Positions 1 to 64,000 of a stretch of DNA of 64,000 bases are shown in pieces. The stretch comes from Acidobacteriota bacterium. Lineage in GTDB: Bacteria > Acidobacteriota > Vicinamibacteria > Vicinamibacterales > CAVVIG01. Where the stretch lies: the NCBI GenBank assembly GCA_046728115.1, contig JBKPDW010000072.1, forward strand, positions 1,166 through 65,165, given 5' to 3'. Numbering within the stretch: position 1 is the first letter of the stretch; every line of letters begins with the position of its first letter. The translations under genes and the position numbers were made by a program. The notes under the pieces were generated by a model. The model was not told the DNA's origin, ran no database searches, and saw only the letters and a program-made list of their open reading frames with translations.

Positions 1-742
<742 letters not shown>

Positions 743-856
743 AATCTCGTAAGATACCGCAGGAGCCGCTCGCTCGAGGCTCGCCTCCGTGTCACTTTCG
801 GAGGTCGTCGGTGGAGCGCGAGGCTTTAGGCGACCGGCGCTGTTTCAGGAGGCGCG

Positions 857-1636
857 ATGCGGGAGGTTCTTGTTTGTAGCGCGGGCCTCATGCTGATTGT
901 TGCAGGCATGACCGCGCAGGAGCACAGCTACACACCGGCCGACATCGAGAGCGGCTCGAAGCTGTATCAGGCGAGCTGCGCCGGCTGTCACGGTCCGAAC
1001 GGCGACATGGTGCCCGGCGTCGACCTGCTGCGCAATCAGTTCCGGCGCGCCACGAGCGACCCGGAAATCGTCCACATCATTCAGGCCGGCATTCCCGGCA
1101 CCACGATGCCGCCGAGCAGCTTCACCGAGACCCAGGCCGGATCGATTGTCGCGTTTCTGCGCTCGGCGTCACCGGCCTCCGGTCGTGGAGGCGCGATGGC
1201 GAGCGTGCCGCGGGGCGACATGACGAACGGCCGTGCGATCTTCACGGGGAAAGGGCAGTGCGCGACCTGTCACCGCGTCAACGGCGACGGTCCGCGCCTC
1301 GCGCCCGAGCTCACCGACATCGGCACGATTCGTCAGCCGCTGGAGCTCCAGGAAAAAATCCTCGATCCGAATCGACTCGTGAGGCCCGCGAATCGCAGCG
1401 TCGAGGTCGTGATGAAGGACGGCACGAAGATCGGGGGACATCTGCTGAATCAGGATACGTTCACCATTCAGCTGCTCGATTCGCGCGAGCGGCTCGTATC
1501 GCTGTCACGCGCCGATGTGCAGGAATTCAACGTCCTCAAGGACTCTCCAATGCCGTCGTATCGCAACAAGCTGACGCCCGACGAAATCAACGACGTCGTG
1601 GCGTACCTGGTTTCTTTGAAAGGGCTCCGGCCATGA
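857..1636 (+). CDS. Secreted di-haem c-type cytochrome (CAGCH and CATCH) with a C-terminal extension
   Basis: ORF 857..1636 has a hydrophobic N-terminus and two CxxCH motifs. A CAGGAGG Shine-Dalgarno lies at 846-852. The stop overlaps the next start (ATGA at 1633-1636). Paralogue of 25727..26560. Confidence 0.85.
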   Translation: MREVLVCSAGLMLIVAGMTAQEHSYTPADIESGSKLYQASCAGCHGPNGDMVPGVDLLRNQFRRATSDPEIVHIIQAGIPGTTMPPSSFTETQAGSIVAFLRSASPASGRGGAMASVPRGDMTNGRAIFTGKGQCATCHRVNGDGPRLAPELTDIGTIRQPLELQEKILDPNRLVRPANRSVEVVMKDGTKIGGHLLNQDTFTIQLLDSRERLVSLSRADVQEFNVLKDSPMPSYRNKLTPDEINDVVAYLVSLKGLRP

Positions 1637-3309
1637 CGGTCCGAGGCGAGCGCACCATCCGACGTTTGCTGCTCCTGCTCGCGTTTGCTGGCGCCGGGTC
1701 GGTGCTCGGCGCGCAGCAGCAGGTGACTTTCGATCGCATCCTTCGCGCAAGCCAGGAGCCGCAGAACTGGCTGACCTACTCCGGCAGCCTGGCCGGCCAT
1801 CGCTACACGCTGCTGACGCAGATCACGCCTGCCAACGTCCGAAACGTGGAATTGCAGTGGGTGTTTCAGACGCGGACACCGGCAGAGCCGGCCGAGAAAT
1901 TCGAGGCCACTCCGCTGGTGGTGGACGGCGTCATGTATACCGTCCTGGCGCCGAATCACGTCGTCGCGCTGGATGCGGCGACCGGCCGGATGTTCTGGAT
2001 GTACTCGCCGCGGCTGTCGCCGCTGGCACGCGTCTGCTGCGGCCGCGTGAACCGCGGGCTGGCGATCCTCGGCGAGACGCTCTTCATGGGGACGATCGAC
2101 GGTCATCTGATCGCGATTGATGCAAAAACGGGCCGCCCGGTCTGGGACGTCTCGCTGTCGAAACCCGAACTCGGATATTCCTTCACGATGGCGCCGCTCA
2201 TCGTCAAGGACAAGGTCATCATGGGACCGGCCGGCGGCGAGTACGGCATTCGCGGATTCATCGCGGCGTTCGACGCCAAGACCGGAGGCGAGGTCTGGCG
2301 CTTCAACACGGTCCCGGGGCCGGGCGAGCCCGGACACGAGACCTGGCCGGCGAACAGCGACGCGTGGCAGCGCGGTGGCGGATCGATTTGGACGACCGGC
2401 GCCTACGATCCCGAGTTGAATCTGATGTACTTCGGCACGGGCAATCCCGGTCCGGACTGGAACGGAGATCCGCGCCCCGGCGACAACCTTTACACCGATT
2501 CGGTGGTCGCGCTCGATCCCGACACCGGCCGTCTGAAGTGGCACTACCAGTTCACGCCCCACGACGAGTTCGACTACGACTCGACGCAGGTGCCGGTGCT
2601 CACCGATCTCGCGTGGCAGGGTCGCCAGCGGAAGGTCATGCTGTGGGCGAATCGGAACGGCTTCTGGTACGTGCTGGATCGCGTGACGGGCGAATTTCTG
2701 CAGGGCAAGCCGTTCGTGCGCGTGAATTGGGCCGAGGAGATCGACTCCAAGGGCGTTCCGAAACGCTTGCTGAATGCGACCCCTGAAGGCACGCTGGTCT
2801 ATCCGAACAATCAAGGCGCCACGAACTGGTATTCGCCGTCGTACAGCCCCCGGACCGGCTACTTCTACATCCCGACGTGGATGGACACCTACTCGACCTA
2901 CACGAAGGCGCCGGTCGAATACAAAGAAGGCAATCAGTACGTCGGCCGGTTTCCGACGATGACCGTGCCGGCACTGCGGACGGGACCGGGTGCGGTCAAC
3001 CAGCGAACGCCGCAGGAAGGATACGGCGCGATCCAGGCGTTCGATCCAAGAAGCGGCGAGCTGAAATGGCAATTCAAGATGAGCGACGTGACCGACAGCG
3101 GCGTGCTGACGACGGCGACCGATCTCGTCTTTGCAGGCGGCCGGGAGGGCTACTTCTTCGCACTCGACGCGCGCAGCGGCGAGATGCTGTGGAAGGGGAA
3201 CGTCGGCGGTCAGGTCTCGGCCGGGCCGATGTCGTACGCGGTTGGTGGCAAGCAGTACGTCGCGATCGCCGCAGGAAGCGCGCTGTTCGTGTACGGTCTA
3301 CGACAATGA
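1633..3309 (+). CDS. PQQ-dependent dehydrogenase, methanol/ethanol family (paralogue 1), D-Y-D lanthanide-type motif
   Basis: Track ORF 1258..3309 trimmed to Met126 (MTVRGERTIRRLLLLLAFAGAG..., signal-like). Family blocks present: NWLTYSG, vicinal Cys in ARVCCGRVNRG, GGSIWTTGAYDPELNLMYFGTGNPGP, HDEFDYDST. Confidence 0.9.
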   Translation: MTVRGERTIRRLLLLLAFAGAGSVLGAQQQVTFDRILRASQEPQNWLTYSGSLAGHRYTLLTQITPANVRNVELQWVFQTRTPAEPAEKFEATPLVVDGVMYTVLAPNHVVALDAATGRMFWMYSPRLSPLARVCCGRVNRGLAILGETLFMGTIDGHLIAIDAKTGRPVWDVSLSKPELGYSFTMAPLIVKDKVIMGPAGGEYGIRGFIAAFDAKTGGEVWRFNTVPGPGEPGHETWPANSDAWQRGGGSIWTTGAYDPELNLMYFGTGNPGPDWNGDPRPGDNLYTDSVVALDPDTGRLKWHYQFTPHDEFDYDSTQVPVLTDLAWQGRQRKVMLWANRNGFWYVLDRVTGEFLQGKPFVRVNWAEEIDSKGVPKRLLNATPEGTLVYPNNQGATNWYSPSYSPRTGYFYIPTWMDTYSTYTKAPVEYKEGNQYVGRFPTMTVPALRTGPGAVNQRTPQEGYGAIQAFDPRSGELKWQFKMSDVTDSGVLTTATDLVFAGGREGYFFALDARSGEMLWKGNVGGQVSAGPMSYAVGGKQYVAIAAGSALFVYGLRQ

Positions 3310-3310
3310 C

Positions 3311-3393
3311 ATTTCAGACTCAGAATTCAGATTTGACTCACCGCTCTGACATCAAACTGAAATCAATCTGCACTCTGAACGCGGAAATCTGAA
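3311..3393. repeat. AT-rich spacer with TCAGA-type units (left) and TCTGA-type units (right); 9-bp inverted repeat TTCAGATTT (3326-3334) / AAATCTGAA (3385-3393)
   Basis: Read directly between the convergent stops at 3309 and 3403. Same heptamer family as 17900-17922, 39183-39228 and 63937-63959. Confidence 0.6.
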
Positions 3394-3402
3394 CTGCCAC
3401 TG

Positions 3403-4515
3403 TCACTCTGGCCAGACTTCACGTGCGGTGTCGACGATGAGGCGCAGCTTCGCCCACTGTTCGCCTTCGCTGATCTGATTCCCCTCGACCGTGCTCGAGA
3501 AGCCGCACTGTGGGCTCAGGCACATGTTCTCAAGCGGCATGTAGCGCGCGGCGTCCTTGATGCGCGCGATGAGGTCCTGTCGCGATTCCAGCGCGCCCAC
3601 CTTCGTGGTCACCAATCCGAGCACGACCGTCTTCTCTTTCGGCACGAGCCGCAGCGGCCGAAAATCGCCGGCACGCTCGTCGTCGTACTCGAGGAAATAG
3701 GCGTCGACGTTCAGCTGGTTGAACAGGACGTCGGCTACCGGCTCGTATCCGCCCTCGGCAACCCACGCGCTCTTGAAATTGCCGCGACACAGGTGGACGG
3801 CAACGGTCAGGTCCTTCGGACGGCCGTCGATCACGGCGTTGATGAGCGCAGCGTAGGCGCGCGGAAGCTGGTCGGGATCGTGACCGCGTTCGCGGGCGCC
3901 CGCGCGGAGTTTCGGATCGCACAGGTACGCGAGGTTCGTGTCGTCCATCTGGAGATAGCGGCAGCCGGCCTGGTAGAGCGAGTTCATCTCGTCGCGGTAG
4001 CACTGCGCCAGATCAGCGAAGAACTCGTCCATGTCGGGGTAGGCGTTGATGTCGATCGTCTGTCGCCCGCCGCGAAAATGCACCATCGTCGGCGATGGGA
4101 TCGTGACCTTGGGCGTTTGCGTCGTCACGGACTCGAGGAATTCGAAATCCGCTTTCTGAATGTCGACAACATGGCGCAGCTTGCCCGTAACCGAGAGGCT
4201 CGGTGGCGCGAAGTCGATGACCCCGGTGCGGCTGTGGAATTTCGTTTCAATCCCGCCGGTGACCGTCACGCCTTCGAGCTTTTCCAGAAAGTCGATGTGG
4301 AAGAAGGTGCGGCGGAATTCGCCGTCGGTGATGCTCTTCAGCCCGACGTCTTGCTGCTTCTTTACGACCTCACGGATGTGCGTGTCTTCGATCTGTCGGA
4401 GCTCGGCCTTCGAGATGGCGCCCGCCTGCTGCCGCCGGCGCGCCTCGATGAGCGCCGGCGGCCTCAGAAGGCTGCCGACGTGGTCTGCGCGGAACGGTGG
4501 ATTCGTCTTCGACAT
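3403..4515 (-). CDS. Cobalamin-independent methionine synthase family protein (MetE C-terminal-domain-like, ~370 aa)
   Basis: MSKTNPPFRADHVGSLLRPPALIEARRR...ITDGEFRRTFFHIDFL... and the C-terminal CGFSS block resemble the short MetE-like methyltransferase family. Confidence 0.8.
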   Translation of the reverse strand: MSKTNPPFRADHVGSLLRPPALIEARRRQQAGAISKAELRQIEDTHIREVVKKQQDVGLKSITDGEFRRTFFHIDFLEKLEGVTVTGGIETKFHSRTGVIDFAPPSLSVTGKLRHVVDIQKADFEFLESVTTQTPKVTIPSPTMVHFRGGRQTIDINAYPDMDEFFADLAQCYRDEMNSLYQAGCRYLQMDDTNLAYLCDPKLRAGARERGHDPDQLPRAYAALINAVIDGRPKDLTVAVHLCRGNFKSAWVAEGGYEPVADVLFNQLNVDAYFLEYDDERAGDFRPLRLVPKEKTVVLGLVTTKVGALESRQDLIARIKDAARYMPLENMCLSPQCGFSSTVEGNQISEGEQWAKLRLIVDTAREVWPE

Positions 4516-4601
4516 CGAGGAACCTCAGGCGCTAATAGGGCCAGCGCCGTAACGGAAAGACGATCTTTGTCCGTCCGGATTTTACGCTAGAGTAGTGCGG
4601 C

Positions 4602-5477
4602 ATGCGACGCCGGGAGTTTCTGGCAGCGCTGGCCGCAACGGGGCTGGCGCCGGCCGCGCGGGCGCAGTCGCCGCCGGGCACCGTCCGCAAGGGGCGGATC
4701 AAGCAGGCGCTGATGCGCTTCAACTTCGGGCGCGACACGAAGCTGTCGTTCGACGACATGTGCCGCGAGGCCGCGCGCGTCGGCTGCCACGGCTTCGATC
4801 TCGTCGGGCCGCAGGACTGGCCGACGCTCAAGAAGTACGGGCTCATCTGCACCATGGCGCCAGCCATGGGCGTCACCATCAGCGACGGGCTGATTCGGCC
4901 GGAACTCCACGATGCAATCGAGCGCGCGATGCACAGCGAGATCGATCAGTGCGCCGCGAATGGATACCCGAACATCATCACGGTCGGCGGCGAGCGGCGC
5001 GGCATCGGCTACGAAGAGGGGAAAGACCACGCGGTCGCCGTGCTCAACCGGGTGAAGGCGCACGCGGAAGACAAGGGCGTCACGATCTGCATTGAGGTCG
5101 TCAACAGCAAGTACACCGATCCCGAGTTCGGCCGCGCCGACGCCATCTTCGACCACCTGGCCTGGGGCGTGGATCTGTGCAAGCGCGTGAGCTCGCCGCG
5201 AGTGAAGATCCTCTTCGACATCTACCACGTCCAGATCATGGAGGGTGATGTCTGCGCCAACATTCGCGAGTACTTCCCCTGGATCGCCCACTTTCACGCG
5301 GCCGGTGTCCCGGGCCGCCACGAGCTCGACGACACACAGGAGATCAATTACCGGTTTGTGGCGAAGACGATCGCGGACCTCGGGTTCACCGGCTACGTCG
5401 CGCACGAGTACCGGCCCTCACCGGGACGCGACCCGCTCGAGAGCCTGAAGCAGGTTTTCCAAATCATGGACGTGTGA
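4602..5477 (+). CDS. Hydroxypyruvate isomerase-like / xylose-isomerase-like TIM-barrel protein with a Tat-type signal
   Basis: MRRREFLAALAATGLAPAARA twin-arginine leader. The C-terminal block DIYHVQIMEGDV...HFHAAGVPGRHELDDTQEINY...GYVAHEY is typical of Hyi-family proteins. Confidence 0.8.
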   Translation: MRRREFLAALAATGLAPAARAQSPPGTVRKGRIKQALMRFNFGRDTKLSFDDMCREAARVGCHGFDLVGPQDWPTLKKYGLICTMAPAMGVTISDGLIRPELHDAIERAMHSEIDQCAANGYPNIITVGGERRGIGYEEGKDHAVAVLNRVKAHAEDKGVTICIEVVNSKYTDPEFGRADAIFDHLAWGVDLCKRVSSPRVKILFDIYHVQIMEGDVCANIREYFPWIAHFHAAGVPGRHELDDTQEINYRFVAKTIADLGFTGYVAHEYRPSPGRDPLESLKQVFQIMDV

Positions 5478-5491
5478 GCGGCCGAGGGTTG

Positions 5492-5528
5492 GGGAGTAGG
5501 GAGTAGAGATTGGATTGGGGGTAGGGAG
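5492..5528 (+). repeat. Purine-rich simple repeat GGGAGTA x2 followed by GATTGGATTGGGGGTAGGGAG
   Basis: Read directly in the spacer 5478-5533. The last GGGAG (5523-5527) can serve as Shine-Dalgarno for the ATG at 5534. Confidence 0.5.
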
Positions 5529-5533
5529 CCAGT

Positions 5534-7810
5534 ATGAAACGTATTCCCCGGTGGATTGCCTTTGTTCTCATCAGCGGCGTCATTGCTGGGCTCCTTGTTT
5601 ACTCCGCCGACGGCGTGCACGCGCAGCGGCGAGCTCCAGAGGGGTACATCTCCGGCGTGGTCAAAAGCGCGCAGGGCGCCGAGGCCGGCGTCTGGGTCAT
5701 CGCCGAGACCAAGGATCTCCCGACCAATTTCATCAAGATCGTCGTCACCGACGATCAGGGCCGATTCATGATGCCGGAGCTGCCCCCCGCGAGCTACAGC
5801 GTCTGGGTCAGGGGCTATGGTCTCGTCGATTCGACGCCAGTGCAGATGAAGCCGCGCACCGACAGCGTGACGTTGACGGCGGTGGCGGCGAAGACGCCGC
5901 TGGAAGCGGCGAAGGTGTACCCGGGCAACTATTGGCTATCGCTGCTCGAGCCGCCCGCCGCGAGCGAGTTTCCGGGCACGGGACCGCAGGGCAACGGACT
6001 CGGGCCGGCGATGCAGAGTCAGAACCACTGGATCAACTCGCTGAAATCGGACTGCAACTTCTGTCATCAGCTCGGGAACGCTGAGACGCGCTCCGTGGAT
6101 CACGTCCTCCAGGCCAAGCCCGAGCTGAAAACGCACGCCGAAGCATGGGAATGGCGGCTCGGCACCGGCGTGCGCGGGACGGCCATGTATGCGGTGATCA
6201 ACACGCAGGGGAAGGAACGCTCGCTGAAGACGTATGCCGATTGGACCGAGCGCATCGCCAAGGGCGAGGTGCCGCCCTCGCCGGCACGTCCGACCGGCGT
6301 CGAGCGCAATCTCGTGGTCACGCTGTGGGACGTCGGCGACGATCATTCGTTTATGCACGACGAGATTTCGACCGACAAGAACCATCCGACCGTGAACGCG
6401 AATGGACGCGTCTACGCGGTGTCGGCAGGCCACGGGCAGCTCGTGGCGCTGGATCCGTACGAAAACAGCACGTTCACCATGGACATTCCAACGCGGGAAG
6501 CCAAGGAAAAAGTGCCGTCGCGGTTTCCGGCGCCGAATCGGCCGTCGCTCCATTGGGGCAACGAGCACTTGTGGGGAAACCCGCCGTACGATCCGGCCGA
6601 CCCGCACAACCCGATGTTCGACAGCAAGGGCCGCGTCTGGATGACGTCGAAGATTCGCAGCAATGCCGATCCATCGTGGTGCAGCGATGTCACCAACAAA
6701 TTCGCGGAATGGTTCCCGCTCCGCAACAGTGCCCGTCAGGCGTCCTACTACGATCCCAGGACCAACAAATTCACGTTGATCGACACCTGCTTCAGCACGC
6801 ACCACCTGCAATTCGACAACGATCCCGACGAGACGCTGTATTTCAACGAGCTCACTGGTCCGATGTTCGGCTGGATCGACACGAAGGTGTACGACGAGAC
6901 CCATGACGAGCAGAAGGCGGTCGGCTGGTGCGGCCAGGTGCTCGACACCAACGGCGACGGCAAGATCACGAAACCGTGGAACATGCCAGCAGGTCGCGGC
7001 GGCGATTCAGTGGTCTACCAGGGCGACACGGCCGGAGCGCCTGCGCCGGGAAATGCGGCCGCAGCCGGTGCACGCGCAGCGCCAGCGGGCCGCGGTGCGC
7101 CGCCGTTCGACCCCAAACTGGACACGATGGTCAGCTACAGCATGTATTCGGTGATTCCGAGCCCCGTGGACGACACTGTCTGGGGTGCCAGCGAGCGATT
7201 CCCGGGATATCTCATTCGTCTGCAGCGGGGCAGCAATCCGCCCGCCACTTGCATGACGCAGATCTTCAAGGTCCCCGAACCCGGCTTCGATCCCCGGGGC
7301 ATCGACATCGACAGCCACGGCGTGGTCTGGACGGCCCTGGCTGCCAGTAGTCATCTCGCGAGCTTCGACGTCCGCAAGTGCAAGGATCTTGACGGTCCGG
7401 CCAGGACCGACGGCAGTCTGTGCCGCGAAGGCTGGACTCTCTATCAGACGAAGGGACCGAAATTGCGGGGGACGGAAATCCCGGCCGACTTTCACTATTA
7501 CAACTGGGTGGATCAGCACAACATCTCGGGATTCGGCGCCGATACGCCGTTCGCCACCGGGTCGAATTCCGATGCGCTGCTGGCGCTGAACCCGCAGACG
7601 CGCGAGTGGATCACGTTGCGGGTGCCCTATCCGCTCGGTTTCTACTCGCGCGGGATGGACGGCCGGATCGACGATCCCAACGCAGGATGGAAAGGCCGCG
7701 CGCTGTATGCGAATTACGGTACGCACTTCGTGTGGCACATCGAGGGGGGCAAAGGCACGAAGGGCAAGATCGTCAAGTTCCAGATTCGGCCGACTCCGAT
7801 GGCTCGATAG
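5534..7810 (+). CDS. Secreted CarboxypepD_reg-like domain protein with one CxxCH (CNFCH, 6053-6067) and a large beta-propeller-like C-terminal region
   Basis: N-terminal signal, then GYISGVVKSAQGAEAGVWVIAET...DDQGRFMMPELPPASYSVWVRGYG (carboxypeptidase-regulatory fold pattern). Same architecture as 56313..58031. Confidence 0.75.
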   Translation: MKRIPRWIAFVLISGVIAGLLVYSADGVHAQRRAPEGYISGVVKSAQGAEAGVWVIAETKDLPTNFIKIVVTDDQGRFMMPELPPASYSVWVRGYGLVDSTPVQMKPRTDSVTLTAVAAKTPLEAAKVYPGNYWLSLLEPPAASEFPGTGPQGNGLGPAMQSQNHWINSLKSDCNFCHQLGNAETRSVDHVLQAKPELKTHAEAWEWRLGTGVRGTAMYAVINTQGKERSLKTYADWTERIAKGEVPPSPARPTGVERNLVVTLWDVGDDHSFMHDEISTDKNHPTVNANGRVYAVSAGHGQLVALDPYENSTFTMDIPTREAKEKVPSRFPAPNRPSLHWGNEHLWGNPPYDPADPHNPMFDSKGRVWMTSKIRSNADPSWCSDVTNKFAEWFPLRNSARQASYYDPRTNKFTLIDTCFSTHHLQFDNDPDETLYFNELTGPMFGWIDTKVYDETHDEQKAVGWCGQVLDTNGDGKITKPWNMPAGRGGDSVVYQGDTAGAPAPGNAAAAGARAAPAGRGAPPFDPKLDTMVSYSMYSVIPSPVDDTVWGASERFPGYLIRLQRGSNPPATCMTQIFKVPEPGFDPRGIDIDSHGVVWTALAASSHLASFDVRKCKDLDGPARTDGSLCREGWTLYQTKGPKLRGTEIPADFHYYNWVDQHNISGFGADTPFATGSNSDALLALNPQTREWITLRVPYPLGFYSRGMDGRIDDPNAGWKGRALYANYGTHFVWHIEGGKGTKGKIVKFQIRPTPMAR

Positions 7811-8006
7811 TTACAAGAAAGGTACAAGCACCGACCTCGCTTGACCGACGCGTTGGATACCGCGATCCGCCGCGCTGGATCTGCCGGGGTGATGAATACC
7901 CAGCGGATCTATTCGCCACGCCGAGGTTCGCGGAACTCATCCATCTCAAAAGATCATCGCCAGTTGAACGTCGTGTGGCAGTAAGATTCCACGTCAACGC
8001 ACGTCC

Positions 8007-8348
8007 ATGACGCGATACTCGACGCTGTTACCGACGGTGGTCCTGCTCGCATCGTGGCTGTCTTCGACCGCGACGGCACAGGAGCCCGCGCGCGGACGCG
8101 GCGCGGCCCCGCCACGGGCCACACGGCCGCCGCTTTTCCTGCGTGAGGAATGGAAGCAGACGCCGGCCGGCGGCGAGCATCCGGTCGTTCTCTCTGAGGC
8201 CCTTTCAAACCCGAACATCGAACTCGAGTTGTACAGCGCCGCCGGCAAGGATATCCAGTTGGAAGCGGCCATGGTCCCGGAGGCTGGATCGATATCGCGA
8301 CGATTGAGATCTTCGCGAGGTCGATCGACTGATGATGGCTCAGGTTGA
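8007..8348 (+). CDS. Hypothetical small secreted protein (C-terminal third doubtful)
   Basis: The signal-like N-terminus MTRYSTLLPTVVLLASWLSSTATAQE and first ~85 residues look coding. The tail SISRRLRSSRGRSTDDGSG looks non-coding. Confidence 0.3.
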   Translation: MTRYSTLLPTVVLLASWLSSTATAQEPARGRGAAPPRATRPPLFLREEWKQTPAGGEHPVVLSEALSNPNIELELYSAAGKDIQLEAAMVPEAGSISRRLRSSRGRSTDDGSG

Positions 8349-8360
8349 ACGAGGTGTTTC

Positions 8361-11300
8361 ATGCGAACGATGACGAAGTGTCTGGCGATCCTCGGCGTCG
8401 TGCTGTTGCCAGCAACGGTCCTTGCGCAGGGTTCTCTCACGGGCACCGTCCGCGACGGCTCGGGTGCGGTGCTGCCCGGCGTCACGGTCGAGGCGTCAAG
8501 CGACGCCCTCATCGAGAAGACGCGTTCGGCGACCACCGACGGGACGGGCCAGTACCGCATCATCGATCTGCGTCCCGGCATCTACGTGTTGACGGCCACG
8601 CTCCCCGGGTTCGCGACCTTCAAGCGCGACAACATCGACCTCTCCGGCACGCAGACGATCACTATTCCGATCGAAATGCGCGTCGGCGCGATCGAGGAAA
8701 GCGTCGTCGTCACCGGTGAATCGCCGGTGGTCGACGTGCAGAACGCCAGGCGCGAAATCGTCATGAACTCCGAGACCATCCAGACGCTGCCGGTCGCACG
8801 AGCCGCGGGGGCGCTGCTCAATGCGACCCCCGGGCTGACGGTCGACACCAACGGTCCGGCGTTGTCGCCGACGATGACGTTCTTCAACGCGCACTCGAGC
8901 GGAGCGAATTCGACCTCGGTTGCGGGCGAAGGCCGCATGACCGTCAACGGCATGACCGTCGCGGCCGCGAGGAGCGGAGGTGTGTCGTCGTACGTGTATG
9001 ACACACCCAACTCGCAGGAAGTGGCCATCACCGTCGGCGCCGGACTTGGCGAAAGCGACATCGGCGGCCCGGTGATGAACCTGGTCCCGAAGTCAGGCGG
9101 CAACAGGTTCGCCGGCACCGTGTTCTTCAACGATGCAGGCAAGTGGTCGCGCGGCAACAACCTGACCGACGACCTCCGCGCGATCGGCCTGACGCAGACC
9201 CCTGGCATCATCCAGGCGTATGACGCCAGCGCCTCGTACGGCGGCCCGATCAAGAAGGACCACCTGTGGTTCTACGGCAGCTACCGCAACCTCGACACGC
9301 AGACGGCGATGGAAGGCATTACGGCGAACGCGAACGCCGGTGACCCGTCGCGCTGGGATTGGGTCGGCTCGCCGATCAACGCCCGCCTGGTGCAGGACCG
9401 CCAGATGATAATCGGTCGCCTGACGGGCCAGGTTGGAAGGAACCGCTTCACGTTCAACTCCGAATACCAGCATCGTTGCGAAGGCACGCCGCTGAAGCTC
9501 GAGACGCAGGGCTGCCACAACCGCGCTGCTGACTGGATCGGGCTTGGCAACAACGCCGCGCCATTCCAGTCGCCGGAAGCGACGTCGACGGCAGCGCGCG
9601 GCTACTTCGACGCGCCCTTCTACGTCAATCAGCCGTTTTGGACGATGCCCGTGAGCAACAAACTGCTGCTCGAGGCTGGCTACACAGCATTCCGTTACAA
9701 CCCGATCTTCGGGTTTCCACCCCCGGACGGCATCACGAACATGGTTCCAGTCACCGAACAGTCGAACGCGATCAATCCGGCCACCGGCCAGCGTTACGCG
9801 CCGCAGCCGACCTACGCGTATCGCGCTGTGGAGTCGTGGGGATGGGCCGTCGGCAAGACCGATGGCTGGCGTGCGTCGGCGTCCTACGTCACCGGCGCAC
9901 ACAACCTGAAGGTCGGCTATCAGGGCAACCGGCTGGACCAGCTCGATCAGACGATTGCGAACGACACGCAGCTCGGCTACCGATTCAACCAGGGGGTCGC
10001 GAATGCGGTGAGCTACTACCTGCCTGATTTTGGCCGTCGAACCATCACCACGCTCCACGGCATCTTCATCCAGGACAGCTGGACCCGCAAAGGGCTGACA
10101 GTGCAGGGCGCGCTGCGCTACGACCGCGCCTCGAGCTACGCGCCCGTCGACCAGAACGGCACCACACGGACGTCGTTCCTGAATCCCGCGCCCATCACGA
10201 TCCAGGAGACGCCGGGCGTCGACGCCTACAACGATCTCACGCCGCGCGTGGCCGTCGCCTACGACCTGTTCGGCAACGGCAAAACAGCCGTCAAGTTCAA
10301 CTGGGGCCGCTACCTCGCGTACGCCGCGAACGATCCGCCGTACACGTCGACCAACCCCGGCTTTACCGTCGTGCGGTCGGTCACGAACCGCGGCTGGACC
10401 GATTCGAACCGGAACTACGTCGTCGACTGCGACCTGCTCAATCCCGCGCTGCAGGATCGATCGGCGACCGGCGGCGACATCTGCGCCGCCGCGGTCGGCA
10501 ACCAGGCCAACTTCGGCAAATTGGGCGCCGCGACGATCGTCAATCCCGACGTGCTGCACGGCTGGGGCAAGCGTCCGGGGGACTATCAGTGGGCCGCTAC
10601 GCTGCAGCACGAGATCATCCCACGCGTGTCGGTGGACGTCAGCTACACGCGCCGGAACTTCTTCGGATTCTTCGTGACCGACGACCTGAATCGCGACGTC
10701 AACACCGCGTACGAGACCTACACGCTGACGGCGCCGCAGGATCCGCGGCTGCCGGGCGGCGGTGGCTATCCGATCACGGTGTACACGCCCACGGCCGCGG
10801 CCAACGCCATTCCATCCAAGACGTATCTGACGTGGGAAACCGACTACGGTCCGGAGCGTACGAGCTACTGGCACGGCGTCGACTTCACGCTCAACACGCG
10901 CCTGCGTGAAGGCCTGACCACGTCGATCGGCACGAGCACCGGACGCGCCGTCCTCGACGACTGCGCGACCGCCACGAAATACAACCAGGTGAACACCGTC
11001 ACCAACGTCTCCGCCGGTCCCGATCCGCGGGGCTGCCACAGCGTCGATCCGTTCCAAACGACCGTGCGCGGGCTCGCGACCTACATCATCCCGAAGATCG
11101 ACGTGCTCGTCAGCGGAGCGTTCCGGTCGCAGCCACCGGTCCAGCTTGGGGCACCTCAGATGGGCGCCACGATCGCGGCCGGCGGCAACTCGGCGCAGTG
11201 GATCGTGCCGAACGCCGTCATCGCGGCGGCGCTCGGTCACCTGCCGGTGGGCGCGACACCCACCGGCACCACGACGATCCAGATCGCAGACAACGTCAAC

Positions 11301-11546
11301 CGCGTGTACGCGGACACCCGGCGGACGCAGATCGACATGCGGTTTGCCAAGGTCCTGCGCTTCGGCCGAACGCGATCGGACGTCGGCATCGACCTGAACA
11401 ACTTGCTGAACACGAACTACGCAACCGGTTACAACACGACTTATACGTACAGTGTCGGCAACACCGCGAACGGCGGCACGTGGGGCAATCCGACGAGCAT
11501 CTACGGGCCGCGGTTCGTGCGGATCAACTACACGCTGAACTTCTGA
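8361..11546 (+). CDS. TonB-dependent outer-membrane receptor with N-terminal CarboxypepD_reg-like domain
   Basis: Signal peptide, then GSLTGTVRDGSGAVLPGVTVEASS...TTDGTGQYRIIDLRPGIYVLTATLPGF, a plug-like segment, a ~900-aa beta-barrel-like body and the terminal RINYTLNF (C-terminal Phe). Confidence 0.85.
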   Translation: MRTMTKCLAILGVVLLPATVLAQGSLTGTVRDGSGAVLPGVTVEASSDALIEKTRSATTDGTGQYRIIDLRPGIYVLTATLPGFATFKRDNIDLSGTQTITIPIEMRVGAIEESVVVTGESPVVDVQNARREIVMNSETIQTLPVARAAGALLNATPGLTVDTNGPALSPTMTFFNAHSSGANSTSVAGEGRMTVNGMTVAAARSGGVSSYVYDTPNSQEVAITVGAGLGESDIGGPVMNLVPKSGGNRFAGTVFFNDAGKWSRGNNLTDDLRAIGLTQTPGIIQAYDASASYGGPIKKDHLWFYGSYRNLDTQTAMEGITANANAGDPSRWDWVGSPINARLVQDRQMIIGRLTGQVGRNRFTFNSEYQHRCEGTPLKLETQGCHNRAADWIGLGNNAAPFQSPEATSTAARGYFDAPFYVNQPFWTMPVSNKLLLEAGYTAFRYNPIFGFPPPDGITNMVPVTEQSNAINPATGQRYAPQPTYAYRAVESWGWAVGKTDGWRASASYVTGAHNLKVGYQGNRLDQLDQTIANDTQLGYRFNQGVANAVSYYLPDFGRRTITTLHGIFIQDSWTRKGLTVQGALRYDRASSYAPVDQNGTTRTSFLNPAPITIQETPGVDAYNDLTPRVAVAYDLFGNGKTAVKFNWGRYLAYAANDPPYTSTNPGFTVVRSVTNRGWTDSNRNYVVDCDLLNPALQDRSATGGDICAAAVGNQANFGKLGAATIVNPDVLHGWGKRPGDYQWAATLQHEIIPRVSVDVSYTRRNFFGFFVTDDLNRDVNTAYETYTLTAPQDPRLPGGGGYPITVYTPTAAANAIPSKTYLTWETDYGPERTSYWHGVDFTLNTRLREGLTTSIGTSTGRAVLDDCATATKYNQVNTVTNVSAGPDPRGCHSVDPFQTTVRGLATYIIPKIDVLVSGAFRSQPPVQLGAPQMGATIAAGGNSAQWIVPNAVIAAALGHLPVGATPTGTTTIQIADNVNRVYADTRRTQIDMRFAKVLRFGRTRSDVGIDLNNLLNTNYATGYNTTYTYSVGNTANGGTWGNPTSIYGPRFVRINYTLNF

Positions 11547-11568
11547 ATCGACCAGACGGCTAGAGGGT

Positions 11569-11596
11569 GGCCTGGGCGTCGTTGACGGCCCGGGCC
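11569..11596. terminator. GC-rich hairpin between convergent genes (GGCCTGGGCGTC-GTT-GACGG-CCCGGGCC); no U-tract
   Basis: 12 pairs including one G-U, one bulged G and a 3-nt loop. Lies between the stops at 11546 (+) and 11604 (-). Confidence 0.35.
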
Positions 11597-11603
11597 GCTC
11601 TCG

Positions 11604-12713
11604 TCACTTCTCCGGCGCAACCATCTTGGTGAGCCGCGCAACGCTCGTGTCGCCTGTGTACAGGTTGCCCTGCGAATCCATGGCCATGTAGTTGGATTCG
11701 ACGAACTGGCCGTCGCCTCTGCCGGGTCCGTTCCCGATCGCACCAAGTACGTTGCCGTCCCAGTCGATCTTGAAGATCTGGCCGTCCTGCCCGGTCGCCA
11801 GCCACAGCTGCTTGTGCGGGTCCACATAGAGGGCGCACGTGAGGTTTCTCATCTGAATCGTCTTGAGAAACTTGCCGCGTGCATCGTAGACGACCAGCCG
11901 ATATTCCTCGCGGTCCGCGATATACACGTTGCCGTTGGCGGGATGAATTGCAATCCCGTGGACCATGCTGAAATGACCCTGTCCGGCATGGTTGCCGAAC
12001 CATTGATTGATGAATTTGCCGTTCTTGTCGAGGTGCAGAACGCGCGCGGCGCCGATGTTGTTGGTCGGAGACCTGTCCGTGTCGTTGGGACTCTCGTTCG
12101 CGTGACCCTCGCCAATGTAGATGTCGCCATTCGAAGCGAAGGCGAGATGCAGCGGCTGCCAGAGCAGCCGTTGTCCCTTGGCTTCGTCCCAGTCGCCGCG
12201 TTGTCCCTTCACACCGATGGTCAGCAGGAGCTTTCCTTCCGGACTGAGTTTCATCACGGTGTCGCCATTCTCGTCGCAGATCCAGACGTTGTCCTCGGCG
12301 TCAATCGCCATGCCGTGCGCTTTGTTCTGGTGGCCGATCACGTCGTCGCCAATCGCGCGAACGAGCTTGTGATTCTCGTCGAACTCGAACAACTGCGGCT
12401 TTCCCGGGGCGTTGCGCTGAAAGGCGAAGAGGTGCCCTTTCGAATTGATCGCGACAGCGGCCACACCACCTCCGCCTTCTGGCAAGGCAAATGGATACGC
12501 GTATGTGAAGCCCAGATCGGGCGTGCGCACTTCATGAGGAATGATGTTGCGCTCTCTTCCCCATGCGCAGATGGGCGAATGCGTGCACGGCTCGGCACCC
12601 GAGTTGCCTTGGATGGCACCTCGCCCACCGGCCGGCGTCCCCGTTTGAGAGAATGCCAGGACTGAAGAGAACAGGGCGAGAGCCACGACTCCAGCGAGAG
12701 TGCGTCCTCTCAT
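11604..12713 (-). CDS. Secreted NHL-repeat beta-propeller protein (peptidylglycine-amidating-lyase-like)
   Basis: Signal peptide plus repeated blocks ...HGMAIDAEDNVWICD..., ...NGDIYIGEGH..., ...HGIAIHPANGNVYIADRE..., ...DSQGNLYTGD.... Confidence 0.8.
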   Translation of the reverse strand: MRGRTLAGVVALALFSSVLAFSQTGTPAGGRGAIQGNSGAEPCTHSPICAWGRERNIIPHEVRTPDLGFTYAYPFALPEGGGGVAAVAINSKGHLFAFQRNAPGKPQLFEFDENHKLVRAIGDDVIGHQNKAHGMAIDAEDNVWICDENGDTVMKLSPEGKLLLTIGVKGQRGDWDEAKGQRLLWQPLHLAFASNGDIYIGEGHANESPNDTDRSPTNNIGAARVLHLDKNGKFINQWFGNHAGQGHFSMVHGIAIHPANGNVYIADREEYRLVVYDARGKFLKTIQMRNLTCALYVDPHKQLWLATGQDGQIFKIDWDGNVLGAIGNGPGRGDGQFVESNYMAMDSQGNLYTGDTSVARLTKMVAPEK

Positions 12714-12748
12714 ATCAACCTCCCGATAAGTCGCGACGGTGAGAACGA

Positions 12749-13153
12749 TCAGTCGCGTGCGAGCTTGAAATCGCCTTTGCTCTCGCCCTGCGTCCAGGTA
12801 CCGGAGAGCGTGCGGTTATACGACCCGAGATTGGAGAGCTTGCCGTCAATGACGTAACGAACAGCTGCGCTCTTGTCCTTCGCCGCGCGCTCGGCCTCGA
12901 TGTGGATGGTCCACGTGCTCGAGTCGAGCGTGGCGGTTTTGAACGGCACGGCGTCTGGCCCGGGATCGATCGTGCCGTCGATTTTTTTCCCGTCCCACGT
13001 CATGACGACGGTGACGTCGTGGCGCTGTTGAGGCGACGAACCCCAGTCGCCGTACCACGTGCCGACGAGCGGATGCCCTTCCTGGGCGAATGCCGTCGAG
13101 GCCAGCGCGACGACCGCGCACAACAGTCGTGCCCTAGGCCTCGCTCGTGTCAA
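12749..13153 (-). CDS. Small secreted hypothetical protein (TTG start)
   Basis: Signal-like MTRARPRARLLCAVVALASTAFAQE. The TTG start overlaps the upstream stop (TTGA at 13150-13153). Last gene of the 15562-to-12749 operon. Confidence 0.6.
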   Translation of the reverse strand: MTRARPRARLLCAVVALASTAFAQEGHPLVGTWYGDWGSSPQQRHDVTVVMTWDGKKIDGTIDPGPDAVPFKTATLDSSTWTIHIEAERAAKDKSAAVRYVIDGKLSNLGSYNRTLSGTWTQGESKGDFKLARD

Positions 13154-14031
13154 GGGATGATTCTCCGCTGGCGCGACACCGAGGCGTCGGCGCCAACCAT
13201 CCCTTGCGGCGAGCGGTTGTTATCCTGACAGATGTATTCGAACAACTCGGTGCCGGGACTCCATCGCAGGATGAAGCCGCCGGTCCAGATGGCTGTGTAG
13301 GCGCCCGGGTCGTCTATCGTCGCTTCATACTTCAACGAGTTGAAATCGCTGCGTGTGAAGCGCTCGACCAGATGGAGCTGCTCGGTGTGCGGGGTGCCCT
13401 CTCGGTCCATCCAGAACTTCGTGTTGAAGCCGACCGTGTCAACGACGAGCGCATCGCCCTCCCAGCGGCCGACCGAATGTCCGTAATAGCTCGGATCGAG
13501 GTCCTTGGGATGCGGCCGGCCGTCCATGTAGATCGTGCGGAATGTGTGCGGCCCGCCGACGTCGAAGATGTACACGCGCTTCATCTCCGGCATGTCCACG
13601 AATTCCACGCCGTACGGCGTGATGAACTCGCGCGGTCCGCCCGAGGCCTTGCATCGGGTGTGCGGCTCGTCTCGCTCGAAGTTCGCCTGGCGTGCGGCGT
13701 GCAGCGCTCGGGCCCACAGCTGAAAAGGCACGGCTTCGAGCGTGATGTTGTCGGGTAGATGACTGGTCGGGTTCGCGCGGTTGACGCTCTTCGGGTTGAG
13801 CGACAGTTGGACGATGCCAGCGGGCGTCCACAGTCCTTTCTCGCCCGGAGGCGGCCCGAGATTGACACGACCGTCCGGCCAATGCGGCGTCGGCTTCGAC
13901 GGCGGCGCTCCTCCTCGCCGCTGCGCGTTCGCCGACATCGATAGCACCATCGCGGCCACGAACGCACCGAACGCGAAGACCGCGAAGGAGAACAGCCGAC
14001 CCAACGCCGCGCCGGTCGGGACGCGTGTCAT
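13150..14031 (-). CDS. Secreted conserved hypothetical protein (stand-alone copy of the C-terminal domain of 14435..15562)
   Basis: Shares PxWPDG...PGExGxW, GRWEGDxLVVDTxGFNxxFW, PHTEQLHLVER, DPGAYT, LRWxPG and EYxCQDN blocks with the fusion protein upstream. ATGA overlap at 14028-14031. Confidence 0.7.
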   Translation of the reverse strand: MTRVPTGAALGRLFSFAVFAFGAFVAAMVLSMSANAQRRGGAPPSKPTPHWPDGRVNLGPPPGEKGLWTPAGIVQLSLNPKSVNRANPTSHLPDNITLEAVPFQLWARALHAARQANFERDEPHTRCKASGGPREFITPYGVEFVDMPEMKRVYIFDVGGPHTFRTIYMDGRPHPKDLDPSYYGHSVGRWEGDALVVDTVGFNTKFWMDREGTPHTEQLHLVERFTRSDFNSLKYEATIDDPGAYTAIWTGGFILRWSPGTELFEYICQDNNRSPQGMVGADASVSRQRRIIP

Positions 14032-14438
14032 CGCGTTGATGGGTCACCGCTCGAGGCGGCTCCCAGCGTTTTGCCGTCGGCGGTCTTGACCGTCCTGGCG
14101 TTGGCTCGCTTGCCGCCGTCGCGCGCGAGGGCGCCCGCCACGGTGACGACGTCGCCGATTTTCATCGTGTCGCGCAGCCACCCGCGCTGCTGCAGCTGAT
14201 GCGGCGCGCCCATCTCGAGGGCCCACCGGACCGTCTCACCTTCGTCGTCCTTGACGTTGATGTAGAACCACACGTGCGGGTTCATCCAGTCGATCCGCGT
14301 GACCACCCCCGTCAGCGTGATCGGCTTGCTCGCGTCGAACTCCGCGGCAAAGGAATGATGGGCGCTCGCCGGTGCGGATCGCAGGGCAATCACGGCTCCG
14401 AGCGCGATGACTGTGGACGTCAGACGTTTTGGTGTCAT
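14028..14438 (-). CDS. DUF6152-like small secreted protein (mature N-terminus predicted HHSFAAEFD)
   Basis: Track ORF 14028..14960 trimmed to Met175 (MTPKRLTSTVIALGAVIALRSAPASA|HHSF...). ATGA overlap with the upstream stop at 14435-14438. Confidence 0.7.
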   Translation of the reverse strand: MTPKRLTSTVIALGAVIALRSAPASAHHSFAAEFDASKPITLTGVVTRIDWMNPHVWFYINVKDDEGETVRWALEMGAPHQLQQRGWLRDTMKIGDVVTVAGALARDGGKRANARTVKTADGKTLGAASSGDPSTR

Positions 14439-15562
14439 GGCCGATTGTCCTGGCAAAAATACTCCGGCATGTCCTCGCCGGGCACCCACCGCAGCGTCCA
14501 GCCGGCGGACCACTGACGCGTGTAGGCGCCCGGATCCTCGATGGTCACATCGTAGCGCAGTGTACCGAAATCGGGCCGCGCGAGCCGCTCGACGAGGTGC
14601 AGCTGCTCGGTATGCGGCAGCCCGCCGTTGGAGAACCAGAAGCGCTCGTTGAAGCCCTTGGTATCGACGACCAGCGAATCGCCCTCCCAGCGCCCGACAG
14701 CGCGGCCAAAGTAGAGCGGGTTGTCGGCATCCCCCTCGACCTGGCCTTTCTGTTCGCGGCCGTCGGTGTAGATGAGACGCCAGTTTCGATTGCCGCCGCC
14801 CATCATCACGAACACGCGCTGGCGATCGCGCTGCTCGAGGAACTGGATGCCGTAGCGGTTCTGAAACTGCCGCGGCCCGCCCGGCGGCAGGCAGTGCACG
14901 AACATCGGATCGTCCTTGAGGAAGGCGCGCTGGCGGTAGACGTACAGATCGCGGGCCCAATCCTGGAACGGCGCGACGCGAGGCGCGTCGGCCACGCTGC
15001 GCAGCAGGCCGTCGGCATCTGCTTCCACGACGACACCGCGCTCGACCAGCGTTGTCGCGCTCGGACTCGCCCAGTAGCCCGTTTCGCCGGGCACCGCGCC
15101 CAGTCGCGGCTGTCCGTCCGGCCAGCGGGGCGTCGGCTCGTTCGTGGCGGCTGGTGCCGCGCTCGGGCGCGCGAAGAACACGCGCTGTCCGGTGCGCGCG
15201 ACCACCATCGACATCGACCAGGCTTGCTTGCTGCCGTCGCGCGCGGCGATTCCCTCCACCGTGACGACGTCGCCGACGCTCAGGGTATTCCGCGTCCAGC
15301 CCTGCCGCCGCAGATCAACCGGACTGTCGAGCTCGATTGCCCAGTTGACAACGCGGCCAGGCGACTCCGCGACGTTGACGAACACGTGTGCATGGGGATT
15401 CGCCCAGTCGATGGCGGTGACCGATCCGCGCAGCGTCACCTGTTTCGCGCTGTCGAACTTCGCCGACACCGCGTGGTGCGCGGTGAGCGGCGCCAGCCCG
15501 AGCAGTAGCGCGCCGCATCCGGCAACGAACCGTCCAGGCCACCACAGGAAATCGCCGGTCAT
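14435..15562 (-). CDS. Secreted fusion protein: DUF6152-like N-domain plus the domain found alone in 13150..14031
   Basis: Trimmed to Met47 (MTGDFLWWPGRFVAGCGALLLGLAPLTA|HHAVSAKFD...). The N-half parallels 14028..14438 and the C-half parallels 13150..14031. Confidence 0.7.
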   Translation of the reverse strand: MTGDFLWWPGRFVAGCGALLLGLAPLTAHHAVSAKFDSAKQVTLRGSVTAIDWANPHAHVFVNVAESPGRVVNWAIELDSPVDLRRQGWTRNTLSVGDVVTVEGIAARDGSKQAWSMSMVVARTGQRVFFARPSAAPAATNEPTPRWPDGQPRLGAVPGETGYWASPSATTLVERGVVVEADADGLLRSVADAPRVAPFQDWARDLYVYRQRAFLKDDPMFVHCLPPGGPRQFQNRYGIQFLEQRDRQRVFVMMGGGNRNWRLIYTDGREQKGQVEGDADNPLYFGRAVGRWEGDSLVVDTKGFNERFWFSNGGLPHTEQLHLVERLARPDFGTLRYDVTIEDPGAYTRQWSAGWTLRWVPGEDMPEYFCQDNRP

Positions 15563-15623
15563 ATGTGGTGCGTACACACGCCTTGGCGGAGGGTCAATTC
15601 TGGACCCTTTCGCTCGAGGAAGT

Positions 15624-15632
15624 GTATACAAT
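15624..15632 (+). promoter_or_regulatory. GTATACAAT, candidate -10-like element 7 nt upstream of the PQQ dehydrogenase-2 ATG
   Basis: Read directly. The same 9-mer occurs at 62018-62026 in the fae divergent promoter region. No Shine-Dalgarno at normal spacing before 15640. Confidence 0.25.
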
Positions 15633-15639
15633 TCGCGCA

Positions 15640-17382
15640 ATGAAGCACCTTCTTTTATCGGCCCTGGCTGCCATCTCGGCCGCGATGTTTGCAGCGACAT
15701 TGTCCGGCCAAACTGCCGTGTCGGTCACTGCGGACCGGTTGGTCGGCGCCCAGAACGAGCCGAACAACTGGCTGATGATGAACGGCGATTATGGTTCCAC
15801 CCGGTACTCGAAGCTGACGCAGATCAACCGTCAGAACGTCAAGAACCTTCGTCTGGCCTGGGCGATGGCGCTGGGCGGCATGCAGGACGTGGGACAGAAC
15901 GGTCCGGAGACCGAGATGCATCCGCTCGTCGACAACGGTTTCCTGTACACGAGCGACGGCTGGGGCACGATCTACAAGATCGACGGCCGCGATGCGAACA
16001 AGGGCGCGTTCGTCTGGGTGGCCGACCCCGGCGTCAAGCACCAGGGGAACCTGCCGCGCACCCGCGGGATTGCGCTCTGGGAAGACCTCGTGATCGCCAA
16101 TCTTCCCGACGGCCGGGTGATTGCGGTGAATCGCGACACTGGCGAAATCGTGTGGGACCGAATGGTGGCCGTAACCAACGAATTCGGCAGCAGGGAACGA
16201 TTCAATGCGGCGCCGATCACGGTCGACGGCAAAGTGATCGTCGCGAACGGCGCGGGAGACGCCAAGACGCGCGGCTGGATCGCGGCGCTCGACGCGCGAT
16301 CGGGCAAGGAGTTGTGGCGCTGGTACGTCGTGCCGAAGCCCGGCGATCCTGGCAGTGAAACGTGGAAGGATAAGAACAACGCGTGGAAGACCGGCGGAGG
16401 CGGCCTCTGGCAAACCGGTTCGTACGACCCGGCGACGAAGCTCACCATCTGGGGCACCGGGAATCCAGTACCCATCTACGATCCTCAGGCGCGCCCCGGC
16501 GACAACCTCTACACGAACGCCGTCGTGGCGCTGAACATCGACACCGGCAAGCTCGCCTGGTACTTCCAATACACGCCGAACGATTCCTGGGACTTCGACG
16601 AAGTCGGCGTGCACATGCTGTACGACGTCACGTTCGGCGACCGCAGCCGCAAGGTCGTCGGCCATTTCGCGCGCAACGGGTTCTACTACTCGCTCGACCG
16701 CACGAACGGCGAGTTCCTGAAAGGGGAACAGTACGTCAACGATTTGAATTGGACGAAGGGTCTCAATCCCAGAACGGGCAAGCCGCTCGACTACGATCCC
16801 AACCTCGACGTGCAAATCTACAATCCGGCGGCGCGGGCGCTGCGCGGCGACCCCACCAAGCGAAGCTGTCCGACGTGGCACGGCGGCATCGCGCACCAGC
16901 CAACCGCCTACAACCCGGTGAAGCACATTGCGTATGGCGCTGGCATCGAAGGCTGCTTCTCGCAAAACGGCGCAGCCGTGGCATTCCTGTCACCTGAGGG
17001 CGGCATCGACGAAAAGAAAAGTGAGAAGCGTACGTACAGCACCGATCTGTACTATGGCTCGATGACGGCCTTCGATACCGTCAACCACAAGGTGCTCGCA
17101 AAGGTAAAAACCGACATCGAGATTCGCTCGGGCGCAACCGACACGGCCGGCGGTCTGGTATTCACGGCGTTGCAGGATGGCTGGGTCGTTGCCTACAACG
17201 ACGAGACGCTCGAGGAGCTCTGGCGCTTCAACGTCGGCACCCCGCTCAAGGGTGCCCCGGTGACGTACGCTGTCGGCGGGAAGCAGTATCTCGCGGTGCA
17301 ATCCGGAGGACGCCACCTGCATCCCACGAAGTTCGACAACCTCGAGAACTCGAGTTATCTGTTCGTCTTCGCGTTGAACTGA
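15640..17382 (+). CDS. PQQ-dependent dehydrogenase, methanol/ethanol family (paralogue 2), D-F-D motif, no vicinal Cys pair
   Basis: Trimmed to MKHLLLSALAAISAAMFAATLSGQ (signal). Family blocks present: NWLMMNGDYGSTRYS, GGGLWQTGSYDPATKLTIWGTGNPVP, NDSWDFDEVG. The segment aligned to the CC loop reads HQGNLPRTRGIAL. Confidence 0.9.
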   Translation: MKHLLLSALAAISAAMFAATLSGQTAVSVTADRLVGAQNEPNNWLMMNGDYGSTRYSKLTQINRQNVKNLRLAWAMALGGMQDVGQNGPETEMHPLVDNGFLYTSDGWGTIYKIDGRDANKGAFVWVADPGVKHQGNLPRTRGIALWEDLVIANLPDGRVIAVNRDTGEIVWDRMVAVTNEFGSRERFNAAPITVDGKVIVANGAGDAKTRGWIAALDARSGKELWRWYVVPKPGDPGSETWKDKNNAWKTGGGGLWQTGSYDPATKLTIWGTGNPVPIYDPQARPGDNLYTNAVVALNIDTGKLAWYFQYTPNDSWDFDEVGVHMLYDVTFGDRSRKVVGHFARNGFYYSLDRTNGEFLKGEQYVNDLNWTKGLNPRTGKPLDYDPNLDVQIYNPAARALRGDPTKRSCPTWHGGIAHQPTAYNPVKHIAYGAGIEGCFSQNGAAVAFLSPEGGIDEKKSEKRTYSTDLYYGSMTAFDTVNHKVLAKVKTDIEIRSGATDTAGGLVFTALQDGWVVAYNDETLEELWRFNVGTPLKGAPVTYAVGGKQYLAVQSGGRHLHPTKFDNLENSSYLFVFALN

Positions 17383-17386
17383 AGGT

Positions 17387-17881
17387 CTACTTCGGAAACT
17401 CGCGGCAGGCGTCGACGTCCGAGCCCCAGTACTCGATGCACTTGGCGCGATCCATCGGTCCTTTGCCGACGACTTTTTGTAAGAGGAAGTCGGCGACCAG
17501 ATCGATTTCCCGCTGCTGGAACGTCGCGGGCGGATCGGGCATCGGCGATTTCAGATCGGCCTGCTTCATGCCATAGCAGCGGCCGTCGCTGTAGGCGAAC
17601 TTGTCGAAGGCCGGCATGCCGGTTCCCGGCCGTCCACATTTGATCGTCTGAATCAACCTGGCGCGATCGAGCCTCGTTTCACGCAGGTTCGAGCCGTCCG
17701 GCATCTGGCTGTCCATCTTGCGGCCGTCAGCCGCCCACCCGTGACAGGCCTGGCAGTCGCCCTTCTGCAGGTACAGCCGCATCCCCTCGGCGACATCGGC
17801 CGCGTCAGGCGCCTGGGCGTGGCTGGCCGCGACCACGCACGCCGCCAGCATCAGCACCGCTGCGCCAAGCGTCCTCTTCAT
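17387..17881 (-). CDS. Secreted mono-haem c-type cytochrome (CQACH)
   Basis: ATG at 17881 (MKRTLGAAVLMLAACVVAASHAQA), with a GAGGAG Shine-Dalgarno 6 nt upstream on the coding strand. The stop lies 4 nt from the convergent PQQ dehydrogenase-2 stop. Confidence 0.8.
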   Translation of the reverse strand: MKRTLGAAVLMLAACVVAASHAQAPDAADVAEGMRLYLQKGDCQACHGWAADGRKMDSQMPDGSNLRETRLDRARLIQTIKCGRPGTGMPAFDKFAYSDGRCYGMKQADLKSPMPDPPATFQQREIDLVADFLLQKVVGKGPMDRAKCIEYWGSDVDACREFPK

Positions 17882-17899
17882 GTCCACTCCTCGTTGACC

Positions 17900-17922
17900 T
17901 CTGAAATCTGAACTCTGAAATG
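17900..17922. repeat. Heptamer tandem repeat TCTGAAA-TCTGAAC-TCTGAAA-TG
   Basis: Read directly in the 41-nt spacer between two minus-strand genes. Differs at 1 of 23 positions from 63937-63959. Confidence 0.7.
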
Positions 17923-18789
17923 TCAGCGCGGCACGCCGAGCAGTCCTTCGGCTTTCAGGATCAGATTCATCTGCGCGACCGCCTGCTGGAGGCTCTCATC
18001 GCTGATGCGCCTGGTCAAGCCCTCGAGGTCGACCGCAAGCCTCGTGCCCGCTGAAGGGTCTGTCGACGAGCGTGTTTGCCGCGCGGCCGCGATGGCCTGA
18101 TCGATCAATTCCAGAACGGTCGAAAGCGACGACAAGACCTGAGCGGCCTTCAAGGCCATGTCACCCGTCGCGCCGTCGGCGGTCATCGCCAGACCGAGAT
18201 GCTGCACGGCGCCCGCTGTCGCCTTCTTGACCCCGTAGCCGGCGCCCGGCCCTTTCGGTTCGACGCCGGGATCGAGCGCGTGCAGGACGTGTCCCGCATG
18301 AAGGTGGACGTCATCCAGCCTCGAGGCCTTGGCCGCGAGCCTGGCGTGCTCGAGGGCCACTCGCGCTTCGTCGATGGCGACCGGGAGGAATCCGCGTGAG
18401 CCAGGCGTATCGCGCCAGGTCGTCATCACATGGAGGATGTGAAGATGCGCAGGAATCGCCTCGATTCGCGCGACGAGAATGGCGTCCCCGCTCAGTTCGC
18501 CGGTGATTCGTACGGGCCGCCCCGCGTACAACGGCAGACCCATCGCGTCTTGATTCGCGATCGGCACCACACGGCCGTCACGATCGACGAGCACGTACTT
18601 CTCGAGCGCCTTGATGCAGGCGAGCAGACATTGCCGGTCGGTGTCGCCGGCGGCTCTCGATTGATGCGAGGCGCCGCACAGGTTGTCAGAGAGTCTGCCG
18701 GTGAAGGATTGCTGCGCCTCGAGATGCGACCGCGCGCCGCCGCCGAGGAACGCCAGGACCGCAAAGAGCGCAAAGACGTGCTTGAACAC
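17923..18789 (-). CDS. Secreted hypothetical protein with an N-terminal Cys cluster and two His clusters (HLHILH, HLHAGHVLH)
   Basis: Signal-like MFKHVFALFAVLAFLGGGA. CGASH...CLLAC near the N-terminus. No family recognised. Confidence 0.6.
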   Translation of the reverse strand: MFKHVFALFAVLAFLGGGARSHLEAQQSFTGRLSDNLCGASHQSRAAGDTDRQCLLACIKALEKYVLVDRDGRVVPIANQDAMGLPLYAGRPVRITGELSGDAILVARIEAIPAHLHILHVMTTWRDTPGSRGFLPVAIDEARVALEHARLAAKASRLDDVHLHAGHVLHALDPGVEPKGPGAGYGVKKATAGAVQHLGLAMTADGATGDMALKAAQVLSSLSTVLELIDQAIAAARQTRSSTDPSAGTRLAVDLEGLTRRISDESLQQAVAQMNLILKAEGLLGVPR

Positions 18790-18791
18790 CG

Positions 18792-20312
18792 TTACTCGGA
18801 GGCACCCAGCCGCTTGAGCAGCGCCACGGTGCCTGGGTGCGCGATTTGGACAGGAGGCTCGAATCCCAGCAAGTCAGCGCCGACAGGTGTCGCCGTCCGC
18901 CCCCGTCCGACCGTCGACCCGAACATGGCGGCTGCCAGCGGCGTAATCCCTCGCCGGTTTCTGACGTTGACGTCGGCGCCGCGCTCGACGAGGAATTGCA
19001 CGACGGTGTCGTACCCCAGCGAGGCGGCGACGTGCAGCGCGGTGTCGCCGGCCGGGTTCGCGGCCTTCACGTCGCCACCCAGTCGCATGGCCGCTGCGAC
19101 GCCCTCGCCCACGCGGATTTCCGGCTCGACCTTGCCGAAGTCAATCGTTTCGATGCCGCGCCGGCTCGCCGTGCGGCTCGATCCCATGCCTGCCGCGAGC
19201 ATGAGCGCATCTGCGCCGTTCGGCATCGTGAGGCTTCCATCGGCGCCCCCGGCCACGAGCGCGGTCATGATCTCGGGCTCGAGAAACCGGGCGGCCAGCA
19301 GGTACGGCGTCGAGCCGACGAGCGTCGCCGGCAGATTCCAATCCGTGGTGTCGCGCCGCATCGGCGTGCCCTTCGTCGTCCGCAGATTCGGATTCGCGCC
19401 GCGAGCGAGGAGCGTCTTCACCAGCGTCGCATCGCTCCTCAGGACCGCGGCGTGGAGCGCCGCGTAGCCGCCGCCGGACGCATTCGGATCCGCCCCGTGC
19501 TCGAGGAGCAGCGCCGCGACTGCTCCATTGCCGCTATGAGCGGCGAGTACGAGCGCGCTCACGCCATCCGGCTGCACGTCGTTCGGATCGGCACCGGCTT
19601 TCAACAGAAGCTTCGCGGAGTCGATGTCGCCCACACGCGCCGTGAACAGCAGCGGCGTGGTACCGCCGCGAAGCACCGTATAGTTCAGCTCCTCGCGTCC
19701 GGCACGCTGCGTCTGCTCGCCGACGACGGTCTGGGCGTAGATCCGGGAGCGGGCGCGAATATTGGCGTGAGCGTCGATGAGCGCCTGGACGACATCGGCG
19801 TGCCGCTCGGAGGCAGCCCACATGAGCGCGGTCTGATCGTGCTCATGCTCCTTTGCGTTCACGTCGGCGCCGTGCGCGATCAGCGCCTGGACGGCCTTCG
19901 CGCCGCCGGCGCGGGCGCACGTCATGAGCACCGTTTCACCGTTCAACAGCGCCGCCCTGGCGTTGGCGCCTCCCGCCAGCAGGCGCTCCACCATAGGCGC
20001 GCTGCGGTTGGTACACGCCAAATGGAGCGGCGTCGCGCCCAGATCGTTGGCGGCGTTCGCGCGCGCCCCGGCGCGAATGAGGAGATCGGCCATGGCGAGG
20101 TCGTCGCGGTGCACGGCCCAGTGCAGCGCCGTTGCGCCGTCGCCTTGCGTCGCGTTGACGTCGAGTCCTGCGGGGCGCTCTTTCAGCAGCGCGTTCACGG
20201 ATTCGAGATCCCGATTCTTGACCGCCTGAATGAGGCGCAGATCGGCTGCCGCTCCGGCGCCGCCCAGCGCCAGAAGTACACCCGCGACGCTACAGAGAAA
20301 GGATCCGCGCAT
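18792..20312 (-). CDS. Secreted ankyrin-repeat protein (copy 1)
   Basis: ATG at 20312 (MRGSFLCSVAGVLLALGGAGAAA) is preferred over the TTG at 20336. Many G-(A/T)-T(A/P)LHxA...GADxN ankyrin units. Paralogue of 26571..27929. Confidence 0.85.
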   Translation of the reverse strand: MRGSFLCSVAGVLLALGGAGAAADLRLIQAVKNRDLESVNALLKERPAGLDVNATQGDGATALHWAVHRDDLAMADLLIRAGARANAANDLGATPLHLACTNRSAPMVERLLAGGANARAALLNGETVLMTCARAGGAKAVQALIAHGADVNAKEHEHDQTALMWAASERHADVVQALIDAHANIRARSRIYAQTVVGEQTQRAGREELNYTVLRGGTTPLLFTARVGDIDSAKLLLKAGADPNDVQPDGVSALVLAAHSGNGAVAALLLEHGADPNASGGGYAALHAAVLRSDATLVKTLLARGANPNLRTTKGTPMRRDTTDWNLPATLVGSTPYLLAARFLEPEIMTALVAGGADGSLTMPNGADALMLAAGMGSSRTASRRGIETIDFGKVEPEIRVGEGVAAAMRLGGDVKAANPAGDTALHVAASLGYDTVVQFLVERGADVNVRNRRGITPLAAAMFGSTVGRGRTATPVGADLLGFEPPVQIAHPGTVALLKRLGASE

Positions 20313-21633
20313 CGATGCGTCCAGTGCTGTCCCCAATCGAATCGCGGTGGATGCCGAACTGTTCCAGCAGCGTGAGGTGCAGATTCGCCAGCGGCATGTT
20401 CGTCAAGCGGACATGCCGTCCCCCCTTCAGCGTGCCGGCGCCTCCGCCCGCAAGGATCATCGGGATGTCGATCGGCGCATGGCTGTTGCTGTCGGCGATC
20501 CCCGCGCCGTACATCATCGTCACATGGTCGAGCAGCGTGCCGTCGCCGTCGGGCGTCGCCTGCAGCTTGCCGAGCAGCTTCGCGAACATCCGCATGTGAT
20601 AGGCGTTGATCTTGGCGACCTTCGCCACCTTCTCAGGCTCCTGCTGATGGTGCGAGATGGGATGGTGCGCATCGGGCACGCCAATCTGCGGATACGTCAT
20701 GCCGCTGTGCTCGTGCCCCAGCATCAGCGTGATGACGCGCGTGAGATCGCATTGAAACGCGAGCACCTCCAGGTCGAGCATCAGGTTCACATGATCTTCC
20801 CAGGTCGGCGGGATGCCCGGCGGGTGATCGACGAGCGGTAGCTCGCGATCGCTCTGCGCTTCGGCGATCTGGATGCGCTGCTCCACGTCGCGGACCGCGT
20901 CGAGATATTCGGTGAGCTTCGTCCGATCGTCTGGCGGGAGCGCGCCCTGCAGGTGCGCGACCTCGTCGCGCACCGAATCGAGCACGCTCCGCTGCCGGCG
21001 CAGCCGCGCGAGCCGCGCCATCGGATCGGTGCTCGTCGTGTCGCCGAACAGGCGCTCGAAAATCGCGCGCGGGTTGTTCTGCGTCGGCAGCGGCGTGTTC
21101 GGGCTCTTCCAGCTGATCGTGTTGGTGTAGGGACACGCGAAACCGGTGTCGCAGGCGCCGGAGGTTTCGCCCGACTCTATCGCCAGCTCGAGCGACGGGA
21201 CCTGCGTGACCTTGCCGGTTTCCTGCGCGAGGATCTGATCCATCGAGATGCCGGCGTCGAGCCACGTCTCGCTCGTGGGCGGCGAGACGTCGGTGAGAAA
21301 CCGCGTGCTTGCCTTGGCGTGCGCGCCGCCGGGCCGTCCCGCCGTCGGAATGCACTCCAGTCCGCTCAATACGAGCACGTGCTCGCGAAACGGCGCCAGC
21401 GCGCGCAGCGTCGGCGTCAGCTCGTAGCCCGTACCCTCGGTCAACGGCAGGTAGTCCTTCATGATCATGCCGTTGGGCACATACATGACGCCAAACCGGT
21501 TGATCGGTCTGGCAGCTGTCTTCTGAAATGCCGAGAGCGCTGGCACCATGCTGTCGAGCAGCGGCAGCGCCACCATCGACCCCAGGCCGCGCAACACGGT
21601 CCGCCGCGGTATCGCACGTTTCGAAATGATCAT
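20290..21633 (-). CDS. DUF1552 (HxxSHH) family protein with Tat-type leader (copy 1)
   Basis: Trimmed to Met326 of track ORF 20290..22608 (MIISKRAIPRRTVLRGLGSMVALPLL). HHPISHH motif present. ATGA overlap with the upstream stop at 21630-21633. Confidence 0.85.
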   Translation of the reverse strand: MIISKRAIPRRTVLRGLGSMVALPLLDSMVPALSAFQKTAARPINRFGVMYVPNGMIMKDYLPLTEGTGYELTPTLRALAPFREHVLVLSGLECIPTAGRPGGAHAKASTRFLTDVSPPTSETWLDAGISMDQILAQETGKVTQVPSLELAIESGETSGACDTGFACPYTNTISWKSPNTPLPTQNNPRAIFERLFGDTTSTDPMARLARLRRQRSVLDSVRDEVAHLQGALPPDDRTKLTEYLDAVRDVEQRIQIAEAQSDRELPLVDHPPGIPPTWEDHVNLMLDLEVLAFQCDLTRVITLMLGHEHSGMTYPQIGVPDAHHPISHHQQEPEKVAKVAKINAYHMRMFAKLLGKLQATPDGDGTLLDHVTMMYGAGIADSNSHAPIDIPMILAGGGAGTLKGGRHVRLTNMPLANLHLTLLEQFGIHRDSIGDSTGRIDARILSL

Positions 21634-24071
21634 GGGTCCCCCGACATCGCCATGCTGAACGGCGTGCTCTTCGCGATGCCTGTGATGATCGACGACCACG
21701 TGTAGTCGGCGGCCGCCGCGTCGCCCGCGATCCGACGGACGGCCGGCATGTCGCGATAGTCGAGACCTCGCCCCAGTGCGTACGCCAGAAGCTTTCCTGT
21801 GAGCGTCCGGGCGAAGTCCTCTTTGTGGCCGGCGACGAAAGCGCGCAGACCGGCGATGCCCTCGAACCTGGTGCCGTCCGGAAACGACGCCGACGGATCG
21901 ATCGAAACGCCGTCGCTCACCGTGCGCCACTTTCCCAACGCGTCGAAGTTCTCGAGCGAGAAACCCAGCGGATCCATACGCTGGTGACACGACGCGCACG
22001 CGGGATTTTTCCGATGCATCTCCATGCGGTCGCGCAGGGATTGCGGCTGACCGTCGGCGCCCGCCTCTTTGAGCGCAGGGATGTCGGCCGGCGGCGGCGG
22101 TGGAGGCGCGCCCAGCACGTTCGCCAGCAGCCATCGGCCGCGCATCGTCACCGACGTGCGATTCGGGTACGACGTGACCGTCAAGATGCTCGCCTGGCCG
22201 AGCAGTCCTCCGCGCGTCGCGTCGGGAAACGTCACGCGCCGGAAATGGCTGCCGTACACGTTGCCGATTCCGTAGTGAGCGGCGAGCCGTTCGTTGAGGA
22301 ACGAATAGTCGGCCGTCAACAGCTCCACGACGCCGCGGTTGTCGCGAAGCTGGCTGCTGATGAACATCTTCGTCTCCTGCGCCATCGCGTCGCGCAGGTT
22401 TTCGTCGAACTCGGGATACAGCTCGGTGTCGGGGACGATGCCCGGAAGTCTGTTCAGCTCGAGCCATCGGCTCGCGAAGTTGTCGACGAGCGCGTTCGCG
22501 CGCGGATCGCGAAGCATGCGGCGCACCTGCTGCTCGAGCGCCGCCGGATCGGTCAGCTTTCCGCGAATCGCCGCCTCTCGCAGCTCGTCGTCCGGGACGC
22601 TGCTCCATAAGAAGAACGACAAACGCGAGGCGATGTCCAGATCGCTGAGGCGATACGTGGATCCTGGCGCCACCCCCGCGGGTTCGCGTTCGATGCGGAA
22701 GAGAAAGCTCGGCGCCGCGAGGATGCGTTCGAGGCCGCGTTGAATGCCAGCGTCGAAGCTGCCTTCCGATCGGCCCGACTTGTAGAAATCCAGCAGAGGC
22801 TGCAGATCACGATCGGTGACAGGACGCCGATAGGCACGTGCCGCCAGCGTCGACAGAATCTTCGTCGCGCACGGCAGCTCCGATGCGGCGTCCCGTGGAC
22901 GGCAGAGAAACACGTGGCGCCGGCTCGCTGAGTCGCCGGCCGCCGGCGCGCCGTACGGACCACCGATCATCACGATCTCGACGGCGGGATTGCCATGGTA
23001 GTACTCGTTGGTCGTCCGTCCGAAGCCTGTCTGGGGCGGCTGCCGGATGCCTTCAGGCTCCCAGAAGCGCCTGACGAACGACACGCCCACTTCGTGCAGC
23101 CCGGCCTTCACGGGGACGCGCACTTCAAGATGCGCGTCGGCCGTGTGCATGTACTCTTCGAACTCGGGATCGCCCTGCGTATTTCCGGCGAAATTCTCGG
23201 GAGCCGTCATCCCCTTCGCTTCGCCGCCGACGGTGAACCGCTGCAACCGCACGCCGTCGAGACGGATGTCGATCTGGTGCGGCTCGCCCACGCCGATGAT
23301 GTAGTCGTACTCCTGTCGCCGCAGCAGGACCTTGATCGTGTACTCGCCATCGAGCGGAAAAGAATGACGAATCAGCGCGCCGCCCTGCGATCCGAACGGC
23401 AGGTCGTCGCCGAGCCGATCGTCCTGCACCAGCGCCTTCGAGATTTTGAACGCCTCGATCACGGGTTGGAGCGCGGGATCGCCGACAGCGAGGCGGCTCA
23501 CCGTGCGCGCGGCGGCCAGATAGTTCTCGAGCAGCCCCGGCGACACCGAGAGGACAGTCGCCACGTTATCGAAGCCTTCCTGATCGGCTTCGTCCGACGG
23601 CAGCAGCGCACGTCCATCGATCTCGAGTCCCAGCAGATCCCGAATCGCGTGGGCGTACTCGCTGCGGTTCAGGCGGTGAACGGGCACGCGGCCGGGATGG
23701 GGCTTCGCCGCAGCCGCTGCGTCGAGCTCGCTTTCCAAGGCCGCGATGGCCGCCTTGTAGGAGGCGGCATCGGGACGCGGTCGGCCCGTAGGCGGCATCT
23801 CGCCCGTGCGCAGCCTGGTCACAACTTTTTCCCACAGCTGCGCGTTGTCGCCGACGTGGGTCGCATCCAGCGTGTCCAGTTGCAGCCCAGCCGTCTTGAG
23901 TCGGCTGTTATGGCAACCGACACAGTACTGATCCAGGATCTCGCGCGTCGTGGGCGCAGGAGCCGCAGGACTTCCTGTCAGGACGCTAGTCCACGCTGGT
24001 GCCAGCGCGATCAGCGCCAGAAGACCGCGCGAACGGGCCGGTCGGTGTGGCATGTCGAGTTGCTCCGGCAA
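21630..24071 (-). CDS. DUF1592/DUF1588-type multidomain protein with two CxxCH motifs (CVGCH near the N-terminus, CASCH near the C-terminus) (copy 1)
   Basis: YCVGCHNSRLKTAGLQLD..., ...KNPACASCHQRMDPLGFSLENFD..., the architecture usually paired with DUF1552. Start could instead be Met7 (24053). Confidence 0.85.
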   Translation of the reverse strand: MPEQLDMPHRPARSRGLLALIALAPAWTSVLTGSPAAPAPTTREILDQYCVGCHNSRLKTAGLQLDTLDATHVGDNAQLWEKVVTRLRTGEMPPTGRPRPDAASYKAAIAALESELDAAAAAKPHPGRVPVHRLNRSEYAHAIRDLLGLEIDGRALLPSDEADQEGFDNVATVLSVSPGLLENYLAAARTVSRLAVGDPALQPVIEAFKISKALVQDDRLGDDLPFGSQGGALIRHSFPLDGEYTIKVLLRRQEYDYIIGVGEPHQIDIRLDGVRLQRFTVGGEAKGMTAPENFAGNTQGDPEFEEYMHTADAHLEVRVPVKAGLHEVGVSFVRRFWEPEGIRQPPQTGFGRTTNEYYHGNPAVEIVMIGGPYGAPAAGDSASRRHVFLCRPRDAASELPCATKILSTLAARAYRRPVTDRDLQPLLDFYKSGRSEGSFDAGIQRGLERILAAPSFLFRIEREPAGVAPGSTYRLSDLDIASRLSFFLWSSVPDDELREAAIRGKLTDPAALEQQVRRMLRDPRANALVDNFASRWLELNRLPGIVPDTELYPEFDENLRDAMAQETKMFISSQLRDNRGVVELLTADYSFLNERLAAHYGIGNVYGSHFRRVTFPDATRGGLLGQASILTVTSYPNRTSVTMRGRWLLANVLGAPPPPPPADIPALKEAGADGQPQSLRDRMEMHRKNPACASCHQRMDPLGFSLENFDALGKWRTVSDGVSIDPSASFPDGTRFEGIAGLRAFVAGHKEDFARTLTGKLLAYALGRGLDYRDMPAVRRIAGDAAAADYTWSSIITGIAKSTPFSMAMSGDP

Positions 24072-24086
24072 GTATGCGCCCGAGTC

Positions 24087-25730
24087 TCAGAACTCCGCGA
24101 GCGCAAATGCGGTCAGCGTGGTCCCCACTGGCATGAGCACGTATTGGCGGCCGTCGACCATATACGTGATCGCACCTGCGTACAGCGACGAACCCGTCTG
24201 GAAGTGCCAGAGGTTTTTGCCGGTCTTCGCATCGAACGCCATCAGATTGCCCGACCCGCCCGCGAACACGAGCCCCGACGCGGTCGACAGCACGCCAGCC
24301 CACGACTGCGTCGTGTAGGGAAACTCCCAGCGGCGATCGCCGGTCGCGACGTCGATCGCGCGCAGGGCACTGTAATTGGTTTCGATCAGCCGCTGCACCG
24401 CGCCGCCCCGATACGCGTCGCCGGCGTTGTAGTCGTCCTTCCAGGAAAAGAAGACGCCGCACGACTCGCGCGCCGTGACGAAAAACAGACCCAGCGACGG
24501 ATCGAACGACGGTGGCATCCAGTTCGTGCCGCCGGACTGATCCGGACAGACTTTCGTCCCTTCCTCACTCGGGACGCTGTTCGGCAGCAGCATCGGCCGG
24601 CCGTCGGGTCGAATCTCCTTGGCCCACGTCGTTTCGATGAAGGGCCTGGCTTTGATCAGTTTCCCGGTCGCGCGATCGAGCACGTAGAAAAAGCCGTTGC
24701 GGTTCGCGAACAGCACCACTTTTCGGAGTTGGCCGTCGAGCGTCAGATCGGCCAGGACCGGCATCTGCGTCGAGTCGTAGTCCCAGATGTCGTGCGGCGT
24801 GAACTGGTAGTGCCAGCGTATCTTGCCGGTGTCGGCCTCGAGCGCCACGACCGACGCGGTGTACAAGTTGTCGCCTTCGCGCTCCGCGCCGTTGTAATCG
24901 GGTCCCGCGTTCCCGGTGCCCCAGTACACGAGATCGAGTTCCGGATCGTACGCGCCAGGCACCCAGATCGATCCGCCGCCGTGCTCCCAGGCCTTTGCGT
25001 CGGTCCCACGCCAGGTGCCGTGGCCGGGATCGCCCGGGCCGGCCGTCGTGTAGAACCGCCAGACCTGCTTGCCGGTCTGCGCGTCGTACGCGTCGATGAA
25101 GCCGCGCACACCGTACTCGGCACCGGCCACGCCGACCAGCACTTTGTCTTTCACGACGAGCGGGGCGGTCGTGCCGCTGTACCCGTGCCGGTAGTTCTCC
25201 ATCGCCGTGTCCCACTCGAGCGCACCCGTCTTCCGACTGATTGCCACGACGTGGGCGTCGAGCGTCGTCTTGAAGAGCCGATCGCCAAGCACGCCGAAGC
25301 CACGGTTGACGAGTCCGCAGCAGGCAATGAGTCCACTCGGAAGATCGCGTCTATACCGCCAGATCTGCCGGCCGGTGCGGGCATCGATCGCCCAGCCGGT
25401 GTCGAGCGGCCCGGTCACATAGATCACGCCGTCGAGCACGAGCGGAGCCGCCTCGAACTTGCCGAGCGTGTCGGTCTGAAACTGCCATTGCGCGACAAGG
25501 CGATTCACGTTCGCAGGCGTGATCTGCGTCAACGGACTATGTCGATGGTTGGCGTAGTCGCCTGCGTATGTGAGCCAACGCGCCGGATTCTTCAGGCCCT
25601 CGCGCAGGTCCTGCGCCGTGACTTGAGAAACAGGCGGCTGCTGCGCCGCGGCCGGCCACGAGACCGCCGCGGCCAGAAGTGTCACTCGAATCGTGCGAAC
25701 CATCACGGCGCGCATGCTCGCCTCCGTCAT
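24087..25730 (-). CDS. PQQ-dependent dehydrogenase, methanol/ethanol family (paralogue 3), D-Y-D motif
   Basis: Trimmed to Met218 of track ORF 24087..26381 (MTEASMRAVMVRTIRVTLLAAAVSWPAAA), giving an ATGA overlap with the cytochrome stop at 25727-25730. Blocks: RWLTYAGDYANHRHS, IACCGLVNRG, GGSIWVPGAYDPELDLVYWGTGNAGP, HDIWDYDST. Confidence 0.9.
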   Translation of the reverse strand: MTEASMRAVMVRTIRVTLLAAAVSWPAAAQQPPVSQVTAQDLREGLKNPARWLTYAGDYANHRHSPLTQITPANVNRLVAQWQFQTDTLGKFEAAPLVLDGVIYVTGPLDTGWAIDARTGRQIWRYRRDLPSGLIACCGLVNRGFGVLGDRLFKTTLDAHVVAISRKTGALEWDTAMENYRHGYSGTTAPLVVKDKVLVGVAGAEYGVRGFIDAYDAQTGKQVWRFYTTAGPGDPGHGTWRGTDAKAWEHGGGSIWVPGAYDPELDLVYWGTGNAGPDYNGAEREGDNLYTASVVALEADTGKIRWHYQFTPHDIWDYDSTQMPVLADLTLDGQLRKVVLFANRNGFFYVLDRATGKLIKARPFIETTWAKEIRPDGRPMLLPNSVPSEEGTKVCPDQSGGTNWMPPSFDPSLGLFFVTARESCGVFFSWKDDYNAGDAYRGGAVQRLIETNYSALRAIDVATGDRRWEFPYTTQSWAGVLSTASGLVFAGGSGNLMAFDAKTGKNLWHFQTGSSLYAGAITYMVDGRQYVLMPVGTTLTAFALAEF

Positions 25731-26560
25731 CTCGTCGCCGCGTTCGCGGCGCGTAGCGACGTCAAGTACGACAGCAGATCGTCGAGGTCGCGATCGTTCA
25801 GTCGATCGGGCCCGTAGACGGGCATCAACGACTGCTTGTCGATCGTGAGGGTAGTCAGGTTGGCCTTGAGGAATCCCCGCAGCTGCTCGCGCGTATCCAT
25901 GATCTGGATCGAGAACTCGTCTTCGTTCTTTTTGACGCCGCGAATCCGCTCCCCCTCGCGCGTCACGATCGTCACCGGCTCGTATCCCGGCCTGATGACG
26001 TCGCTCGATCCTCGCAGCTTGCTCACGAGGCCTGCGCGCGGCCGGCCCGATCCAATCCGCGACAGATCGGGGCCGAGCTGCCCGCCACGGCCATTCGCTC
26101 TGTGACAACTGCTGCAGTTGGCGCGGAAGATCTGCTCGCCGTTGCCGGCATCGCCCGTCGATGCCGATGCGGGCGTGGCGTTCAAGGTTCGGACGTAGGC
26201 GAGGATTTGCCAGATGTCCTTGTCGAGCACACGCTGCGGATCGGCGGCGGTCATCTCCGTGCCCGGTACGCCTCGCCGCACGATGTCGAACATCCGGTCG
26301 TCGGTCCCACCCGCGGCCCAGAACCCGGTGAGGTCTGGGCCGAGATATCCGCGCGCATCGGGACCGTGACAGCCCGCGCACCGTGTACGGAACATTGCGC
26401 CGCCGTTGCTGATCGCCTGAGGATTTCCCTCGAGTGGATTCTTCGTGGGACGCGCATCGGCGCGCGCCGCGGTCCGATCCTGAGCCATCGCGAGGCGCTC
26501 CCCGCCGAGGCCGAGCGCCATCGTCATCAACGCTGCGATCATCGACGCTGTCCGCCCCAC
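25727..26560 (-). CDS. Secreted di-haem c-type cytochrome (CAGCH and CSSCH) with C-terminal extension; paralogue of 857..1636
   Basis: Two CxxCH motifs. The C-terminal ...SLMPVYGPDRLNDRDLDDLLSYLTSLR parallels ...SPMPSYRNKLTPDEINDVVAYLVSLK in 857..1636. Confidence 0.85.
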   Translation of the reverse strand: MGRTASMIAALMTMALGLGGERLAMAQDRTAARADARPTKNPLEGNPQAISNGGAMFRTRCAGCHGPDARGYLGPDLTGFWAAGGTDDRMFDIVRRGVPGTEMTAADPQRVLDKDIWQILAYVRTLNATPASASTGDAGNGEQIFRANCSSCHRANGRGGQLGPDLSRIGSGRPRAGLVSKLRGSSDVIRPGYEPVTIVTREGERIRGVKKNEDEFSIQIMDTREQLRGFLKANLTTLTIDKQSLMPVYGPDRLNDRDLDDLLSYLTSLRAANAATR

Positions 26561-26570
26561 GGCCGCCTCC

Positions 26571-27929
26571 TTATCGCGTGCCTGGTCTGGCGCCGTTCTC
26601 CAGGAGAAACCTGACGACAGTGTCGTACTTCAAGGCTTTCGCCGCATCCAGAGCGGTGCGACCGTCGACGTTGGCCGCATTGGCATCGACGCCAAGCTCA
26701 ATGGCCAGTTTGACCGCGTCGAGTGTCAGCTCCTCGCGCGCGCTGCGTTCGGGCAGGATCCACGCCTCGCCGCCGCCCATTCCGACCGCCGCCATGAGGG
26801 CGGTCGTCACGTCCGTCCGGTGTTGAAACCCACTGCCGCCTCTCGCCTCCACGACGTGATCGCCGTGGTGGACGAACAGCGGATCCGCGCCGTGTGCCAC
26901 GAGGGTGCGCATGACGTTCGGCTGCGCGAAGCGCGCAGCCAGCCAGAACGGCGTCGCGCCGACGAGTTCGGGGCTGAAATGAAAGTCTTTCGACGAGCGG
27001 CGCGTGGGCGTCCAGTTCCGGACCGGGGCGTTCGCGTCCGCGCCGTGCGTGAGGAGAACGGTGACCATTCTCTCGTCGCGGCGCATGATCGCGGCATGCA
27101 GCGCCGTAAACCCCGCCTCCGCCGCGTTCGGGTCGGCGCGGTGCTCGAGCAGGAACTCCACCAGCTCCGGATATCCGGCGTGCGCGGCCAGAGTCACGGC
27201 GCCGACCCCCCACGCGTCTCGGTCGTTGACATTGGCGCCCGCAGCCACCAGAAGCTTAGCCGACGCGAGGTCGCCGACACGCGCGGCGAACATCAATGCC
27301 GTCTCGCCCCCGAATGGGACCGACCGGTTGTAGTCGAGATACCCGTGGGGCGGCACCGCCATCACCTGGCTCCAGGTGTTCGATCGGGCGTGCACGTCGG
27401 CACCGTGCGCGAGCATCACCGCGACGACCTCGGGATGCTTCTGCGCGACCGCCCACATGAGCGCAGTTTGCCCGCGCGCGGCATGTGCGTCGAGGTTGGC
27501 GCCTCTGGCGATCAGGTGTTCGACGACCGCTGGATTGCCGGAGCGCGACGCGACCATCAGGGGCGTCTCCCCACGCAGGAGCGCCGCATTCGGATTCGCG
27601 CCAGCGTCGAGCAATCGCCGGACCATCGCCTCGCTGCCGTTCAGGCAGGCACTCCAGAGCGGCGTGACGCCTAAATCGGTCGTCGCGTTCACACTGGCGC
27701 CGGCGCGAATGAGCAGGTCCGCGCTCTCGACGTCGTTTCGATAGCTTGCCCAATGCAGCGCGGTGGTGCCATCGGCTTCGGCCGCGTTGACGTCCGCCTT
27801 TTTCAGCAGCAGCGCGCGCAGAGTCGCGCTGTCGGCGTTCTTCGCCGCGTCAACGAGGGCTGGGCGTTCCGCGGCAATGCCCGCAGCGGCACCAAGCCAA
27901 ACGGCCAATAGCGCGAACAGTCGTCGCAT
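26571..27929 (-). CDS. Secreted ankyrin-repeat protein (copy 2)
   Basis: MRRLFALLAVWLGAAAGIAA signal and multiple ankyrin units. Shares the unusual internal block ...LVGATPFWLAARFAQPNVMRTLVAHGAD with copy 1. Confidence 0.85.
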   Translation of the reverse strand: MRRLFALLAVWLGAAAGIAAERPALVDAAKNADSATLRALLLKKADVNAAEADGTTALHWASYRNDVESADLLIRAGASVNATTDLGVTPLWSACLNGSEAMVRRLLDAGANPNAALLRGETPLMVASRSGNPAVVEHLIARGANLDAHAARGQTALMWAVAQKHPEVVAVMLAHGADVHARSNTWSQVMAVPPHGYLDYNRSVPFGGETALMFAARVGDLASAKLLVAAGANVNDRDAWGVGAVTLAAHAGYPELVEFLLEHRADPNAAEAGFTALHAAIMRRDERMVTVLLTHGADANAPVRNWTPTRRSSKDFHFSPELVGATPFWLAARFAQPNVMRTLVAHGADPLFVHHGDHVVEARGGSGFQHRTDVTTALMAAVGMGGGEAWILPERSAREELTLDAVKLAIELGVDANAANVDGRTALDAAKALKYDTVVRFLLENGARPGTR

Positions 27930-27932
27930 GCG

Positions 27933-29273
27933 TTACAGCCCTGACAGCGTGTCGAGCGGCAGTTCGCCGGTGCTGCCGCCGATCTTCTCCACCGGCGCGC
28001 CCATTTTGTCCATCAGCGTGACCAGCAGGTTGGCCATCGTCGGCTCGTCGGAGTACTTGAGATGCCGGCCGCCCATGTGCGTCCCCGCGCCGCCGCCCAT
28101 GATTAGGATCGGCAGGTTGTCCCCGGCATGGCGCGTGCTGTTGGAAATGCCGGAGCCATAGAGGATCGTCGTGTGATCCAGGAGCGACCCCTCGCCATCG
28201 GGCGTCGCGCGCAGCTTGGCCAGGTACTGGGAGAAGAGCTGCGTGTGATATCGGTTGATCTTCGACATGCGCGCGATCAACTCGGGAATATCGTTGTGGT
28301 GCGAGAGCGGATGGTGCGCCTCCGGCACCCCGATTTGCGGGTACGGGCGCGCGCTCTGTTCCTTGCCGATCATGAAGGTGACGATGCGCGTGAGATCCGA
28401 TTGAAACGCCAGGAGCTGCAGGTCGAGCATCAGCGCGAGATGATCCTCGAAGACCGGCGGTGCGCCCTGCGGCTGCTCCAGCGTAGGCAGCTCCAGGTCG
28501 GCCTGTTCCTCGGCTCGCTGAATGCGACGCTCGACGTCGCGAATGGCCTCTGTGTACTCATCGATCTTGATGTGATCCTGCGGCCCAAGATCCTTCCTGA
28601 GGGTCGCGAGCTTCTCCGACACCGAGTCGAGAATGCTCTTGTGCTGCCGCAACCGAGCTTCGCGCGCGGCGCGGTCCGTGCTGCCGCTGTCGCCAAACAG
28701 TCGCTCGAAGACCGCCCGGGGATTCCATTCCATCGGCAACGGCTGCGTCGGACTGCGCCACGACAGGGTGTGCGTGTAGACGCAGCTCAGGTTGCCGGTG
28801 CACGCGCCTGCGTTGGCCGGAACATCCATCGAGAGCTCGAGCGATGCGACCTGCGTCTCGCCGCCAAAGTGCCGCGCGAGCAGCTGATCGATCGACACGT
28901 CCGCGACGATCTCGATTTCGTTCCGTCCTCCGCGCGAGGTGCCCGTCAGAAACGATCCAGACGCGCCCGCGTGGATGTAATTCCAGTTCGCCTTGATGCC
29001 CGACAGCACGAGCATCTGATTTCGGTACGGCGCAAGGGGTTCCAGAATCGGGGAGAGATCGAAATCCGTGCCCTCGCCTTTCGGCGACCAGTACTCCATG
29101 GCCATGCCATTCGGCACGTAAAAGGTCTGGAAGCGGTGGGCCGGCTTCGCGGCTGCCCGGCCGCGCCGCGAGAAGGCGGGAAGCATCGCCTCGAGAAAGG
29201 GCAGCGCTATCGTTGCGCCCAGGCCCCGAAGGACCGTCCGCCGCGGCAGCGATTTCGTCGTGAGGAAAGGCAT
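27933..29273 (-). CDS. DUF1552 (HxxSHH) family protein with Tat-type leader (copy 2)
   Basis: MPFLTTKSLPRRTVLRGLGATIALPFL and HHPLSHH. Collinear with 20290..21633 over its full length. Confidence 0.85.
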   Translation of the reverse strand: MPFLTTKSLPRRTVLRGLGATIALPFLEAMLPAFSRRGRAAAKPAHRFQTFYVPNGMAMEYWSPKGEGTDFDLSPILEPLAPYRNQMLVLSGIKANWNYIHAGASGSFLTGTSRGGRNEIEIVADVSIDQLLARHFGGETQVASLELSMDVPANAGACTGNLSCVYTHTLSWRSPTQPLPMEWNPRAVFERLFGDSGSTDRAAREARLRQHKSILDSVSEKLATLRKDLGPQDHIKIDEYTEAIRDVERRIQRAEEQADLELPTLEQPQGAPPVFEDHLALMLDLQLLAFQSDLTRIVTFMIGKEQSARPYPQIGVPEAHHPLSHHNDIPELIARMSKINRYHTQLFSQYLAKLRATPDGEGSLLDHTTILYGSGISNSTRHAGDNLPILIMGGGAGTHMGGRHLKYSDEPTMANLLVTLMDKMGAPVEKIGGSTGELPLDTLSGL

Positions 29274-29274
29274 A

Positions 29275-31833
29275 TCAATTCACTTTCCCGAGAAACGTCG
29301 GGCTTTGGACAATTCCGAGAATGATCGACGACCAGCGGTAGTCGTGCGCAGCCGCACCTCGGACGATCGTGCGAACGGAGGGTCGGTCGTAGTACTGCAG
29401 CCTGCGACCGAGCGCATATGCCAACAGCTTTTCGGTCACCGTGCGGGGAAACTGCTCGGGCTGCTCGAGCAGAAAAGCCCGCAGGCCCGAAAGTCCTTCG
29501 ACTCTCGCACCGCTGACGGTGGTGCCGCTCGCGTCGACCTTCTGGCCAGACTCGTCAACGGTCCGCCAGCCACCAATCACGTCGAAGTTTTCCAGTGCGA
29601 ACCCGAGCGGATCGATGGCCGAATGACAACTGTTGCACGACGGGTTCTGCCGATGTTCGGCCAGCCGCTCTCGTATCGATGTCGGCCGTGCGCCCGGTTT
29701 GGTGTTCAGGTTCATGTCCACGCCGGGCGGGGGTGGGGGGACCGGCAGACCGAACATGTTGTTCAGCAGCCATTTCCCACGCAAGACAGGTGACGTGCGA
29801 TCAGGGTACGACGTGGTCGCCAGCAGCGCGCCTTCCGCGAGCAGGCCGCCGCGCTGGTCGTGGTTTGGCAGCGTTACACGGCGAAAGCGGCTGCCGTACA
29901 CGCCGGGAATTCCGTAATGCCGCGCCAGCCTTTCGTTGACGAACGTGTAATCCGCATTCAGGAGATCGACAACGCTCCGATCCTCGCGGATCGTGCTGCC
30001 GACAAAGAGCTCGGTTTCCCGCCGAAACGCCTGCATCAGGCTCAGGTCGTAGTTGGGATAACGCTCGGGATCCACGACGACTTCATCGATCCGGCGAAGA
30101 TTCAACCACTGGGCGGCGAAATCGTCGACCAGCGCTTCCGTGGCGCGCGGGTCTGCCAGCATCCGCCGCACTTCCCGTTCGAGAACGGGAGGGCTGGTCA
30201 GTTGGCCGCGCTCGGCCAACGTCAGCAAGCGATCATCCGGGATGCTGCTCCAGAGGAAAAACGACAAGCGAGAAGCGACTTCGATGTCGCTGAGTTGATT
30301 CGAATCCTGATGGACGCGCAGGAGGAAGTCCGGGTCGACGAGCATGCGTTCGAGCGCGAATTGGATGCCGCCGTCAAAGTGACCGGCCTCGCGTCGACCC
30401 GCATCGAAGAAGTCTCGCAGCACCTGCACGTCGCGGTTTGTCACGGGCCGGCGGTACGCGAGACGGGCCAGTCGCGAAAGAATCTCCGAGGCGCAGCGTT
30501 GCTCGTCTGCGGCACGCGTGGGATGGCAACTGAAGATCGCCCGGCGACTCGGAGTAGCTTGCCCCCTTCCCGATTGCTTGTAAGGCCCTCCGATCTGAAC
30601 AGAGCCCACGCTTGCGTAATCCATGTACACCTGGTCGTCCGTGATGACCCGGCCTCTTTGCAAGGGTTGCGGGAGACCCTCCGGCTCCCACAGCTCCCTC
30701 ACGAACGACACGCCGACGATGTGCAATCCTCGATCGACTGGAACGCGGACTTCGAGACCAGCGTCTCCGCCGATCTGCATGTACTTTTCCCACGAGTCAT
30801 CGCCGGCAAAACCCGGCTCGCCGTCGCCGGCATAGCTGGCCGCGGCGGGCCTGCCTTGCGCGCCGCCTCCGACCGTAAACCGCTTCACCAGCTTGCCATC
30901 GAGGCGCACATCGAGTTGCTGCGGCCAGCCCATCCCCTTGATGTAGTCCTGATACTGCCGCTGGAGACGAACTTTGATCGCGTACTCGCCGTCTACGGGA
31001 AACTCGTGGCGAATCGCAAGACCGCCGCGAGATCCGAGCGGCAGATCTTCGCTCTGGCGGTCATCCTGCACGACGTGCAGCGGAATCTCGAAGGTCTCGA
31101 CTCGCGGGCTCGTGGGCGGAAGACCTGTGGCGAGTCGCGTGACCTGTCGGGCGACCGACAGGTATCGCTCGAGATGGGCCGTCGAAATCGAAAGGGAGTC
31201 AGCGAAATTGTCGAAGCTGCCGTCCGCGGTCTCATCGCCCGGCAGGAGCGGCCTGACGTCAAAGCTCAGCGGGTCGAGCCCGAACAGGTCGCGCACCGCG
31301 TTGCTGTACTCGGTGCGATTGAGACGGTGAACCGCGCTGATCGTTCCCGGATTCGGCTTGGCCGCCCATGCGCGATCGATTTCCGTCTCCAACCACTCCG
31401 CTACGGCACGGTACGTCGCCTGGTCCGGCCGCGGTTTCCCCGGCGGCGGCATCGAGCCGGCTCGAAGCTTTGCGATCACGCGCTCCCACGACTCCGCATT
31501 GGCACTTGGCCTGGTCACGTCCAGTCCATCGAGCGCAAGCCCGGCGGTCCGCAGTCTCTGGTTATGGCAGGTGACGCAGTACGTGTCGAGGACGGCCCGC
31601 GGCGAAGCGGAGGCTGCCGGCTCGGGCGCCGATTGCGTCTGTCGAGCCGCCTCCGCGCCTGCGCGCTCCGTCGACTGCTCGGCAAAGATGTCCAGTGCGC
31701 GTAGGCGAGCGGAGGTGTGGATGCCTGACAGCGAGACGACGCAACTGGTGACGACGAGCGCGCAGATCGATCCCCGTGCCACGCGAGGGAGCAGCCCGAC
31801 CGTGCGCCGCCTGTCGTGCCCGGAACACTGCAT
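29275..31833 (-). CDS. DUF1592/DUF1588-type multidomain protein with two CxxCH motifs (CVTCH, CNSCH) (copy 2)
   Basis: YCVTCHNQRLRTAGLALD... and ...QNPSCNSCHSAIDPLGFALENFD.... Its stop lies 1 nt from the DUF1552 start. Confidence 0.85.
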   Translation of the reverse strand: MQCSGHDRRRTVGLLPRVARGSICALVVTSCVVSLSGIHTSARLRALDIFAEQSTERAGAEAARQTQSAPEPAASASPRAVLDTYCVTCHNQRLRTAGLALDGLDVTRPSANAESWERVIAKLRAGSMPPPGKPRPDQATYRAVAEWLETEIDRAWAAKPNPGTISAVHRLNRTEYSNAVRDLFGLDPLSFDVRPLLPGDETADGSFDNFADSLSISTAHLERYLSVARQVTRLATGLPPTSPRVETFEIPLHVVQDDRQSEDLPLGSRGGLAIRHEFPVDGEYAIKVRLQRQYQDYIKGMGWPQQLDVRLDGKLVKRFTVGGGAQGRPAAASYAGDGEPGFAGDDSWEKYMQIGGDAGLEVRVPVDRGLHIVGVSFVRELWEPEGLPQPLQRGRVITDDQVYMDYASVGSVQIGGPYKQSGRGQATPSRRAIFSCHPTRAADEQRCASEILSRLARLAYRRPVTNRDVQVLRDFFDAGRREAGHFDGGIQFALERMLVDPDFLLRVHQDSNQLSDIEVASRLSFFLWSSIPDDRLLTLAERGQLTSPPVLEREVRRMLADPRATEALVDDFAAQWLNLRRIDEVVVDPERYPNYDLSLMQAFRRETELFVGSTIREDRSVVDLLNADYTFVNERLARHYGIPGVYGSRFRRVTLPNHDQRGGLLAEGALLATTSYPDRTSPVLRGKWLLNNMFGLPVPPPPPGVDMNLNTKPGARPTSIRERLAEHRQNPSCNSCHSAIDPLGFALENFDVIGGWRTVDESGQKVDASGTTVSGARVEGLSGLRAFLLEQPEQFPRTVTEKLLAYALGRRLQYYDRPSVRTIVRGAAAHDYRWSSIILGIVQSPTFLGKVN

Positions 31834-32047
31834 TCGTCGAGCAGTCTCCGGGCGTCATTCTGCCCGATACGTCGAGAACAAGTAAAGCGATTGCGAGCCT
31901 GATGAGGCCCGCACTCCGCATTTCCAATCAGAAGATGTAACGCAGACTCAGCTGCACGTCACGGCGTGCGTCGGTTGCTGGTGATGCGGCCGACGTCTGC
32001 GTTGCTCGGGTCCGACGAGGCCACAGGCATTAGGGTTTGGAAAGGTA

Positions 32048-33097
32048 TCAAGAAGAGGCGCCTGACTGTCCGGCCGGCCCAGAAACGCGGGGAGGAACAG
32101 CGTCCGCTTCCGCCGTTTTCCAGACACGCGCGCCATCGGTCCGGAACGGCCCGCAGTACACGCAACCTTCAACCGCCAAGGCGTCGAGCGCGGCACGTAG
32201 CCGGTCGGCGAGGCGCCGTTCGGCGTCGTCACCCTCGACGACTCCGTAGACGGCAGGGCCCCACGAGCTCTGTCCGACACCCGATGCGCCCAGTTCGGTC
32301 ATGCGGCGAACAAGTTCTTCGCTCGCTCCGGGCGCAAATATGCCGCCTTGCACCTCGGCGAACCAGCGGCCCGTGATCGCCTGGATCGCCGTGAGCGCGC
32401 TGCCGAACGTGGCGAGATCGCCCTCCACGATCGCGGGCAGGAGCGCCATGACGACGAGATGTGCCACATTCGCCACGTCGCGCTCGGACGGCGGAGGAAG
32501 CTGCGCAAAGGCCGCAGCTTCCGTGGCGCCGCTGATAGCGGGTGGCGCGTCGGGCACGGCGACAACGCATCGCCAAGTGGGCGGGAACGGCAGCCGCGCG
32601 AGCAACGGCGCAACGGCGTGACTCGTCTCGCGCCGACCGCCCTCGATGACGAGACCCCCCCCGGCGAAGGTCCACGTGCCGACGGCGGATCGGTGCGCGC
32701 GTCCCATGGCGCGGGCGAGATCAGGGGCGTGCGACGAGAGGCCATGCAGCTCCGCCAACGCTCGTGCGACGGCTAACGCGAGCTGCGTGCCCGACCCAAG
32801 TCCGGCGTGCTTGGGAAGCGCCCGATGCACGCAGAGCCTGCCACCGCCACGCCGCAGGTCATGATGGTCCAGGAATCGACGTGCAAAGGCAGTGGCCCTT
32901 TCGGCATCATCGCCGATGATCTCCAGGGTGTCGGCCGGAGTCGCCGAGACGAGAAGCGTTGGCGCAGGCGCCGCCGCGCCGATCCCCCCGAACCTTCGTC
33001 CCAGATCTCCGCGAAGGTCGAGCAGCCCGAAATGGAGCCGCGCAGCGGTTTCGACAAAGACCGTGCGCCCATCAGCCAACGCGCCGCCGCTCGTCAT
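32048..33097 (-). CDS. mptG: Beta-ribofuranosylaminobenzene 5'-phosphate synthase (GHMP-kinase fold; first committed step of methanopterin synthesis)
   Basis: Trimmed to Met103 (MTSGGALADGRTVFVETAARLHFGLLDL...). GHMP motif PKHAGLGSGTQLALAVA. ATGA overlap at 33094-33097. Confidence 0.85.
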   Translation of the reverse strand: MTSGGALADGRTVFVETAARLHFGLLDLRGDLGRRFGGIGAAAPAPTLLVSATPADTLEIIGDDAERATAFARRFLDHHDLRRGGGRLCVHRALPKHAGLGSGTQLALAVARALAELHGLSSHAPDLARAMGRAHRSAVGTWTFAGGGLVIEGGRRETSHAVAPLLARLPFPPTWRCVVAVPDAPPAISGATEAAAFAQLPPPSERDVANVAHLVVMALLPAIVEGDLATFGSALTAIQAITGRWFAEVQGGIFAPGASEELVRRMTELGASGVGQSSWGPAVYGVVEGDDAERRLADRLRAALDALAVEGCVYCGPFRTDGARVWKTAEADAVPPRVSGPAGQSGASS

Positions 33098-33660
33098 GCG
33101 CGTTCTGAGTTCACGGGCGTTGACCGGACGTGTTCGGTGAGCAGGGCCATCGCCTCGAGCTCCGGCGGACCTGCGGTCTTGTCCACGATGACCTGGAGCC
33201 GCGCCAGCTCGCTCTCGACGAACGGGCGAGCCAGCAGGTGCAGGCGTGTGGCGTAGATCGCCGCTTCGAGCACCGCGTGGCGGGCGCGATTGAAGCCGAT
33301 GAATTCGCGACGCACGCCGCGGTGAACGACGGTCATCTCGATTCGCGATCGCGGCACCGTGCTGTCGATCGAGCTGACCCTCAACTCCCGCCACGAGCAG
33401 CAATCGGCGAGCACGACCCCGCGGACTGTGACTGCGGGCACTGTTGGGTATTGGGGGTTCCCGATGGCGGCACTCGCGAACACCCGTACATCGTCAGTGA
33501 GGTTGACAACGGCGGCTTTCGTCGCCACGACGTTTCGATACGTCGTCGTCTCGAGGAACGGTTTGAGGACGAGGACCGTCTCTCCCCATTCGACGCCCAT
33601 CGGGGCGCAGTTCACTGCGCCGTCCTCGGCGACGGTCGTGACGATGGTTTCGAGAATCAC
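33094..33660 (-). CDS. DUF447 family protein (split-barrel, flavin-binding-like), H4MPT-cluster associated
   Basis: MILETIVTTVAEDGAVNCAPMGVEW... is the usual DUF447 N-terminus. The family is typically found in methanopterin gene clusters. Confidence 0.75.
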   Translation of the reverse strand: MILETIVTTVAEDGAVNCAPMGVEWGETVLVLKPFLETTTYRNVVATKAAVVNLTDDVRVFASAAIGNPQYPTVPAVTVRGVVLADCCSWRELRVSSIDSTVPRSRIEMTVVHRGVRREFIGFNRARHAVLEAAIYATRLHLLARPFVESELARLQVIVDKTAGPPELEAMALLTEHVRSTPVNSERA

Positions 33661-33670
33661 AGGTCAGCGT

Positions 33671-35116
33671 TCACGTATCGGACTTGCTGCGCGGTTGCGC
33701 GTTCAGCCTGATGTGTTCCGACTTTACATCATCGGGCGGGGTCAGATACCCCCAGGCGAGCGCGCCTTCCTGACGGTAGGTCTTGCCGAGCGTGACCGCA
33801 AGGCTTGCCCGCGCCAGTTCCTTGCCAAGGTAGAACGCATGCGCAGCGTCATCCACGTCAAGCCGCGCGAAGATGCCCGCTATGTTGGGCAGATCAGTGC
33901 TGCGTACGAAGCGCTCATTGTTCAGCACGGTGATTGCCGATTCGTCGGTGAAGATGCGGTAGTTCGGATCGGTAATCTCCGATTGCAGCGCCCGCAATTC
34001 ATCTTCGCTGTACACGAGCACAGCAGGATCCTTGGTCGTCACGAGTCGGTCGTCCATGCCTTTCGGCGCGGTGTGCCCCGTTACGGCGTAGTGCATCAGG
34101 CGCCGGGCGATGTCGACCTCGCGGACGGCGCCGCGCGCCCACGGGATCACCTCCGTGGTCAGCACCGTTCGCACGCCCAGCTCCTGGCACACCGCGATCA
34201 GGAGCGCGTTCACGCCTGTTGAATCCGCAGCAGTCATCTCCGTCAGGTTGCCAATACCCATCAACATTCCCGCGTCGGGGTGCCGCCTTCGGACTTCCGC
34301 ATAGCGTTCGAGCGAGGCGAAGAAGCCGTAGCCGATCGGCTCGAGAATCGGATCGATGAGGTACGGAACACCCTGGCGGACGAGCTTCTCGAGTGTTGGC
34401 TCCAGGGTGTCGAGCGTGCCACCGAGATCGGGGACGACGACCGCGCGCGCACCGGTGCCGGCCAGATCACGCGCCACATCGATGTTCGAGCTGTTGAGGC
34501 TCAGCACCAGTTCCGCTCCGGCTGCCACAGCGGTGCGAATCTCGTCAGGGTCGAAGGTGTCGACGCTTACCCGGATTCCCGCGGCCACGAGCTCGCGCAC
34601 CACATCGCCGAGCGACGGGAAGCCGAGCCCTGGCGTGCACCCGATGTCGATGAGGTCGGCGCCCGACGCGCGGAAGTAGTTCGCCGTGTCGCTCAGCGCT
34701 GCGCGCGTGAGCCGAGGTGCGTTGTTGATTTCGGCGACGATCTCGATATCCGACGCGCCGTACTCGCGTGCGACGGCTGCCCGGCCGAAGTACTTCGGGA
34801 TTTCGCGCAGGTCCTTCGGGCCTTTATCCACAGCGACGCCGACGTGATCGGCGACCGTCTTCGGATCCCCCTCGCACAGCCCCGGAATGAGCACGAGATC
34901 CGTGTCCTGCGGCACGGCGAGGTGGCGCGCTATCCAGGACGTCGTCATCAACGCCGCGACCGTGATGCCGAGCACGGCCACGTCGTACGCAAAAGGCGGC
35001 GCCATCTCGGCAAGCACGCGGCGCAGCGCCGGTTCGGCCAGCCGTCCGGTGACGAACAGCACGCGCTGCGGCCGACGAGCGTCGTGTGCCGTCGCCGAGG
35101 CCGGGGCGTTCGCCAT
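33671..35116 (-). CDS. Dihydropteroate-synthase-like pterin-binding protein of methanopterin biosynthesis
   Basis: ~480 aa. Central ...ADLIDIGCTPG...VSVDTFDPDEIRTAVAAGAELVLSLN... pterin-binding-barrel pattern. Its start shares 1 nt with the upstream stop (TGATG at 35114-35118). Confidence 0.8.
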   Translation of the reverse strand: MANAPASATAHDARRPQRVLFVTGRLAEPALRRVLAEMAPPFAYDVAVLGITVAALMTTSWIARHLAVPQDTDLVLIPGLCEGDPKTVADHVGVAVDKGPKDLREIPKYFGRAAVAREYGASDIEIVAEINNAPRLTRAALSDTANYFRASGADLIDIGCTPGLGFPSLGDVVRELVAAGIRVSVDTFDPDEIRTAVAAGAELVLSLNSSNIDVARDLAGTGARAVVVPDLGGTLDTLEPTLEKLVRQGVPYLIDPILEPIGYGFFASLERYAEVRRRHPDAGMLMGIGNLTEMTAADSTGVNALLIAVCQELGVRTVLTTEVIPWARGAVREVDIARRLMHYAVTGHTAPKGMDDRLVTTKDPAVLVYSEDELRALQSEITDPNYRIFTDESAITVLNNERFVRSTDLPNIAGIFARLDVDDAAHAFYLGKELARASLAVTLGKTYRQEGALAWGYLTPPDDVKSEHIRLNAQPRSKSDT

Positions 35117-35478
35117 CAGCGCGGGTCGCCGCTGCGCACGAACTTGTTCGGCGTGCCCGTCAGCGCGTCCCCCGCTGGTGGACGCCAGAGGACGATACTC
35201 TCGATCTGGCGGGCGAGCCCAAAGTCTTTGTCGGTGATACCGCCGGCGCTATGCGTCGACAGCTTGACCGTCACGCGGCCCCAGGTAACCGCGAGATCGG
35301 GATGGTGAAAGGCAGCCTCTGCAAAGTATCCGATCGCGTTGACCAGCATCAATGTTGTTGGCCACCCATCGGTCTTGTAAACGCGGCGGATCCACCCGTC
35401 CTCGTAATACCACCCGGGCAGCGCTTTCAACCGTTCGGTGATCTGCGCATCGTCGTACGTCGGTTCCTTCTGCGACAT
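35116..35478 (-). CDS. Pterin-4a-carbinolamine dehydratase (PCD/DCoH family)
   Basis: Trimmed to MSQKEPTYDDAQITERLKALPGWYYEDGWIRRVYK...AEAAFHHPDLAVTWGRVTVKLSTHSAGGITDKDFGLA, the family signature. Confidence 0.8.
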   Translation of the reverse strand: MSQKEPTYDDAQITERLKALPGWYYEDGWIRRVYKTDGWPTTLMLVNAIGYFAEAAFHHPDLAVTWGRVTVKLSTHSAGGITDKDFGLARQIESIVLWRPPAGDALTGTPNKFVRSGDPR

Positions 35479-35595
35479 GGCGCCCTCCAAGCGACTTTGG
35501 AACACATTGCGAAATTACATCGCAAGCTGCCACCACAGATTTTTTCCGTGTCCTCGGTATTTTCCTGGTGGCGAGCTTCATTCTGCAACGCGCTG

Positions 35596-36360
35596 TTACA
35601 TCACGGCCCCACCACCGATCAGGATCGTCTGTCCTGTCATGTACGCCGCGTCGGGCGACGCGAGGAATACCGCGGCGCCGGCCACGTCTTCCGGCGTGCC
35701 CCATCGTTTGAGCGGCGTCGACTCGGCGACGCCGCGATGTCTGGCCTCGTCGAGGTTCGCGCCAAACGACGTCTGGATCCACCCGGGCGCGAGCACGTTC
35801 ACGCGCACGCGCGGCGCCACCGATCGTGCGAGCGATTTGCTGAAGGCGAGCACTCCGCCTTTCACGGCGGCATACATCTGGGGATTGCGGCCGGCCATGC
35901 CCGTCAGGACGTGATCCCAGCTCATGTTGATGATCACGCCGCCGCTCTCCTGGGCTCCGAGAAGCTCCACGGCCTGCCAGGAAGCGAGAATCGTTCCGCG
36001 CAGATCGACCGCCAGCAGGAGGTCGAGTTTTTCAACCGCTGGCAGCGTGGCGCCATGGGCGGTGAGGATATCTGCACCGGCATTGTTTACCCAGACATCG
36101 AGCCGGCCCAGCGCGTCGCGGGCAGCGGGGCCGACCTCTTGCACGGACCCTTCGTCGGCGAGGTCGAGGTGGAGGGCTGCAGCGCGCCGGCCAAGCGATC
36201 GGATCTCACGTTCGACTTCCTGAGCGCCGCCGATGTTCGCGCGATACGTGAGCGCGACGTCGGCACCTGCGCGCGCGACGGCGATCGCGATCGCGCGTCC
36301 GATGCCGGTTGATGCGCCCGTCACCAGGACGGCGCGGCCCTCCAGCGGCTGATTCCCCAT
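35596..36360 (-). CDS. Short-chain dehydrogenase/reductase (classical SDR)
   Basis: Trimmed to Met34 (MGNQPLEGRAVLVTGASTGIGRAIA...). Motifs NNAG and YAAVK (YxxxK) are present. Confidence 0.85.
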   Translation of the reverse strand: MGNQPLEGRAVLVTGASTGIGRAIAIAVARAGADVALTYRANIGGAQEVEREIRSLGRRAAALHLDLADEGSVQEVGPAARDALGRLDVWVNNAGADILTAHGATLPAVEKLDLLLAVDLRGTILASWQAVELLGAQESGGVIINMSWDHVLTGMAGRNPQMYAAVKGGVLAFSKSLARSVAPRVRVNVLAPGWIQTSFGANLDEARHRGVAESTPLKRWGTPEDVAGAAVFLASPDAAYMTGQTILIGGGAVM

Positions 36361-36615
36361 GAATGCCCAGATGATACAGTAGCCCTCTCGATGCAATTGC
36401 TCGTGAGCGTGACGAGCGCGGCAGAGCATCCGCTTCGCTCGCGGGGGTGCCGATCTCATCGATGGAAAAGACCGGGATCGACAGCGCCGACCGCGTCGGC
36501 TCGCTGATCGGATCGGCAGTCCGAAGCGTCCGCGGCGCTGCAGACAAGGCCGGCGTCGTAGTCGTCGCCTACGCGGATTGTGACCGCGCCGCCGTGAAGA
36601 GATCAGGGCTTCCCG

Positions 36616-37557
36616 TTACCAATACGCGATGCCGTCCGGACCTTGGCCGACCGGCACCTTCGTCGTCACCGCCCAGGTCGATGTGTCGATCACGTCCATT
36701 TCGTTCGCAGCCGCGCACGCGACGTAGGCTCGGCGTCCGTCTGGCGCAACGACGATTCCGCCGGGGCTACCACCGACGGAGATGGTTCTGATCTGCTTCT
36801 GCGACGCGACATCATAGACGGTGACATCGGAGGAACCCGCGTCCGGAATGAACACCGTTCTTCCGTTCGCGCTGAACGCGACGCGGATCGGACCGTTCCC
36901 CGTCGGTAAGGTGGCCACGACCTGCCGTTTTGCGGTATCCACGACACTGACGGTATTGTCCGTGCGATTCGCCGCCCACAGTTGCTTCCCGTCGGGAGAG
37001 AGTGCGAGACCCTCCACTCCCTTGCCGGCTGGGATGTTCGTGACGATTTTCATTGCGTTGACGTCAAAGACCGACACCGTGGCGGAAGTCACGTTCGTGA
37101 AGTAGGCCCAGCGGCTATCGGGGCTGACAACGACCATGTGCGTCCGCTCCTGATCCGTGTCGACCGCCCGGGCGATGTCGTCCTTTCGTGCGTCGACGAC
37201 GATGATCTTCTTCTTCCCCTCGCTGGTCACGAATGCGTAGCGGCCGTCCGGCGTGAACGCCACTCCGTGCGGAGTCCCGAAATCGGCCGATGTCATCTTC
37301 TTCAATTCTTTGCGAGCCGTCAGGTCGATGACCGAGACGGTGTTCTCGCCAGTGTTGGCGACGTACGCCTTCGATCCATCCGGAGAGACCGCCAACTCGT
37401 GCGGAGTCATGCCTACGGCGACGGTCTGTTCCGACTTCATCGAGGTCGCATTGACGAACGAAAGACTGTTCCCTGCTTTGTTCAGCACCAGGACGAGATT
37501 CGGACCGGTCGCAAACAGGACGGACGCGAAAAACCATAGCGCTAGAAAAACGCTCAT
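36616..37557 (-). CDS. Secreted YVTN-type beta-propeller repeat protein
   Basis: Repeated ~40-aa units ...PHELAVSPDGSKAYVANTGENTVSVIDL..., ...PHGVAFTPDGRYAFVTS..., ...GLALSPDGKQLWAANRTDNTVSVVD..., ...GIVVAPDGRRAYVAC.... Confidence 0.8.
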   Translation of the reverse strand: MSVFLALWFFASVLFATGPNLVLVLNKAGNSLSFVNATSMKSEQTVAVGMTPHELAVSPDGSKAYVANTGENTVSVIDLTARKELKKMTSADFGTPHGVAFTPDGRYAFVTSEGKKKIIVVDARKDDIARAVDTDQERTHMVVVSPDSRWAYFTNVTSATVSVFDVNAMKIVTNIPAGKGVEGLALSPDGKQLWAANRTDNTVSVVDTAKRQVVATLPTGNGPIRVAFSANGRTVFIPDAGSSDVTVYDVASQKQIRTISVGGSPGGIVVAPDGRRAYVACAAANEMDVIDTSTWAVTTKVPVGQGPDGIAYW

Positions 37558-37582
37558 TGCAAACCTCCTCCGCAGATTCCAC

Positions 37583-38401
37583 CTACATCAACCTGCAAAT
37601 CATGCGAGTCGGTCCGGCATCGGAATACCAGAGAACGCCATTGCCGTCGATGTCGAGCCCGTGGGGTTCGGGATCGTCCTTCGACAACTGTATCTTCGTC
37701 AGAATGCCCCCATCCCTCGGATCCAGCTTGTAGATGGCGCGGTCGTCGGAATTGATCACCCAGAGCAGGCCTTTGTCCCACGCGATGCCATGCGTGCGCG
37801 GGGTCGACCCAGGCGCCGGAATGCTTCGGATGATTTCGCCGGTCTCCGGCTCCATCAGAAACACTCGTCCACTTGCGGGCACCGCCATCCAGTACTTCCC
37901 ATCCACCCACTTCAGACCGTGCCCGCCCGACGGCGTATCGGTCTCTGGATTCATTCTTCCGTAGTATCCGGAGCCGGGTGTCCGCCAGGACTTCAGCGTT
38001 TTTCCTGTGTTCGGATCGACCTTCAACGTGACCGGCGGATCCTTCGGGTTCTTCATCTTGGTGGAGGTGATCCAGAGCGCGCCGTTGCCGTAGGTGATGC
38101 CGCTGCCGTGGATCGACTCGGTCATGATTTCCCGAATGACGGCGCCGCTCTCCGGCCTCACCAGGAACGCTTTGTTGCCGGGCTGATCGACCTGATCGAG
38201 GATCCACAAGCCTTCCGGGGTGAACTGAAGATCGTTCGGCTGCCGGCAGCCCGAGACCGTGTACAGCTTCTCGGCGCGCTTCATGATCACCGGTACACTC
38301 TCGCGGGCGCGCGTCGCGAGACGAGAGGTGACGGTGAACGCAGGAGCCGCGACAACGCCAGTCAGAAAACGGCGACGCGAAATCTGGTGACCGCTCGACA
38401 T
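37583..38401 (-). CDS. Tat-signal beta-propeller-like hypothetical protein
   Basis: MSSGHQISRRRFLTGVVAAPAF leader. Repeated ...GLWILD..., ...ALWITS..., ...HGIAWDKGLLWVIN..., ...HGLDIDGNGVLWYSD... blades. The family was not confidently recognised. Confidence 0.7.
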   Translation of the reverse strand: MSSGHQISRRRFLTGVVAAPAFTVTSRLATRARESVPVIMKRAEKLYTVSGCRQPNDLQFTPEGLWILDQVDQPGNKAFLVRPESGAVIREIMTESIHGSGITYGNGALWITSTKMKNPKDPPVTLKVDPNTGKTLKSWRTPGSGYYGRMNPETDTPSGGHGLKWVDGKYWMAVPASGRVFLMEPETGEIIRSIPAPGSTPRTHGIAWDKGLLWVINSDDRAIYKLDPRDGGILTKIQLSKDDPEPHGLDIDGNGVLWYSDAGPTRMICRLM

Positions 38402-38572
38402 CGCTTATCCTCCGAGTCTCATCGGTCGCTACTCACATTGCTCATTCGGTCGCGGTCGGCTCAGGATGACGTGCCGGCCCGAGACAGTCGTGAGGGTCAC
38501 GTCCTCCCTGATGGCTGATCATGACGAGCCGCCGTCGCGAGGGTCAATCGAATAATCGTTCAGGCGGCCTGC

Positions 38573-39169
38573 TCAGTTGGATTCCTGCAGCGCGCGGCGG
38601 AGTGCATTCGTGTGATCCGCACCGACGACGACGTGAGTGACGGCGGCCGGCATCGCCCGCGAGAAGTACGCGTCCACGAGATCGCGAGCTTCCGAGGAGC
38701 CACCCGCTGCTCCCGGCGGCTTCACGAGCACGAGCTTCCGCGCGCCGACTTCGCCCGCCACCCACGCCGCGATGCTGTCGCTGGTGACATCCCAGGTGTG
38801 AGGAAGCGGATCGACGTCACGCATCCAACGGAATGGCGCCAGCACCGGTACCTGCCGCGCCTCGAGCGCGGCGCCGATGGCGGTCCGGTCTGACACGAGA
38901 ACTCCGCCAGCGAGGCGGTCGGCAATCAGGTGCCCGTACTGATCCATCGCGAGCACTGCCATCCAGTGAGCCGCCTCGGCTGACAGACGGAGTCGTCGGT
39001 CGACGCTGCGAACCGCATCGGCGAACGGGCCGCCACCTGGCACGACGAGCAGGCGCCGCCCGCCACCCGCCGCGCCGATCGTCGCGAGCACGGCGTCGAA
39101 ACAGTCGCGGTGCGCAAGGAGTCCACCGCCAACCTTCATCACGATGTCCACCATCGCTGTAATGTACAT
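38573..39169 (-). CDS. Amino-acid-kinase-fold protein (Asp/Glu/uridylate kinase superfamily), C1-cofactor-cluster type (archaeal MfnE-like)
   Basis: ...MKVGGGLLAH...LLVVPGGGPFADAVR...SDSIAAWVAGEVGARKLVLVK. Start ambiguous (ATG at 39169, 39154 or 39139). Confidence 0.75.
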   Translation of the reverse strand: MYITAMVDIVMKVGGGLLAHRDCFDAVLATIGAAGGGRRLLVVPGGGPFADAVRSVDRRLRLSAEAAHWMAVLAMDQYGHLIADRLAGGVLVSDRTAIGAALEARQVPVLAPFRWMRDVDPLPHTWDVTSDSIAAWVAGEVGARKLVLVKPPGAAGGSSEARDLVDAYFSRAMPAAVTHVVVGADHTNALRRALQESN

Positions 39170-39182
39170 TCAGCGTCTGATT

Positions 39183-39228
39183 GAATCTGAAGTTCGGAAT
39201 CCGAACATCCGAACTCCTGAAATCTGAA
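39183..39228. repeat. Degenerate heptamer run (TCTGAAG TTCGGAA TCCGAAC A TCCGAAC TCCTGAAA TCTGAAA) containing the perfect 15-bp palindrome GTTCGGAATCCGAAC (39192-39206)
   Basis: Read directly in the divergent spacer between the kinase-like gene and the HisA/HisF-like gene. An extra TCCGAAC half-site lies at 39208-39214. Confidence 0.6.
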
Positions 39229-40008
39229 ATGCGCGTCCTGGGCGTCCTCGACCTGCTGGACGGCCGCGCTGTGCATGCGCGCGGCGGCACACGCACCCGC
39301 TATGAACCGGTTCGAGCTGTCGACGGCGCCGCCATCGAACCCGGCAGCGCGCTCGAGCTCGCGCGAGCGTATGTCGATCGTTTTGGCCTTGCCGATCTGT
39401 ACGCCGCCGATCTCGACGCGATCATGGGCCGCAGTTGGCAGGGTCGGCTCGTTGCGGAACTGGCTGCGTTCGGCGCGCTCTGGCTGGACGCGGGCGTGTC
39501 GTCCGTTGATGCGGCGCAGCGCGCGCTGGCCCTGGGTGCTTCACGCGTCATCGTCGGCCTCGAGACGCTTGGGTCATGGGAGGCGCTCCGCGAGATCTGC
39601 GCGGCGGCGGAGCGCGAGCGCGTGGCCTTCAGCCTCGATTTACGAGACGGTGAGCCGCTGGCGCACGCGGGCATCACGCGTCGCGAACCCGCGCCTGTCG
39701 TGGCGTCGCGTGCCGCCGACAGCGGGGTTCAGTCGATCGTCGTAATCGATCTCGCAAAGGTCGGCGCAGGTTCTGGGCTCGATCTGGCATTGATCGAAGG
39801 CGTGCGGGCGGCAACCCCTCGCGTGACGCTGCTCGCCGGGGGAGGTGTTCGCGGGCTCGACGACATACGGCGCCTGGCCGATGCCGGCTGTGACGGCGTT
39901 CTCGTCGCGTCGGCGCTGCACGATGGCCGGCTCGGCGCCGCCGACGTCACGGTTGCACGGCGCCTCGATCGGAGCGGCGGGCTTTCAGCTCCGCGGACTC
40001 TCGCCTGA
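39229..40008 (+). CDS. HisA/HisF-family (beta/alpha)8-barrel protein of the H4MPT-cluster type
   Basis: Trimmed to MRVLGVLDLLDGRAVHARGG...VIVGLETL...VIDLAKVGAGSGLD...LLAGGGVRGLDDIRRL...GVLVASALHDG. Confidence 0.8.
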   Translation: MRVLGVLDLLDGRAVHARGGTRTRYEPVRAVDGAAIEPGSALELARAYVDRFGLADLYAADLDAIMGRSWQGRLVAELAAFGALWLDAGVSSVDAAQRALALGASRVIVGLETLGSWEALREICAAAERERVAFSLDLRDGEPLAHAGITRREPAPVVASRAADSGVQSIVVIDLAKVGAGSGLDLALIEGVRAATPRVTLLAGGGVRGLDDIRRLADAGCDGVLVASALHDGRLGAADVTVARRLDRSGGLSAPRTLA

Positions 40009-40452
40009 AAGGCTCGCGCTACAGGTTCCTCGCTACCAGAGAGGACGCGCCCGCGGAGGAGTGTCGGTGAACGAGGACGGCGCTGTTTCTTTTCCTGAAC
40101 ATCTGGACCATTGCGGCCGCTCGAGCGGCGCACCGCTGCAGCTATAAGCAGAAAGCAAGACCACACCGTTGTCACCGATATGTCATTGCACCGCCGCACG
40201 TCGGGCGCATTCGATCCGTCTCAATCAATGAACCGTCTTGCCGCTCGACGATCGGCGGCAGCGTCCTGCCGCGACGTATCGCTCTGTCGCTCGGAGCCGC
40301 CGGCTTTCTGTGTGAATGCTGCGTTCCGATTCGAACCGCATTGCCGTGCACATGCGGCATGTGAACCGACAACAAATCAACCGTCATGACGCTACTGGCA
40401 CTGTCCCTGCACCATGGCAGATCGCGCCTGCTTGATATGGAGCGAGGTAGTC

Positions 40453-40863
40453 ATGAAGACACTGATGCTGAAGATCTCCTGGGTCGTGTTTGCCACAACA
40501 GCCCTTGCGCTTGGCAGCGCATCCGCTGCACGGGCTGACGAACGGATCGTGGTCAAGGTACCGTTCGCCTTCATCGTGCACGACACGAGCCTGCCGGCAG
40601 GCGATTACGTCGTGAAGGAAATGTCCGACGGATCGGGCGTGCTCGAAATCGCGACCGCTGATGGCCGGGACTTCGTGTGCGCGCTGACCATCGCTTCGTC
40701 TGACAAATCGGCCGCACAGCCGGAGCTCGTATTCGAGAAGTTCGCCGGCCGCTATTTCCTGGCGCGAGTCGTATCGCGGGACGGCACTGGTCGCGAAATC
40801 GTTCTCACGCCGGCGATCATGGAACGCGAGATCGCCCGGACGGCGGACCGTACAACCGATTAG
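40453..40863 (+). CDS. Small secreted hypothetical protein
   Basis: ATG at 40453 preceded by GAGGTAG. MKTLMLKISWVVFATTALALGSASAARA signal. No family recognised. Confidence 0.55.
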   Translation: MKTLMLKISWVVFATTALALGSASAARADERIVVKVPFAFIVHDTSLPAGDYVVKEMSDGSGVLEIATADGRDFVCALTIASSDKSAAQPELVFEKFAGRYFLARVVSRDGTGREIVLTPAIMEREIARTADRTTD

Positions 40864-41865
40864 TCGCTCGGTCCTGGGGCCTCGTCCTTGGTGCCGAGAC
40901 GAAGAGCCGAGGACCAACATGCACCGACTGACGCTACACGGAATTAAAAACCGACGTACCGGCACACGGCGAATGTGCCGGGCGTCGAGTTCGGGCGGGT
41001 TTGTCGAACAGCGCGCCGCGCCGGTGCGGGCGCGGAGCGCTGGCGGCATCTGCGACCGTGGCGTCGGCTCCTCATTCGCGGTAGCTCTCGCGGCACGTCA
41101 GAAGAAGTGTTCTTACCTCAGCCGCAAAGGCGCGGGAACTGTAACGGCTTCATGGGCAGCATCGGCAGTGTAGGATGCGCTGCACGAGAGGTCACAGACA
41201 TGAGGATGCCGGGCTTTTCAGGCGAAGCGTCGTTTGAGCGGACGCCTGCCCGTTGCCGCGGCCATGCGGGCCGGTTCGTTCCGGGTCGACGTGTAGCATC
41301 GTTCCGTCGTTGAGAACGCAGTGCTCCTGGGTCGCTGACGACGCGCATTGCTGTGTCAGCGAAAACCGGTTTGGCATCCAGACCTGCTGTTGCGTTCGCG
41401 ACGGCGGATGTGGTTGCCGTTACAGGAGCCAGTTCAACGGGGATCTACCTGACTAGGCAGCCGGTAATTGGTTAGCGGGTGAAGAGGGCGGATTGAGTCC
41501 TGGATTTGTTGGTCCAGATCGCGTGGTACGACTCAAGGCCAAATCCTAGTGAGCGCGTCACGATCAGGTTGCCCGCGTATCTCTTGGAAGCGTCGACGCG
41601 TTTGACGCGAGGCGGCCACTCAGGCGCGAGGTCGTGTTGGCGTCGTCCGCGCTCATCGCGCCCCAGGTCGAACATCTGCTCAGAGCGCCGCGGGGCTCGC
41701 GGGCGGCGCCAAGGCAGCGGCGCGCCTGTGGTCGGAAGGCGCCGGTCCCCGCCGCGGTGGCGGGCCGCTTGGCGCTCGCGCCTCGGGCAGGGGGGTGCGC
41801 CGGCGCCCTGACATGAGGCGGAACCGGGCATCCGCCGATCACGTAAACGAGTCCAAGGAGAGACC

Positions 41866-44301
41866 ATGGGAGCTCTGCTGCAGGATTTGCGTTTCGGCGT
41901 ACGCACGCTCGGAAAGTCGCCGGGACTGACCGCGGTCGCCGTCATCGCGCTGGCACTCGGCATCGGCGCCAACAGTGCGATGTTCAGCATCGTGAATGCC
42001 GTCCTCCTGCGGCCCCTGCCGTACGCCGATCCCGAGCGCTTGCTGCAGCTTTACACCAGCATGCCGCAGTTCCGCGAGGCGTCGGTTTCCTATCCAAATT
42101 TTCTTGACTGGCAACAGCGGAGCCGCTCGTTCGATTTGATGGCGGCATACCGCGGCGACACGTTCAACCTCACAGGCCAGGCAACACCCGAACGGCTTCG
42201 CGGGCAGATGGCGTCCGCAGACATCTTCCCCACGCTCGGCGTGACGCCGGTGGTGGGCCATACGTACAGCGCCGACGAAGACCGCAGAGGCGCCGCGCCT
42301 GTTGTCGTGCTCACCTCGAACTTCTGGAAGACGCGCTTCGGCGCCGATCCCCATGTGCTGGGCCGCAGTCTCACGCTCAGCGAACGGCTCTACACGATTA
42401 TCGGCGTCGTGCCGAGCGACGATGTGATCTGGCGGCGCACGTCGATCATCGTGCCGATCGGTCAGTGGAGCGAACCGCTCTTCTGGAACCGCGGCGTGGG
42501 GATGGGCATGCGGGTACTGGGGCGACTCAAAGCCGGCACGTCGCTGAAGCAGGCGCAAGCCGAACTCGATGGCATTGCAGCCGCGCTCGCGCGAGAGTAT
42601 CCGACGGAGGACAAAGACCACGGCATTAATCCTGTTTCCCTGCGCGAAAATCTCACAGGGGACGTGCGCGCTCCGCTGCTCGTGCTGCTAACGGCGGTCG
42701 GGTTCGTGCTCCTCATGGCGTGCGCGAATGTCGCCAATCTGCTCCTTGCGCGCGCAAGCGCCCGGCGCCGTGAGCTTGCGATTCGCACGGCGCTCGGCGC
42801 CACACGCGGTCGCGTCGCGCGCCAGCTGCTCACCGAGAGCCTGCTGCTGGCCATTGCAGGAGGCGCGCTCGGACTCGCAGTTGCCGGGTCTCTCAACCGT
42901 GTGTTTGTTGCGAGAGTTGCCGAGCAGCTCCCGCGTGCCGATCAGATTCATCTCGACGCGTCGGTGCTCGGGTTCACGGCCCTCGTCGCGCTCGGCGCAA
43001 GCTTCCTGTTTGGCCTCGCGCCCGCATTGCGCAGCGCGCGCGCTGACCTGAACGACGCGCTCAAAGAGGGCGATCGCGGCAACACGAGCCGCCAGCGGTT
43101 GCTGCCCGCGCTCGTCGTCGTGGAAGTCGCGTTGGGAGTGGTGCTCACGGTGTCGGCCGGGCTGATGATTCGCACAATGTCGCAGCTTTGGAGCGTGAAT
43201 CCTGGCTTCGATCCGCAACACGTCCTGACGTTCGGCGTCGCCGGATCGCCCGCGGTCCACGGCGCGCCCGCAGCCGTCCGCAACGGGGTTGTCCAGACCA
43301 CCAATCGGTTGCGATCCGCGCCTGGCGTTGCGGCGGTGAGCGTGTTGTTGGGCGGTTTACCGATGAGCGGCGATTCCGAGTTGCCCTATTGGGTCGAAGG
43401 CCGGCCGAAACCAGCCGAGCAGAGCCAGATGGATCTGACGTTGTTGTACGCCGTCGATCCCGAGTACCTCGGCGTGATGCGCATTCCCTTGCTGCGCGGG
43501 CGTTTTCTCTCGGTGCAAGACAACGAGAAGCGTCCCTGCGTCGTCGCCATCGACGAAGAGTTTGCGGCCAAGGCGTTCCCCAACCAGGAAGCATTGGGAG
43601 AGCACATCAACCTCGAGCTTGTGACGATGAAGTGCGAAATTGTGGGCATTGTCGGTCACGTGAAGCATTGGGGCCTCGACGCCGACGCGACCGCCAAGGT
43701 GCACTCCCAGTTGTACCTGGCCTTTCGCCAGCTTCCAGACAGCATCATGGATCTGGCCTCGACCAATTCCCACTACGTCGTGCGAGCACATGGCGATCCG
43801 TATGGCCTTGTCGCCGGTCTCAAGCAAGCGATCGGCGAGGTCAGCGGGAACATGGTCTTGTACGCTGAGCAGAGCATGCAGGAGGTCATCAACGACTCTC
43901 TGTCGGCCAGGCGCTTCACGAGACTTCTACTGGGCGCGTTCGCGATCCTGGCTCTGGTCCTGGCTGGCGTCGGCATCTACGGCGTGGTTTCCTACACGGT
44001 CACGCAGAGCACGCACGACATCGGCGTGCGCATGGCGCTCGGCGCCACCAGGCGCGCCGTGCTTGGCGCGGTCTTGAAGGGCGCGATGAGTATGGCGGGC
44101 CTTGGGATCGCGTTGGGGGCGGCAATGGGGTTCGCCGCCACGCGCGTCATGAAGGAGCTGCTGTTCGGCATCAGCGCGACCGATCCCGTGACGTTTGGCG
44201 CGGTGGCGTTGCTCTTGGCCGGCGTCACACTGCTGGCCAGCTACATTCCCGCGCTGCGGGCGACCATGGTGGATCCGATCGTGGCGCTCCGGTGCGAATA
44301 G
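41866..44301 (+). CDS. ADOP-family ABC-transporter permease (duplicated MacB/FtsX-type orphan permease)
   Basis: AAGGAGAG Shine-Dalgarno. MGALLQDLRFGVRTLGKSPGLTAVAVIALALGIGANSAMFSIVNAVLLRPLPYADPERL and the ending ...RATMVDPIVALRCE. ~810 aa with two FtsX-like halves. Confidence 0.9.
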   Translation: MGALLQDLRFGVRTLGKSPGLTAVAVIALALGIGANSAMFSIVNAVLLRPLPYADPERLLQLYTSMPQFREASVSYPNFLDWQQRSRSFDLMAAYRGDTFNLTGQATPERLRGQMASADIFPTLGVTPVVGHTYSADEDRRGAAPVVVLTSNFWKTRFGADPHVLGRSLTLSERLYTIIGVVPSDDVIWRRTSIIVPIGQWSEPLFWNRGVGMGMRVLGRLKAGTSLKQAQAELDGIAAALAREYPTEDKDHGINPVSLRENLTGDVRAPLLVLLTAVGFVLLMACANVANLLLARASARRRELAIRTALGATRGRVARQLLTESLLLAIAGGALGLAVAGSLNRVFVARVAEQLPRADQIHLDASVLGFTALVALGASFLFGLAPALRSARADLNDALKEGDRGNTSRQRLLPALVVVEVALGVVLTVSAGLMIRTMSQLWSVNPGFDPQHVLTFGVAGSPAVHGAPAAVRNGVVQTTNRLRSAPGVAAVSVLLGGLPMSGDSELPYWVEGRPKPAEQSQMDLTLLYAVDPEYLGVMRIPLLRGRFLSVQDNEKRPCVVAIDEEFAAKAFPNQEALGEHINLELVTMKCEIVGIVGHVKHWGLDADATAKVHSQLYLAFRQLPDSIMDLASTNSHYVVRAHGDPYGLVAGLKQAIGEVSGNMVLYAEQSMQEVINDSLSARRFTRLLLGAFAILALVLAGVGIYGVVSYTVTQSTHDIGVRMALGATRRAVLGAVLKGAMSMAGLGIALGAAMGFAATRVMKELLFGISATDPVTFGAVALLLAGVTLLASYIPALRATMVDPIVALRCE

Positions 44302-44408
44302 GAGGGCTCCGCGACGAATGGTTGGTGAATTGGTGCGCCTCAGAGGCTCGTGCGATTCGCGCACTCGAAGATCAGCTTGACGGGAAGCTACGTCACCGTG
44401 ACCTGCGG

Positions 44409-45666
44409 CTAGTGCACCGTCGCGAGCGCCGGTGAAACGGTTGGTTGAGGTGCCCGGAGCAACTCGACGAGCACTTCGCGCGGATGCAGTTCACGCAGGC
44501 GGGCCGTTTGGATCACACTGGTCAGAATCTGTTACGTATCGGCGCCGCGCGGGGATCGATTGCCGCCGGAGACCTTGCGATTGACGACGGCGGGCCGCAG
44601 CGCCTGTTCGGCGCGCCAATTCGTGGCGTCCAACGTGAGATCGAAGAGAAAGCCGAAGAGCGCCGGCAGTTCGGTGCTGAGATGAGCGGCGAGCCGTTGG
44701 CAGGCCCGCACGCATCCCGGAGCATCGAGCAGGTCGAGCATGCGCGTGATCAGGTGTCCGCGCGCCACCGCGGTGCCATGCGCGGAGGTCTCGCCCGCGC
44801 GGAACCGGTCGCGAACGTCGAGCGCCTCCTGCAGCACAGCATGCACCTGCGGCGGCCAGCGCGCGCGTGGATGCGCCTCCACGATCTCGCGGCACCGCCG
44901 CAGCAGATGCGCGACACACGTTTGATGGATCGCGTGGTCAAACTGACGGTACGGTGCCCAGCCGTCACGACCAAGATGCCAATCGAACTCCGTGCCGAGC
45001 ACCGACGCCGCTTCGGGAAAGCCGCGGCCGGCCTGAATGGCATAGACCACCGTGGTCGCGGTCGCAAACGCCCACAACCACCAGAGCTCGCGGCGACCTT
45101 CCAGCTCGTTTCATCCGGACTGACAACGGGACTGCCGCGGACCTGTTCGCACAAGGCGCCGTAGGTCGCCGCCGCCTGGCGCGCCGCGCGATGCAGCGCG
45201 TGGGTCACGCCGCTCGGCCGCACGCGCAGGCCGAACCAGTCGCGCAACAGCCCGGCGATTTTTCCGTGTGACAGCCCCAAGTGCTTGTTGAGCAGGACGA
45301 TCAACGCCACCGCCTGCGGTCCCAGGTGCGTGCTCGCGGCGCCGAGTGCGTCCGACGTCTGCAGCGGATGGCGACCCTGCACGCGTCGGCCACATTGCTG
45401 ACAGCAACCGACGTGCACGGTAAATCGGCGGACGGCGGCCGCACGACCGGCAGATCCTCTTGAATCTGCGTCGCGATCCGCGTCTCAGTCAGCGCTCCGT
45501 CGCAGTGCGGACAGCGGTCGGCCAACGGCACGTCAATCGTTTCATCAACCTGCGCCGGTGGCTGTCGGTGTCCGTGTCGACCGTGGCGCCGACCGACTCG
45601 ACGCCCAGGCGGCTTCGGGTGCGGCATGGGCGCCCCTTTCGAGAACGGCGCTCCCCGGCCGCGCAT
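44409..45666 (-). pseudogene. IS66-family transposase, decayed (at least 2 frameshifts plus an in-frame TAA at 44532-44534)
   Basis: Pieces lie in three frames: ...DVPLADRCPHCDGALTE... (45301..45666), ...CQQCGRRVQG...SPDETSWKV (44750..45418), ...WLWAFATATTVVY...HQTCVAHLLRR... (44532..45077). After the TAA the same frame continues QILTSVIQTARLRELHP...ATVH to the stop at 44409. Confidence 0.8.
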
Positions 45667-45719
45667 CGGGTAATCACCAGGACGAAAACGGTTTCCATCT
45701 GGCGCCGCACGAGGACCCC

Positions 45720-45908
45720 GGTCGGATCGTCGGGACCGCAGGCTTGCTCACGACGGCCCACGATCTGCTCATCTGGGAACAGAACTTTGTCGAGCCGCGA
45801 GTGGGCGATCCAGCGCTCGTCAAGACGATGGAGACACCGGCCACCCTCACGGACGGCAGCACGAATCCGTACGGCTTCGGCCTCGAGATGATTGAGGATG
45901 GCGGCCTG
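45720..45908 (+). pseudogene. Fragment (~60 codons) of a beta-lactamase-fold serine hydrolase gene
   Basis: GRIVGTAGLLTTAHDLLIWEQNF...TLTDGSTNPYGFGLEMIEDGGL resembles the C-terminal third of class-C-like hydrolases. No N-terminal catalytic part, and the flanking residues are arginine-rich noise. Confidence 0.45.
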
Positions 45909-45946
45909 CCTGGGGCCATCGCCGGTGACCCGGGCCTGCTGCGGGT

Positions 45947-45993
45947 TGGCGGCGGAGACGGATTCGAACCTCCTGGACCGCCCTGCAATGCGC
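45947..45993 (-). other. tRNA-like 3' fragment (anticodon-loop-to-acceptor portion) without a 5' half
   Basis: Minus strand reads GCGCATTGCAGGGCGGTCCAGGAGGTTCGAATCCGTCTCCGCCGCCA. It has a GGTTCGAATCC T-loop box at tRNA-like spacing from an acceptor-like end. No complementary 5' acceptor strand lies upstream. Confidence 0.35.
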
Positions 45994-45994
45994 T

Positions 45995-46498
45995 TCACGC
46001 CAGCGCGACCCGGTACACGGCCGACTGCCCGAAGTTCTCTTCGACTTCCATTTCAATGGCCGTCAAGCCGCGCGCGCCCATGCCGTCGAGCTCCGAGCGA
46101 AATCGCCCTGCCAGCAGCTCCGCCAGCATCTCCACGGTCGTGTTGGGGATCGGAAGCAGCGCGCAATCGCTGCGGGGAAAGACGTACCGCGGCTTTCCTT
46201 CGTAGGCGACCGTTACGGACTCGCCGCATTCCGCCACCTGGAGCTTGGGATTCTCGAGCGGGAGGAGGACTTTGTGATCGATCTCGTCGCACAACCGTTT
46301 CATGAGCTGTTTGATCACGACGAAATCGAACACGAACCACACCTCTTCATCGAGTCGGCCGTTGAGCGTGACGCGCGCCCGGTAGTTGTGGCCGTGCAGC
46401 CCTTCGCACCGGTGGCCGGCGAAGGTGATGAAGTGCGCCGACGAAAAGACGAGGTGGTCCTTCGTGACCGACACGCTGAAATCACCGCGCCGCTGCAT
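45995..46498 (-). CDS. 6-pyruvoyl-tetrahydropterin synthase / QueD-family protein
   Basis: ...VTKDHLVFSSAHFITFAGHRCEGLHGHNYRARVTL... shows the family CxxxHGH zinc motif and length (~167 aa). Confidence 0.85.
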   Translation of the reverse strand: MQRRGDFSVSVTKDHLVFSSAHFITFAGHRCEGLHGHNYRARVTLNGRLDEEVWFVFDFVVIKQLMKRLCDEIDHKVLLPLENPKLQVAECGESVTVAYEGKPRYVFPRSDCALLPIPNTTVEMLAELLAGRFRSELDGMGARGLTAIEMEVEENFGQSAVYRVALA

Positions 46499-47426
46499 GA
46501 CGTCCTCCCCACCGAATGGTATCGCCGCTCGACCAGCCGCCGCCCACGAGCACCACGAAGATCGCGGCCGCCGTCAGGTCCGCCGTTGTGCCGGGGTTGG
46601 CGGCGTGACGTGGATCGCGCAGTGCCTCGTCCATTTCGGCGATTGCCTGACGGCCGTCCTCCGAGCGTACGCCACCAGCCGCAAGGACCGCGCGGGCACG
46701 CCGCGACACCTCGGCCGCCAGAGCCGGGCCGCCCCGACGAGCCACGTGGGTGTCTGGGCTTGTCGCAAGCAACCGCAGATATGTCTCGACGATCGCGTCG
46801 TTCCAGCACAACCCGCCGGCTCGGGCGCGAAGCAACGCCGGCGCTCCGGCTTCGAACGTCGCCTCGAAGGCCGTCGCGTACTCACGGGCGACACCATCTC
46901 GATCCGCGGCCAATCGCATCACTTCCAGCAAGGTGAGGTCCGGTTCGTCCGCGATGTCCTGGTGGTCGACGCGACCGAGTCCGCCAGGCGCGGCCCGCCG
47001 GATCGCCGCATATACATCGCGCGCGTCATCCACCGTTGTTGCGTCGAGCACGCGGCGTACCGCGCCCCGCAGATCAACCTCCGTCCCTCCCAGGGGGGAC
47101 GGAGGTTGCAGGTGGTGCACCGCTGCGCGCGCCAGCGGGGCGAGCAGCAGCACGATGCCCAGATTCGTGTTCGAGCGTGTCCAGCGTGCCGTTGCCTCGA
47201 CGGCTAGACGCACGGTCGGGCCAAGCGGCCGAGTGCCCACGCCCGCCAGCGGCGCGCCAATCGCGGCTGCGCTGGCGAGGAAATCCTCGTAGGCCGCGTC
47301 GGCGAAGTTCAGGCCCGGCGAGACGTTGCCAGGCTTTGGCGCCGTCGCCTCGAGCAAGCATGCGAGCTGCGCCGCGGCCGCGACGTCCGCGGCAACCTGT
47401 TCGACGTCGGCCTCACCCCTCGTCAT
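46482..47426 (-). CDS. Triphosphoribosyl-dephospho-CoA synthase (CitG/MdcB)-like protein of the H4MPT-cluster type
   Basis: Trimmed to Met78 (MTRGEADVEQVAADVAAAAQLACLLEATAPKPGNVSP...NTNLGIVLLLAPLA...). ATGA overlap at 47423-47426. Confidence 0.8.
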   Translation of the reverse strand: MTRGEADVEQVAADVAAAAQLACLLEATAPKPGNVSPGLNFADAAYEDFLASAAAIGAPLAGVGTRPLGPTVRLAVEATARWTRSNTNLGIVLLLAPLARAAVHHLQPPSPLGGTEVDLRGAVRRVLDATTVDDARDVYAAIRRAAPGGLGRVDHQDIADEPDLTLLEVMRLAADRDGVAREYATAFEATFEAGAPALLRARAGGLCWNDAIVETYLRLLATSPDTHVARRGGPALAAEVSRRARAVLAAGGVRSEDGRQAIAEMDEALRDPRHAANPGTTADLTAAAIFVVLVGGGWSSGDTIRWGGRHAAAR

Positions 47427-48340
47427 ACCCGCGGCGGTACGCCACAAGTTTCGGTTCGGGCCACGTCGACGCGCTGTTCCACGCACTCCACGATTGTCCC
47501 CGCGATGTCGACGCCAGTCGCCTGCTGCAGACCCCGCCATCCAGGTATACCGTTCACTTCGAGCACAAACACATCTCCGTCTTGCGAGGGGAGCAAATCC
47601 ACGCCGGCGTAATCCGCTCCGACCGCCGCAGCCGCACTCAGCGCAAGCTGCGCCCATTCACGGCACAGCTCCAGTGGGCGGGCGGAGCCTCCGCGCGCGA
47701 CATTGGTTCGCCAGTCGTTCCCAGGAGATCGGCGTTCGATCGCAGCGATGACCCGTCCGCCGACGACGAATACCCGCACGTCGCGTCCACCGTGATCGAC
47801 GGCGCGCTGCACGTAGAACACCGCCCGCAGCTGCTCGAGCGTATTGAACACGCGGAAGGCCACGTCAGGATCGCTGACGCGCATCATCCCATGACCCATC
47901 GAGCCGAAGAGCGGCTTGACAACGACGTCGCCCATGGCGAGCGCTGCGGCCATCGCATCCGCGACGCGCTCGCACACCACCGTCTCGGGCGTCGGAAGTC
48001 CGGCTTCCTGGAGGAGTGCTGTCGTGTAGAACTTGTCGACGGAACGCTCGATCGCGAGCGGCGAGTTCACGACCGGCACGCCGCGTTTTTCGAGCCAGTG
48101 CAGCGCGTCGACACGAAAGATGATCTGATCGAGCGACCCGGCCGGGATGATGCGCGCGATCACGGCATCCGCGCTGAAGAGCGCCGTGCTTCCGATCGCG
48201 AGCTCGCCCTCGCTTCTTCCCCCTGCTCGCGCAACGAGGGCTTCATACGGCAGGACCTCCGCCATGTGCCGGCGTGCTGTCAAAGCGCGGATGAGCTCGT
48301 CGGTATGCCAGCCGCCAGCACCCAGGATCACAATGTGCAT
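47423..48340 (-). CDS. mptN: RimK-type ATP-grasp ligase, probable tetrahydromethanopterin:alpha-L-glutamate ligase
   Basis: Trimmed to Met111 (MHIVILGAGGWHTDELIRAL...VVKPLFGSMGHGMMRV...YAGVDLL...VLEVNGIPGW). The symbol is inferred from context plus family. Confidence 0.75.
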   Translation of the reverse strand: MHIVILGAGGWHTDELIRALTARRHMAEVLPYEALVARAGGRSEGELAIGSTALFSADAVIARIIPAGSLDQIIFRVDALHWLEKRGVPVVNSPLAIERSVDKFYTTALLQEAGLPTPETVVCERVADAMAAALAMGDVVVKPLFGSMGHGMMRVSDPDVAFRVFNTLEQLRAVFYVQRAVDHGGRDVRVFVVGGRVIAAIERRSPGNDWRTNVARGGSARPLELCREWAQLALSAAAAVGADYAGVDLLPSQDGDVFVLEVNGIPGWRGLQQATGVDIAGTIVECVEQRVDVARTETCGVPPRV

Positions 48341-48356
48341 CGGAGTGTGGCCGTTC

Positions 48357-49325
48357 TCAGTCCTGGAGCAGCGACGCGCGAAGTACGTCCGGGTCGAGCC
48401 GCCCGCCGTGAAAGGTGCGGCCGCTTGCCGGGCTCGTGAGCCAGACCTCCGCCGGACTGAAGAGCATCGGATCGATCTTATAGAAGTCGTTGTCGTATCG
48501 CTTGAAGATGTCGTAGAACGGTGTGCCGTAGTCGCTCGATGCGCACGCCGGCAGGCGCGCCGCGAGGCCGGCCAGTTCTTCGTCTGTCGCCTGCACCACA
48601 TAGCGGGCCTGGCCGCCGTAGAGAATGCAATCGTTCGTGCGGCCGATCGCCCGGATGTCGCTCCGGGCAAGGGTCGGCAATGGCGCCGTGCCGATGGCGC
48701 TCACCACGCGCGTGACATCGAATCCGACCGTGTCCATCTTGTGCAATCCGGTTTCGAGCACACGAGCCGCGATCTGGACGCCGCCTGCGAGGCTCGCCGT
48801 GGGCGCCACGACAAGCGTGAGCGCCTTCCGATCGACGCCAGCTTTCTGGGCCACCCATGCGGCGACTTCGTCGGTCGGCAGCGTGCGCGTCTCGAGCACG
48901 AGCACGCCGCGTGCGGCCGCTTCGACATATCGCAGCTTTCCGAACAGGTCGCGTTCCACGCGCGCCTTCGCGCGCAGCGGCCCCGATCCCATCGCGAAGA
49001 AGCCAGGCGGATCGATCGCCCATCCGGCGTACTGCGATGCCATGCATGATTGCGCCGGATGATCCGTCCACACACACAGACCGGGCCACGTCTCGCCGCC
49101 GATCGCCACTGTCGCGTAACTGACGTGCCCCAGGCCCCCCATGCAGAGCTCGGCCAATGCACGACCTGCGCCGAATCCTCCAGGGACGTGCACGCCGGCG
49201 TCGATGATGCGCGACCCACCCGGCAGCATGTGCACGGCAAGACGCAATTCCGCGGCGCGCTGCACGCATTGATCAGCGAGCGCCCACGCCCGTTCGTTCA
49301 TCCCGAGATCGAGCGCCTCGGTCAC
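48357..49325 (-). CDS. mch: Methenyl-tetrahydromethanopterin cyclohydrolase
   Basis: GTG start (an ATG lies 8 codons in). ...CMGGLGHVSYATV...HPAQSCMASQYAGWAI...FFAMGSGPLRA...VVAPTASLAGGVQIAARVLETGLHK...IGRTNDCILYGG...DFYKIDPMLFSPAEV is collinear with archaeal Mch. Confidence 0.92.
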   Translation of the reverse strand: MTEALDLGMNERAWALADQCVQRAAELRLAVHMLPGGSRIIDAGVHVPGGFGAGRALAELCMGGLGHVSYATVAIGGETWPGLCVWTDHPAQSCMASQYAGWAIDPPGFFAMGSGPLRAKARVERDLFGKLRYVEAAARGVLVLETRTLPTDEVAAWVAQKAGVDRKALTLVVAPTASLAGGVQIAARVLETGLHKMDTVGFDVTRVVSAIGTAPLPTLARSDIRAIGRTNDCILYGGQARYVVQATDEELAGLAARLPACASSDYGTPFYDIFKRYDNDFYKIDPMLFSPAEVWLTSPASGRTFHGGRLDPDVLRASLLQD

Positions 49326-49328
49326 GCG

Positions 49329-50396
49329 CTATGCCTCGCCGACATGCGGCAGGTCAGCTACGTTCACTCCGGCAGCCACGTATTCGAAAAGCAGGAAGGC
49401 AACCGCAGAAGCAGGGGTGTCGCAAGCCGCGCCCCGGCCACCCTCCCTCATCAGCTCGCGCGTGGTGATGCCCAAGTCGCGAGCGGCCGCCCTTGCGAGG
49501 AAACTGCCTCGTCCAGCGAGAACCGCCTCGCGCGGACCTCCGGCGCCCAGGCGCCGCATCACCTGGTGGATGCCGTCTGCGATTTGTCGGACCTGCGCGC
49601 GCGCCACGGCCTCGGCAATCACCGTAATGTCCTCGGCCTCGAGCATCTCGAGATCCGCGCACACCATCCGTGCGAGCCGCGCGCCGGCTTCGTGCCGATT
49701 CCGTCCGCGCCCGTCCGGCGTCTCGCAGGTGTAATCGTCCTGTTCGATATGGCGGAGCCAGAGGTGCGCGTCGGCTGCCACCGCGAAATGCTCGGCCGCC
49801 ACGCGACACCGGCGGCCGCCGAGCGGCACGGAACGGATGATGGCGCAGACCGGCGTCCGCAGCGCGCCAGTGTACACGAGCTCTCCGCTGCGCAAGCGTT
49901 CCAGGTCGGTCCGTCCGCGGGCGACAACGCGACCCCGCACGAGTGGAATGATGTCGGTCGTAGTGCTGCCGACGTCGATGAACAGCGCGTCGGGGAACGT
50001 CCGCACCGCGAGCGTCGCGCTGGCCAGCCAGTTGGCGGCGGCTACGCGATGCGGTCGTTCGTAGGCATCTTCGATCGAATGGAACGTGCCATCGATCCCA
50101 TAGATCCAGGTGTTGACGCCGGGGAACGCCCGGCGCAGCGAGTCGAGCACGAACGCGACGCCCTCACGTTTGGTGGCAAAACAGTCGGCCAGCTCCGCCG
50201 TCATCGTCACCGCCATGGCAGCGGCCGGCCCCAGGTGATCCGCGGTCGCGATCAGAACGTCCGTCAGGTGCTGGGGCTCGCGCCAGAGCGCGAACGGTCG
50301 TTCGACCAGTCTGGCTTCGATGTCGTCTGCCCGGCCGACTCGAGCGGCCTTGATGTTGGCGCCGCCGACGTCCCAGCCGATGATTGGAGCGTTCAT
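49329..50396 (-). CDS. Hydantoinase-A/oxoprolinase-fold 'H4MPT-linked C1 transfer pathway' protein (archaeal MfnF-like)
   Basis: Trimmed to Met130 (MNAPIIGWDVGGANIKAARV...FIDVGSTTTDIIPL...). ATGA overlap at 50393-50396. Confidence 0.8.
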   Translation of the reverse strand: MNAPIIGWDVGGANIKAARVGRADDIEARLVERPFALWREPQHLTDVLIATADHLGPAAAMAVTMTAELADCFATKREGVAFVLDSLRRAFPGVNTWIYGIDGTFHSIEDAYERPHRVAAANWLASATLAVRTFPDALFIDVGSTTTDIIPLVRGRVVARGRTDLERLRSGELVYTGALRTPVCAIIRSVPLGGRRCRVAAEHFAVAADAHLWLRHIEQDDYTCETPDGRGRNRHEAGARLARMVCADLEMLEAEDITVIAEAVARAQVRQIADGIHQVMRRLGAGGPREAVLAGRGSFLARAAARDLGITTRELMREGGRGAACDTPASAVAFLLFEYVAAGVNVADLPHVGEA

Positions 50397-51457
50397 GCCA
50401 ACGCCACGATTCGGCCGGCGGACGAGAATCGCACCCGCCGGCGCACCGCAGGCGGCGTCGGCAGCGTTCCGCGACATGCGTCGATGGCCATCGCCGCGAT
50501 GTTTCCTCGTCCTCCGGCGCTGCGAGTCACGGCCGATCGCAGGCCAAGATAAGCCGTTGTGAGCCTCGGATTCACTTCGATGACCACCGCTTCGGTCCTC
50601 GTCAGGACGACGTCGATGCCCACATACCCGCGGAGACCCGGTAGAGCCTCGCACGTTCGGATGGCGGCCTCGATCGCTCGTCCCGCGAGCGGATGATCGA
50701 GTGGCGTCCATCCGCCGTGGTACGAGAAGACAGTCCCGGCGCGGACCGACTGCGCGTTCACGGACAAGGCGACCGCGCGACAACCGTCGGAGAGCAGCGA
50801 CACGCTCGCAGGGAGGCCGCGTACGTAGCGCTGAAGGAGGACACGTTGTGCTCCGCGTTGCGGCCGGAAAAAAGCCGCGCTACGTGTCGCGGCGTCGATG
50901 GCCACTCGAAGTTCGCGGCGGTTGCGCGCGAGGCAAACGCCGTCACAACCGGCGCCGCGACCGGGCTTGACGACAACTGGATAGCCGAGATCGTCTGCGA
51001 TCGCGCGCGCATCGGCACAGGGACGAAGCGCGCGTGTCGGCGGATGCGCGACACCGCAGCGGGCAAGCCTGATTGGGAGGCGCTGCTTGTCGGACGCGCG
51101 TTGGATCGCCACCGATCCGGCGCCCAGGAGCGCCTTGCCGTGCCGTTCGATTGCTGCCGCCAGGTGCTCGAGACAGCCGCCGGTCTCTGGCGCGATCAAC
51201 CAGACGGCATCGACCGACGACAGGAGATCGTCCGAGAGCACTTCGCTTCCGGGGCCGATCGGCACGACGTCGACGCTATCGACTGCGGTCAGCTTGAAGC
51301 GGCAATCGGTCGTGGTGACGATCTCATGGCCGCCAATCGAGGCAAGGTCTGCAACGAGAGCGGTCAGCATCGCGCGGCCCTCGCGCGCGAGCGACCGAGG
51401 AACGGGCCGGCCGGCAAAACCGCCGCCGCTCGCGAATTCGTGGACAAGGATGCGCAT
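50393..51457 (-). CDS. ATP-grasp ligase (archaeal MfnD tyramine-glutamate-ligase-like)
   Basis: Trimmed to Met128 (MRILVHEFASGGGFAG...YPVVVKPGRGAGCDGV...GYVGIDVVLTRTEAVVIEVNPRLT). Confidence 0.75.
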   Translation of the reverse strand: MRILVHEFASGGGFAGRPVPRSLAREGRAMLTALVADLASIGGHEIVTTTDCRFKLTAVDSVDVVPIGPGSEVLSDDLLSSVDAVWLIAPETGGCLEHLAAAIERHGKALLGAGSVAIQRASDKQRLPIRLARCGVAHPPTRALRPCADARAIADDLGYPVVVKPGRGAGCDGVCLARNRRELRVAIDAATRSAAFFRPQRGAQRVLLQRYVRGLPASVSLLSDGCRAVALSVNAQSVRAGTVFSYHGGWTPLDHPLAGRAIEAAIRTCEALPGLRGYVGIDVVLTRTEAVVIEVNPRLTTAYLGLRSAVTRSAGGRGNIAAMAIDACRGTLPTPPAVRRRVRFSSAGRIVALA

Positions 51458-51467
51458 GCTGCTGGAA

Positions 51468-52367
51468 CTAGTCGGCCACCAGCGCGTGCAAGTGGAACTG
51501 ATGTTTCCCGAGCTTGCCGCCATAATTTCCAGCGGTGATTTCCACGACACCGGTGCGGCACGCGGCATCGATCCCGGCCGAGAGCGCGCGCTCGATCGCC
51601 GTGCGCTCGAGTCCATCCACAACAATTTCGAGCACCGCGTTAACTCCGTCCGGCAATTCGGTCGTCGTCCCTGTCCGTCCACGCAGCGTCGGGCAGTACG
51701 CGTCGTTTGTCGAGGCGACCATCTTCTTGTAGCGCCGCGCGCCCACCTTACTGCCAGCCCGGACGATCCCACCGGGAAACGGCAGTATGACTCCGCGCAC
51801 AGTGCGCATCGCCTCGACCGCAGCCTCCGCCGCAGCAAGCGCAGACTCCTGGCTTACGGCCAGAATCAGGAAATTGCCACCGCCGATCGCCTTCTGGACG
51901 CCGAACGCTTCTTGCACGAGGAACTCGCCGTCCATCACCGGAATCCGCCAGTAGCGTCGACCATCGAGGAACTTGCTCGATTGGAAGCGGTCGCCGAAAT
52001 GACGCAGGAGCCCGCCGGCTGCAACCCGCTCCGTCGAGTGTGGCAACCCGTCGAAGCATGCAGTCGTGGCGCAGGTGAGGACTGTCTGGCCTATTCGCTC
52101 GAGCAGTCGACTGGTCAAACCGTCGGCGTCGAACCCGAAAAGCAGAACGCTCGCACCTGGTCGGCCGTCGGGAGTTTCGTCGGGACTGAGGTTCGCCTCG
52201 ATGCCCGCCTCGACCTTGCAGCCGATCACCGAAGTGGCGAAGCCGGTCATGCACTCGGCGGCCGTGCGTGCCCATTTCGGCGAGGCCGCCGTGATCACCA
52301 CGCGCGCAGCGCGCATGTCGAAGGCCTCGGCGAACGTGTCGACGATTTCGACTCCGCGCCGAATCAT
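51468..52367 (-). CDS. fhcD: Formylmethanofuran:tetrahydromethanopterin N-formyltransferase
   Basis: VEIVDTFAEAFDMRAARVVITAAS...ETPDGRPG...IPVMDGEFLVQEAFG...PFPGGIVRAGSKVG...STNDAYCPTL...AGNYGGKLGKHQFHLH is collinear with archaeal Ftr. Confidence 0.92.
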   Translation of the reverse strand: MIRRGVEIVDTFAEAFDMRAARVVITAASPKWARTAAECMTGFATSVIGCKVEAGIEANLSPDETPDGRPGASVLLFGFDADGLTSRLLERIGQTVLTCATTACFDGLPHSTERVAAGGLLRHFGDRFQSSKFLDGRRYWRIPVMDGEFLVQEAFGVQKAIGGGNFLILAVSQESALAAAEAAVEAMRTVRGVILPFPGGIVRAGSKVGARRYKKMVASTNDAYCPTLRGRTGTTTELPDGVNAVLEIVVDGLERTAIERALSAGIDAACRTGVVEITAGNYGGKLGKHQFHLHALVAD

Positions 52368-52471
52368 GAATCTGCTATTTGCCGCATTTTCAATTCACGA
52401 ATCCCAAATTTCCCCAATTCCCAATTTACCGATTCAATTACCCGATTACCCGGTTACTCAATTACCCGATT
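52368..52471. repeat. AT-rich degenerate repeat spacer; exact 14-mer TCAATTACCCGATT at 52434-52447 and 52458-52471, plus CCCAA(A)TT units
   Basis: Read directly between the fhcC 3' end (stop 52454-52456) and the fhcD start (52367). The second 14-mer lies inside the fhcC 3' end. Confidence 0.6.
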
Positions 52472-53278
52472 CGCTGGTTTCCATATGAGAATCTCTCCCT
52501 TGCCCGGAACGCACGTGTCACCCGTATAGCGTTGATAGCCCCCGTCTCGAGCGTCGAAAGGAATGGTGCGTCCCCAGGCAGCCAGGACCTTGGCGACCAG
52601 AGGCACGAACGTGGGGTTATACGTGCACGCATAGGAGAACGTCGGCAGCAGCTGAAGCGGCGTCAGCGAAATGATCGTTCCGCGCGCCATCCACGCGCCC
52701 GTCCGCAATTCCGCGCCGCCGGCCAGCACGATCGTGCCGCCCTTCATCTGCAACCCGGCGAAGTCTCGCACCGACCCCCCGATGGCGATGAGACCTCGCT
52801 TCATCCGCATGCCGACCTCGAGGCCAGCCGAGCCATCGATGAGAATCGTTCCGTCCTTCATGCCGCTCAGGCTACCGCGGTAGGCCGCGCCAACCTGTCC
52901 GCCGGCGTTCCCATGGACGCGGATGAAGCCGCCGATCATTTCGGCGCCGAGCCAGTCCGACACATTCCCGAACACCTCGATGGTGCCGCTCGTCATCGCG
53001 GACCCGAGATGCATACCGGCATCGCCTCGAATGGCGATGCGGCCACGTGTCATCCCGCGGCCGATCCATTTCACTCTGCTCGCGTCACCGAAGATCTCGA
53101 TCTGATCGCTCCGTTCGCCTTCGACGACGAAGAAGTCGTCAAGTCGATGTTGCCGCTTGCCGAGATTCACGGGCAGCGCACGGATCTCGTCGTGGGCCAG
53201 TGCGGCGGTCGCGTCTGGCGTCAGCGTTTCGGCTTCGAGCGGAACGGACGGCGGTTCCTTGAGGTGGAGTGCGATCAT
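52454..53278 (-). CDS. fhcC: Formylmethanofuran dehydrogenase subunit C homologue (formyltransferase/hydrolase complex subunit C)
   Basis: Trimmed to Met49 (MIALHLKEPP...). Repeated G-x-x-G beta-helix units: GDAGMHLGSAMTSGTIEVFGNVSDWLGAEMIGGFIRVHGNAGGQVG.... Confidence 0.85.
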   Translation of the reverse strand: MIALHLKEPPSVPLEAETLTPDATAALAHDEIRALPVNLGKRQHRLDDFFVVEGERSDQIEIFGDASRVKWIGRGMTRGRIAIRGDAGMHLGSAMTSGTIEVFGNVSDWLGAEMIGGFIRVHGNAGGQVGAAYRGSLSGMKDGTILIDGSAGLEVGMRMKRGLIAIGGSVRDFAGLQMKGGTIVLAGGAELRTGAWMARGTIISLTPLQLLPTFSYACTYNPTFVPLVAKVLAAWGRTIPFDARDGGYQRYTGDTCVPGKGEILIWKPANRVIE

Positions 53279-53303
53279 GTCCTCTGCGCTGGCGATTTGA
53301 CAC

Positions 53304-54929
53304 TCAGCGGCAAGGCCGGACCTCGGCATCCCGCAGGCGCTCGATCTCCACCGGATAGTTCTCGAACGAGATGGTGTAGACCTTCTGGAAGACCTGTCGC
53401 AGATAGTCCTCGATCCGATCATCGTATGCCGGATGGACGATGAATTCGCGGCCCGCCGTCATGGCGCGCACGTCCCCGTCCTCGACGATGATCTCGCCGC
53501 CCTTGATCACGTAGCGCGGATACGTGAAGAGGCGACCGTCATCCGGCTTTTCGTGATAAATCGTGATGTCCGCATCAGCCCCCGCGCCCAGATGACCCTT
53601 CTGCGACAGCCCAAGCGACCGCGCCGGACCCGCGGAGGTGATGATCGCAATCTCGGACAACGTGTACTCGCGGTCGAGATCGCCGAGCACGACTCGCTGC
53701 TGCGCTTTGCTCGGAAGCTTCTTGACCTGCGCCTTCCGGAACTCCACGTCCGTCAGAAGCTGAATGATCTCCGGGTACCGCCAGAAGCAGGCGCCATTGG
53801 GATGATCCGTCGTGAGAAAGACCCGCCAGGGGTCGTCGATCAGGAGCAGCAGCTCGAGGCCGACGGCCCACTGCACCGCGTTGACCAGATTACGGTCCTT
53901 GTAGACATAGGGAACGATGCCGCACCCGGTCTCGTTCTCCACGTCCAGGTTCCCCCACTTGTGGCCCGTGAGCTGGTAAAGCAGATGCTGCCACGGCCCG
54001 TCCGCCGTGATGGTCACCGCGTCGCCAAACAACACGGCGCCGGCATCGGTCGTGAGATTCCTCTGCGCGTTGAACGCATTGGCCACGCGGGCCGACTCGG
54101 ACCGCATCGAGCTCCAGTCGTCGCCGCCGTACGCGTGGAATTGCAAGTGCGCGAGGTGCGCCCGACAACCGTTGAGCAGGTTCATCGTTTCGAGCGTGGT
54201 CGTCACGTTGCCCGGAATGCCCAGGTTGTTGCAGTGGAGATGAATCGGATGGGGAAGCTTCAACTCGTCGACGATCGCCGCGAGGCTCGCAATGATTCGC
54301 GCGGGCGTCACATGCGTATAGCCCTCGACGGGCTCGAAAAGCGCGTTCGCGTTTTTCCCCCACTTCCAGGCTGCGACGCCTCCGGGGTTGACCGCCTTGA
54401 CGCCGTATGCCTTGGCGGCCCAAATGAGCCACGCGATCACGTGTTTGGCGCGCTCCGTCTCGCCCGCCTCGAGCAGGTCCATGACGAGCTCGTTGTTGGC
54501 CATGAGCACGAGACTCGTCTTGTCGACGAGCGGGATGTCGTGCAGCTCTTCGTGTGTGTGTCTCGCCGAAAGGATCGGGACAGCCGCTTCGTTCACCGTT
54601 GTCCAACCCATACCCGCGTACAAGTAGCCCGTAGCGAACGTGGTGGGCGTCATGCCACCCAGGCCGGCGCGGCGTTCCGGGGTATGCAGGAATTTTCGTG
54701 CGGCGCGCTGGTTCTCGGGCACCAGTCCACGCGCGAAGTTGAGCGCGCCGCCGGCGACGTGCGTATGTACGTCGACGCCGCCGGGGAACACCACCATCCC
54801 GCTTGCATCGATCGAGCGGCCGCCCTCGACATCGGCCACGATGCGTCCGTCCGCAACGCAAACGTCTTTGATGACGCCGTCGATCCCGTTCGCGGGGTCG
54901 TAGACCTTGCCGCCGGTTATGCGCAACAT
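53304..54929 (-). CDS. fhcA: Formylmethanofuran dehydrogenase subunit A homologue (amidohydrolase fold)
   Basis: MLRITGGKVYDPANGIDGVIKDVCVADGRIV...VFPGGVDVHTHVAGG.... ~540 aa, typical FwdA/FhcA pattern. Confidence 0.9.
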   Translation of the reverse strand: MLRITGGKVYDPANGIDGVIKDVCVADGRIVADVEGGRSIDASGMVVFPGGVDVHTHVAGGALNFARGLVPENQRAARKFLHTPERRAGLGGMTPTTFATGYLYAGMGWTTVNEAAVPILSARHTHEELHDIPLVDKTSLVLMANNELVMDLLEAGETERAKHVIAWLIWAAKAYGVKAVNPGGVAAWKWGKNANALFEPVEGYTHVTPARIIASLAAIVDELKLPHPIHLHCNNLGIPGNVTTTLETMNLLNGCRAHLAHLQFHAYGGDDWSSMRSESARVANAFNAQRNLTTDAGAVLFGDAVTITADGPWQHLLYQLTGHKWGNLDVENETGCGIVPYVYKDRNLVNAVQWAVGLELLLLIDDPWRVFLTTDHPNGACFWRYPEIIQLLTDVEFRKAQVKKLPSKAQQRVVLGDLDREYTLSEIAIITSAGPARSLGLSQKGHLGAGADADITIYHEKPDDGRLFTYPRYVIKGGEIIVEDGDVRAMTAGREFIVHPAYDDRIEDYLRQVFQKVYTISFENYPVEIERLRDAEVRPCR

Positions 54930-55132
54930 GGAAATCGGGTAAATGGGGATCCGTCAGGCGATCGCCTGGTATTTGGAAGAATCCTTGCCTGCGTTGATCT
55001 GCTGGCCCTGCTTCGTCGTGCGGCCTGCGTTCATGATGAAGCGCCCGGCTGCCATCGGAATACGGTTATAACACGACGGCGGCTCGCCGATAGAATAGCC
55101 CAACAGAATTCGCGACGTATTCGGAGGCAGCG

Positions 55133-56302
55133 ATGGACAAATTGTCTCGTCGTGAGCTCGGCCGCCTGGCCGCTGGCGTGGTGACGGCGCGCGCGCTGGC
55201 GCCGCCGACGCAACCGCCCGCGCAGCCGCTGTACACCGGTCCGCTGACTGGCATTGTCAGCGGTCTCGAGGACCGCCGCTTCGATCCGGTGGCGTATACG
55301 CGCGACTTGTACGCCGCGGCACCGCGGCGGCTCCGATTTCAGGCGCAGACGCGCGCAGAGGCCGAGGCGTGGCAGCGGACCTTGCACGCGAGACTGATCG
55401 ACCTTCTTGGTGGATTTCCGCTCGAACGCCTTGCACTGCGCGCGGCCACGATCGACGCGCGCTCGTTCCCGTCGTATCGTCGCGAAAAGGTCGTTTTCGA
55501 TAGTCGTCCAGGCGTGACCGTGCTGGCGTACGTGCTGGTTCCGACGCAGGCCACACCGCCCGTCCCAACGGTGATCTGTGTGCCCGGCCACGGCCGAGGC
55601 GTCGACGACATCGTCGGCATCGACGAGCAAGGGCGCGATCGAACGGACAAAACCGGCTACCAGCACGATTTTGCGATTCAAGTGGCAGAAGCGGGGCTGG
55701 CGGCTGTTGCCATCGAGCCGATGGGCTTCGGTTGCCGGCGCGATCCACTCAACGCACGGCAAGGGCTGTCGCGCAAAGGATGCGAACCGATTGCCGGCGG
55801 CGCGCTCATGATCGGCCAGACGATGATCGGGTGGCGCGTATGGGACATCATGCGGACGCTCGACTACATTGCGTCGCGTCCGGAGCTGGATGCGAGTCGC
55901 GTCGGCTGCATGGGGATTTCAGGCGGCGGCACGGCCACGCTTTTTGCCGCGGCGATCGAACCTCGCCTCCGTGCGGCCATGGTCAGCGGCTACCTCAACA
56001 CGTTCAGCGACAGCATCGGCAGCCTTGCTCACTGCGTCGACAACTACATCCCCGGCATCCTGAACTGGGCCGAGATGCACGACATCGCCGGTCTGATCGC
56101 GCCAAGGCCGCTGTTTGTCGAATCGGGCGAGAAAGACAACATCTTTCCGATTCAGGCGAGCGTCGAGAGCTTCAACCACGTGCGCGAGATCTATCGTGTC
56201 TTCGAGGCGGCCGACCGAATCGAGCAGGAGGTCTTCCCCGGCGAACACTCATTCTGGGGCAAGCGCGGGATTCCATTCCTGGCGCGGCACCTGAACGCGT
56301 GA
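55133..56302 (+). CDS. Tat-signal alpha/beta hydrolase (acetyl-esterase/dienelactone-hydrolase-like)
   Basis: MDKLSRRELGRLAAGVVTARALA leader and nucleophile elbow GISGGG. Confidence 0.75.
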   Translation: MDKLSRRELGRLAAGVVTARALAPPTQPPAQPLYTGPLTGIVSGLEDRRFDPVAYTRDLYAAAPRRLRFQAQTRAEAEAWQRTLHARLIDLLGGFPLERLALRAATIDARSFPSYRREKVVFDSRPGVTVLAYVLVPTQATPPVPTVICVPGHGRGVDDIVGIDEQGRDRTDKTGYQHDFAIQVAEAGLAAVAIEPMGFGCRRDPLNARQGLSRKGCEPIAGGALMIGQTMIGWRVWDIMRTLDYIASRPELDASRVGCMGISGGGTATLFAAAIEPRLRAAMVSGYLNTFSDSIGSLAHCVDNYIPGILNWAEMHDIAGLIAPRPLFVESGEKDNIFPIQASVESFNHVREIYRVFEAADRIEQEVFPGEHSFWGKRGIPFLARHLNA

Positions 56303-56312
56303 CCGCTCGACG

Positions 56313-58031
56313 TCAACGACCGCGACTGCTCGACGAGACTGGTGACGCGTCGAGCGGCTCCAGTTTGATGATCGACGCGCCGTGGTTGCTGCCGACCCAG
56401 AACGTGACGGGATTCGTCGAGTTGTCGACGAACACTCTCCGGACGTTCGTGTGCGCGGGCAGGAGATACTCGACGAACTGACCGGTCTTGGGATTCAAGC
56501 GGAGGATGCGGTCGTTGTACTCGCCTCCGGACCATACGTCGCCGTTCTTGTCGATGGTCACGTCGTAGGGCCAGGCTCCCGGCGTCGGCGCGGGCCATTC
56601 CTGAAAGCGCCTGGTCCGGGTATCGAACATTCCAATCCGATCGGCGCGGTTCTCGCCGAACCAGAGGCGATCCTGGGAATCCATCATCCCGCGCCGCGGT
56701 CCGGATCCCGGCGTCGGCGTCTTGTCCATCGTGATGGCGCCTGTTTTCGCGTCGATCCTGCCGATCTCCTCGCTGCCGAGCGGCAGAAAATACCCGTTGT
56801 TGTTCGTGTCCGGAATCACGTCGTACACGTTCGGCCGCGGGATCTTGTACGGCTCGAACACCTCGAAATTCCCGGAACGAACGTCCAGGCGCAGCACGGT
56901 ATACGTGCCAGCATCCTGCAGCCACACTTTCCCGTCGACATGGTGCTTGTCGGGACTGACTTGATTGATCTGCACGTGGTCGCCGTTCAGCGCGGACGGC
57001 AGGCTCCACGTCTGGAACGTTTCTGTCTTCTTGTCGAACTTCGCGATGCCGCCCTGAAACTGCAAGGCGAGCCATGGATTCTCGTCCTCATCGAACCGCA
57101 TGCCGAGAATCCCCTTGGGTGCGGCGGGCTTGAGGACGGGTACCGGGTACTCGACAACCTTGCCGGTTCGCGGATCGAGCTTTCCGAGGATCTGCTCGCC
57201 GAAGGCGGCGTACCAGACCATTCCTGCCGAGTCGACGATCACGTCGTGAGGCTGCCTCGTCTTCTGCGGCAGCGCGTAGTCAGTGTAGATGACGTGCGTC
57301 CCGGCGCCCTTCGGACGGGGCAGCGTCTTGAAGCTGTAGTTCCATTGAGGGCCGGAGCTTAGATTCAGGCCGCTCAAGTACTCGGCCTGACGCCGCCACG
57401 CCTGCTGCTGTCGCTCCGCCGATACCGTTCCGCCCCCAATCCGGGGCGCCGGAGTTCGCTGCGGCATCAGTGGGAATGCGAGCGGCGGATAACCCGCCAT
57501 GCGCTCGATGACGCGCACGAACGCATCGGCATCGTGGCGCGACCTGGTCACGAGCTCCAACGTGTGACAGTGGGCGCAACCGCGGATAGAAGCCTTTCGA
57601 TCCTCGTCGCCCGGGAAACTCGCAAGCCATTCCGTGTTGGTCAGCTGCGACGCGAGATTGGCCGTCTTCTGAAGCCTGATGTCCGCCTCTGTCGTCTTGT
57701 CGCGCGCGATCGAGACGGTGATGTCGTGCTCGAGGTCGTATCCGACCGCCCGAATCTGAAGCGCATACTGGCCCGGATCCAGCTTCGCGGCTGGAAACCG
57801 ATAGCGACCTTGCTGATCGCTCACGACGCTGATCGTCTGCGTCGAGCCGGCCTTTCGGGCGCTGACGAGCACGCCTTCCATCGAGCCTTCTTCGGACGAT
57901 GAGACCACTCCGGTCAGCGCGACGTCGGTGCGCCCTTGCGCACGGACGGAGCTGGATGCGGTCTCAGCGAGCGAAAAGGCGAGGCAGGCGGCCGGTACGG
58001 ACAGGGTGAGGAGGACGCGTCGAGCTTGCAT
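56313..58031 (-). CDS. Secreted CarboxypepD_reg-like domain protein with CxxCH (CAHCH, 57564-57578) and beta-propeller C-terminal region
   Basis: VALTGVVSSSEEGSMEGVLVSARKAGS...SDQQGRYRFPAAKLDPGQYALQIRAVGY, then CAHCH, then propeller-like repeats. Paralogous in architecture to 5534..7810. Confidence 0.75.
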   Translation of the reverse strand: MQARRVLLTLSVPAACLAFSLAETASSSVRAQGRTDVALTGVVSSSEEGSMEGVLVSARKAGSTQTISVVSDQQGRYRFPAAKLDPGQYALQIRAVGYDLEHDITVSIARDKTTEADIRLQKTANLASQLTNTEWLASFPGDEDRKASIRGCAHCHTLELVTRSRHDADAFVRVIERMAGYPPLAFPLMPQRTPAPRIGGGTVSAERQQQAWRRQAEYLSGLNLSSGPQWNYSFKTLPRPKGAGTHVIYTDYALPQKTRQPHDVIVDSAGMVWYAAFGEQILGKLDPRTGKVVEYPVPVLKPAAPKGILGMRFDEDENPWLALQFQGGIAKFDKKTETFQTWSLPSALNGDHVQINQVSPDKHHVDGKVWLQDAGTYTVLRLDVRSGNFEVFEPYKIPRPNVYDVIPDTNNNGYFLPLGSEEIGRIDAKTGAITMDKTPTPGSGPRRGMMDSQDRLWFGENRADRIGMFDTRTRRFQEWPAPTPGAWPYDVTIDKNGDVWSGGEYNDRILRLNPKTGQFVEYLLPAHTNVRRVFVDNSTNPVTFWVGSNHGASIIKLEPLDASPVSSSSRGR

Positions 58032-58071
58032 AGGTACTCCGCGCGTAACCTAGCACCGAGGGAACCCGTGG

Positions 58072-59301
58072 TCAACGCTCGGGACCACGGCTGCCCCCCC
58101 ACGCAATGAGATCCGCGTACACACGCTTGGCTTGGGCGACCAGCGCCGAGTAACACGCCGCCGCATCGGGACCTTCGGCGCATACCGTGCACACCGGGCG
58201 GCCGGCGCGAATGGGTGCGCCCGGATGCGGAATATCGCGGATGTCCGCATCCGGATCGATGGGGCTGCGGCGACTCCACGCGCAGGTGTCGCCAGCCGTG
58301 ACATCCTGCCGTGCGAAGACCACTGCCTTTCCAAACGCACCTCGAGACCCGAGCCGCGCCTGCGCGAGATCGAAATCGGGCAGCATCCCGGCATCGCACG
58401 CGGACGCGTGGATGGCGAATACGGTGAGGCCGTAGGCGCGCTCGAGGAGCTCCATCGACGCGCACCAGCGTGGGTTGATTTCGACGGCGTAGGGAATGCC
58501 ATCGCACGCCACGAAATCGATCCCGTTGACGCCGACGAGGCCGAATTCGACAGCTACACGGCGGGCGAGCGCGCAAGCCGCATCGATCACAGCTTCGTCG
58601 CGCCCAAATTGCACGTCGCCGGCCGCGGCGAGAATGTTTCCGCAATACCTGAAGCCCGACGATCCGAATGCGCCGTCGCCAATCAGCTGGCGAAATACGC
58701 CGAGTGGCACGGCACGGCCACGGGCCGCCGCGAACACCACTGAGCCTGGCGTGCCATCCACGAGTTCCTGGAGATAGCAGCCGCGTGGCACGGCGTCGCC
58801 CGGATGCCACAGCCTCACCTGGTGTCCGCCGCCCGATGCCAACGGCTTCAGAAGCCATCGACGATTGGTGAGGTCCGGTGTCAGCCGCGTTGGTTCAGGC
58901 GTCTTGGCGTACGGCCGGTTCAAGATGGGCTCGACGCATGAGGCTGGCGCCGCCAATCCGTTCTTCCAGAGTGTGTGTGCGACGAGGATTGGATCGCGGG
59001 CCCGCTTCAATACATCGGGCGGGTTGCCCCACAGCGTTCGATTCGCGGCGAGCGTGCGGACCGCTTCGGGATGATTCTCGAAGTTTGCGAGGTACGCGAC
59101 TGCATCGCATGAGATGTTGCGAACAATCTCGGCCGCGGCGCGTGCCGTGAATGTTCCAGGGAGCGACAACGCGCGCACGGCCGGATGCTGATCGGAATCG
59201 GCGAACGCGTCGATTGCCGTCACGCCGAAGCCCGCCCGCGCCGCCGACTCGGCGGCCGCGCGGGCCGACACGCCCGCGATTAGAACGCTTTCAGCTCTCA
59301 C
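58072..59301 (-). CDS. ATP-grasp-fold protein (predicted ATP-dependent carboligase type) of the C1-cofactor cluster
   Basis: MRAESVLIAGVSARAAAESAARAGFGVTAIDAFAD...LLKPLASGGGHQV...GVNGIDFV...AVEINPRW. Confidence 0.7.
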   Translation of the reverse strand: MRAESVLIAGVSARAAAESAARAGFGVTAIDAFADSDQHPAVRALSLPGTFTARAAAEIVRNISCDAVAYLANFENHPEAVRTLAANRTLWGNPPDVLKRARDPILVAHTLWKNGLAAPASCVEPILNRPYAKTPEPTRLTPDLTNRRWLLKPLASGGGHQVRLWHPGDAVPRGCYLQELVDGTPGSVVFAAARGRAVPLGVFRQLIGDGAFGSSGFRYCGNILAAAGDVQFGRDEAVIDAACALARRVAVEFGLVGVNGIDFVACDGIPYAVEINPRWCASMELLERAYGLTVFAIHASACDAGMLPDFDLAQARLGSRGAFGKAVVFARQDVTAGDTCAWSRRSPIDPDADIRDIPHPGAPIRAGRPVCTVCAEGPDAAACYSALVAQAKRVYADLIAWGGSRGPER

Positions 59302-60388
59302 GATCGAGTTTCAGTCTGGAGCGAGCCGCGGCCGGAGAGATGAAGTGAAGATGATCGAGAACCGTGCCTGAAGCGTCGCGAATGCCGAGGGCATCGACGA
59401 TGGGAGCAAAGCGCCCGCCCGCAAGCCCGTCCGCAATCACGGCGGCGCCCTGAGCGCCCTGCTTCGACGTAGCGGCAAATCCGCTGAGCCCGCAGACCGT
59501 CGCGCGTGGAAGCGCAGACGCCAACCGGCGCGCCAGTTCCTCGACCACGCCTCCGATACGTGCCACGCGTCCCGAAAGAATCACGTCGCTTGCCTTGGGG
59601 GCGGAGACCGCGAGCGTGATCACCGCTTTTACAGCGCTTTCAAGGTACGCCTCCCAGGCCAGACGTCCTTGCGCTGTGGTTGGCGACGCGAGCGCTTCTG
59701 GTGGAGCCTCGGGTGTACCGGCGATCGTAGCGACACCGCCGGCAAACAGATGATGCTTCGTGACGGCATGGGTCAGAAACGCGACTTCGCCGTCGAGCGC
59801 GCCGGCGGCGCGCAGACCGATCGGTCCCGATGTGCCGCCGAGGCCGTCCACGATTCGACCATCCTCAACCGCGATCGCTGCAGTGAACGCACCGCCAAGC
59901 TCCAGCAAGATCAACGAGACGTCGCGCGGGCCACAGCCGCGGCGCACCGTCCACTCGTGAACGGCCAGCGCGACCGCGCACACTTTGTCCGCTGTTCCCA
60001 TGTCGACGCGGTTCACCTTGCGATATGCCGGGACCGACTGCAGGTGCAGCACACCAGGCGTGAGCACGACGGGAACCGACGAGCGCGCGAGCGCGCGCAT
60101 CAACGCGCGCAGTCCCAGGATGCCGCCCGATGCCTGATCGTCGGGGAGGTAGGCCAGCCGGAGATCCGCCTCGGTCAGATCGCGTGCCGTAACGAGGGGA
60201 AGACCGTAGCCGGACGGTCCGGCAACGAGATCCAGCGGCCGGGCGGCCTCGAGCACGCCCTGCAGCACGGATGGATCGGCCAGCGCGTCGGACGTCGCGA
60301 ACGATCGATCCAGGAAGACGCGTCCATCGTCCAGGCCGCAGACGTCGACGCTGATCGTGCCCGGGTCGATCCCGATTACGCGAGCCAT
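59291..60388 (-). CDS. ASKHA-fold (actin-like ATPase) protein, DUF1464-like
   Basis: Trimmed to Met27 (MARVIGIDPGTISVDVCGLDDGRV..., phosphate-1 motif). 11-nt overlap with the downstream ATP-grasp start. Confidence 0.65.
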   Translation of the reverse strand: MARVIGIDPGTISVDVCGLDDGRVFLDRSFATSDALADPSVLQGVLEAARPLDLVAGPSGYGLPLVTARDLTEADLRLAYLPDDQASGGILGLRALMRALARSSVPVVLTPGVLHLQSVPAYRKVNRVDMGTADKVCAVALAVHEWTVRRGCGPRDVSLILLELGGAFTAAIAVEDGRIVDGLGGTSGPIGLRAAGALDGEVAFLTHAVTKHHLFAGGVATIAGTPEAPPEALASPTTAQGRLAWEAYLESAVKAVITLAVSAPKASDVILSGRVARIGGVVEELARRLASALPRATVCGLSGFAATSKQGAQGAAVIADGLAGGRFAPIVDALGIRDASGTVLDHLHFISPAAARSRLKLDRES

Positions 60389-60484
60389 CTTGGGCGAACG
60401 CTCCGCCACTGAGGACGGGCCCCGTGGTGGCCACCGGTGTGAGTATTCTTTTCGCGTTGTCGTCAATTCGTGGCTGATCGCCCA

Positions 60485-61351
60485 CTAGCTTTTGGATGTC
60501 GCGAGCTCCCGACCGATGTCGGCGATCGCTTCCACGTCGAGCACCAGATCGTTTTGGGCGAAGAGCCGTTCGATGCACGCCTTGTGGATCTTCATTTTCA
60601 GCGCGCCCACGCCGAGTGCGCCGAACGTCGTCGTGCCGTCGCGATCGACGCCGTTGTCCTGGGCCTCGATCCCTTCGACGCCGGCCGGCGGAACAGCGTT
60701 GAGATCGGCGGCGGCGCGCAGTCCGCGTCCAATCCAGGCCGCGCGCGGGATCAGACGAACGCCCGCGGCACCGGCGCTCAGGAGCAGCGCGGCGCCTTCC
60801 AGCGCAGCCGCGGCCTGCGAGGTGTCCGGCAGCGTGACTTCGTCGACCGTGCCGCCGAAGCGGCGTTGAATGCGTTCTGCGAGCGCGCCGTCGTGAGGCC
60901 GGCGTGATGTCGCCCCGACGCGGGCGCCGGCGCGGGCCAGAAGCCCGGCGGCGCGCAGACCCACCGGTCCGGTCGCGGCCGTGACGACCGCGCGTTGGCC
61001 ACGCACATCGCCGACCCCCTGGAGCAGCTTCGCGACGGCCGCAACAGCCGTCGTGTTCGATCCGTTCGAGTCGAGCATGACCGACACGCGCATCGGGCCG
61101 AAAAACGCGCCGCGCACGGCCGACAGCAGTTGCTCGCCCGCCGCGATATCGGTGCCGCCGATGAAGATGGCGGTGTGGCGGAGATCCTTGGGCCCTCGCG
61201 TGAAGATGGCGCCGTGGACGAGATCCCGCACGGCGTCGGCGGTCACGCCGCCGTAGCTCATCACCTCATCCGCGCCCGCATCGTAAGCCACGACCCGGTC
61301 GAAGACGCTTGGCTGCGGCGAGGTGTCGAGTTGCAGCAGGAGATTGCGCAA
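60485..61351 (-). CDS. mtd: NAD(P)-dependent methylene-tetrahydromethanopterin dehydrogenase (MtdA/MtdB/MtdC family)
   Basis: ...PSVFDRVVAYDAGADEVMSYGGV...IFIGGTD...DSNGSNTTAVAAVA...VVTAATGPVG...DLNAVPPAGVEGI... is collinear with the Mtd family. The subtype cannot be told by eye. Confidence 0.88.
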   Translation of the reverse strand: MRNLLLQLDTSPQPSVFDRVVAYDAGADEVMSYGGVTADAVRDLVHGAIFTRGPKDLRHTAIFIGGTDIAAGEQLLSAVRGAFFGPMRVSVMLDSNGSNTTAVAAVAKLLQGVGDVRGQRAVVTAATGPVGLRAAGLLARAGARVGATSRRPHDGALAERIQRRFGGTVDEVTLPDTSQAAAALEGAALLLSAGAAGVRLIPRAAWIGRGLRAAADLNAVPPAGVEGIEAQDNGVDRDGTTTFGALGVGALKMKIHKACIERLFAQNDLVLDVEAIADIGRELATSKS

Positions 61352-61354
61352 CAG

Positions 61355-61885
61355 CTACACACCAACCCCGCGCTTCTTCTCCGCCCCGCCCGCAAACGGA
61401 TGCGCGGCTGTTTTGGCGCCGGTGATCACCTCGTTCAGGGACGGCTTGTTTGCCAGCGCGCGCTGGATCGATTCCTTGGTCGCCTGGTAGTTGTAGTCGT
61501 AAATCTTCTGAGCGTCCTTGGCTTCCCAATGGATGAACACGCCCACGAGCACGCAGTAGTCATCCGCTTTGTCGCGCGGGATCACGCCGGCCTCGACCGA
61601 ATCGACAACGGCGCGTCCAACGGCGGCTTGAGCCGGACCGAACATCTGCACCGCTTGCGCGGCTCCCTTGATGGTGACCTTGTTGAAGAGGAGCGTGTCG
61701 GGCTTGGCCGGCAGGTTCGGCGTCACGACGGCGAGGAGCGTGCTAAAGCCGTCCTTCTGGTTCGAAAGGGCATGTGTGAACGCCGCGCCCGCCGGTCCGG
61801 ACTTCGATCCGATGATGAGGTCGATGTGCGCGACTTCGTTGCCTTCACCGACCAATGACTCACCGATGAAGAAGTCTGCTGCCAT
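61355..61885 (-). CDS. fae: Formaldehyde-activating enzyme
   Basis: [20 protein letters not shown]...[25 protein letters not shown]...AVQMFGPAQ...[11 protein letters not shown]...[15 protein letters not shown] closely parallels proteobacterial Fae. Confidence 0.92.
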
Positions 61886-62067
61886 TGGGAAGAGCTCCTT
61901 TCTGGAAAGTGATCAGGTCCCCTGATGGTCAGGCGTGGGTGTCGCGATCCGACGGGCATCACGCCAGGCGGGCGAGTATACACCAGGAGCACTGAGGCCA
62001 ACGCACGGCGACCCGAGGTATACAATGACCGCTTTCACAACGAAGCCGCCAGTCACTGTCACGCATC

Positions 62068-62994
62068 ATGACTCCACAGACGCAAGAAACGATTCCGGTA
62101 TCGGACGCCGCCTGGAAAGCACTCGAGGGTGCCTACGACCTGCAGGTGCACGTCGGCCCCGACGTGATTGCGCGTCGCATCGATGACATCGACTGCGCCC
62201 GCGAATTCCTGGATCGCGGCATGAAGGGCTTCGTCCTGAAGTCCCACTACATCCAGACAGGCGAGCGCGCGAAGGTGGTGACCAAGGCTGTGGCCGGCAG
62301 CAGGATCTTCGGTGCGATCACGTTGAACCACAGTGTCGGCGGGCTGAATCCGGTGGCGGTCGAGCTGGCGGGTCGGACTGGCTGCAAGATCGTGTGGATG
62401 CCGACCGTCGATGCCGCCAACGAAACCGCCGGACGCCTCGACGGCGGCAGCGAGAAACTGCCGTTCTGGGCGAAGATCCAGCGCGAGCTCGCGGCCGAAG
62501 GTATTTCGCCACCGCCGCTGTCGGTCATCGACGAGTCGGGGAACCTGGTCGAGTCGGCCCGTCGCTGCCTGGACCGCATCTCGAAACACAACATGATCCT
62601 CGCGACCGGTCATCTGGGCCGGCGCGAGATCGTCGCGCTGGTGCGGACGGCCAGAGAGATGGGGCTGAAGAAAGTGGTCGTCACCCACGCAGAATTTCCG
62701 TCTCAAAGCCTGAGCGGCGAAGAGCAGAAAGAGCTGGCCGACATGGGCGCGATCATCGAGCACTGCTTCACGACGACCTACACGAACAAGGCGCCCTGGG
62801 AAACGGCGTTCGCCAACATCCGCCAGACCGGCGTGGCGCGGACAATCATTTCGACCGACCTCGGTCAAACGATCAATCCGCCGGTGGCGGAAGGGTTCGG
62901 GATGTTCGCGCAGCGGCTGCTGGACGCTGGATTCTCGATCGATGATGTTCGCACAATGGCGGTCACGATCCCGGCGCGGCTGGTGGAAGAATGA
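62068..62994 (+). CDS. Metal-dependent-hydrolase-like TIM-barrel protein (possibly DUF6282 family)
   Basis: ...YDLQVHVGPDVIARRIDD...GFVLKSHY...HLGRREI...VVVTHAEFP.... The family name is recalled, not verified. Confidence 0.6.
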   Translation: MTPQTQETIPVSDAAWKALEGAYDLQVHVGPDVIARRIDDIDCAREFLDRGMKGFVLKSHYIQTGERAKVVTKAVAGSRIFGAITLNHSVGGLNPVAVELAGRTGCKIVWMPTVDAANETAGRLDGGSEKLPFWAKIQRELAAEGISPPPLSVIDESGNLVESARRCLDRISKHNMILATGHLGRREIVALVRTAREMGLKKVVVTHAEFPSQSLSGEEQKELADMGAIIEHCFTTTYTNKAPWETAFANIRQTGVARTIISTDLGQTINPPVAEGFGMFAQRLLDAGFSIDDVRTMAVTIPARLVEE

Positions 62995-63941
62995 CGATCA
63001 GGATTTGTCTGGCCGGCACAGGGGCAATGGGCGCGGTTCACGTCAAGGCGCTCAGAAAGATTGGTGGTGTCGAGATCGTGTCGGTCAACAGCCGCGAGGC
63101 GGAGAGCGGGAGGAAGTTCGCGGCGGAGTGGAGCATTCCGTATGCCTCGACCGATCTCGCCGAGTGCATCGATCGTCCGGGAGTCGACGCGGTGATCTTG
63201 ACCACTCCGAGCTGGATGCACGCCGATCAGACCGCTCTGGCGTTGTCGCGCGGCAAGCACGTGCAGGTCGAGATTCCCATGAGCCTCAACCTGCCCGACG
63301 CACAGCGCGTTGCCGACGCGGCGCGAACGTCAGGCAGGATTTGTATGGTCACCCATACGCGGAGATTCTCGTCTCCCCACCGGGAAATCAGGCGTCGCAT
63401 TCAGGACGGCACGTTTCACCTGCATCACATGGTGGTCGAGACATATTTTTTTCGCCGCGAGAACACGAACATGCTCGGTCAGCCGCGCTCGTGGGTGGAC
63501 AACCTGCTCTGGCACCACGGTTGTCATTCGGTCGATCTCGCGTACTGGATCCTGAACGAGCCGCATTTCGCCGTCTGGGGCCAGAAGGGTCCGGATCATC
63601 CGGTGCTCGGTATCCCCATGGATCTGACGGTTGCGATGAAATCGCCGAAGGGCCCGCTCTTCACGATGGCGATGTCGTTCAACAACAAGGGACCGTTCGG
63701 TGGCTTCTACCGCTACATCGGCGAAGAGGACACCTACAAGGTCTATCGGGATTCGATGACCGACGGCGAGGGCAAGGAAGTTCGGCTCGACGGCGTCGCG
63801 GCATTCGACCGGCAGGACATCGAGTTCACCAGCGCGATCCGTGAGGGGCGCCAGCCGGAATCGAGCGCGGCCAGCTGCGTCCCGACCATGGCGCTGCTCG
63901 ACCGGATCGACAGGGCGATGCGCTCTGCCCCAACGCTCTGA
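62991..63941 (+). CDS. Gfo/Idh/MocA-family NAD(P)-dependent oxidoreductase
   Basis: MTIRICLAGTGAMGAVHVKALRKIGGVEIVSV (Rossmann GxGxxG). ATGA overlap with the upstream stop at 62991-62994. Confidence 0.85.
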   Translation: MTIRICLAGTGAMGAVHVKALRKIGGVEIVSVNSREAESGRKFAAEWSIPYASTDLAECIDRPGVDAVILTTPSWMHADQTALALSRGKHVQVEIPMSLNLPDAQRVADAARTSGRICMVTHTRRFSSPHREIRRRIQDGTFHLHHMVVETYFFRRENTNMLGQPRSWVDNLLWHHGCHSVDLAYWILNEPHFAVWGQKGPDHPVLGIPMDLTVAMKSPKGPLFTMAMSFNNKGPFGGFYRYIGEEDTYKVYRDSMTDGEGKEVRLDGVAAFDRQDIEFTSAIREGRQPESSAASCVPTMALLDRIDRAMRSAPTL

Positions 63942-63959
63942 ACTCTGAACTCTGAAATG
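63937..63959 (+). repeat. Heptamer tandem repeat TCTGAAC-TCTGAAC-TCTGAAA-TG; includes the upstream stop TGA and supplies the next ATG
   Basis: Read directly. Matches 17900-17922 at 22 of 23 positions. Confidence 0.7.
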
Positions 63960-64000
63960 GTTATTGACTGCCACGGCCACTACACGACGGCGCCGAAGGC
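63957..64000 (+). CDS. Amidohydrolase-family protein, first 14 codons only (runs off the window)
   Basis: ATG GTT ATT GAC TGC CAC GGC CAC... encodes MVIDCHGHYTTAPK. The IDxHxH metal-binding start is typical of amidohydrolase-2-like enzymes. Confidence 0.5.
   Translation, partial: MVIDCHGHYTTAPK

Follow-up and report, generated by a model that had tools for sequence, protein, structure and literature searches.

The two genes at 15640..17382 and 17387..17881 of the 64,000-nucleotide stretch of acidobacterial DNA analyzed here (the window) probably encode a periplasmic oxidation module, in which a PQQ- and lanthanide-dependent dehydrogenase (P0001) would pass its electrons to a cytochrome of its own (P0002). 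The dehydrogenase gene is intact and under purifying selection, it has the residue pattern described below and belongs to a clade that shares it, and its pairing with a co-diverging cytochrome is conserved. We propose that the P0001 lineage deleted the vicinal Cys-Cys loop and swapped a metal-binding Glu for Asp, and that it kept the Asn ligand, the catalytic Asp, the extra "lanthanide" Asp, Trp257, Arg143 and Arg345. Since this genome makes no PQQ, the enzyme most likely binds cofactor scavenged from the environment, probably together with a trivalent lanthanide; it would oxidize an alcohol, aldehyde or sugar-type substrate and deliver the electrons singly to the cytochrome c whose gene lies tail to tail with its own, and from this cytochrome they would enter the respiratory chain.

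Loop and metal site of the dehydrogenase

The features of the dehydrogenase gene and its upstream region are as follows.

15627..15632, forward strand: TACAAT, resembling a -10 hexamer and lying 7 nt before the P0001 ATG
15640..17382, forward strand: PQQ-dependent dehydrogenase gene (P0001), 580 aa, from the open reading frame and its translation; intact
15640..15708, forward strand: predicted Sec signal peptide MKHLLLSALAAISAAMFAATLSG, a hydrophobic N-terminus; cleavage site approximate
16039..16077, forward strand: loop HQGNLPRTRGIAL, residues 134-146, at the position of the Cys-Cys ring; cysteine-free and 3-4 residues shorter
16249..16275, forward strand: GAGDAKTRG, metal-ligand loop, in which Asp207 (16258-16260) replaces the Glu ligand (PedH E199)
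16462..16464, forward strand: Asn275, metal ligand in the GTGNP motif
16591..16602, forward strand: D318-F-D320-E321, aligned with PedH D323-F-D325
16867..16956, forward strand: C410 (16867-16869) and C439 (16954-16956); P0001 has no other cysteines

From its profile matches, P0001 is a predicted periplasmic eight-bladed PQQ propeller of the methanol/ethanol superfamily. It scored 216.8 bits against Pfam PF01011 (cut-off 26.7) and 406.9 bits against NCBIfam TIGR03075, which is under the curated cut-off of 480 and puts it outside that curated subfamily, and the best solved relatives found by phmmer were PedH (6zcv; E 3.9e-71, 243.6 bits) and then ADH-IIB (1yiq). The N-terminus would act as a Sec signal peptide, past which the similarity to the solved periplasmic enzymes starts. 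W257, R143, R345 and D318 all align with residues of PedH and ADH-IIB and are kept in 76-80 of 80 rows in an alignment of the query with 79 loci; we take Trp257 to be the residue that stacks on PQQ, and Arg143 and Arg345 to be PQQ-binding residues. Upstream of the gene, no full promoter emerged from a sigma-70 scan and no Shine-Dalgarno sequence lies at the usual distance from the ATG, and the transcript may have little or no leader; the orthologues carry AGGAG followed by an ATG about five codons further upstream than here. The 9-mer GTATACAAT was considered as a shared regulatory element and rejected, being neither enriched beyond chance in the window nor present as a conserved feature upstream of the orthologues.

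In MxaF, XoxF, ExaA and PedH, a vicinal Cys-Cys ring occupies the loop that in P0001 reads HQGNLPRTRGIAL. The initial annotation had described this loop as free of cysteine, and the phmmer alignments agree, placing a gap of 3-4 residues in P0001 exactly at P-C-C-D of PedH (6zcv) and A-C-C-D of ADH-IIB (1yiq). R143-G144 at the end of the loop is conserved, and a CC dipeptide occurs in 0 of the 80 rows. A Cys pair shifted elsewhere in the loop had been named as the observation that would overturn this reading; P0001 has no such pair, because C410 and C439 (kept in 75/80 and 76/80 orthologues, respectively) both lie far from the loop. We presume that these two correspond to the distal structural disulfide of methanol dehydrogenases (MxaF). 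The presence of Cys-Cys in paralogues 1 and 3 of the window, also noted at the outset, was verified (VCCGRVNRG and ACCGLVNRG). Across the genome, which holds 39 PQQ-propeller paralogues in all, just six have Cys-Cys, so that absence is the rule here. The suggestion that P0001 is atypical thus holds in that it belongs to a Cys-Cys-less D-x-D clade, but loses its emphasis in that lack of the pair is so common within this genome. The recent surveys consulted make no mention of the disulfide.

At the metal site, D318 serves as catalytic base and metal ligand, and the extra Asp (D320) is diagnostic of lanthanide-type enzymes. The D-F-D reported at 16591-16599 within NDSWDFDEVG was found as described, with both aspartates kept in 80/80 rows and E321 in 74/80; a Glu directly after D-F-D is typical of the clade to which P0001 belongs. 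Aligned to PedH, the residues correspond as E199 to D207, N281 to N275, D323 to D318 and D325 to D320, giving a predicted Asp/Asn/Asp/Asp site. Asn275 is retained in 78/80 orthologues and Asp at position 207 in 76/80. The Glu-to-Asp change is absent from PedH and ADH-IIB, the relatives aligned residue by residue, and we know of no counterpart in any characterized lanthanide enzyme. Lanthanide dependence of P0001 is a prediction drawn from the motif; as the metal site resembles that of no characterized lanthanide or calcium enzyme known to us, D-x-D may fail to predict the metal of this enzyme.

The convergent cytochrome c

The second gene and the spacer that separates it from the first have the following features.

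17383..17386, no strand: 4-nt spacer between the convergent stop codons, TGA 17380-17382 (forward) and TAG 17387-17389 (reverse)
17387..17881, reverse strand: mono-haem class I cytochrome c (P0002), 164 aa, with a signal peptide
17741-17755, reverse strand: haem site C43-Q-A-C46-H47 (CQACH)
17615-17617, reverse strand: axial Met89, the distal haem ligand

The convergent gene had been read as a mono-haem cytochrome c, an assignment borne out by its CQACH motif and its match to Pfam PF13442 (Cytochrome_CBB3; 36.3 bits, cut-off 27). Among 70 orthologues of P0002, C43, C46, H47 and M89 are invariant, as are four more cysteines (C82, C102, C148 and C159). An AlphaFold2 model built with these orthologues reached a pLDDT of 81.6 (41.9 without an alignment). 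The folds nearest to the model were those of cytochrome c6 and SorU, with TM-scores of 0.61-0.67 on target length, although these are weak matches (E 3e-3 to 1e-2, 17-22% identity); the cytochrome cL structure 7c90 ranked 36th (E 0.5), and no NCBIfam profile of the cytochrome cL families matched. On the evidence of the model, P0002 is not of the cL/XoxG or c550 type.

The pairing of the two genes is widely conserved. A P0002 homologue was found on the opposite strand, in convergent orientation, in 68 of the 68 loci that have one, across phyla; this amounts to about 86% of loci, with no cytochrome within the flank in 11/80, and no conserved neighbor other than the cytochrome was seen in the orthologue loci. 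The pairwise divergences of dehydrogenase and cytochrome correlate over the mature regions (r = 0.74, Mantel 0 of 999); the value of r = 0.08 obtained earlier in the same comparison arose because over-extended N-terminal ORF columns had been included. The 8-Mb genome contains a single cytochrome of the P0002 family. Members of this family also adjoin relatives of the dehydrogenase that are 40-49% identical to it, P0126 (convergent) and P0131 (divergent), and one lies co-directionally beside a Cys-Cys-bearing sister enzyme in the cultured Skermanella sp. TT6. The proposal that the cytochrome is a plausible acceptor gains support from a pairing that is conserved, co-diverging and single-copy in the genome, and we predict that P0002 is the dedicated electron acceptor of P0001.

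The two stop codons do lie 4 nt apart, as had been reported, but orthologous loci do not keep this spacing. In most adjacent pairs, the stop-to-stop distance varies from an apparent overlap of 197 nt to +281 nt (the 197-nt overlap is a single outlier, the others being ≤ 28 nt), and in 16/68 loci one or two genes, mutually unrelated, are inserted between the pair. We considered a bidirectional terminator at 17383..17386 and rejected it, as no terminator-like hairpin was found beyond chance and RNA folds of both strands gave z-scores of -0.05 and +0.79. Transcripts may overlap at the convergent stops, which the initial annotation had regarded as obligatory; they may instead end by Rho-dependent termination or within the opposing gene. 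Being convergent, the two genes are not co-transcribed.

Clade, distribution and cofactor supply

A tree was built with IQ-TREE, using MAFFT --auto to align the large sequence set. The query falls within a 32-row clade (SH-aLRT 100), inside which it belongs to a monophyletic subclade of 28 rows (SH-aLRT 99), all of them Cys-Cys-less; the tree thus supports the expectation of an atypical clade without Cys-Cys but with D-x-D. Asp replaces Glu in 20 of these 28 rows, and the sister group of the subclade retains both Cys-Cys and Glu. Elsewhere in the family, the Cys pair was lost several further times. PedH and ADH-IIB are placed outside the 32-row clade, and only one of the genome's 39 paralogues is a dehydrogenase of this clade. 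The tree has no XoxF or MxaF row, since the protein of plasmid pNGR234b that had been chosen as a named XoxF anchor turned out to be PedH-like; XoxF and MxaF score 173-221 bits against the query, less than PedH does. Tabulated without regard to ancestry, Cys-Cys occurs with Glu in 25 rows and without it in 1, and rows lacking Cys-Cys have Glu in 12 cases and lack it in 44, but a correlated loss of the two features across the family was not significant, because only seven independent contrasts exist. A literature search found no biochemistry for any member of the query's clade.

Database relatives of P0001 number more than 7,600, the best 120 of which are 78-91% identical to it, and orthologues at 74-89% identity are present in at least 458 species-level genomes; carriers belong to the Acidobacteriota and the Alpha- and Betaproteobacteria. 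No cultured carrier of the exact orthologue was found, the 160 genome loci listed all being MAGs, and the best plasmid match has 40.5% identity. With dN/dS at 0.09-0.14 for the dehydrogenase and the cytochrome alike, and an intact reading frame, P0001 is under purifying selection.

This genome and 12 of the 14 other carriers searched lack PqqC, and the same search gave scores above 370 bits in the remaining two; a true PqqE was not found. As most carriers thus lack PQQ synthesis, they probably scavenge the cofactor, and PQQ scavenging without biosynthesis has been described in Vicinamibacteria (PMC12124388). The window also bears an island for H4MPT formaldehyde oxidation that includes fae. 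The data nevertheless do not support a link to methanol metabolism or methylotrophy: 14 of 15 carrier genomes lack the formaldehyde-activating enzyme Fae (TIGR03126), and, as this genome alone has one, the proximity of P0001 to the fae island looks incidental.

Among characterized systems, enzymes of the PedH/ExaF type (6zcv, 6zcw) share with P0001 the periplasmic eight-bladed PQQ propeller, the Asn ligand, the catalytic Asp and D-F-D. Identity to P0001 is only about 31-35%; P0001 lacks the Cys-Cys loop, has Asp for Glu and is paired with a cytochrome of a different family. The type II quinohaemoprotein alcohol dehydrogenases (ADH-IIB; 1yiq, 1kb0, 1kv9) score 235-241 bits to P0001, nearly the level of PedH, and likewise pass electrons to a c-type haem. 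They carry it in a C-terminally fused cytochrome domain, whereas the cytochrome of P0001 is separate and convergently encoded, and the residue-level alignment shows Cys-Cys, Glu and D-Y-T (calcium type) in ADH-IIB, unlike in P0001. XoxF and MxaF, which work with cytochrome cL (XoxG/MxaG) and XoxJ, belong to the same superfamily and have a dedicated soluble cytochrome c, and XoxF has D-x-D; they differ from P0001 in its lack of Cys-Cys, no xoxJ or xoxG was found near P0001 in the loci, and P0002 resembles c6 and SorU, unlike the cytochrome cL of the XoxF system. SorU is itself the dedicated acceptor of a periplasmic dehydrogenase, as we predict for P0002, but P0002 is about 50 residues longer than SorU or the cytochrome c6 type and has its four extra invariant cysteines.

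The sister enzyme WP_201082443.1, encoded on plasmid pTT6-1 of Skermanella sp. TT6, is 40.5% identical to P0001 and closest (53%) to P0144, a member of the query's 32-row clade. Unlike P0001, it keeps AVACCGVNNRG, GAEYGIRG (Glu) and D-Y-D-A. The adjoining cytochrome c, WP_201082442.1, is 35% identical to P0002 (E 5e-30) and has the extra cysteines of P0002 as well; its gene is co-directional with that of the dehydrogenase, whereas the P0002 gene is convergent.

Alternative readings and implications

The acido-empty-quinoprotein families were defined for Acidobacteria without PQQ synthesis, and P0001 could be an "empty" quinoprotein of this kind, a propeller that no longer binds PQQ and has another role, for example in binding or with another cofactor. 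The missing PqqC and PqqE would fit, as would the loss of the Cys-Cys ring that packs on PQQ, the TIGR03075 score under its cut-off and a partial match to TIGR04528 (acido-empty-quinoprotein group A), whose members share the PQQ-dehydrogenase-like propeller and the acidobacterial hosts that lack PQQ synthesis. That match, however, is 345.8 bits, so far under the 650-bit cut-off that P0001 is not a member, and unlike the TIGR04528 group P0001 keeps a full catalytic and metal site. Purifying selection has left Trp257, Arg143, Arg345, the catalytic Asp and all metal ligands almost unchanged, a c-type cytochrome that is dedicated to the enzyme and diverges with it points to a redox function, PqqC is present in two carriers, and scavenging is documented in Vicinamibacteria; we therefore consider loss of PQQ binding quite improbable. 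Decay or silence of one paralogue among some 39 copies, raised earlier as a possible refutation, could draw on the sheer number of paralogues, the sub-threshold TIGR03075 score and the lack of a canonical promoter and Shine-Dalgarno sequence, but its probability is minimal given an intact ORF with dN/dS of about 0.1, 74-91% identity over hundreds of genomes and retention of every catalytic residue.

A functional redox enzyme might still differ from our reading in its metal or in its acceptor. If D-x-D were inherited from ancestry and the shorter Asp re-tuned the site, P0001 would use calcium or another non-lanthanide metal; the Glu-to-Asp change without counterpart in PedH or ADH-IIB would suit this, as would the occurrence of D-x-D in 32 of the genome's 39 paralogues whatever their type, which makes the motif discriminate poorly here. 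Yet D320 is invariant with a conserved Glu next to it, an all-carboxylate site suits hard trivalent ions, and published mutagenesis (bioRxiv 10.1101/2020.02.25.964783) shows that XoxF and ExaF need this Asp to coordinate a lanthanide, so that a non-lanthanide metal seems rather unlikely. As for the acceptor, PMC8546591, citing Mennenga 2009, reports that ExaA cannot transfer electrons efficiently to cytochrome c550 unless it has the disulfide ring, which argues against cytochrome coupling in the ring-less P0001. Together with the convergent genes, the intervening genes in some loci and the loci that lack a cytochrome, this would favor P0002 being a mere neighbor and the electrons going to another acceptor, for example a quinone, a cupredoxin or some other cytochrome. 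Against it stand a pairing that crosses phyla with the same relative orientation throughout, two proteins that diverge in step and occur one-to-one in this genome, and a cytochrome family that also adjoins distant clade members, including the co-directional, operon-like arrangement in Skermanella; we give the mere-neighbor reading little credence. Within the preferred reading of a dehydrogenase coupled to its own cytochrome, we offer only tentatively, as a possibility that we doubt more than we favor, that a widespread, phylum-crossing clade dropped the disulfide ring, rebuilt an all-Asp/Asn metal site and kept a dedicated cytochrome that predates the loss.

P0001 belongs to an uncharacterized branch of the alcohol-dehydrogenase family, and, the kind of enzyme being already known, its interest lies in mechanism and ecology, not in concept. 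For alcohol-oxidizing quinoproteins, the vicinal disulfide counts as a hallmark and as part of the route by which electrons reach cytochrome c; here, a soil lineage that is strongly conserved and abundant in the environment is without it, has an altered metal site, and is still tied to a dedicated cytochrome. If P0001 is active with P0002, the disulfide ring would be dispensable for electron transfer from quinoprotein to cytochrome, and the Asp-for-Glu site may set a metal preference unlike that of XoxF or PedH, for example for smaller or heavier lanthanides. The Cys-Cys-bearing sister in the cultured Skermanella sp. TT6 supplies a natural with-and-without pair for both the ring and the Glu ligand. 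These observations refine the prediction of lanthanide enzymes from D-x-D alone, and add to the picture of soil Acidobacteria that run dozens of PQQ enzymes on a scavenged cofactor.

Sequence features and predicted metal site of the dehydrogenase

The initial annotation had described a PQQ dehydrogenase that carries the lanthanide-type D-F-D motif, lacks the adjacent cysteine pair and ends against a convergent cytochrome c gene. This observation was confirmed and extended by our analysis, and the interpretation placed on it was supported in part. The features concerned are as follows:

13150-14031, minus strand: secreted protein; its C-terminal domain carries FN.KFW...PHTEQLHLVERF as a motif and is shared with the next entry
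14435-15562, minus strand: secreted protein with the same C-terminal domain
15640-17382, plus strand: dehydrogenase ORF, 580 residues on translation, with a hydrophobic N-terminal signal sequence
16591-16599, plus strand: D318-F-D320, read within NDSWDFDEVG of the translated dehydrogenase
17380-17382, plus strand: TGA stop of the dehydrogenase, 4 nt from the cytochrome stop
17387-17389, minus strand: TAG stop of the cytochrome ORF (164 residues, with CQACH), facing the dehydrogenase stop
17923-18789, minus strand: secreted protein of 288 residues, encoded immediately upstream of the cytochrome gene on the same strand

In Pfam, the dehydrogenase matched PF01011 (PQQ propeller, 216.8 bits) and the cytochrome PF13442 (class I cytochrome c, 36.3 bits); in NCBIfam, the dehydrogenase scored under the cut-offs of both TIGR03075 (methanol/ethanol family, 406.9 vs. 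480 bits) and TIGR04528 (acido-empty-quinoprotein, 345.8 vs. 650 bits). We sought structural relatives by phmmer against all PDB sequences, and the top matches were the lanthanide enzyme PedH (6zcv, E = 3.9e-71) and ADH-IIB (1yiq), with XoxF and MxaF scoring lower. Where PedH reads P-C-C-D and ADH-IIB A-C-C-D, the dehydrogenase has a 3–4 residue gap at exactly that site, and its loop, HQGNLPRTRGIAL, is free of cysteine, as had been noted. C410 and C439 are its sole cysteines, and thus there is no pair shifted elsewhere in the loop, a possibility that the initial annotation had raised against its own reading. Alignments to PedH and ADH-IIB showed that Trp257, Arg143 and Arg345 are kept; we interpret the first as stacking on PQQ and the two Arg residues as binding it. 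N281, D323 and D325 of PedH correspond to N275, D318 and D320 of the dehydrogenase, and E199 corresponds to Asp207 (GAGDAKTRG). This second departure from the canonical site, besides the Cys-Cys loss, had previously been missed. With Asp207 in place of Glu alongside N275, D318 and D320, we predict an Asp/Asn/Asp/Asp metal site; lanthanide use by the enzyme is likewise a prediction.

Distribution of the clade and loss of the cysteine pair

Searched exhaustively with HMMER, 1.84 billion cluster representatives yielded 18,476 matches, and beyond the tight group of the query the next full-length relatives shared only 38–49% identity. Public data held more than 7,600 relatives, the best 120 of these being 78–91% identical, and at least 458 species-level genomes encoded an orthologue at 74–89% identity. 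Carriers include Vicinamibacterales, Bryobacterales, other Terriglobia, Burkholderiales, Xanthobacteraceae and Beijerinckiaceae, and all carriers among those listed are MAGs. In the alignment of the query with 79 loci (80 rows), no sequence contained a CC dipeptide, and we observed conservation of Asp207 (76/80), N275 (78/80), D318 and D320 (both 80/80), E321 (74/80) and W257 (80/80). Nei-Gojobori estimates of dN/dS were 0.09–0.14 for the dehydrogenase (vs. five close orthologues) and 0.07–0.13 for the cytochrome. The alternative of a decaying paralogue is contradicted by this dehydrogenase ratio, by orthologues at 74–91% identity and by the conserved residues.

In an IQ-TREE phylogeny of 82 rows (the query, 8 orthologues, 50 representatives, 21 paralogues from the same genome, PedH and ADH-IIB), the query fell in a 32-row clade (SH-aLRT 100) as the only paralogue of its genome, with PedH and ADH-IIB outside. 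Nested within was a 28-row subclade (SH-aLRT 99) that wholly lacked Cys-Cys, with Asp at the Glu position in 20 of its rows; among the other members of the larger clade are P0144, P0147 and P0150, which kept both Cys-Cys and Glu. The proposal that Cys-Cys-less D-x-D enzymes form an atypical clade therefore holds for this lineage; in other parts of the family, however, the pair was also lost repeatedly (~10 changes on the tree). Cys-Cys and Glu tended to occur together: Glu was present in 25 Cys-Cys-bearing rows and absent from 1, and present in 12 Cys-Cys-less rows and absent from 44; the association was not significant, since these rows offer only 7 independent contrasts. The clade is atypical, yet coherent and abundant, and the enzyme kind itself is already known, the dehydrogenase being a variant of it.

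The source genome (8.0 Mb, 636 contigs, 95.8% complete) encodes ~39 PQQ-propeller paralogues, the closest only 37% identical to the dehydrogenase; D-x-D occurs in 32 and canonical Cys-Cys in only 6, and absence of the pair is thus the rule among them. One paralogue group, on contigs C618, C202, C315 (minus strand) and C311 (at 13755), has D-L-D-E and no vicinal Cys-Cys, with two cysteines flanking the metal-ligand loop (e.g., GLTGCGRFDGLGCY and GLVGCDRYGNDGCW) that may form a different active-site disulfide. Two distant paralogues, on C601 and C139, carry a Cys-Cys dipeptide in another loop (YACCTFRGS, YECCKFQGS) that aligns near the Glu-ligand region, as well as a Cys-rich insert ahead of the D-x-D position.

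The cytochrome partner and its locus

A cytochrome homologue was the sole conserved neighbour across 80 dehydrogenase loci, and it lay on the opposite strand in 68/68 cases. Stop-to-stop gaps were ≤0 in 4 loci, 1–30 nt in 21, 31–200 nt in 23 and 201–700 nt in 4, and one or two unrelated genes were inserted between the pair in the remaining 16, so conservation extends to the convergent layout but not to the 4-nt gap. Over 63 clean loci, the dehydrogenase and the cytochrome were correlated in their pairwise identities (r = 0.74, 0/999 Mantel permutations as high), and the source genome holds exactly one cytochrome of this family and one dehydrogenase of the 32-row clade. Across 70 cytochromes, C43, C46, H47 and M89, together with C82, C102, C148 and C159, were invariant or nearly so. 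Cytochromes of the same family also adjoin the distant clade members P0126 (convergent, 33% identity) and P0131 (divergent, 40%), as well as the Cys-Cys enzyme of the cultured Skermanella sp. TT6 (co-directional, 35%, E = 5e-30), an enzyme whose own closest relative is P0144. On this evidence, the partnership appears to be older than the loss of the pair. Modelled with AlphaFold2 on the 70-sequence alignment, the protein is a class I cytochrome (pLDDT 81.6) with cytochrome c6 and SorU as nearest folds and cytochrome cL at rank 36. The cytochrome is probably the dedicated acceptor of the dehydrogenase.

Downstream of the sister dehydrogenase and its co-directional cytochrome on the Skermanella plasmid pTT6-1 (locus positions 4902-7281) come two hypothetical genes, a DUF4142 gene and a molybdopterin/2Fe-2S dehydrogenase. 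In the cytochrome of the window, L-A-A-C15 in the signal peptide (residues 1–15; 17837-17881, minus strand) fits a lipobox, so that this protein may carry a lipid anchor; orthologues do not conserve Cys15, and Ala is their commonest residue at that position (27/70). One of the two FN.KFW proteins contains DUF6152, and their homologues occur near the dehydrogenase in ~13/80 loci, mostly in Bryobacterales, at varying positions and strands. The 288-residue protein matched nothing in Pfam or NCBIfam, and none of the 80 related loci encoded a homologue.

Scanning detected no sigma-70-like promoter and no excess of terminator-like sites over chance, and RNA folds across the stop-stop junction were unremarkable (z-scores −0.05 and +0.79); overlap of the two transcripts at their 3′ ends is a plausible prediction. 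A TACAAT box lies 7 nt ahead of the dehydrogenase ATG, with no Shine-Dalgarno at the usual distance (15617-15639), which suggests that the mRNA may be leaderless. Unlike the query, its orthologues have a canonical AGGAG and an ATG ~5 codons further upstream. The 9-mer GTATACAAT showed no significant enrichment.

Cofactor supply and physiological context

PqqC (TIGR02111) was found neither in the source genome nor in 12/14 other carrier genomes; the search is validated by the other two, a Burkholderiales MAG and an alphaproteobacterial MAG, where it scored above 370 bits. For PqqE, only weak radical-SAM matches were obtained. PqqU-bearing Acidobacteria are reported only from class Vicinamibacteria, where they lack PQQ biosynthesis and depend on scavenging (PMC12124388), and the ~39 paralogues in this PqqC-less genome fit the very large lanthanide-type repertoires already described in Acidobacteria (PMC11996626). 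The window also holds an H4MPT formaldehyde-oxidation island, with the formaldehyde-activating enzyme Fae at 62559-63035 of contig C72 (fae, window 62068 region). Fae was absent from all 14 other genomes with an orthologous dehydrogenase, which leaves a role as dedicated methanol dehydrogenase unsupported.

A passage in PMC8546591, citing Mennenga 2009, reports the disulfide ring to be important for cytochrome coupling. The clade offers a natural test of what the disulfide ring and the Glu ligand do, and Skermanella sp. TT6 provides a cultured, Cys-Cys-bearing sister system open to comparison.

Follow-up and report, generated by a model that had tools for sequence, protein, structure and literature searches.

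Separately conserved DUF1592–DUF1552–ankyrin triads and a PQQ dehydrogenase cassette in an acidobacterial gene array: a probable mosaic with a candidate periplasmic redox complex

In a stretch of 64,000 nucleotides from an Acidobacteriota bacterium (GCA_046728115.1, JBKPDW010000072.1:1166-65165; hereafter, the window), ten open reading frames (ORFs) for exported proteins lie head-to-tail on the minus strand, from 31833 down to 17387. They include two copies of a DUF1592–DUF1552–ankyrin triad together with a PQQ dehydrogenase and c-type cytochromes, and the original prediction had read them as one periplasmic redox or electron-transfer module. The locus raises the question of whether the array is a single dedicated system or a series of units conserved independently of each other, and of what function the triad itself could perform. 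The genes and the junctions between them are as follows (window coordinates; the basis of each assignment in parentheses).

29275..31833, minus strand: G1, type-1 DUF1592-family protein, 852 aa (Pfam, CxxCH positions)
29274: junction G1/G2, 1-nt gap
27933..29273, minus strand: G2, type-1 DUF1552 protein, 446 aa, twin-arginine leader, HHPLSHH (Pfam 316.7 bits, AlphaFold2)
27930-27932: junction G2/G3, 3 nt
26571..27929, minus strand: G3, type-1 secreted ankyrin-repeat protein, 452 aa (Pfam)
26561-26570: junction G3/G4, 10 nt, with an AAGGAGG ribosome-binding site ahead of G4
25727..26560, minus strand: G4, di-haem cytochrome c, 277 aa (Pfam, NCBIfam TIGR02603)
25727-25730: junction G4/G5, ATGA overlap
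24087..25730, minus strand: G5, predicted PQQ-dependent alcohol dehydrogenase, 547 aa (TIGR03075, PDB relatives, motifs)
24072-24086: junction G5/G6, 15 nt, given the TTG start of G6
21630..24071, minus strand: G6, type-2 DUF1592-family protein, 813 aa counted from the TTG start (Pfam, G1 paralogue)
21630-21633: junction G6/G7, ATGA overlap
20290..21633, minus strand: G7, type-2 DUF1552 protein, 447 aa, twin-arginine leader, HHPISHH (Pfam, G2 paralogue)
20290-20312: junction G7/G8, 23-nt overlap
18792..20312, minus strand: G8, type-2 secreted ankyrin-repeat protein, 506 aa (Pfam, G3 paralogue)
18790-18791: junction G8/G9, 2 nt
17923..18789, minus strand: G9, secreted protein, 288 aa, 12 His, 3 Cys (without curated family)
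17882-17922: junction G9/G10, 41 nt, given a G10 start at the ATG at 17881
17387..17887, minus strand: G10, mono-haem cytochrome c, about 164-166 aa (Pfam)

Third-position GC peaks in the frame of each of the ten ORFs, and the gene boundaries and junctions originally described were recovered directly from the sequence. The domains then named were also found, every call lying above the Pfam gathering score except for G9, which has no family. Likewise, the CxxCH counts were confirmed (two each in G1, G6 and G4, one in G10), and the Tat leader and HxxSHH motif ascribed to the DUF1552 proteins are present in both G2 and G7 as RRTVLRG and HHP[LI]SHH, with a recognised twin-arginine signal, while the other eight products show Sec-type hydrophobic N-termini as judged by eye. 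The junctions range from -23 to +41 nt, and one authentic operon would be expected to show such tightness as well. Inside the nine junctions, neither promoter-like nor terminator-like sites were found, counts not being above those of shuffled sequence, which is compatible with co-transcription without proving it; the ten genes are probably co-transcribed here. The array is located within a tetrahydromethanopterin C1-oxidation island that occupies the whole window and encodes the tetrahydromethanopterin formaldehyde-oxidation pathway, a setting missed in the original prediction.

Conservation is strong for the DUF1592–DUF1552–ankyrin triad, a three-gene module widespread in soil Acidobacteria. 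A census was made of 80 species-level genomes found through DUF1552, in which G2 orthologues are 75-87% identical, and loci were judged only where the contig had room. At all loci with room, a DUF1592 gene lies directly upstream of the DUF1552 gene and a G3-type ankyrin gene (58-77% identical) directly downstream, with median gaps of 17 nt and 4 nt in type-1 triads; every type-1 locus with room, thus, bears out the secreted ankyrin as the dedicated third partner that had been proposed. An ankyrin-based search gave the same picture, DUF1592–DUF1552 preceding the ankyrin in three of three contigs. The best 120 homologues listed are all at least 72% identical for G3 and at least 84% identical for G7. 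At least three diverged subfamilies of the triad exist, extra triads in the loci L022 and L034 still keep the ankyrin after diverging to 39-48%, and a full triad is found on a megaplasmid of Novosphingobium sp. KACC 22771.

The two triads of the array are collinear paralogues over their full length, with identities of 54% (G1/G6), 50% (G2/G7) and 45% (G3/G8), close to the half of positions estimated earlier by eye, and their three genes arose in a joint duplication and have since diverged to a comparable extent. Since same-type orthologues in other genomes are 72-90% identical, as opposed to 45-54% between types, the duplication is old, as had been suggested. In the type-2 lineage, the 23-nt overlap of G7 and G8 recurs identically in L085-L090, and the G6 orthologues of L088 and L090 are 78-80% identical. 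G9 follows the type-2 ankyrin in L088, L090, L148/L171, L183 and L184 and is a fourth gene of the type-2 module, usually present; its family comprises 855 clusters, and it has no match in NCBIfam, the PDB or, above threshold, Pfam, where the sole match is a sub-threshold DUF5818.

Related gene pairs exist elsewhere. The PSCyt3/DUF1592 + DUF1552 pairs of Planctomycetes and Verrucomicrobia, the 'planctomycete-specific cytochrome c' proteins whose original description in Rhodopirellula baltica is cited by He et al. 2017 (PMC5615132), share with the triad the domain architecture, the Tat-leader DUF1552 protein, the gene order and the tight spacing. The triads, which occur in Acidobacteriota and a Novosphingobium, differ in having a conserved secreted ankyrin in third place and, in type 2, G9 in fourth place. 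Among the loci sampled elsewhere, the third gene encodes a DUF1080 protein in Planctomyces, is missing in Chondrinema, and is a cytochrome c gene followed by one for cytochrome b in Sphingobium; within the DUF1552 family as a whole, the ankyrin partner is not constant. The literature found on DUF1592/DUF1552 mentions neither an ankyrin partner nor the DUF1552 fold; it notes the pairing and reports that nothing is known about it, in agreement with the earlier statement that the pairs have no assigned function.

The PQQ dehydrogenase belongs to a cassette of its own. G5 scores 559.5 bits against TIGR03075 (PQQ methanol/ethanol dehydrogenase; cut-off 480.05) and contains vicinal Cys residues at positions 137-138 and a lanthanide-type D-Y-D signature (WDYDS, residues 317-319). 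An extra Asp two residues past the catalytic Asp (D-x-D) selects for lanthanides (PMC5103831), and by this signature G5 is a predicted lanthanide-type PQQ alcohol dehydrogenase. In the PDB, it is most similar to type II quinohaemoprotein alcohol dehydrogenases, PedE/PedH-type enzymes and XoxF, the type II enzymes being nearer than XoxF. Membership of the Acido-empty-quinoprotein group A was ruled out, as G5 reaches 552.9 bits against TIGR04528 (cut-off 650). G4, with two Pfam cytochrome c domains, combines a class I domain and a TIGR02603 haem-binding domain (NCBIfam score 93.2 bits, cut-off 68.15). In 65 of 66 contigs, a G5 orthologue is preceded by G4, a distribution that marks it as the cognate partner of G5 and the pair as a separate cassette. 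As in XoxF/XoxG and PedH/PedF, the dehydrogenase passes the PQQ family model, has the vicinal Cys and D-Y-D and has a cytochrome c of its own encoded upstream, whereas the two-domain G4 remains under both the MoxG/XoxG and PedF cut-offs. An XoxF-XoxG-XoxJ cluster was rejected, since G4 obtains 55.3 bits against the 147.8 of the cytochrome cL equivalog TIGR03872, and no xoxJ was identified. In the relative L102, G10 comes straight after G4-G5, no triad intervening, and is 90% identical to that of the window.

How often these units occur together bears directly on the unity of the array. Seen from the DUF1552 side, 62 of the 80 loci lack a PQQ dehydrogenase within 10 kb, and a G5-like one is present in 6 only; the neighbours of type-2 modules are, rather, carbon-monoxide-dehydrogenase-type molybdenum enzymes, glycosidases or Rieske proteins. 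From the PQQ side, 23 contigs offer 5 kb of room or more, and G5 is followed by a triad in 8 of these but not in the other 15; these G5-linked triads are restricted to the closest G5 orthologues and have variable intervening genes, and none of the nine G5 orthologues below 82% identity has a triad. Moreover, close relatives are broken exactly at cassette borders, not only in L102 but also in L117 (G5 94% identical), where G5 is directly followed by DUF6152-X13150-NHL, whereas in the window the DUF6152 genes lie 8.4 kb beyond G5. A neighbourhood census had been proposed as a check on both an ankyrin and a PQQ linkage, of which the former appeared at every locus with room and the latter in a minority only, so that neither the operonic welding of the triads to the quinoprotein dehydrogenase nor the unity of the ten genes is supported as originally put forward.

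It is, thus, improbable that all ten genes constitute one dedicated periplasmic electron-transfer system, with the dehydrogenase, the cytochromes and both triads as obligate partners, despite the tight junctions free of terminator-like sites, the predicted export of ten of ten products and the adjacency of the PQQ pair to a triad in at least three different arrangements. Orthologous G4-G5 pairs precede type-1 triads in L008, L014 and L039, and a type-1 triad follows G5 in L105/L106; in L104, ankyrin-G4-G5 is followed by the gene of an unrelated molybdenum enzyme, and the window itself combines ankyrin before G4, as in L104, with a type-2 triad after G5. In a subclade of Vicinamibacterales, the PQQ cassette has repeatedly come to adjoin a triad, and this repeated and differently arranged adjacency leaves open a looser functional link. 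Because the PQQ/triad linkage occurs in a minority of loci, and in view of the gene orders of L102 and L117, the array is better described as a mosaic: cassette A (G1-G3) and cassette C (G6-G9) are old paralogues of the three-gene module, with G9 added in type 2, and cassette B comprises G4-G5, plus G10 in some relatives, and encodes a predicted lanthanide-type PQQ alcohol dehydrogenase and the cytochromes c that would serve as its own acceptors. The reading that we somewhat favour is, hence, that of separately conserved cassettes in which the triad builds a periplasmic redox complex, rather than one obligate ten-gene system.

The flanks of other triads provide a further, ambiguous hint. A beta-propeller gene (PQQ-, NHL- or YNCE-type) was found in the flanks of 25 of 48 type-1 loci (complete triad, at least 1.5 kb on each side, flanks fetched up to 10 kb per side), GSDH and AA12-type quinoprotein genes adjoin the triad of L184, and one triad is flanked by Ser/Thr kinases and a PP2C phosphatase. 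A great expansion of the beta-propeller, PQQ and outer-membrane receptor families is believed to have taken place in Acidobacteriota, and the frequency of beta-propeller, PQQ and receptor genes near triads may be due to chance.

As for the triad proteins, G1 and G6 contain the Pfam domains PSCyt1, DUF1587, DUF1595, DUF1592, DUF1588 and DUF1585, and the scores for PSD3, PSD5, PSD4, PSCyt3 and PSD2 (65.5, 54.5, 156.9, 115.4 and 82.3 bits in G1; 80.3, 68.6, 160.5, 122.7 and 71.1 bits in G6) all exceed the gathering scores. In G1, an N-terminal cytochrome c domain carries CVTCH at residue 86 and DUF1588 carries CNSCH at residue 733; the second CxxCH is invariant in eight of eight diverse family members compared, and the two CxxCH motifs per protein are predicted c-type haem-binding sites. 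A search of the PDB by sequence found no relative of G1.

The DUF1552 genes are located directly downstream of the DUF1592 genes, and their products score 316.7 (G2) and 317.0 bits (G7) against the Pfam DUF1552/HXXSHH model. The AlphaFold2 model of G2 is confident (pLDDT 90.3, pTM 0.92), and the significant Foldseek matches in the PDB all belong to the alkaline-phosphatase superfamily (sulfatases, LtaS, YejM/PbgA; probability ~1.0), as do nearly all of the top 50, with probabilities of 0.94-1.00 for all but one. The match is moderate (TM 0.36-0.46, E-values from 6e-5), and a viral structure library again returned this superfamily. DUF1552 is, hence, predicted to adopt the alkaline-phosphatase/sulfatase fold, its alpha/beta core matching formylglycine sulfatases, LtaS/EptA-type transferases and YejM/PbgA, with the canonical catalytic residues absent. 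Similarity by sequence is not significant: Pfam superfamily models, including Sulfatase and Phosphodiest, gave no match up to E = 10 in 15 DUF1552 members, a DUF1552 profile found nothing relevant in the PDB, and hhalign against E. coli AslA returned a probability of 2%. By eye, and without significance, 'FLTG' after the second strand resembles sulfatases, and 'LLD-x-T-x-I-L-Y-G-S' aligns with 'LDNTLIVFTSDNG' of AslA.

Unlike the superfamily, DUF1552 proteins lack a Cys/Ser-x-Pro-x-Arg nucleophile motif and acidic metal ligands, and neither CxPxR nor the Asp-Asp pair nor the Asp-His/Asn ligand set was found in their sequences; the corresponding positions read, by eye and from sequence alone, YVPNG, H101-AGAS-GS-FLTG and YGSG. 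They also differ in a long helical hairpin inserted at residues 201-291, in Tat export and in the constant presence of a predicted di-haem partner. The conserved residues are mainly histidines, H321 and H325 being invariant, and H101, H326 and H382 almost invariant, in 90 sequences 33-50% identical to G2, with D129 conserved as well. As the family has more than 17,000 clusters at 50% identity, such invariance or near-invariance of its His and Asp residues hints at a metal or active site. It also argues against a non-catalytic DUF1552 resembling the YejM/PbgA periplasmic domain, with a structural, envelope or signalling role of the triad, as does the cost that Tat export and a covalently haem-binding partner would represent for a purely structural function. 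Such a role, to which the absent catalytic residues, the YejM/PbgA domains at ranks 27-50 of the structural matches and the kinases and phosphatase around one triad could point, appears very unlikely.

A hydrolytic triad, with DUF1552 as a divergent hydrolase of phospho- or sulfo-esters, DUF1592 as a substrate-binding partner or haem-based sensor and the ankyrin as a scaffold, and with the dehydrogenase neighbours coincidental or regional, also seems unlikely, although less so. Sulfatases, LtaS and phosphonate monoester hydrolase are the structural neighbours of DUF1552, and the DUF1080 protein encoded third in Planctomyces belongs to a family that is presumably glycan-related. In Verrucomicrobia, sulfatase genes are often near those of PSCyt-domain proteins, some of which bear carbohydrate-binding modules (PMC5615132). 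However, the catalytic motifs and model matches expected of such hydrolases are those found to be absent above, and the invariant CxxCH of the partner, together with the Sphingobium cytochrome c and cytochrome b genes, points to electron transfer. A Tat leader, moreover, is unusual for simple hydrolases of the alkaline-phosphatase/sulfatase fold.

The ankyrin partner also has functional parallels. Catalase-associated periplasmic ankyrins are reported to bind their partner and to promote its activity or haem loading, as in the operons of AnkB/KatB in Pseudomonas aeruginosa, AnkB/CatB in Xanthomonas and Cj1386/KatA in Campylobacter (PMC10294975). The common pattern, a likeness in function only, is an ankyrin gene beside that of a periplasmic haem protein. 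In the triad, however, the partners are a putative c-type cytochrome and a sulfatase-fold protein, no catalase gene was found in the window or the sampled triad loci, and the ankyrins have about 450-500 aa, catalase-associated ones being much smaller.

Under the favoured reading, each triad would most likely form one periplasmic complex of three parts. The DUF1552 subunit, of sulfatase/alkaline-phosphatase fold, would be exported folded via Tat and, thus, presumably loaded with metal beforehand, at a centre formed chiefly by H101, H321, H325 and H382, plus D129. Its large DUF1592-family partner would contribute two covalently bound c-type haems, and the Sec-exported ankyrin would serve as a dedicated scaffold or as an assembly or stabilising chaperone of the AnkB type. 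The chemistry may be redox, with electrons moving between the DUF1552 centre and the pair of haems, as hinted by the invariant second CxxCH, the Sphingobium cytochromes and the beta-propeller and quinoprotein neighbours; against this, we know of no redox enzymes in the alkaline-phosphatase superfamily, whose known members are hydrolases, transferases or mutases. The triad would not depend on the PQQ dehydrogenase, but, as the PQQ cassette repeatedly adjoins it, may exchange electrons with that enzyme via soluble cytochromes. Tentatively, and with considerable doubt, the triad could represent a new kind of periplasmic enzyme, in which the hydrolytic site of a sulfatase-fold protein has been replaced by a histidine-ligated redox metal centre, wired by a two-haem partner, with an ankyrin solenoid keeping the parts together.

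The ten minus-strand genes that run from position 31833 down to 17387 of the window, here numbered G1 to G10 in transcription order, were all recovered as open reading frames where the original prediction had placed them, each in whichever frame shows the strongest GC bias at third codon positions. The nine junctions, read directly, agree with it as well: six are gaps (1, 3, 10, 15, 2, and 41 nt), two are ATGA overlaps, and the remaining one is an overlap of 23 nt. Moreover, all the domains claimed score above the Pfam gathering thresholds, as follows:

G1 and G6, minus strand: planctomycete-type cytochrome c domain, then DUF1587, DUF1595, DUF1592, DUF1588, and DUF1585
G2 and G7, minus strand: DUF1552/HXXSHH proteins
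G3 and G8, minus strand: ankyrin-repeat proteins
G4, minus strand: two cytochrome c domains
G5, minus strand: PQQ dehydrogenase
G10, minus strand: cytochrome c

The CxxCH motifs are likewise present in the expected numbers, two in each of G1, G6, and G4 and one in G10. A twin-arginine motif, RRTVLRG, opens both G2 and G7, and the Pfam TAT_signal model matches the leader in 3 of 15 members of the DUF1552 family. G9 belongs to no Pfam family, and NCBIfam holds no model for G1, G2, or G9. A promoter and terminator scan of the junctions returned no promoter-like site and no more terminator-like sites than shuffled sequence does, which fits co-transcription of G1–G10 without establishing it.

The array contains two collinear triads of DUF1592, DUF1552, and ankyrin genes, referred to as type 1 (G1–G3) and type 2 (G6–G8), the respective proteins of which are 54% (G1/G6), 50% (G2/G7), and 45% (G3/G8) identical. 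An assembly artefact, already discounted in the original prediction, is ruled out as the source of this duplication by the paralogue identities of 45–54% together with the separate orthologues that each copy has at 72–90%. No direct evidence of a recent mobile-element insertion of the triads was found, the sole transposase remnant being 12 kb away at 44532–45077. This fragment of 181 aa, of the IS66 family, aligns to the model solely in its C-terminal portion and lies among genes of C1 metabolism.

The closest relatives of the array proteins are encoded in genomes of Vicinamibacterales and other Acidobacteriota, and the proteins also occur on JGI soil-metagenome contigs. A census centered on DUF1552, in which each species was represented by a single genome, gave 80 loci in Vicinamibacterales, Bryobacterales, and other Acidobacteriota, whose DUF1552 proteins are 75–87% identical to G2. 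A DUF1592-family gene lies directly upstream of DUF1552 in every locus with enough sequence, and a G3-type ankyrin gene (58–77% identical) lies directly downstream in every locus with room, which bears out the ankyrin as the third gene. The median gaps in these type-1 triads are 17 nt between DUF1592 and DUF1552 and 4 nt between DUF1552 and the ankyrin. On contigs retrieved by means of the ankyrin, the same triad stands amid unrelated genes, such as those for kinases, an ABC-type permease, or a zinc alcohol dehydrogenase. Two loci carry an extra and far more diverged triad (DUF1552 39–48% and ankyrin 32–39% identical), and in a tblastn search of plasmid records a megaplasmid of Novosphingobium sp. 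KACC 22771 proved to carry all three genes (943320–948518 of NZ_CP117882.1). The triad is supported as a unit by co-inheritance, co-duplication, and tight spacing. The identity of 75–87% is maintained by type-1 DUF1552 proteins (loci L005–L084) between Vicinamibacterales and Bryobacterales, which belong to different classes, and points to very strong constraint or lateral spread. In two long-read-style contigs (L090, 1927–7495; L183, 4614–9997) the triad genes are fragmented, probably through assembly frameshift errors rather than as true pseudogenes.

Orthologues of G7 are as abundant and conserved as those of G2, the top 120 being at least 84% identical. On long contigs, type-2 triads keep the 23-nt overlap between the DUF1552 and ankyrin genes and are followed by a homologue of G9 (66–68% identical), with one type-2 triad lacking it. 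G9 homologues, which form 855 clusters without a Pfam model, follow a type-2 ankyrin in both contexts looked up through them, as do the other G9 matches; single-sequence and profile searches of G9 against the PDB gave no meaningful match. In the type-2 contexts examined, no PQQ dehydrogenase or cytochrome c gene directly adjoins the module, and the neighbors are instead a carbon-monoxide-dehydrogenase-type molybdenum enzyme, glycosidases, or GSDH, AA12-like, and Rieske genes.

The PQQ side of the array was surveyed in a metagenome scan with G5, which yielded 80 contigs at 66–94% identity. Among the 66 contigs with room, all but one (65) have the di-haem cytochrome gene G4 directly upstream of G5 and, therefore, cytochrome and dehydrogenase constitute a cassette of their own. 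Of the 23 contigs that offer 5 kb of room or more, 8 have a triad downstream of G5, which in seven cases is of type 1 and on the same strand. The triad directly adjoins G5 in two contigs (L105 and L106), while elsewhere an NHL propeller gene or an opposite-strand PQQ dehydrogenase gene is located between them, and none of the nine G5 orthologues below 82% identity has a triad. Moreover, the array is broken at cassette borders in three close relatives. The first (L102) has the order G4–G5–G10, uninterrupted by a triad, and its G10 is 90% identical. In the second (L117), a G5 94% identical runs directly into a DUF6152 gene, a gene of an unnamed family, and an NHL gene, the counterparts of which in the window lie beyond an 8.4-kb block formed by G6–G10 and a convergent PQQ dehydrogenase gene. 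The third (L104) shows the order ankyrin–G4–G5 as in the window, followed by an unrelated molybdenum-enzyme gene. Given these variable arrangements and broken borders, the ten-gene array is a mosaic. Thus, the fused redox system originally proposed is supported only in part: its genes, junctions, and domains stand, but both censuses speak against its reading as a single module. The PQQ pair and the triad are neighbors in several arrangements, so that a looser functional link between them is possible. Directly after the G5 orthologue of L104 there is a tandem GC-rich palindromic repeat (3290–3420; GTAGGGCGACCCTTTCAGGGTCGCC...), and the genes past it encode a [2Fe-2S] subunit of isoquinoline-oxidoreductase-like type and a subunit with a Tat signal.

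As a whole, the window is a C1-oxidation island, a wider context that had escaped the original prediction. Upstream of G1 are genes of the tetrahydromethanopterin-biosynthesis type (GHMP kinase, DUF447, DUF6513 with a pterin-binding domain, amino-acid kinase, and HisA/F-like), and beyond these are mch, genes for the formyltransferase/hydrolase complex, mtdB, and fae. The near-complete tetrahydromethanopterin-linked island spans 32048–61912 and also includes ATP-grasp genes, fhcD/C/A-type genes, and DUF1464. Besides G5, two further PQQ dehydrogenases are encoded in the window, and all three carry the D-[YF]-D signature, a criterion of lanthanide-dependent enzymes (PMC5103831):

857–3309, plus strand: second cytochrome and PQQ dehydrogenase cassette, its cytochrome two-domain as G4 (class I plus TIGR02603)
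1258–3309, plus strand: PQQ dehydrogenase of this cassette, with Cys-Cys and D-Y-D motifs
15565–17382, convergent with G10: third PQQ dehydrogenase, with D-F-D and without vicinal Cys-Cys

The start of the third enzyme overlaps the longest open reading frame of a DUF6152 gene at 14435–15700, and one of the two starts is probably overcalled. Together, the C1 island and the three lanthanide-type dehydrogenases suggest the oxidation of methanol or other C1 compounds by this acidobacterium. Recurring neighbors of triads and G5 orthologues (window 8361–15700; L003, L117, L008, and L112) encode CarboxypepD_reg/TonB-type outer-membrane proteins, NHL propellers, DUF6152 proteins, and an unnamed family of about 290 aa (window 13150–14031), a neighborhood that may be either functional or a mere effect of family expansion. 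A role of the triad in lanthanide or metal acquisition was considered because lanthanide-type dehydrogenases and outer-membrane receptor genes are nearby, and was rejected as the main reading, since most triads have no PQQ dehydrogenase in their vicinity.

With a cut-off of E ≤ 0.001, G2 matches 17,351 representatives in a 50%-identity clustered library. Earlier work on Planctomycetes and Verrucomicrobia had noted that DUF1592-family cytochromes are paired with DUF1552, without assigning a function (PMC5615132), in line with what was originally stated; relative to those pairs, the array adds the ankyrin third partner and G9. Full-text literature searches retrieved neither of these additions nor the DUF1552 fold. 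DUF1587, DUF1588, DUF1592, and DUF1595 are listed, from protein-domain comparisons and with no test reported, among proposed additions for anaerobically respiring Pseudomonas putida (PMC7789669). The ankyrin third gene is not universal in the wider DUF1552 family, for which most contigs of distant representatives are too short to reveal neighbors: the third gene is DUF1080 in Planctomyces sp. SH-PL62, the pair stands alone in Chondrinema, and on one contig from a lake a short ankyrin gene is found upstream instead. On plasmid pMSHV of Sphingobium herbicidovorans (L096, 6983–9519), a distant pair (26% identical) is followed by cytochrome c and cytochrome b genes, which hints at a connection of the family to membrane electron transport.

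Single-sequence and profile searches of DUF1552 and DUF1592 against the PDB returned nothing meaningful, and a relaxed Pfam scan of 15 DUF1552 proteins detected no second family. A first structure prediction for G2, from a shallow alignment (G2, G7, and 23 type-2 orthologues), reached a pLDDT of 43.5 and was excluded from the fold search. A second AlphaFold run with 90 sequences 33–50% identical to G2 gave a model with pLDDT 90.3 and pTM 0.92. The Foldseek matches of this model in the PDB are almost exclusively alkaline-phosphatase-superfamily proteins, including lipoteichoic acid synthase, many formylglycine sulfatases, phosphonate monoester hydrolase, and YejM/PbgA (probabilities near 1.0, E-values from 6e-5, TM 0.36–0.46, identity about 10%), and a viral structure library concurs. 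DUF1552 is, thus, predicted to adopt a sulfatase-like fold. However, unlike sulfatases, it has neither the canonical nucleophile motif nor the acidic metal ligands. Its invariant or nearly invariant residues are R47, G56, H101, D129, Q130, D216, D233, H321, H325, H326, H382, and G393. As a lead obtained by eye, H101-x3-S-x2-F-L-T-G sits where sulfatases have C-x-P-x-R-x2-L-L-T-G. An hhalign comparison of the DUF1552 profile with E. coli AslA was not significant (probability 2%), and its pairing of 'LLDHTTILYGSG' with 'LDNTLIVFTSDNG' serves as illustration only.

As the best-supported reading, we infer a three-protein periplasmic complex, in which a Tat-exported protein of sulfatase fold, with a non-canonical center of conserved residues, chiefly histidines, would associate with a partner bearing two c-type haems and with an ankyrin protein of about 450–500 residues. 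The latter may act as a scaffold or chaperone by analogy with catalase-associated periplasmic ankyrins, the sole precedent found, which interact with the haem enzyme they accompany and enhance its activity (PMC10294975). A redox role of the triad is suggested by the invariant second haem motif of DUF1592, the cytochrome c and b genes in Sphingobium, and the frequent presence of quinoprotein and other beta-propeller genes nearby. Among the 48 type-1 loci in which the triad is complete and flanked on each side by at least 1.5 kb, such a gene occurs within 400 nt in 15 and within the flanks (up to 10 kb on each side) in 25, these being raw counts without a genome-wide background.

As a separate cassette in a C1-oxidation island, the PQQ dehydrogenase with its cytochromes should not be annotated within the triad system. 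DUF1552 and its cytochrome partner represent a very large family, repeatedly noted in Planctomycetes and Verrucomicrobia without a known function. To this family, the present analysis adds a testable structural frame, namely a sulfatase-like fold, Tat export, and atypical conserved residues, chiefly histidines, as well as a conserved ankyrin third subunit, ankyrins being rare as dedicated partners in bacterial periplasmic systems. Conservation of the module is high in two classes of Acidobacteriota, and genetics should be possible in Novosphingobium sp. KACC 22771, a cultured carrier of the triad.

What the first reader, a model, noticed from the sequence alone, without database searches (positions are those of the whole stretch)
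32048..61885. H4MPT/methanofuran-linked formaldehyde-oxidation island in a genome with Acidobacteria hallmarks
Catalytic genes are recognisable by near-collinear similarity to characterised enzymes: fae (61355-61885), mtd (60485-61351), mch (48357-49325), ftr/fhcD (51468-52367), fhcC (52454-53278) and fhcA (53304-54929). Methanopterin-side cofactor genes surround them: beta-RFAP synthase mptG, DUF447, DHPS-like, PCD, HisA/F-like, PTPS/QueD-like and CitG-like. There are also a RimK-type ligase, MfnD/E/F-like proteins, a further ATP-grasp and an ASKHA-fold protein. This pathway is established in methylotrophic Proteobacteria, Planctomycetes and methanogens. The same window carries ADOP permease, CarboxypepD_reg receptor and DUF1592/DUF1552 genes, which are typical of Acidobacteria, plus three lanthanide-type PQQ dehydrogenases. 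Together these would form an alcohol-to-formate oxidation route, implying unrecognised methylotrophy or formaldehyde detoxification capacity in this lineage.
Basis: partly seen in the sequence, partly recalled or inferred. Interest (0 to 1): 0.75.

Follow-up and report, generated by a model that had tools for sequence, protein, structure and literature searches.

The report
Acidobacterial formaldehyde-oxidation island missing its dehydrogenase
A soil acidobacterium of the class Vicinamibacteria carries the well-known methanopterin/methanofuran gene island for oxidising formaldehyde; the island is common in this lineage's public genomes, but this copy has lost two subunits of its last enzyme and one cofactor gene.

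Summary
All six catalytic genes sit at the stated coordinates and pass curated family cut-offs, and the cofactor genes surround them.

The contig belongs to Acidobacteriota, class Vicinamibacteria. The same island is present in dozens of public Vicinamibacterales and Gemmatimonadales genomes from metagenomes. Related claims are already in print, so "unrecognised in this lineage" is overstated.

- **The "fhc" genes are Fwd-type.** They are closer to archaeal formylmethanofuran dehydrogenase subunits than to the proteobacterial Fhc complex. Close relatives carry fwdD-fwdB-fwdA-fwdC-ftr, with an in-frame TGA (probable selenocysteine) at the FwdB catalytic site.
- **fwdB is gone here.** fwdD is cut to a 33-codon stub just upstream of fwdA.
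- **mfnB is absent from its usual slot.** It makes the furan ring of the cofactor.
- **The island is split by three insertions** and is inverted relative to the PQQ dehydrogenase that abuts fae in relatives.

Independent metagenome contigs reproduce these junctions.

Most likely FwdA, FwdC and Ftr now release formate, as Fhc does. Alternatively the missing genes lie elsewhere in the genome, or the pathway is decaying.

All three PQQ dehydrogenases carry the lanthanide aspartate, but none is clearly XoxF. Interest is moderate.

The parts
61355..61885 (-). fae, formaldehyde-activating enzyme
   Evidence: PF08714 229.6 bits. TIGR03126 244.5 against a cut-off of 118. 208.7 bits to M. extorquens Fae 1Y5Y, with the HIDL segment conserved.
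60485..61351 (-). mtd, methylene-H4MPT dehydrogenase (MtdA/B/C family; subtype unresolved)
   Evidence: Mpt_N 119.9 bits. 263-265 bits to MtdA structures 6TLK and 1LU9. No NCBIfam hit.
59291..60466 (-). DUF1464 protein, a conserved island member of unknown role (start codon uncertain, 60388-60466)
   Evidence: PF07318 302 bits. Conserved between mtd and the ATP-grasp gene in relatives.
58072..59301 (-). ATP-grasp ligase; a candidate glutamate ligase (MyfA/OrfY-like) for the methanofuran side chain
   Evidence: ATP-grasp_3 66.6 bits. Syntenic in relatives directly before fwdD. The role is inferred from PMC8141765.
55133..58031 (.). Insertion of two unrelated genes between the ATP-grasp gene and the fwdD stub: an alpha/beta hydrolase (55133-56302, +) and a CarboxypepD_reg plus Vgb-lyase-like propeller protein (56313-58031, -)
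   Evidence: Pfam. Absent from all 160 related loci. The junction is reproduced by independent JGI contig L164.
54954..55055 (-). fwdD stub: 33 codons, MAAGRFIMNAGRTTKQGQQINAGKDSSKYQAIA*, the scar of a roughly 1.75 kb deletion that removed the rest of fwdD and all of fwdB
   Evidence: 27-28 of 33 residues identical to the FwdD N-terminus of L087 and L091. 103 of 120 nt identical to L091 8061-8180. The fwdA ATG follows at 54929.
53304..54929 (-). fwdA ('fhcA'), the formyl-methanofuran amidohydrolase subunit
   Evidence: TIGR03121 689.6 against 392.75. 487 and 474 bits to FwdA 8RJA_A and 5T5I_A, against 356 to M. extorquens FhcA 6S6Y_A. The HxH, K, H, H and D metal ligands are aligned.
52454..53278 (-). 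fwdC ('fhcC'), beta-helix scaffold subunit
   Evidence: TIGR03122 254.8 against 130.65. 170 and 142 bits to FwdC/FmdC, against 122 to FhcC.
51468..52367 (-). ftr ('fhcD'), formylmethanofuran:H4MPT formyltransferase
   Evidence: FTR 189.4 and FTR_C 209.4 bits. TIGR03119 431.9 against 292.6.
50393..51457 (-). MfnD-like ATP-grasp ligase (preATP-grasp_3 plus ATP-grasp_3)
   Evidence: Pfam. NF040722 89.7 bits, below the cut-off of 400. The 354-aa gene call comes from L165.
49329..50396 (-). MfnF-like protein, 'H4MPT-linked C1 transfer pathway protein'
   Evidence: TIGR03123 347.1 against 244.1. MfnF NF040623 231 bits, below the cut-off of 520.
48357..49325 (-). mch, methenyl-H4MPT cyclohydrolase
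   Evidence: PF02289 387.2 bits. TIGR03120 378.1 against 228.8.
47423..48340 (-). RimK-family glutamate ligase (MptN/MyfB-like)
   Evidence: rimK_fam 216.9 against 143.4. MptN 257.4, below the cut-off of 350.
46482..47426 (-). CitG-like triphosphoribosyl-transferase family protein
   Evidence: PF01874 251.2 bits.
45995..46498 (-). PTPS/QueD-like protein
   Evidence: PF01242 76.5 bits. Below the NCBIfam cut-offs.
40390..45418 (.). Second insertion inside the island: a small secreted protein (40390-40863, +), an ADOP/MacB-FtsX permease (41866-44301, +) and frameshifted IS66 transposase fragments (44532-45418, -)
   Evidence: Pfam. In relatives PTPS is followed directly by hisAF.
39181..40008 (+). 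HisA/HisF-like protein (Orf17 type, needed for methylofuran synthesis in M. extorquens)
   Evidence: His_biosynth 124.3 bits. hisAF_rel 117, below the cut-off of 180. Role taken from PMC8141765.
38573..39169 (-). MfnE-like amino-acid-kinase-fold kinase
   Evidence: AA_kinase 60.5 bits. MfnE 69.4, below the cut-off of 300.
36616..38401 (-). Third insertion: two beta-propeller genes occupying the slot where relatives have mfnB
   Evidence: Pfam. MfnB (PF04476, 172.8 bits in L025) lies between mfnE and the SDR gene in about 40 relatives and gives no tblastn hit in the window. The arrangement is reproduced by JGI contig L163.
35596..36360 (-). Short-chain dehydrogenase conserved in the island; a candidate pterin reductase (inferred only)
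   Evidence: adh_short_C2 171 bits. Only generic SDR hits in NCBIfam. Syntenic with PCD and the DHPS-like gene in relatives.
35116..35478 (-). Pterin-4a-carbinolamine dehydratase
   Evidence: PF01329 93.4 bits. NF002017 97.4 against 80.
33671..35116 (-). Dihydropteroate-synthase-like protein (DUF6513 plus pterin-binding domain)
   Evidence: Pfam. TIGR00284 193.8, below the cut-off of 256.65.
33094..33660 (-). DUF447 protein
   Evidence: DUF447_N 80.2 and DUF447_C 50.4 bits.
32048..33097 (-). mptG, beta-ribofuranosylaminobenzene 5'-phosphate synthase
   Evidence: TIGR00144 160.6 against 113.5. NF040726 188.9, below the cut-off of 328.
857..3309 (+). c-type cytochrome (857-1636) plus PQQ1, a lanthanide-signature PQQ alcohol dehydrogenase (1633-3309). 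This cluster abuts fae in relatives.
   Evidence: TIGR03075 545.6 against 480. FDYDS motif and a Cys-Cys pair. 87-88% identical orthologues sit directly upstream of fae in L095, L100 and L107.
15640..17382 (+). PQQ2, a PQQ dehydrogenase with the WDFDE motif and no Cys-Cys pair
   Evidence: TIGR03075 406.7, below the cut-off of 480.
24087..25730 (-). PQQ3, a PQQ alcohol dehydrogenase with the WDYDS motif
   Evidence: TIGR03075 557.9 against 480.

Best explanation
The region is the Vicinamibacteria (Acidobacteriota) version of the bacterial tetrahydromethanopterin/methanofuran C1-oxidation island.

Predicted chemistry:
- Formaldehyde is probably made in the periplasm by a lanthanide-type PQQ alcohol dehydrogenase.
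- Fae condenses it with H4MPT.
- Mtd oxidises the product, and Mch opens the ring to formyl-H4MPT.
- Ftr passes the formyl group to a methanofuran-type cofactor.
- About fifteen further island genes make the two cofactors.

In this lineage the last enzyme is ancestrally a true formyl-methanofuran dehydrogenase, FwdDBAC plus Ftr, with a probable selenocysteine in FwdB. It would release CO2.

In this genome a roughly 1.75 kb deletion removed fwdB and all but 33 codons of fwdD. Two foreign genes were also inserted upstream. The remaining FwdA (amidohydrolase), FwdC and Ftr most likely act like the proteobacterial Fhc complex. They would hydrolyse formyl-methanofuran and release formate.

Shown here: gene identities, lineage, synteny, the deletion scar, the insertions and their reproducibility.
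Inferred: the direction of flux, that the truncated complex is active, that formate is the product, and that methanofuran is still made although mfnB is not in the island.
For: Family scores are above curated cut-offs for Fae, Mch, Ftr, FwdA, FwdC, TIGR03123 and MptG.

FwdA and FwdC are nearer to archaeal Fwd than to M. extorquens Fhc, and the FwdA metal ligands are intact.

In soil metagenome and MAG relatives with 72-89% FwdA identity, the operon is fae-mtd-DUF1464-ATPgrasp-fwdD-fwdB-fwdA-fwdC-ftr-mfnD-mfnF-mch and onward.
- FwdB there is full length. In L029 it scores 389 bits to FwdB 8RJA_B against 52.7 to FhcB, and keeps the CxxCxxxC and SVCHGPS motifs.
- 61 of 61 'SHTSL*HGPT' sites carry TGA.

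The stub and deletion junction were mapped at nucleotide level.

Independent JGI contigs L081, L082, L163, L164 and L165 are 99.4-99.96% identical to the window. They reproduce the stub junction, the mfnB-slot replacement and the fae boundary.

Every remaining island gene is an uninterrupted ORF. The window's FwdA, FwdC and Ftr branches are not lengthened compared with relatives.

FwdA-FwdC loci without fwdB upstream recur in other lineages: L083, L113, L120 and L135.

In the Fhc crystal structure the B subunit is only a scaffold. Hydrolysis occurs in the A subunit and formyl transfer in the D subunit (PMC6926001).

PQQ1 is adjacent to fae in relatives.
Against: No B or D subunit and no mfnB gene is present anywhere in the 64 kb window.
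- Without MfnB the furan moiety of the cofactor cannot be made, unless a copy exists elsewhere.
- In Fhc, B helps hold A and D together, so a complex without B may be unstable.

The deletion looks recent. The stub is as well conserved as the coding genes, so intact neighbouring ORFs and normal branch lengths say little about selection since the loss.

Polymorphisms against the JGI contigs are 31 synonymous to 26 non-synonymous, and 9 to 9 in fwdA. That does not demonstrate strong constraint.

No formate dehydrogenase, PQQ synthesis or assimilation genes are in the window.

No experimental data exist for any Vicinamibacteria.
Confidence: 0.55

Rival explanations
1. The missing genes (fwdD, fwdB, mfnB) are encoded elsewhere in the same genome, possibly in a second island copy. 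The pathway would then still end with a selenium- and Mo/W-dependent formyl-methanofuran dehydrogenase that releases CO2. The copy in the window would be a partly redundant paralogous set.
For: Several relatives carry two fhc/fwd sets on one contig: L049, L078, L128 and L150. L141 has a differently arranged second cluster. All remaining genes in the window are intact. Only 64 kb of the genome is visible.
Against: The deleted genes were deleted from exactly the operon that holds the only fwdA, fwdC and ftr seen. Subunits of one complex are normally co-transcribed. No fragment of a second set is present in the window.
Confidence: 0.25
2. The island is decaying. Insertions, an IS66 remnant, an inversion and the loss of fwdDB and mfnB mark a pathway that no longer works in this population and is on its way to pseudogenisation.
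For: Three insertions, one deletion scar, frameshifted IS66 fragments and a missing cofactor gene. The polymorphism ratio in fwdA is 9 synonymous to 9 non-synonymous.
Against: More than 20 island genes keep full-length ORFs with high family scores. There are no internal stops or frameshifts. Branch lengths are not raised. FwdA-C loci without B recur in other lineages, which argues that the state is viable.
Confidence: 0.15
3. One reading: a classical Fhc-type, XoxF-driven methylotrophy module newly discovered in Acidobacteria.
For: The gene families are right. Lanthanide aspartates are present in the PQQ enzymes. The contig is acidobacterial.
Against: The A and C subunits are Fwd-type and the B subunit is absent. 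The PQQ enzymes are not closer to XoxF than to other alcohol dehydrogenases. The island is common in public Vicinamibacterales genomes and related reports exist. No assimilation pathway is in view.
Confidence: 0.05

Closest known systems
The 'archaeal-like' H4MPT-linked formaldehyde oxidation cluster of Methylorubrum extorquens (Fae, MtdA/B, Mch, FhcABCD and the orf genes for H4MPT and methylofuran synthesis)
   Same: The same enzyme families and the same predicted chemistry up to formyl-methanofuran. Fae scores 208.7 bits to 1Y5Y and Mtd 263-265 bits to MtdA. The same cofactor families are present: MptG, DUF447, DHPS-like, PTPS-like, CitG-like, HisAF/Orf17, MfnE, MfnF and RimK/MyfB-like ATP-grasp ligases.
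   Different: FwdA and FwdC are more similar to archaeal Fwd than to Fhc. There is no FhcB-type scaffold at all and no mfnB/orf22 in the island. The gene order differs. The host is Acidobacteriota.
Bacterial fmdD-fmdB-fmdA-fmdC operons with selenocysteine FmdB (a planctomycete from Porphyra, a Lake Washington fosmid, Ca. Methylomirabilis oxyfera; PMC4807772)
   Same: The window's nearest relatives have exactly this operon, with TGA at the UHxP active-site motif, followed by ftr.
   Different: In the window fmdB/fwdB is deleted and fmdD/fwdD is a 33-codon stub. The dehydrogenase half is therefore missing.
The H4MPT island of soil Gemmatimonadetes MAGs next to xoxF (Butterfield et al. 2016, PMC5103831)
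   Same: Near-identical overall gene order: fae-mtd-DUF1464-ATPgrasp-B-A-...-mch-RimK-CitG-PTPS-hisAF-mfnF-mfnE-mfnB-SDR-PCD-DHPSlike-DUF447-mptG. Mch is 67-73% identical. The island neighbours a PQQ dehydrogenase.
   Different: Most Gemmatimonadales copies have the order A-D-C with an Fhc-like, non-catalytic B subunit (Ala or Thr at the catalytic position). They are contiguous and they keep mfnB.
Tungsten formylmethanofuran dehydrogenase FwdABCDFG of methanogens (PDB 5T5I)
   Same: FwdA scores 474 bits with its metal ligands conserved. FwdC scores 142 bits.
   Different: There are no B, D, F or G subunits here. The predicted direction is oxidative or hydrolytic in an aerobic soil bacterium, not CO2 fixation.

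Membership tests
H4MPT-linked formaldehyde oxidation pathway | Fae (formaldehyde-activating enzyme) | tested here: met
   TIGR03126 244.5 against 118. 208.7 bits to 1Y5Y.
H4MPT-linked formaldehyde oxidation pathway | Methylene-H4MPT dehydrogenase (Mtd family) | tested here: met
   Mpt_N 119.9 against 27. 263-265 bits to MtdA structures. The subtype (A, B or C) was not resolved.
H4MPT-linked formaldehyde oxidation pathway | Methenyl-H4MPT cyclohydrolase (Mch) | tested here: met
   TIGR03120 378.1 against 228.8.
H4MPT-linked formaldehyde oxidation pathway | Formyltransferase (Ftr/FhcD) | tested here: met
   TIGR03119 431.9 against 292.6.
H4MPT-linked formaldehyde oxidation pathway | H4MPT biosynthesis marker MptG (beta-RFAP synthase) | tested here: met
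   TIGR00144 160.6 against 113.5.
Fhc formyltransferase/hydrolase complex (FhcABCD) | A subunit: amidohydrolase with binuclear metal ligands | tested here: met
   TIGR03121 689.6. The HxH, Lys, His, His and Asp ligands are aligned. However, it is closer to FwdA (487 bits) than to FhcA (356 bits).
Fhc formyltransferase/hydrolase complex (FhcABCD) | B subunit: non-catalytic MopB-fold scaffold | tested here: not met
   No Pfam or NCBIfam hit among the window's ORFs. tblastn with three B-subunit sequences gave a best E-value of 0.06.
Fhc formyltransferase/hydrolase complex (FhcABCD) | C subunit: beta-helix scaffold | tested here: met
   TIGR03122 254.8 against 130.65.
Formylmethanofuran dehydrogenase (Fwd/Fmd) | B subunit with a [4Fe-4S] motif and a catalytic Sec/Cys-His | tested here: not met
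   Absent from the window. Present in relatives: L029 has Cys, and 61 loci have TGA.
Formylmethanofuran dehydrogenase (Fwd/Fmd) | D subunit (Molydop_binding cap domain) | tested here: not met
   Only a 33-codon N-terminal stub remains, at 54954-55055. A full FwdD is present in relatives.
Methanofuran/methylofuran biosynthesis | MfnB (4-HFC-P synthase, which forms the furan ring) | tested here: not met
   No tblastn hit at E<=1 in the window. About 40 relatives have it between mfnE and the SDR gene.
Methanofuran/methylofuran biosynthesis | MfnF, MfnE, MfnD and the glutamate ligases | tested here: inconclusive
   TIGR03123 is met (347 against 244). The MfnF, MfnE, MfnD and MptN equivalog scores are all below their cut-offs.
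XoxF-type lanthanide methanol dehydrogenase | Extra lanthanide-coordinating Asp, two residues after the catalytic Asp | tested here: met
   PQQ1 has FDYDS, PQQ2 has WDFDE and PQQ3 has WDYDS.
XoxF-type lanthanide methanol dehydrogenase | Sequence placement within the XoxF/MxaF clade rather than the ethanol or type II ADH clades | tested here: inconclusive
   The best solved relatives are type II quinohaemoprotein ADH 1KV9 (366-373 bits) or PedH 6ZCV, at or above XoxF 4MAE and 6DAM. No XoxF3 reference was available. No phylogeny with clade references was made.
Acidobacteriota, class Vicinamibacteria | Best matches of island and non-island genes lie in genomes labelled as this taxon | tested here: met
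   The top Mch hits, at 72-81% identity, are Vicinamibacteria, Vicinamibacterales or 'Acidobacteria gp6' MAGs. For flank genes, CarboxypepD_reg is 84% identical in L015, and DUF1552 is 70-72% and the ankyrin protein 57-66% identical in L016 and L023. In the Mch NJ tree all 33 Acidobacteriota sequences plus the window form one clade. No rRNA or ribosomal-protein marker is in the window.

The most novel reading that the evidence does not exclude
The window captures, within a living soil population, the step that is thought to have produced the proteobacterial Fhc complex. A true selenium- and Mo/W-dependent formyl-methanofuran dehydrogenase (FwdDBAC-Ftr) has just lost its dehydrogenase module. 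The surviving FwdA-FwdC-Ftr would work as a scaffold-less formyl-methanofuran hydrolase that releases formate. This would free the cell from the selenium and tungsten/molybdenum requirement of the pathway. The same loss seems to recur in several Vicinamibacteria lineages.
Probability: 0.25. Interest if true: 0.6.

Novelty: new member of a known kind. Interest (0 to 1): 0.4.

Why it matters
Vicinamibacteria are among the most abundant soil bacteria and have almost no physiology attached to them. A conserved island that couples a lanthanide-type PQQ alcohol dehydrogenase to H4MPT/methanofuran C1 oxidation suggests they consume methanol or formaldehyde released from plant polymers. That bears on soil carbon and trace-gas budgets.

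Their ancestral terminal enzyme appears to be a selenocysteine-containing formyl-methanofuran dehydrogenase. This extends that enzyme well outside methanogens.

The strain-level loss of the dehydrogenase module offers a natural experiment on how Fhc-type hydrolases arise from Fwd-type dehydrogenases.

None of this changes the pathway itself, which is textbook. The lineage's C1 potential has already been flagged in studies of genomes assembled from metagenomes.

Tried and rejected
- **B subunit in the window.** I looked with Pfam and NCBIfam on every plausible ORF, and with tblastn using Fhc-type (L031) and Fwd-type (L015, L029) B subunits. Nothing was found.
- **MfnB in the window.** tblastn found nothing.
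- **Misassembly of the odd junctions.** Rejected, because five independent JGI contigs at 99.4-99.96% identity reproduce them.
- **Recent horizontal acquisition.** GC content is uniform at 0.62-0.68 across the island and its flanks, and the Mch tree groups all Acidobacteriota together. There is no sign of a recent transfer.
- **Selection tests.** Within-population SNPs gave 31 synonymous to 26 non-synonymous. NJ branch lengths showed no acceleration. Both are inconclusive, because the deletion may be recent.
- **Covariation support for a SECIS hairpin in relatives.** Only wobble-preserving changes were seen and no double compensations, so it remains 'SECIS-like'.
- **Rfam, tRNA and repeat scans of the window.** They found nothing relevant.
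- **Exact-protein look-up of FwdA.** No record was returned.
- **ORF 45489-45998.** Its translation is arginine-rich junk, so it was dropped as a gene.
- **Literature search for Vicinamibacteria with xoxF or formaldehyde.** No dedicated study was found.

Full report
**Gene map**

The window is 62-68% G+C throughout, with no compositional break at the island. I picked genes by third-position G+C and scanned them against Pfam and NCBIfam.

| Gene | Family | Score | Cut-off |
|---|---|---|---|
| Fae | TIGR03126 | 244.5 | 118 |
| Mch | TIGR03120 | 378.1 | 228.8 |
| Ftr | TIGR03119 | 431.9 | 292.6 |
| A subunit | TIGR03121 | 689.6 | 392.75 |
| C subunit | TIGR03122 | 254.8 | 130.65 |

Mtd has the Mpt_N domain and scores 263-265 bits to M. 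extorquens MtdA structures. Fae scores 208.7 bits to M. extorquens Fae.

The cofactor genes are also as described. They are MptG, DUF447, a DHPS-like protein, PCD, HisA/F-like, PTPS-like, CitG-like, a RimK/MptN-like ligase, MfnD-, MfnE- and MfnF-like proteins, a second ATP-grasp ligase and DUF1464. Several of these score only at family level, not equivalog level.

**Lineage**

A scan of one genome per GTDB species with Mch found 111 relatives. The best, at 72-81% identity, are almost all Vicinamibacteria, Vicinamibacterales or 'Acidobacteria gp6' MAGs. Gemmatimonadales follow at 67-73%.

Non-island flank genes also find their best matches in those Vicinamibacterales loci. The CarboxypepD_reg protein is 84% identical, DUF1552 is 70-72% and the ankyrin protein is 57-66%.

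In a neighbour-joining tree of Mch, all 33 Acidobacteriota-labelled sequences and the window form one clade next to Gemmatimonadota groups.

The contig is therefore acidobacterial, and the island is an old, widespread trait of that class rather than a recent import. The exact Fae protein, and 99.4-99.96% identical DNA, occur on JGI soil metagenome contigs.

**What is already published**

- The same island, next to xoxF and supported by proteomics, was described in soil Gemmatimonadetes MAGs (PMC5103831).
- XoxF genes were reported in Gp1, Gp5 and Gp6 Acidobacteria (PMC6784897).
- H4MPT-linked formaldehyde oxidation was reported in group 18 Acidobacteria (bioRxiv 10.1101/2021.04.09.439258).
- XoxF-bearing Acidobacteria MAGs were described from weathered granite. 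A formaldehyde oxidation pathway was recognised in only 3 of 38 of those genomes (PMC10875860).

I found no study dedicated to Vicinamibacteria. 'Unrecognised in this lineage' is therefore only weakly true.

**The terminal enzyme is Fwd-type, and half of it is missing**

No B subunit is present in the window.

In relatives a B gene always sits just upstream of the A gene. Two types exist:

- **Fhc-like.** Most Gemmatimonadales loci have the order B-A-D-C. Their B subunit has Ala or Thr at the catalytic position.
- **Fwd-like.** The window's own type has the order A-C-D. It goes with a full-length FwdB and a FwdD.

Evidence for the Fwd-like type:

- In L029 the B subunit is 449 aa. It scores 389 bits to FwdB 8RJA_B and 354 bits to 5T5I_B, but only 52.7 bits to M. 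extorquens FhcB.
- That subunit keeps the N-terminal CxxCxxxC motif and the SVCHGPS active site.
- It is preceded by a Molydop_binding (FwdD-like) protein.
- The window's A and C subunits are likewise nearer to archaeal FwdA and FwdC than to FhcA and FhcC: 487 against 356 bits, and 170 against 122 bits. The FwdA metal ligands are intact.

A metagenome scan with the A subunit returned 80 soil contigs at 72-89% identity. Nearly all with enough upstream sequence read fae-mtd-DUF1464-ATPgrasp-fwdD-fwdB-fwdA-fwdC-ftr-mfnD-mfnF-mch-....

In these contigs FwdB reads SHTSL*HGPT, with an in-frame TGA at the catalytic position in 61 of 61 cases. This matches the UHxP selenoprotein motif. A conserved hairpin lies 21 nt downstream, and it varies only by pair-preserving wobble changes. 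Selenocysteine FmdB in bacterial fmdDBAC operons has a precedent in a planctomycete, a Lake Washington fosmid and Ca. Methylomirabilis oxyfera (PMC4807772). Bacterial FwdB homologues have also been noted (PMC10100899).

**The deletion scar**

A 33-codon ORF lies 22 nt upstream of the fwdA start codon (54929), at 55055-54954 on the minus strand. It reads MAAGRFIMNAGRTTKQGQQINAGKDSSKYQAIA*.

- It matches the first 32 residues of FwdD in L087 and L091, with 27-28 of 33 identical.
- At nucleotide level it is 103 of 120 identical to L091.
- After that point, homology jumps to the fwdA start region.

About 1.75 kb, comprising the rest of fwdD and all of fwdB, has been deleted. Between the stub and the ATP-grasp gene lie two unrelated genes. 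These are an alpha/beta hydrolase and a CarboxypepD_reg/Vgb-lyase-like propeller protein, and neither occurs in any related locus. JGI contig L164 reproduces this junction independently.

**Other damage to the island**

- **mfnB.** This gene (PF04476; 172.8 bits in L025) lies between mfnE and the SDR gene in about 40 relatives. It is absent from the window, where two beta-propeller genes fill the slot. Contig L163 reproduces that arrangement.
- **A third insertion.** A secreted protein, an ADOP permease and frameshifted IS66 fragments separate PTPS from hisAF.
- **Inversion.** In L095, L100 and L107 the cytochrome c-PQQ1-TIM-barrel cluster, with PQQ1 87-88% identical, lies directly upstream of fae. 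In the window it sits 56 kb away and in inverted orientation. This fits an inversion of about 56 kb, which is an inference.

**PQQ dehydrogenases**

All three carry the extra aspartate of lanthanide enzymes: FDYDS, WDFDE and WDYDS. PQQ1 and PQQ3 pass the methanol/ethanol family cut-off; PQQ2 does not.

Their best solved relatives are type II quinohaemoprotein or PedH-type alcohol dehydrogenases, which score equal to or above XoxF. 'Lanthanide-type' is therefore supported, while 'XoxF' and methanol as substrate are not shown. The conserved adjacency of PQQ1 to fae in relatives is the best evidence that it feeds formaldehyde into the pathway.

**Mechanism**

In the M. extorquens Fhc structure, formyl transfer occurs in the D subunit and hydrolysis in the A subunit. 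B and C are scaffolds, and B is a degenerate FwdB (PMC6926001). This leads to three readings of the window:

1. **Fhc-like hydrolase (favoured, about 0.55).** The remaining FwdA-FwdC-Ftr could in principle still convert formyl-H4MPT to formate.
   - All remaining genes are intact.
   - The window's FwdA, FwdC and Ftr branches are not accelerated.
   - FwdA-C loci without an upstream fwdB recur in other lineages, namely L083, L113, L120 and L135.
2. **Missing genes encoded elsewhere (about 0.25).** Some relatives carry two sets.
3. **Pathway in decay (about 0.15).**

The polymorphism data, 31 synonymous to 26 non-synonymous, cannot decide between these readings.

**Verdict**

This is a correct and careful observation of a textbook pathway. 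It sits in a lineage where the pathway is common in public genomes but little discussed. The added value is threefold:

- the Fwd-type, probably selenocysteine-dependent, terminal enzyme in relatives;
- a clean deletion of that enzyme's dehydrogenase half in this population;
- the missing mfnB.

I file it as a new member of a known kind, of moderate interest.

Noticed in passing
Related loci, e.g. L087:4730-4792, L091:9009-9071, L015:1849-1911: fwdB of Vicinamibacteria-type relatives has an in-frame TGA at the catalytic Cys position (SHTSL*HGPT) in 61 of 61 loci. A conserved 7-bp hairpin (GCYGCCC-AGUU-GGGYGGC) lies 21 nt downstream. This is a probable selenoprotein gene that ORF finders split in two. 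Four Gemmatimonadetes loci have Cys instead.
   Followed up: partly
window 18792-31833: A duplicated three-gene cassette (ankyrin-repeat protein, DUF1552, DUF1592/PSD-domain cytochrome-like protein) occurs twice in tandem, with PQQ3 between the copies. Homologous cassettes flank the island in several relatives (L004, L013, L016, L023, L069).
   Followed up: no
window 44532-45418: IS66-family transposase remnants in two reading frames (73.6 and 20.8 bits). This is a pseudogene next to the ADOP permease insertion that splits the island.
   Followed up: no
window 857-5477 versus L095, L100, L107: The AKR, cytochrome c, PQQ1 and xylose-isomerase-like TIM barrel cluster abuts fae in relatives. Here it is 56 kb away and inverted, which is consistent with a large inversion whose right breakpoint (fae/DUF6282) is confirmed by contigs L081 and L082.
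   Followed up: partly
window 13150-14031 and 14435-15700; L015:5778-6842, L091, L096, L100: An unannotated protein and a DUF6152 protein are paralogues. Homologues of this family sit between fwdC and ftr inside the island of several relatives, which suggests an undescribed accessory protein of the pathway.
   Followed up: no
L083:1-910, L113, L120, L135: Other soil contigs with fwdA-fwdC also lack fwdD and fwdB upstream, and their neighbours differ. L083, the window's sister in the FwdA tree, has a PD40-type propeller gene ending 23 nt before fwdA. Separation of the hydrolase half from the dehydrogenase half seems to recur.
   Followed up: partly
window 1258-3309, 24087-26381: PQQ1 and PQQ3 score 520-551 bits to NCBIfam 'acido-empty-quinoprotein group A' (TIGR04528, cut-off 650). 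That family is named for Acidobacteria that lack PQQ synthesis. No pqq biosynthesis genes are in the window.
   Followed up: no
window 45489-45998: The 169-codon ORF directly after the PTPS-like gene translates to arginine-rich, low-complexity sequence with no family hit. It is probably not a gene.
   Followed up: yes
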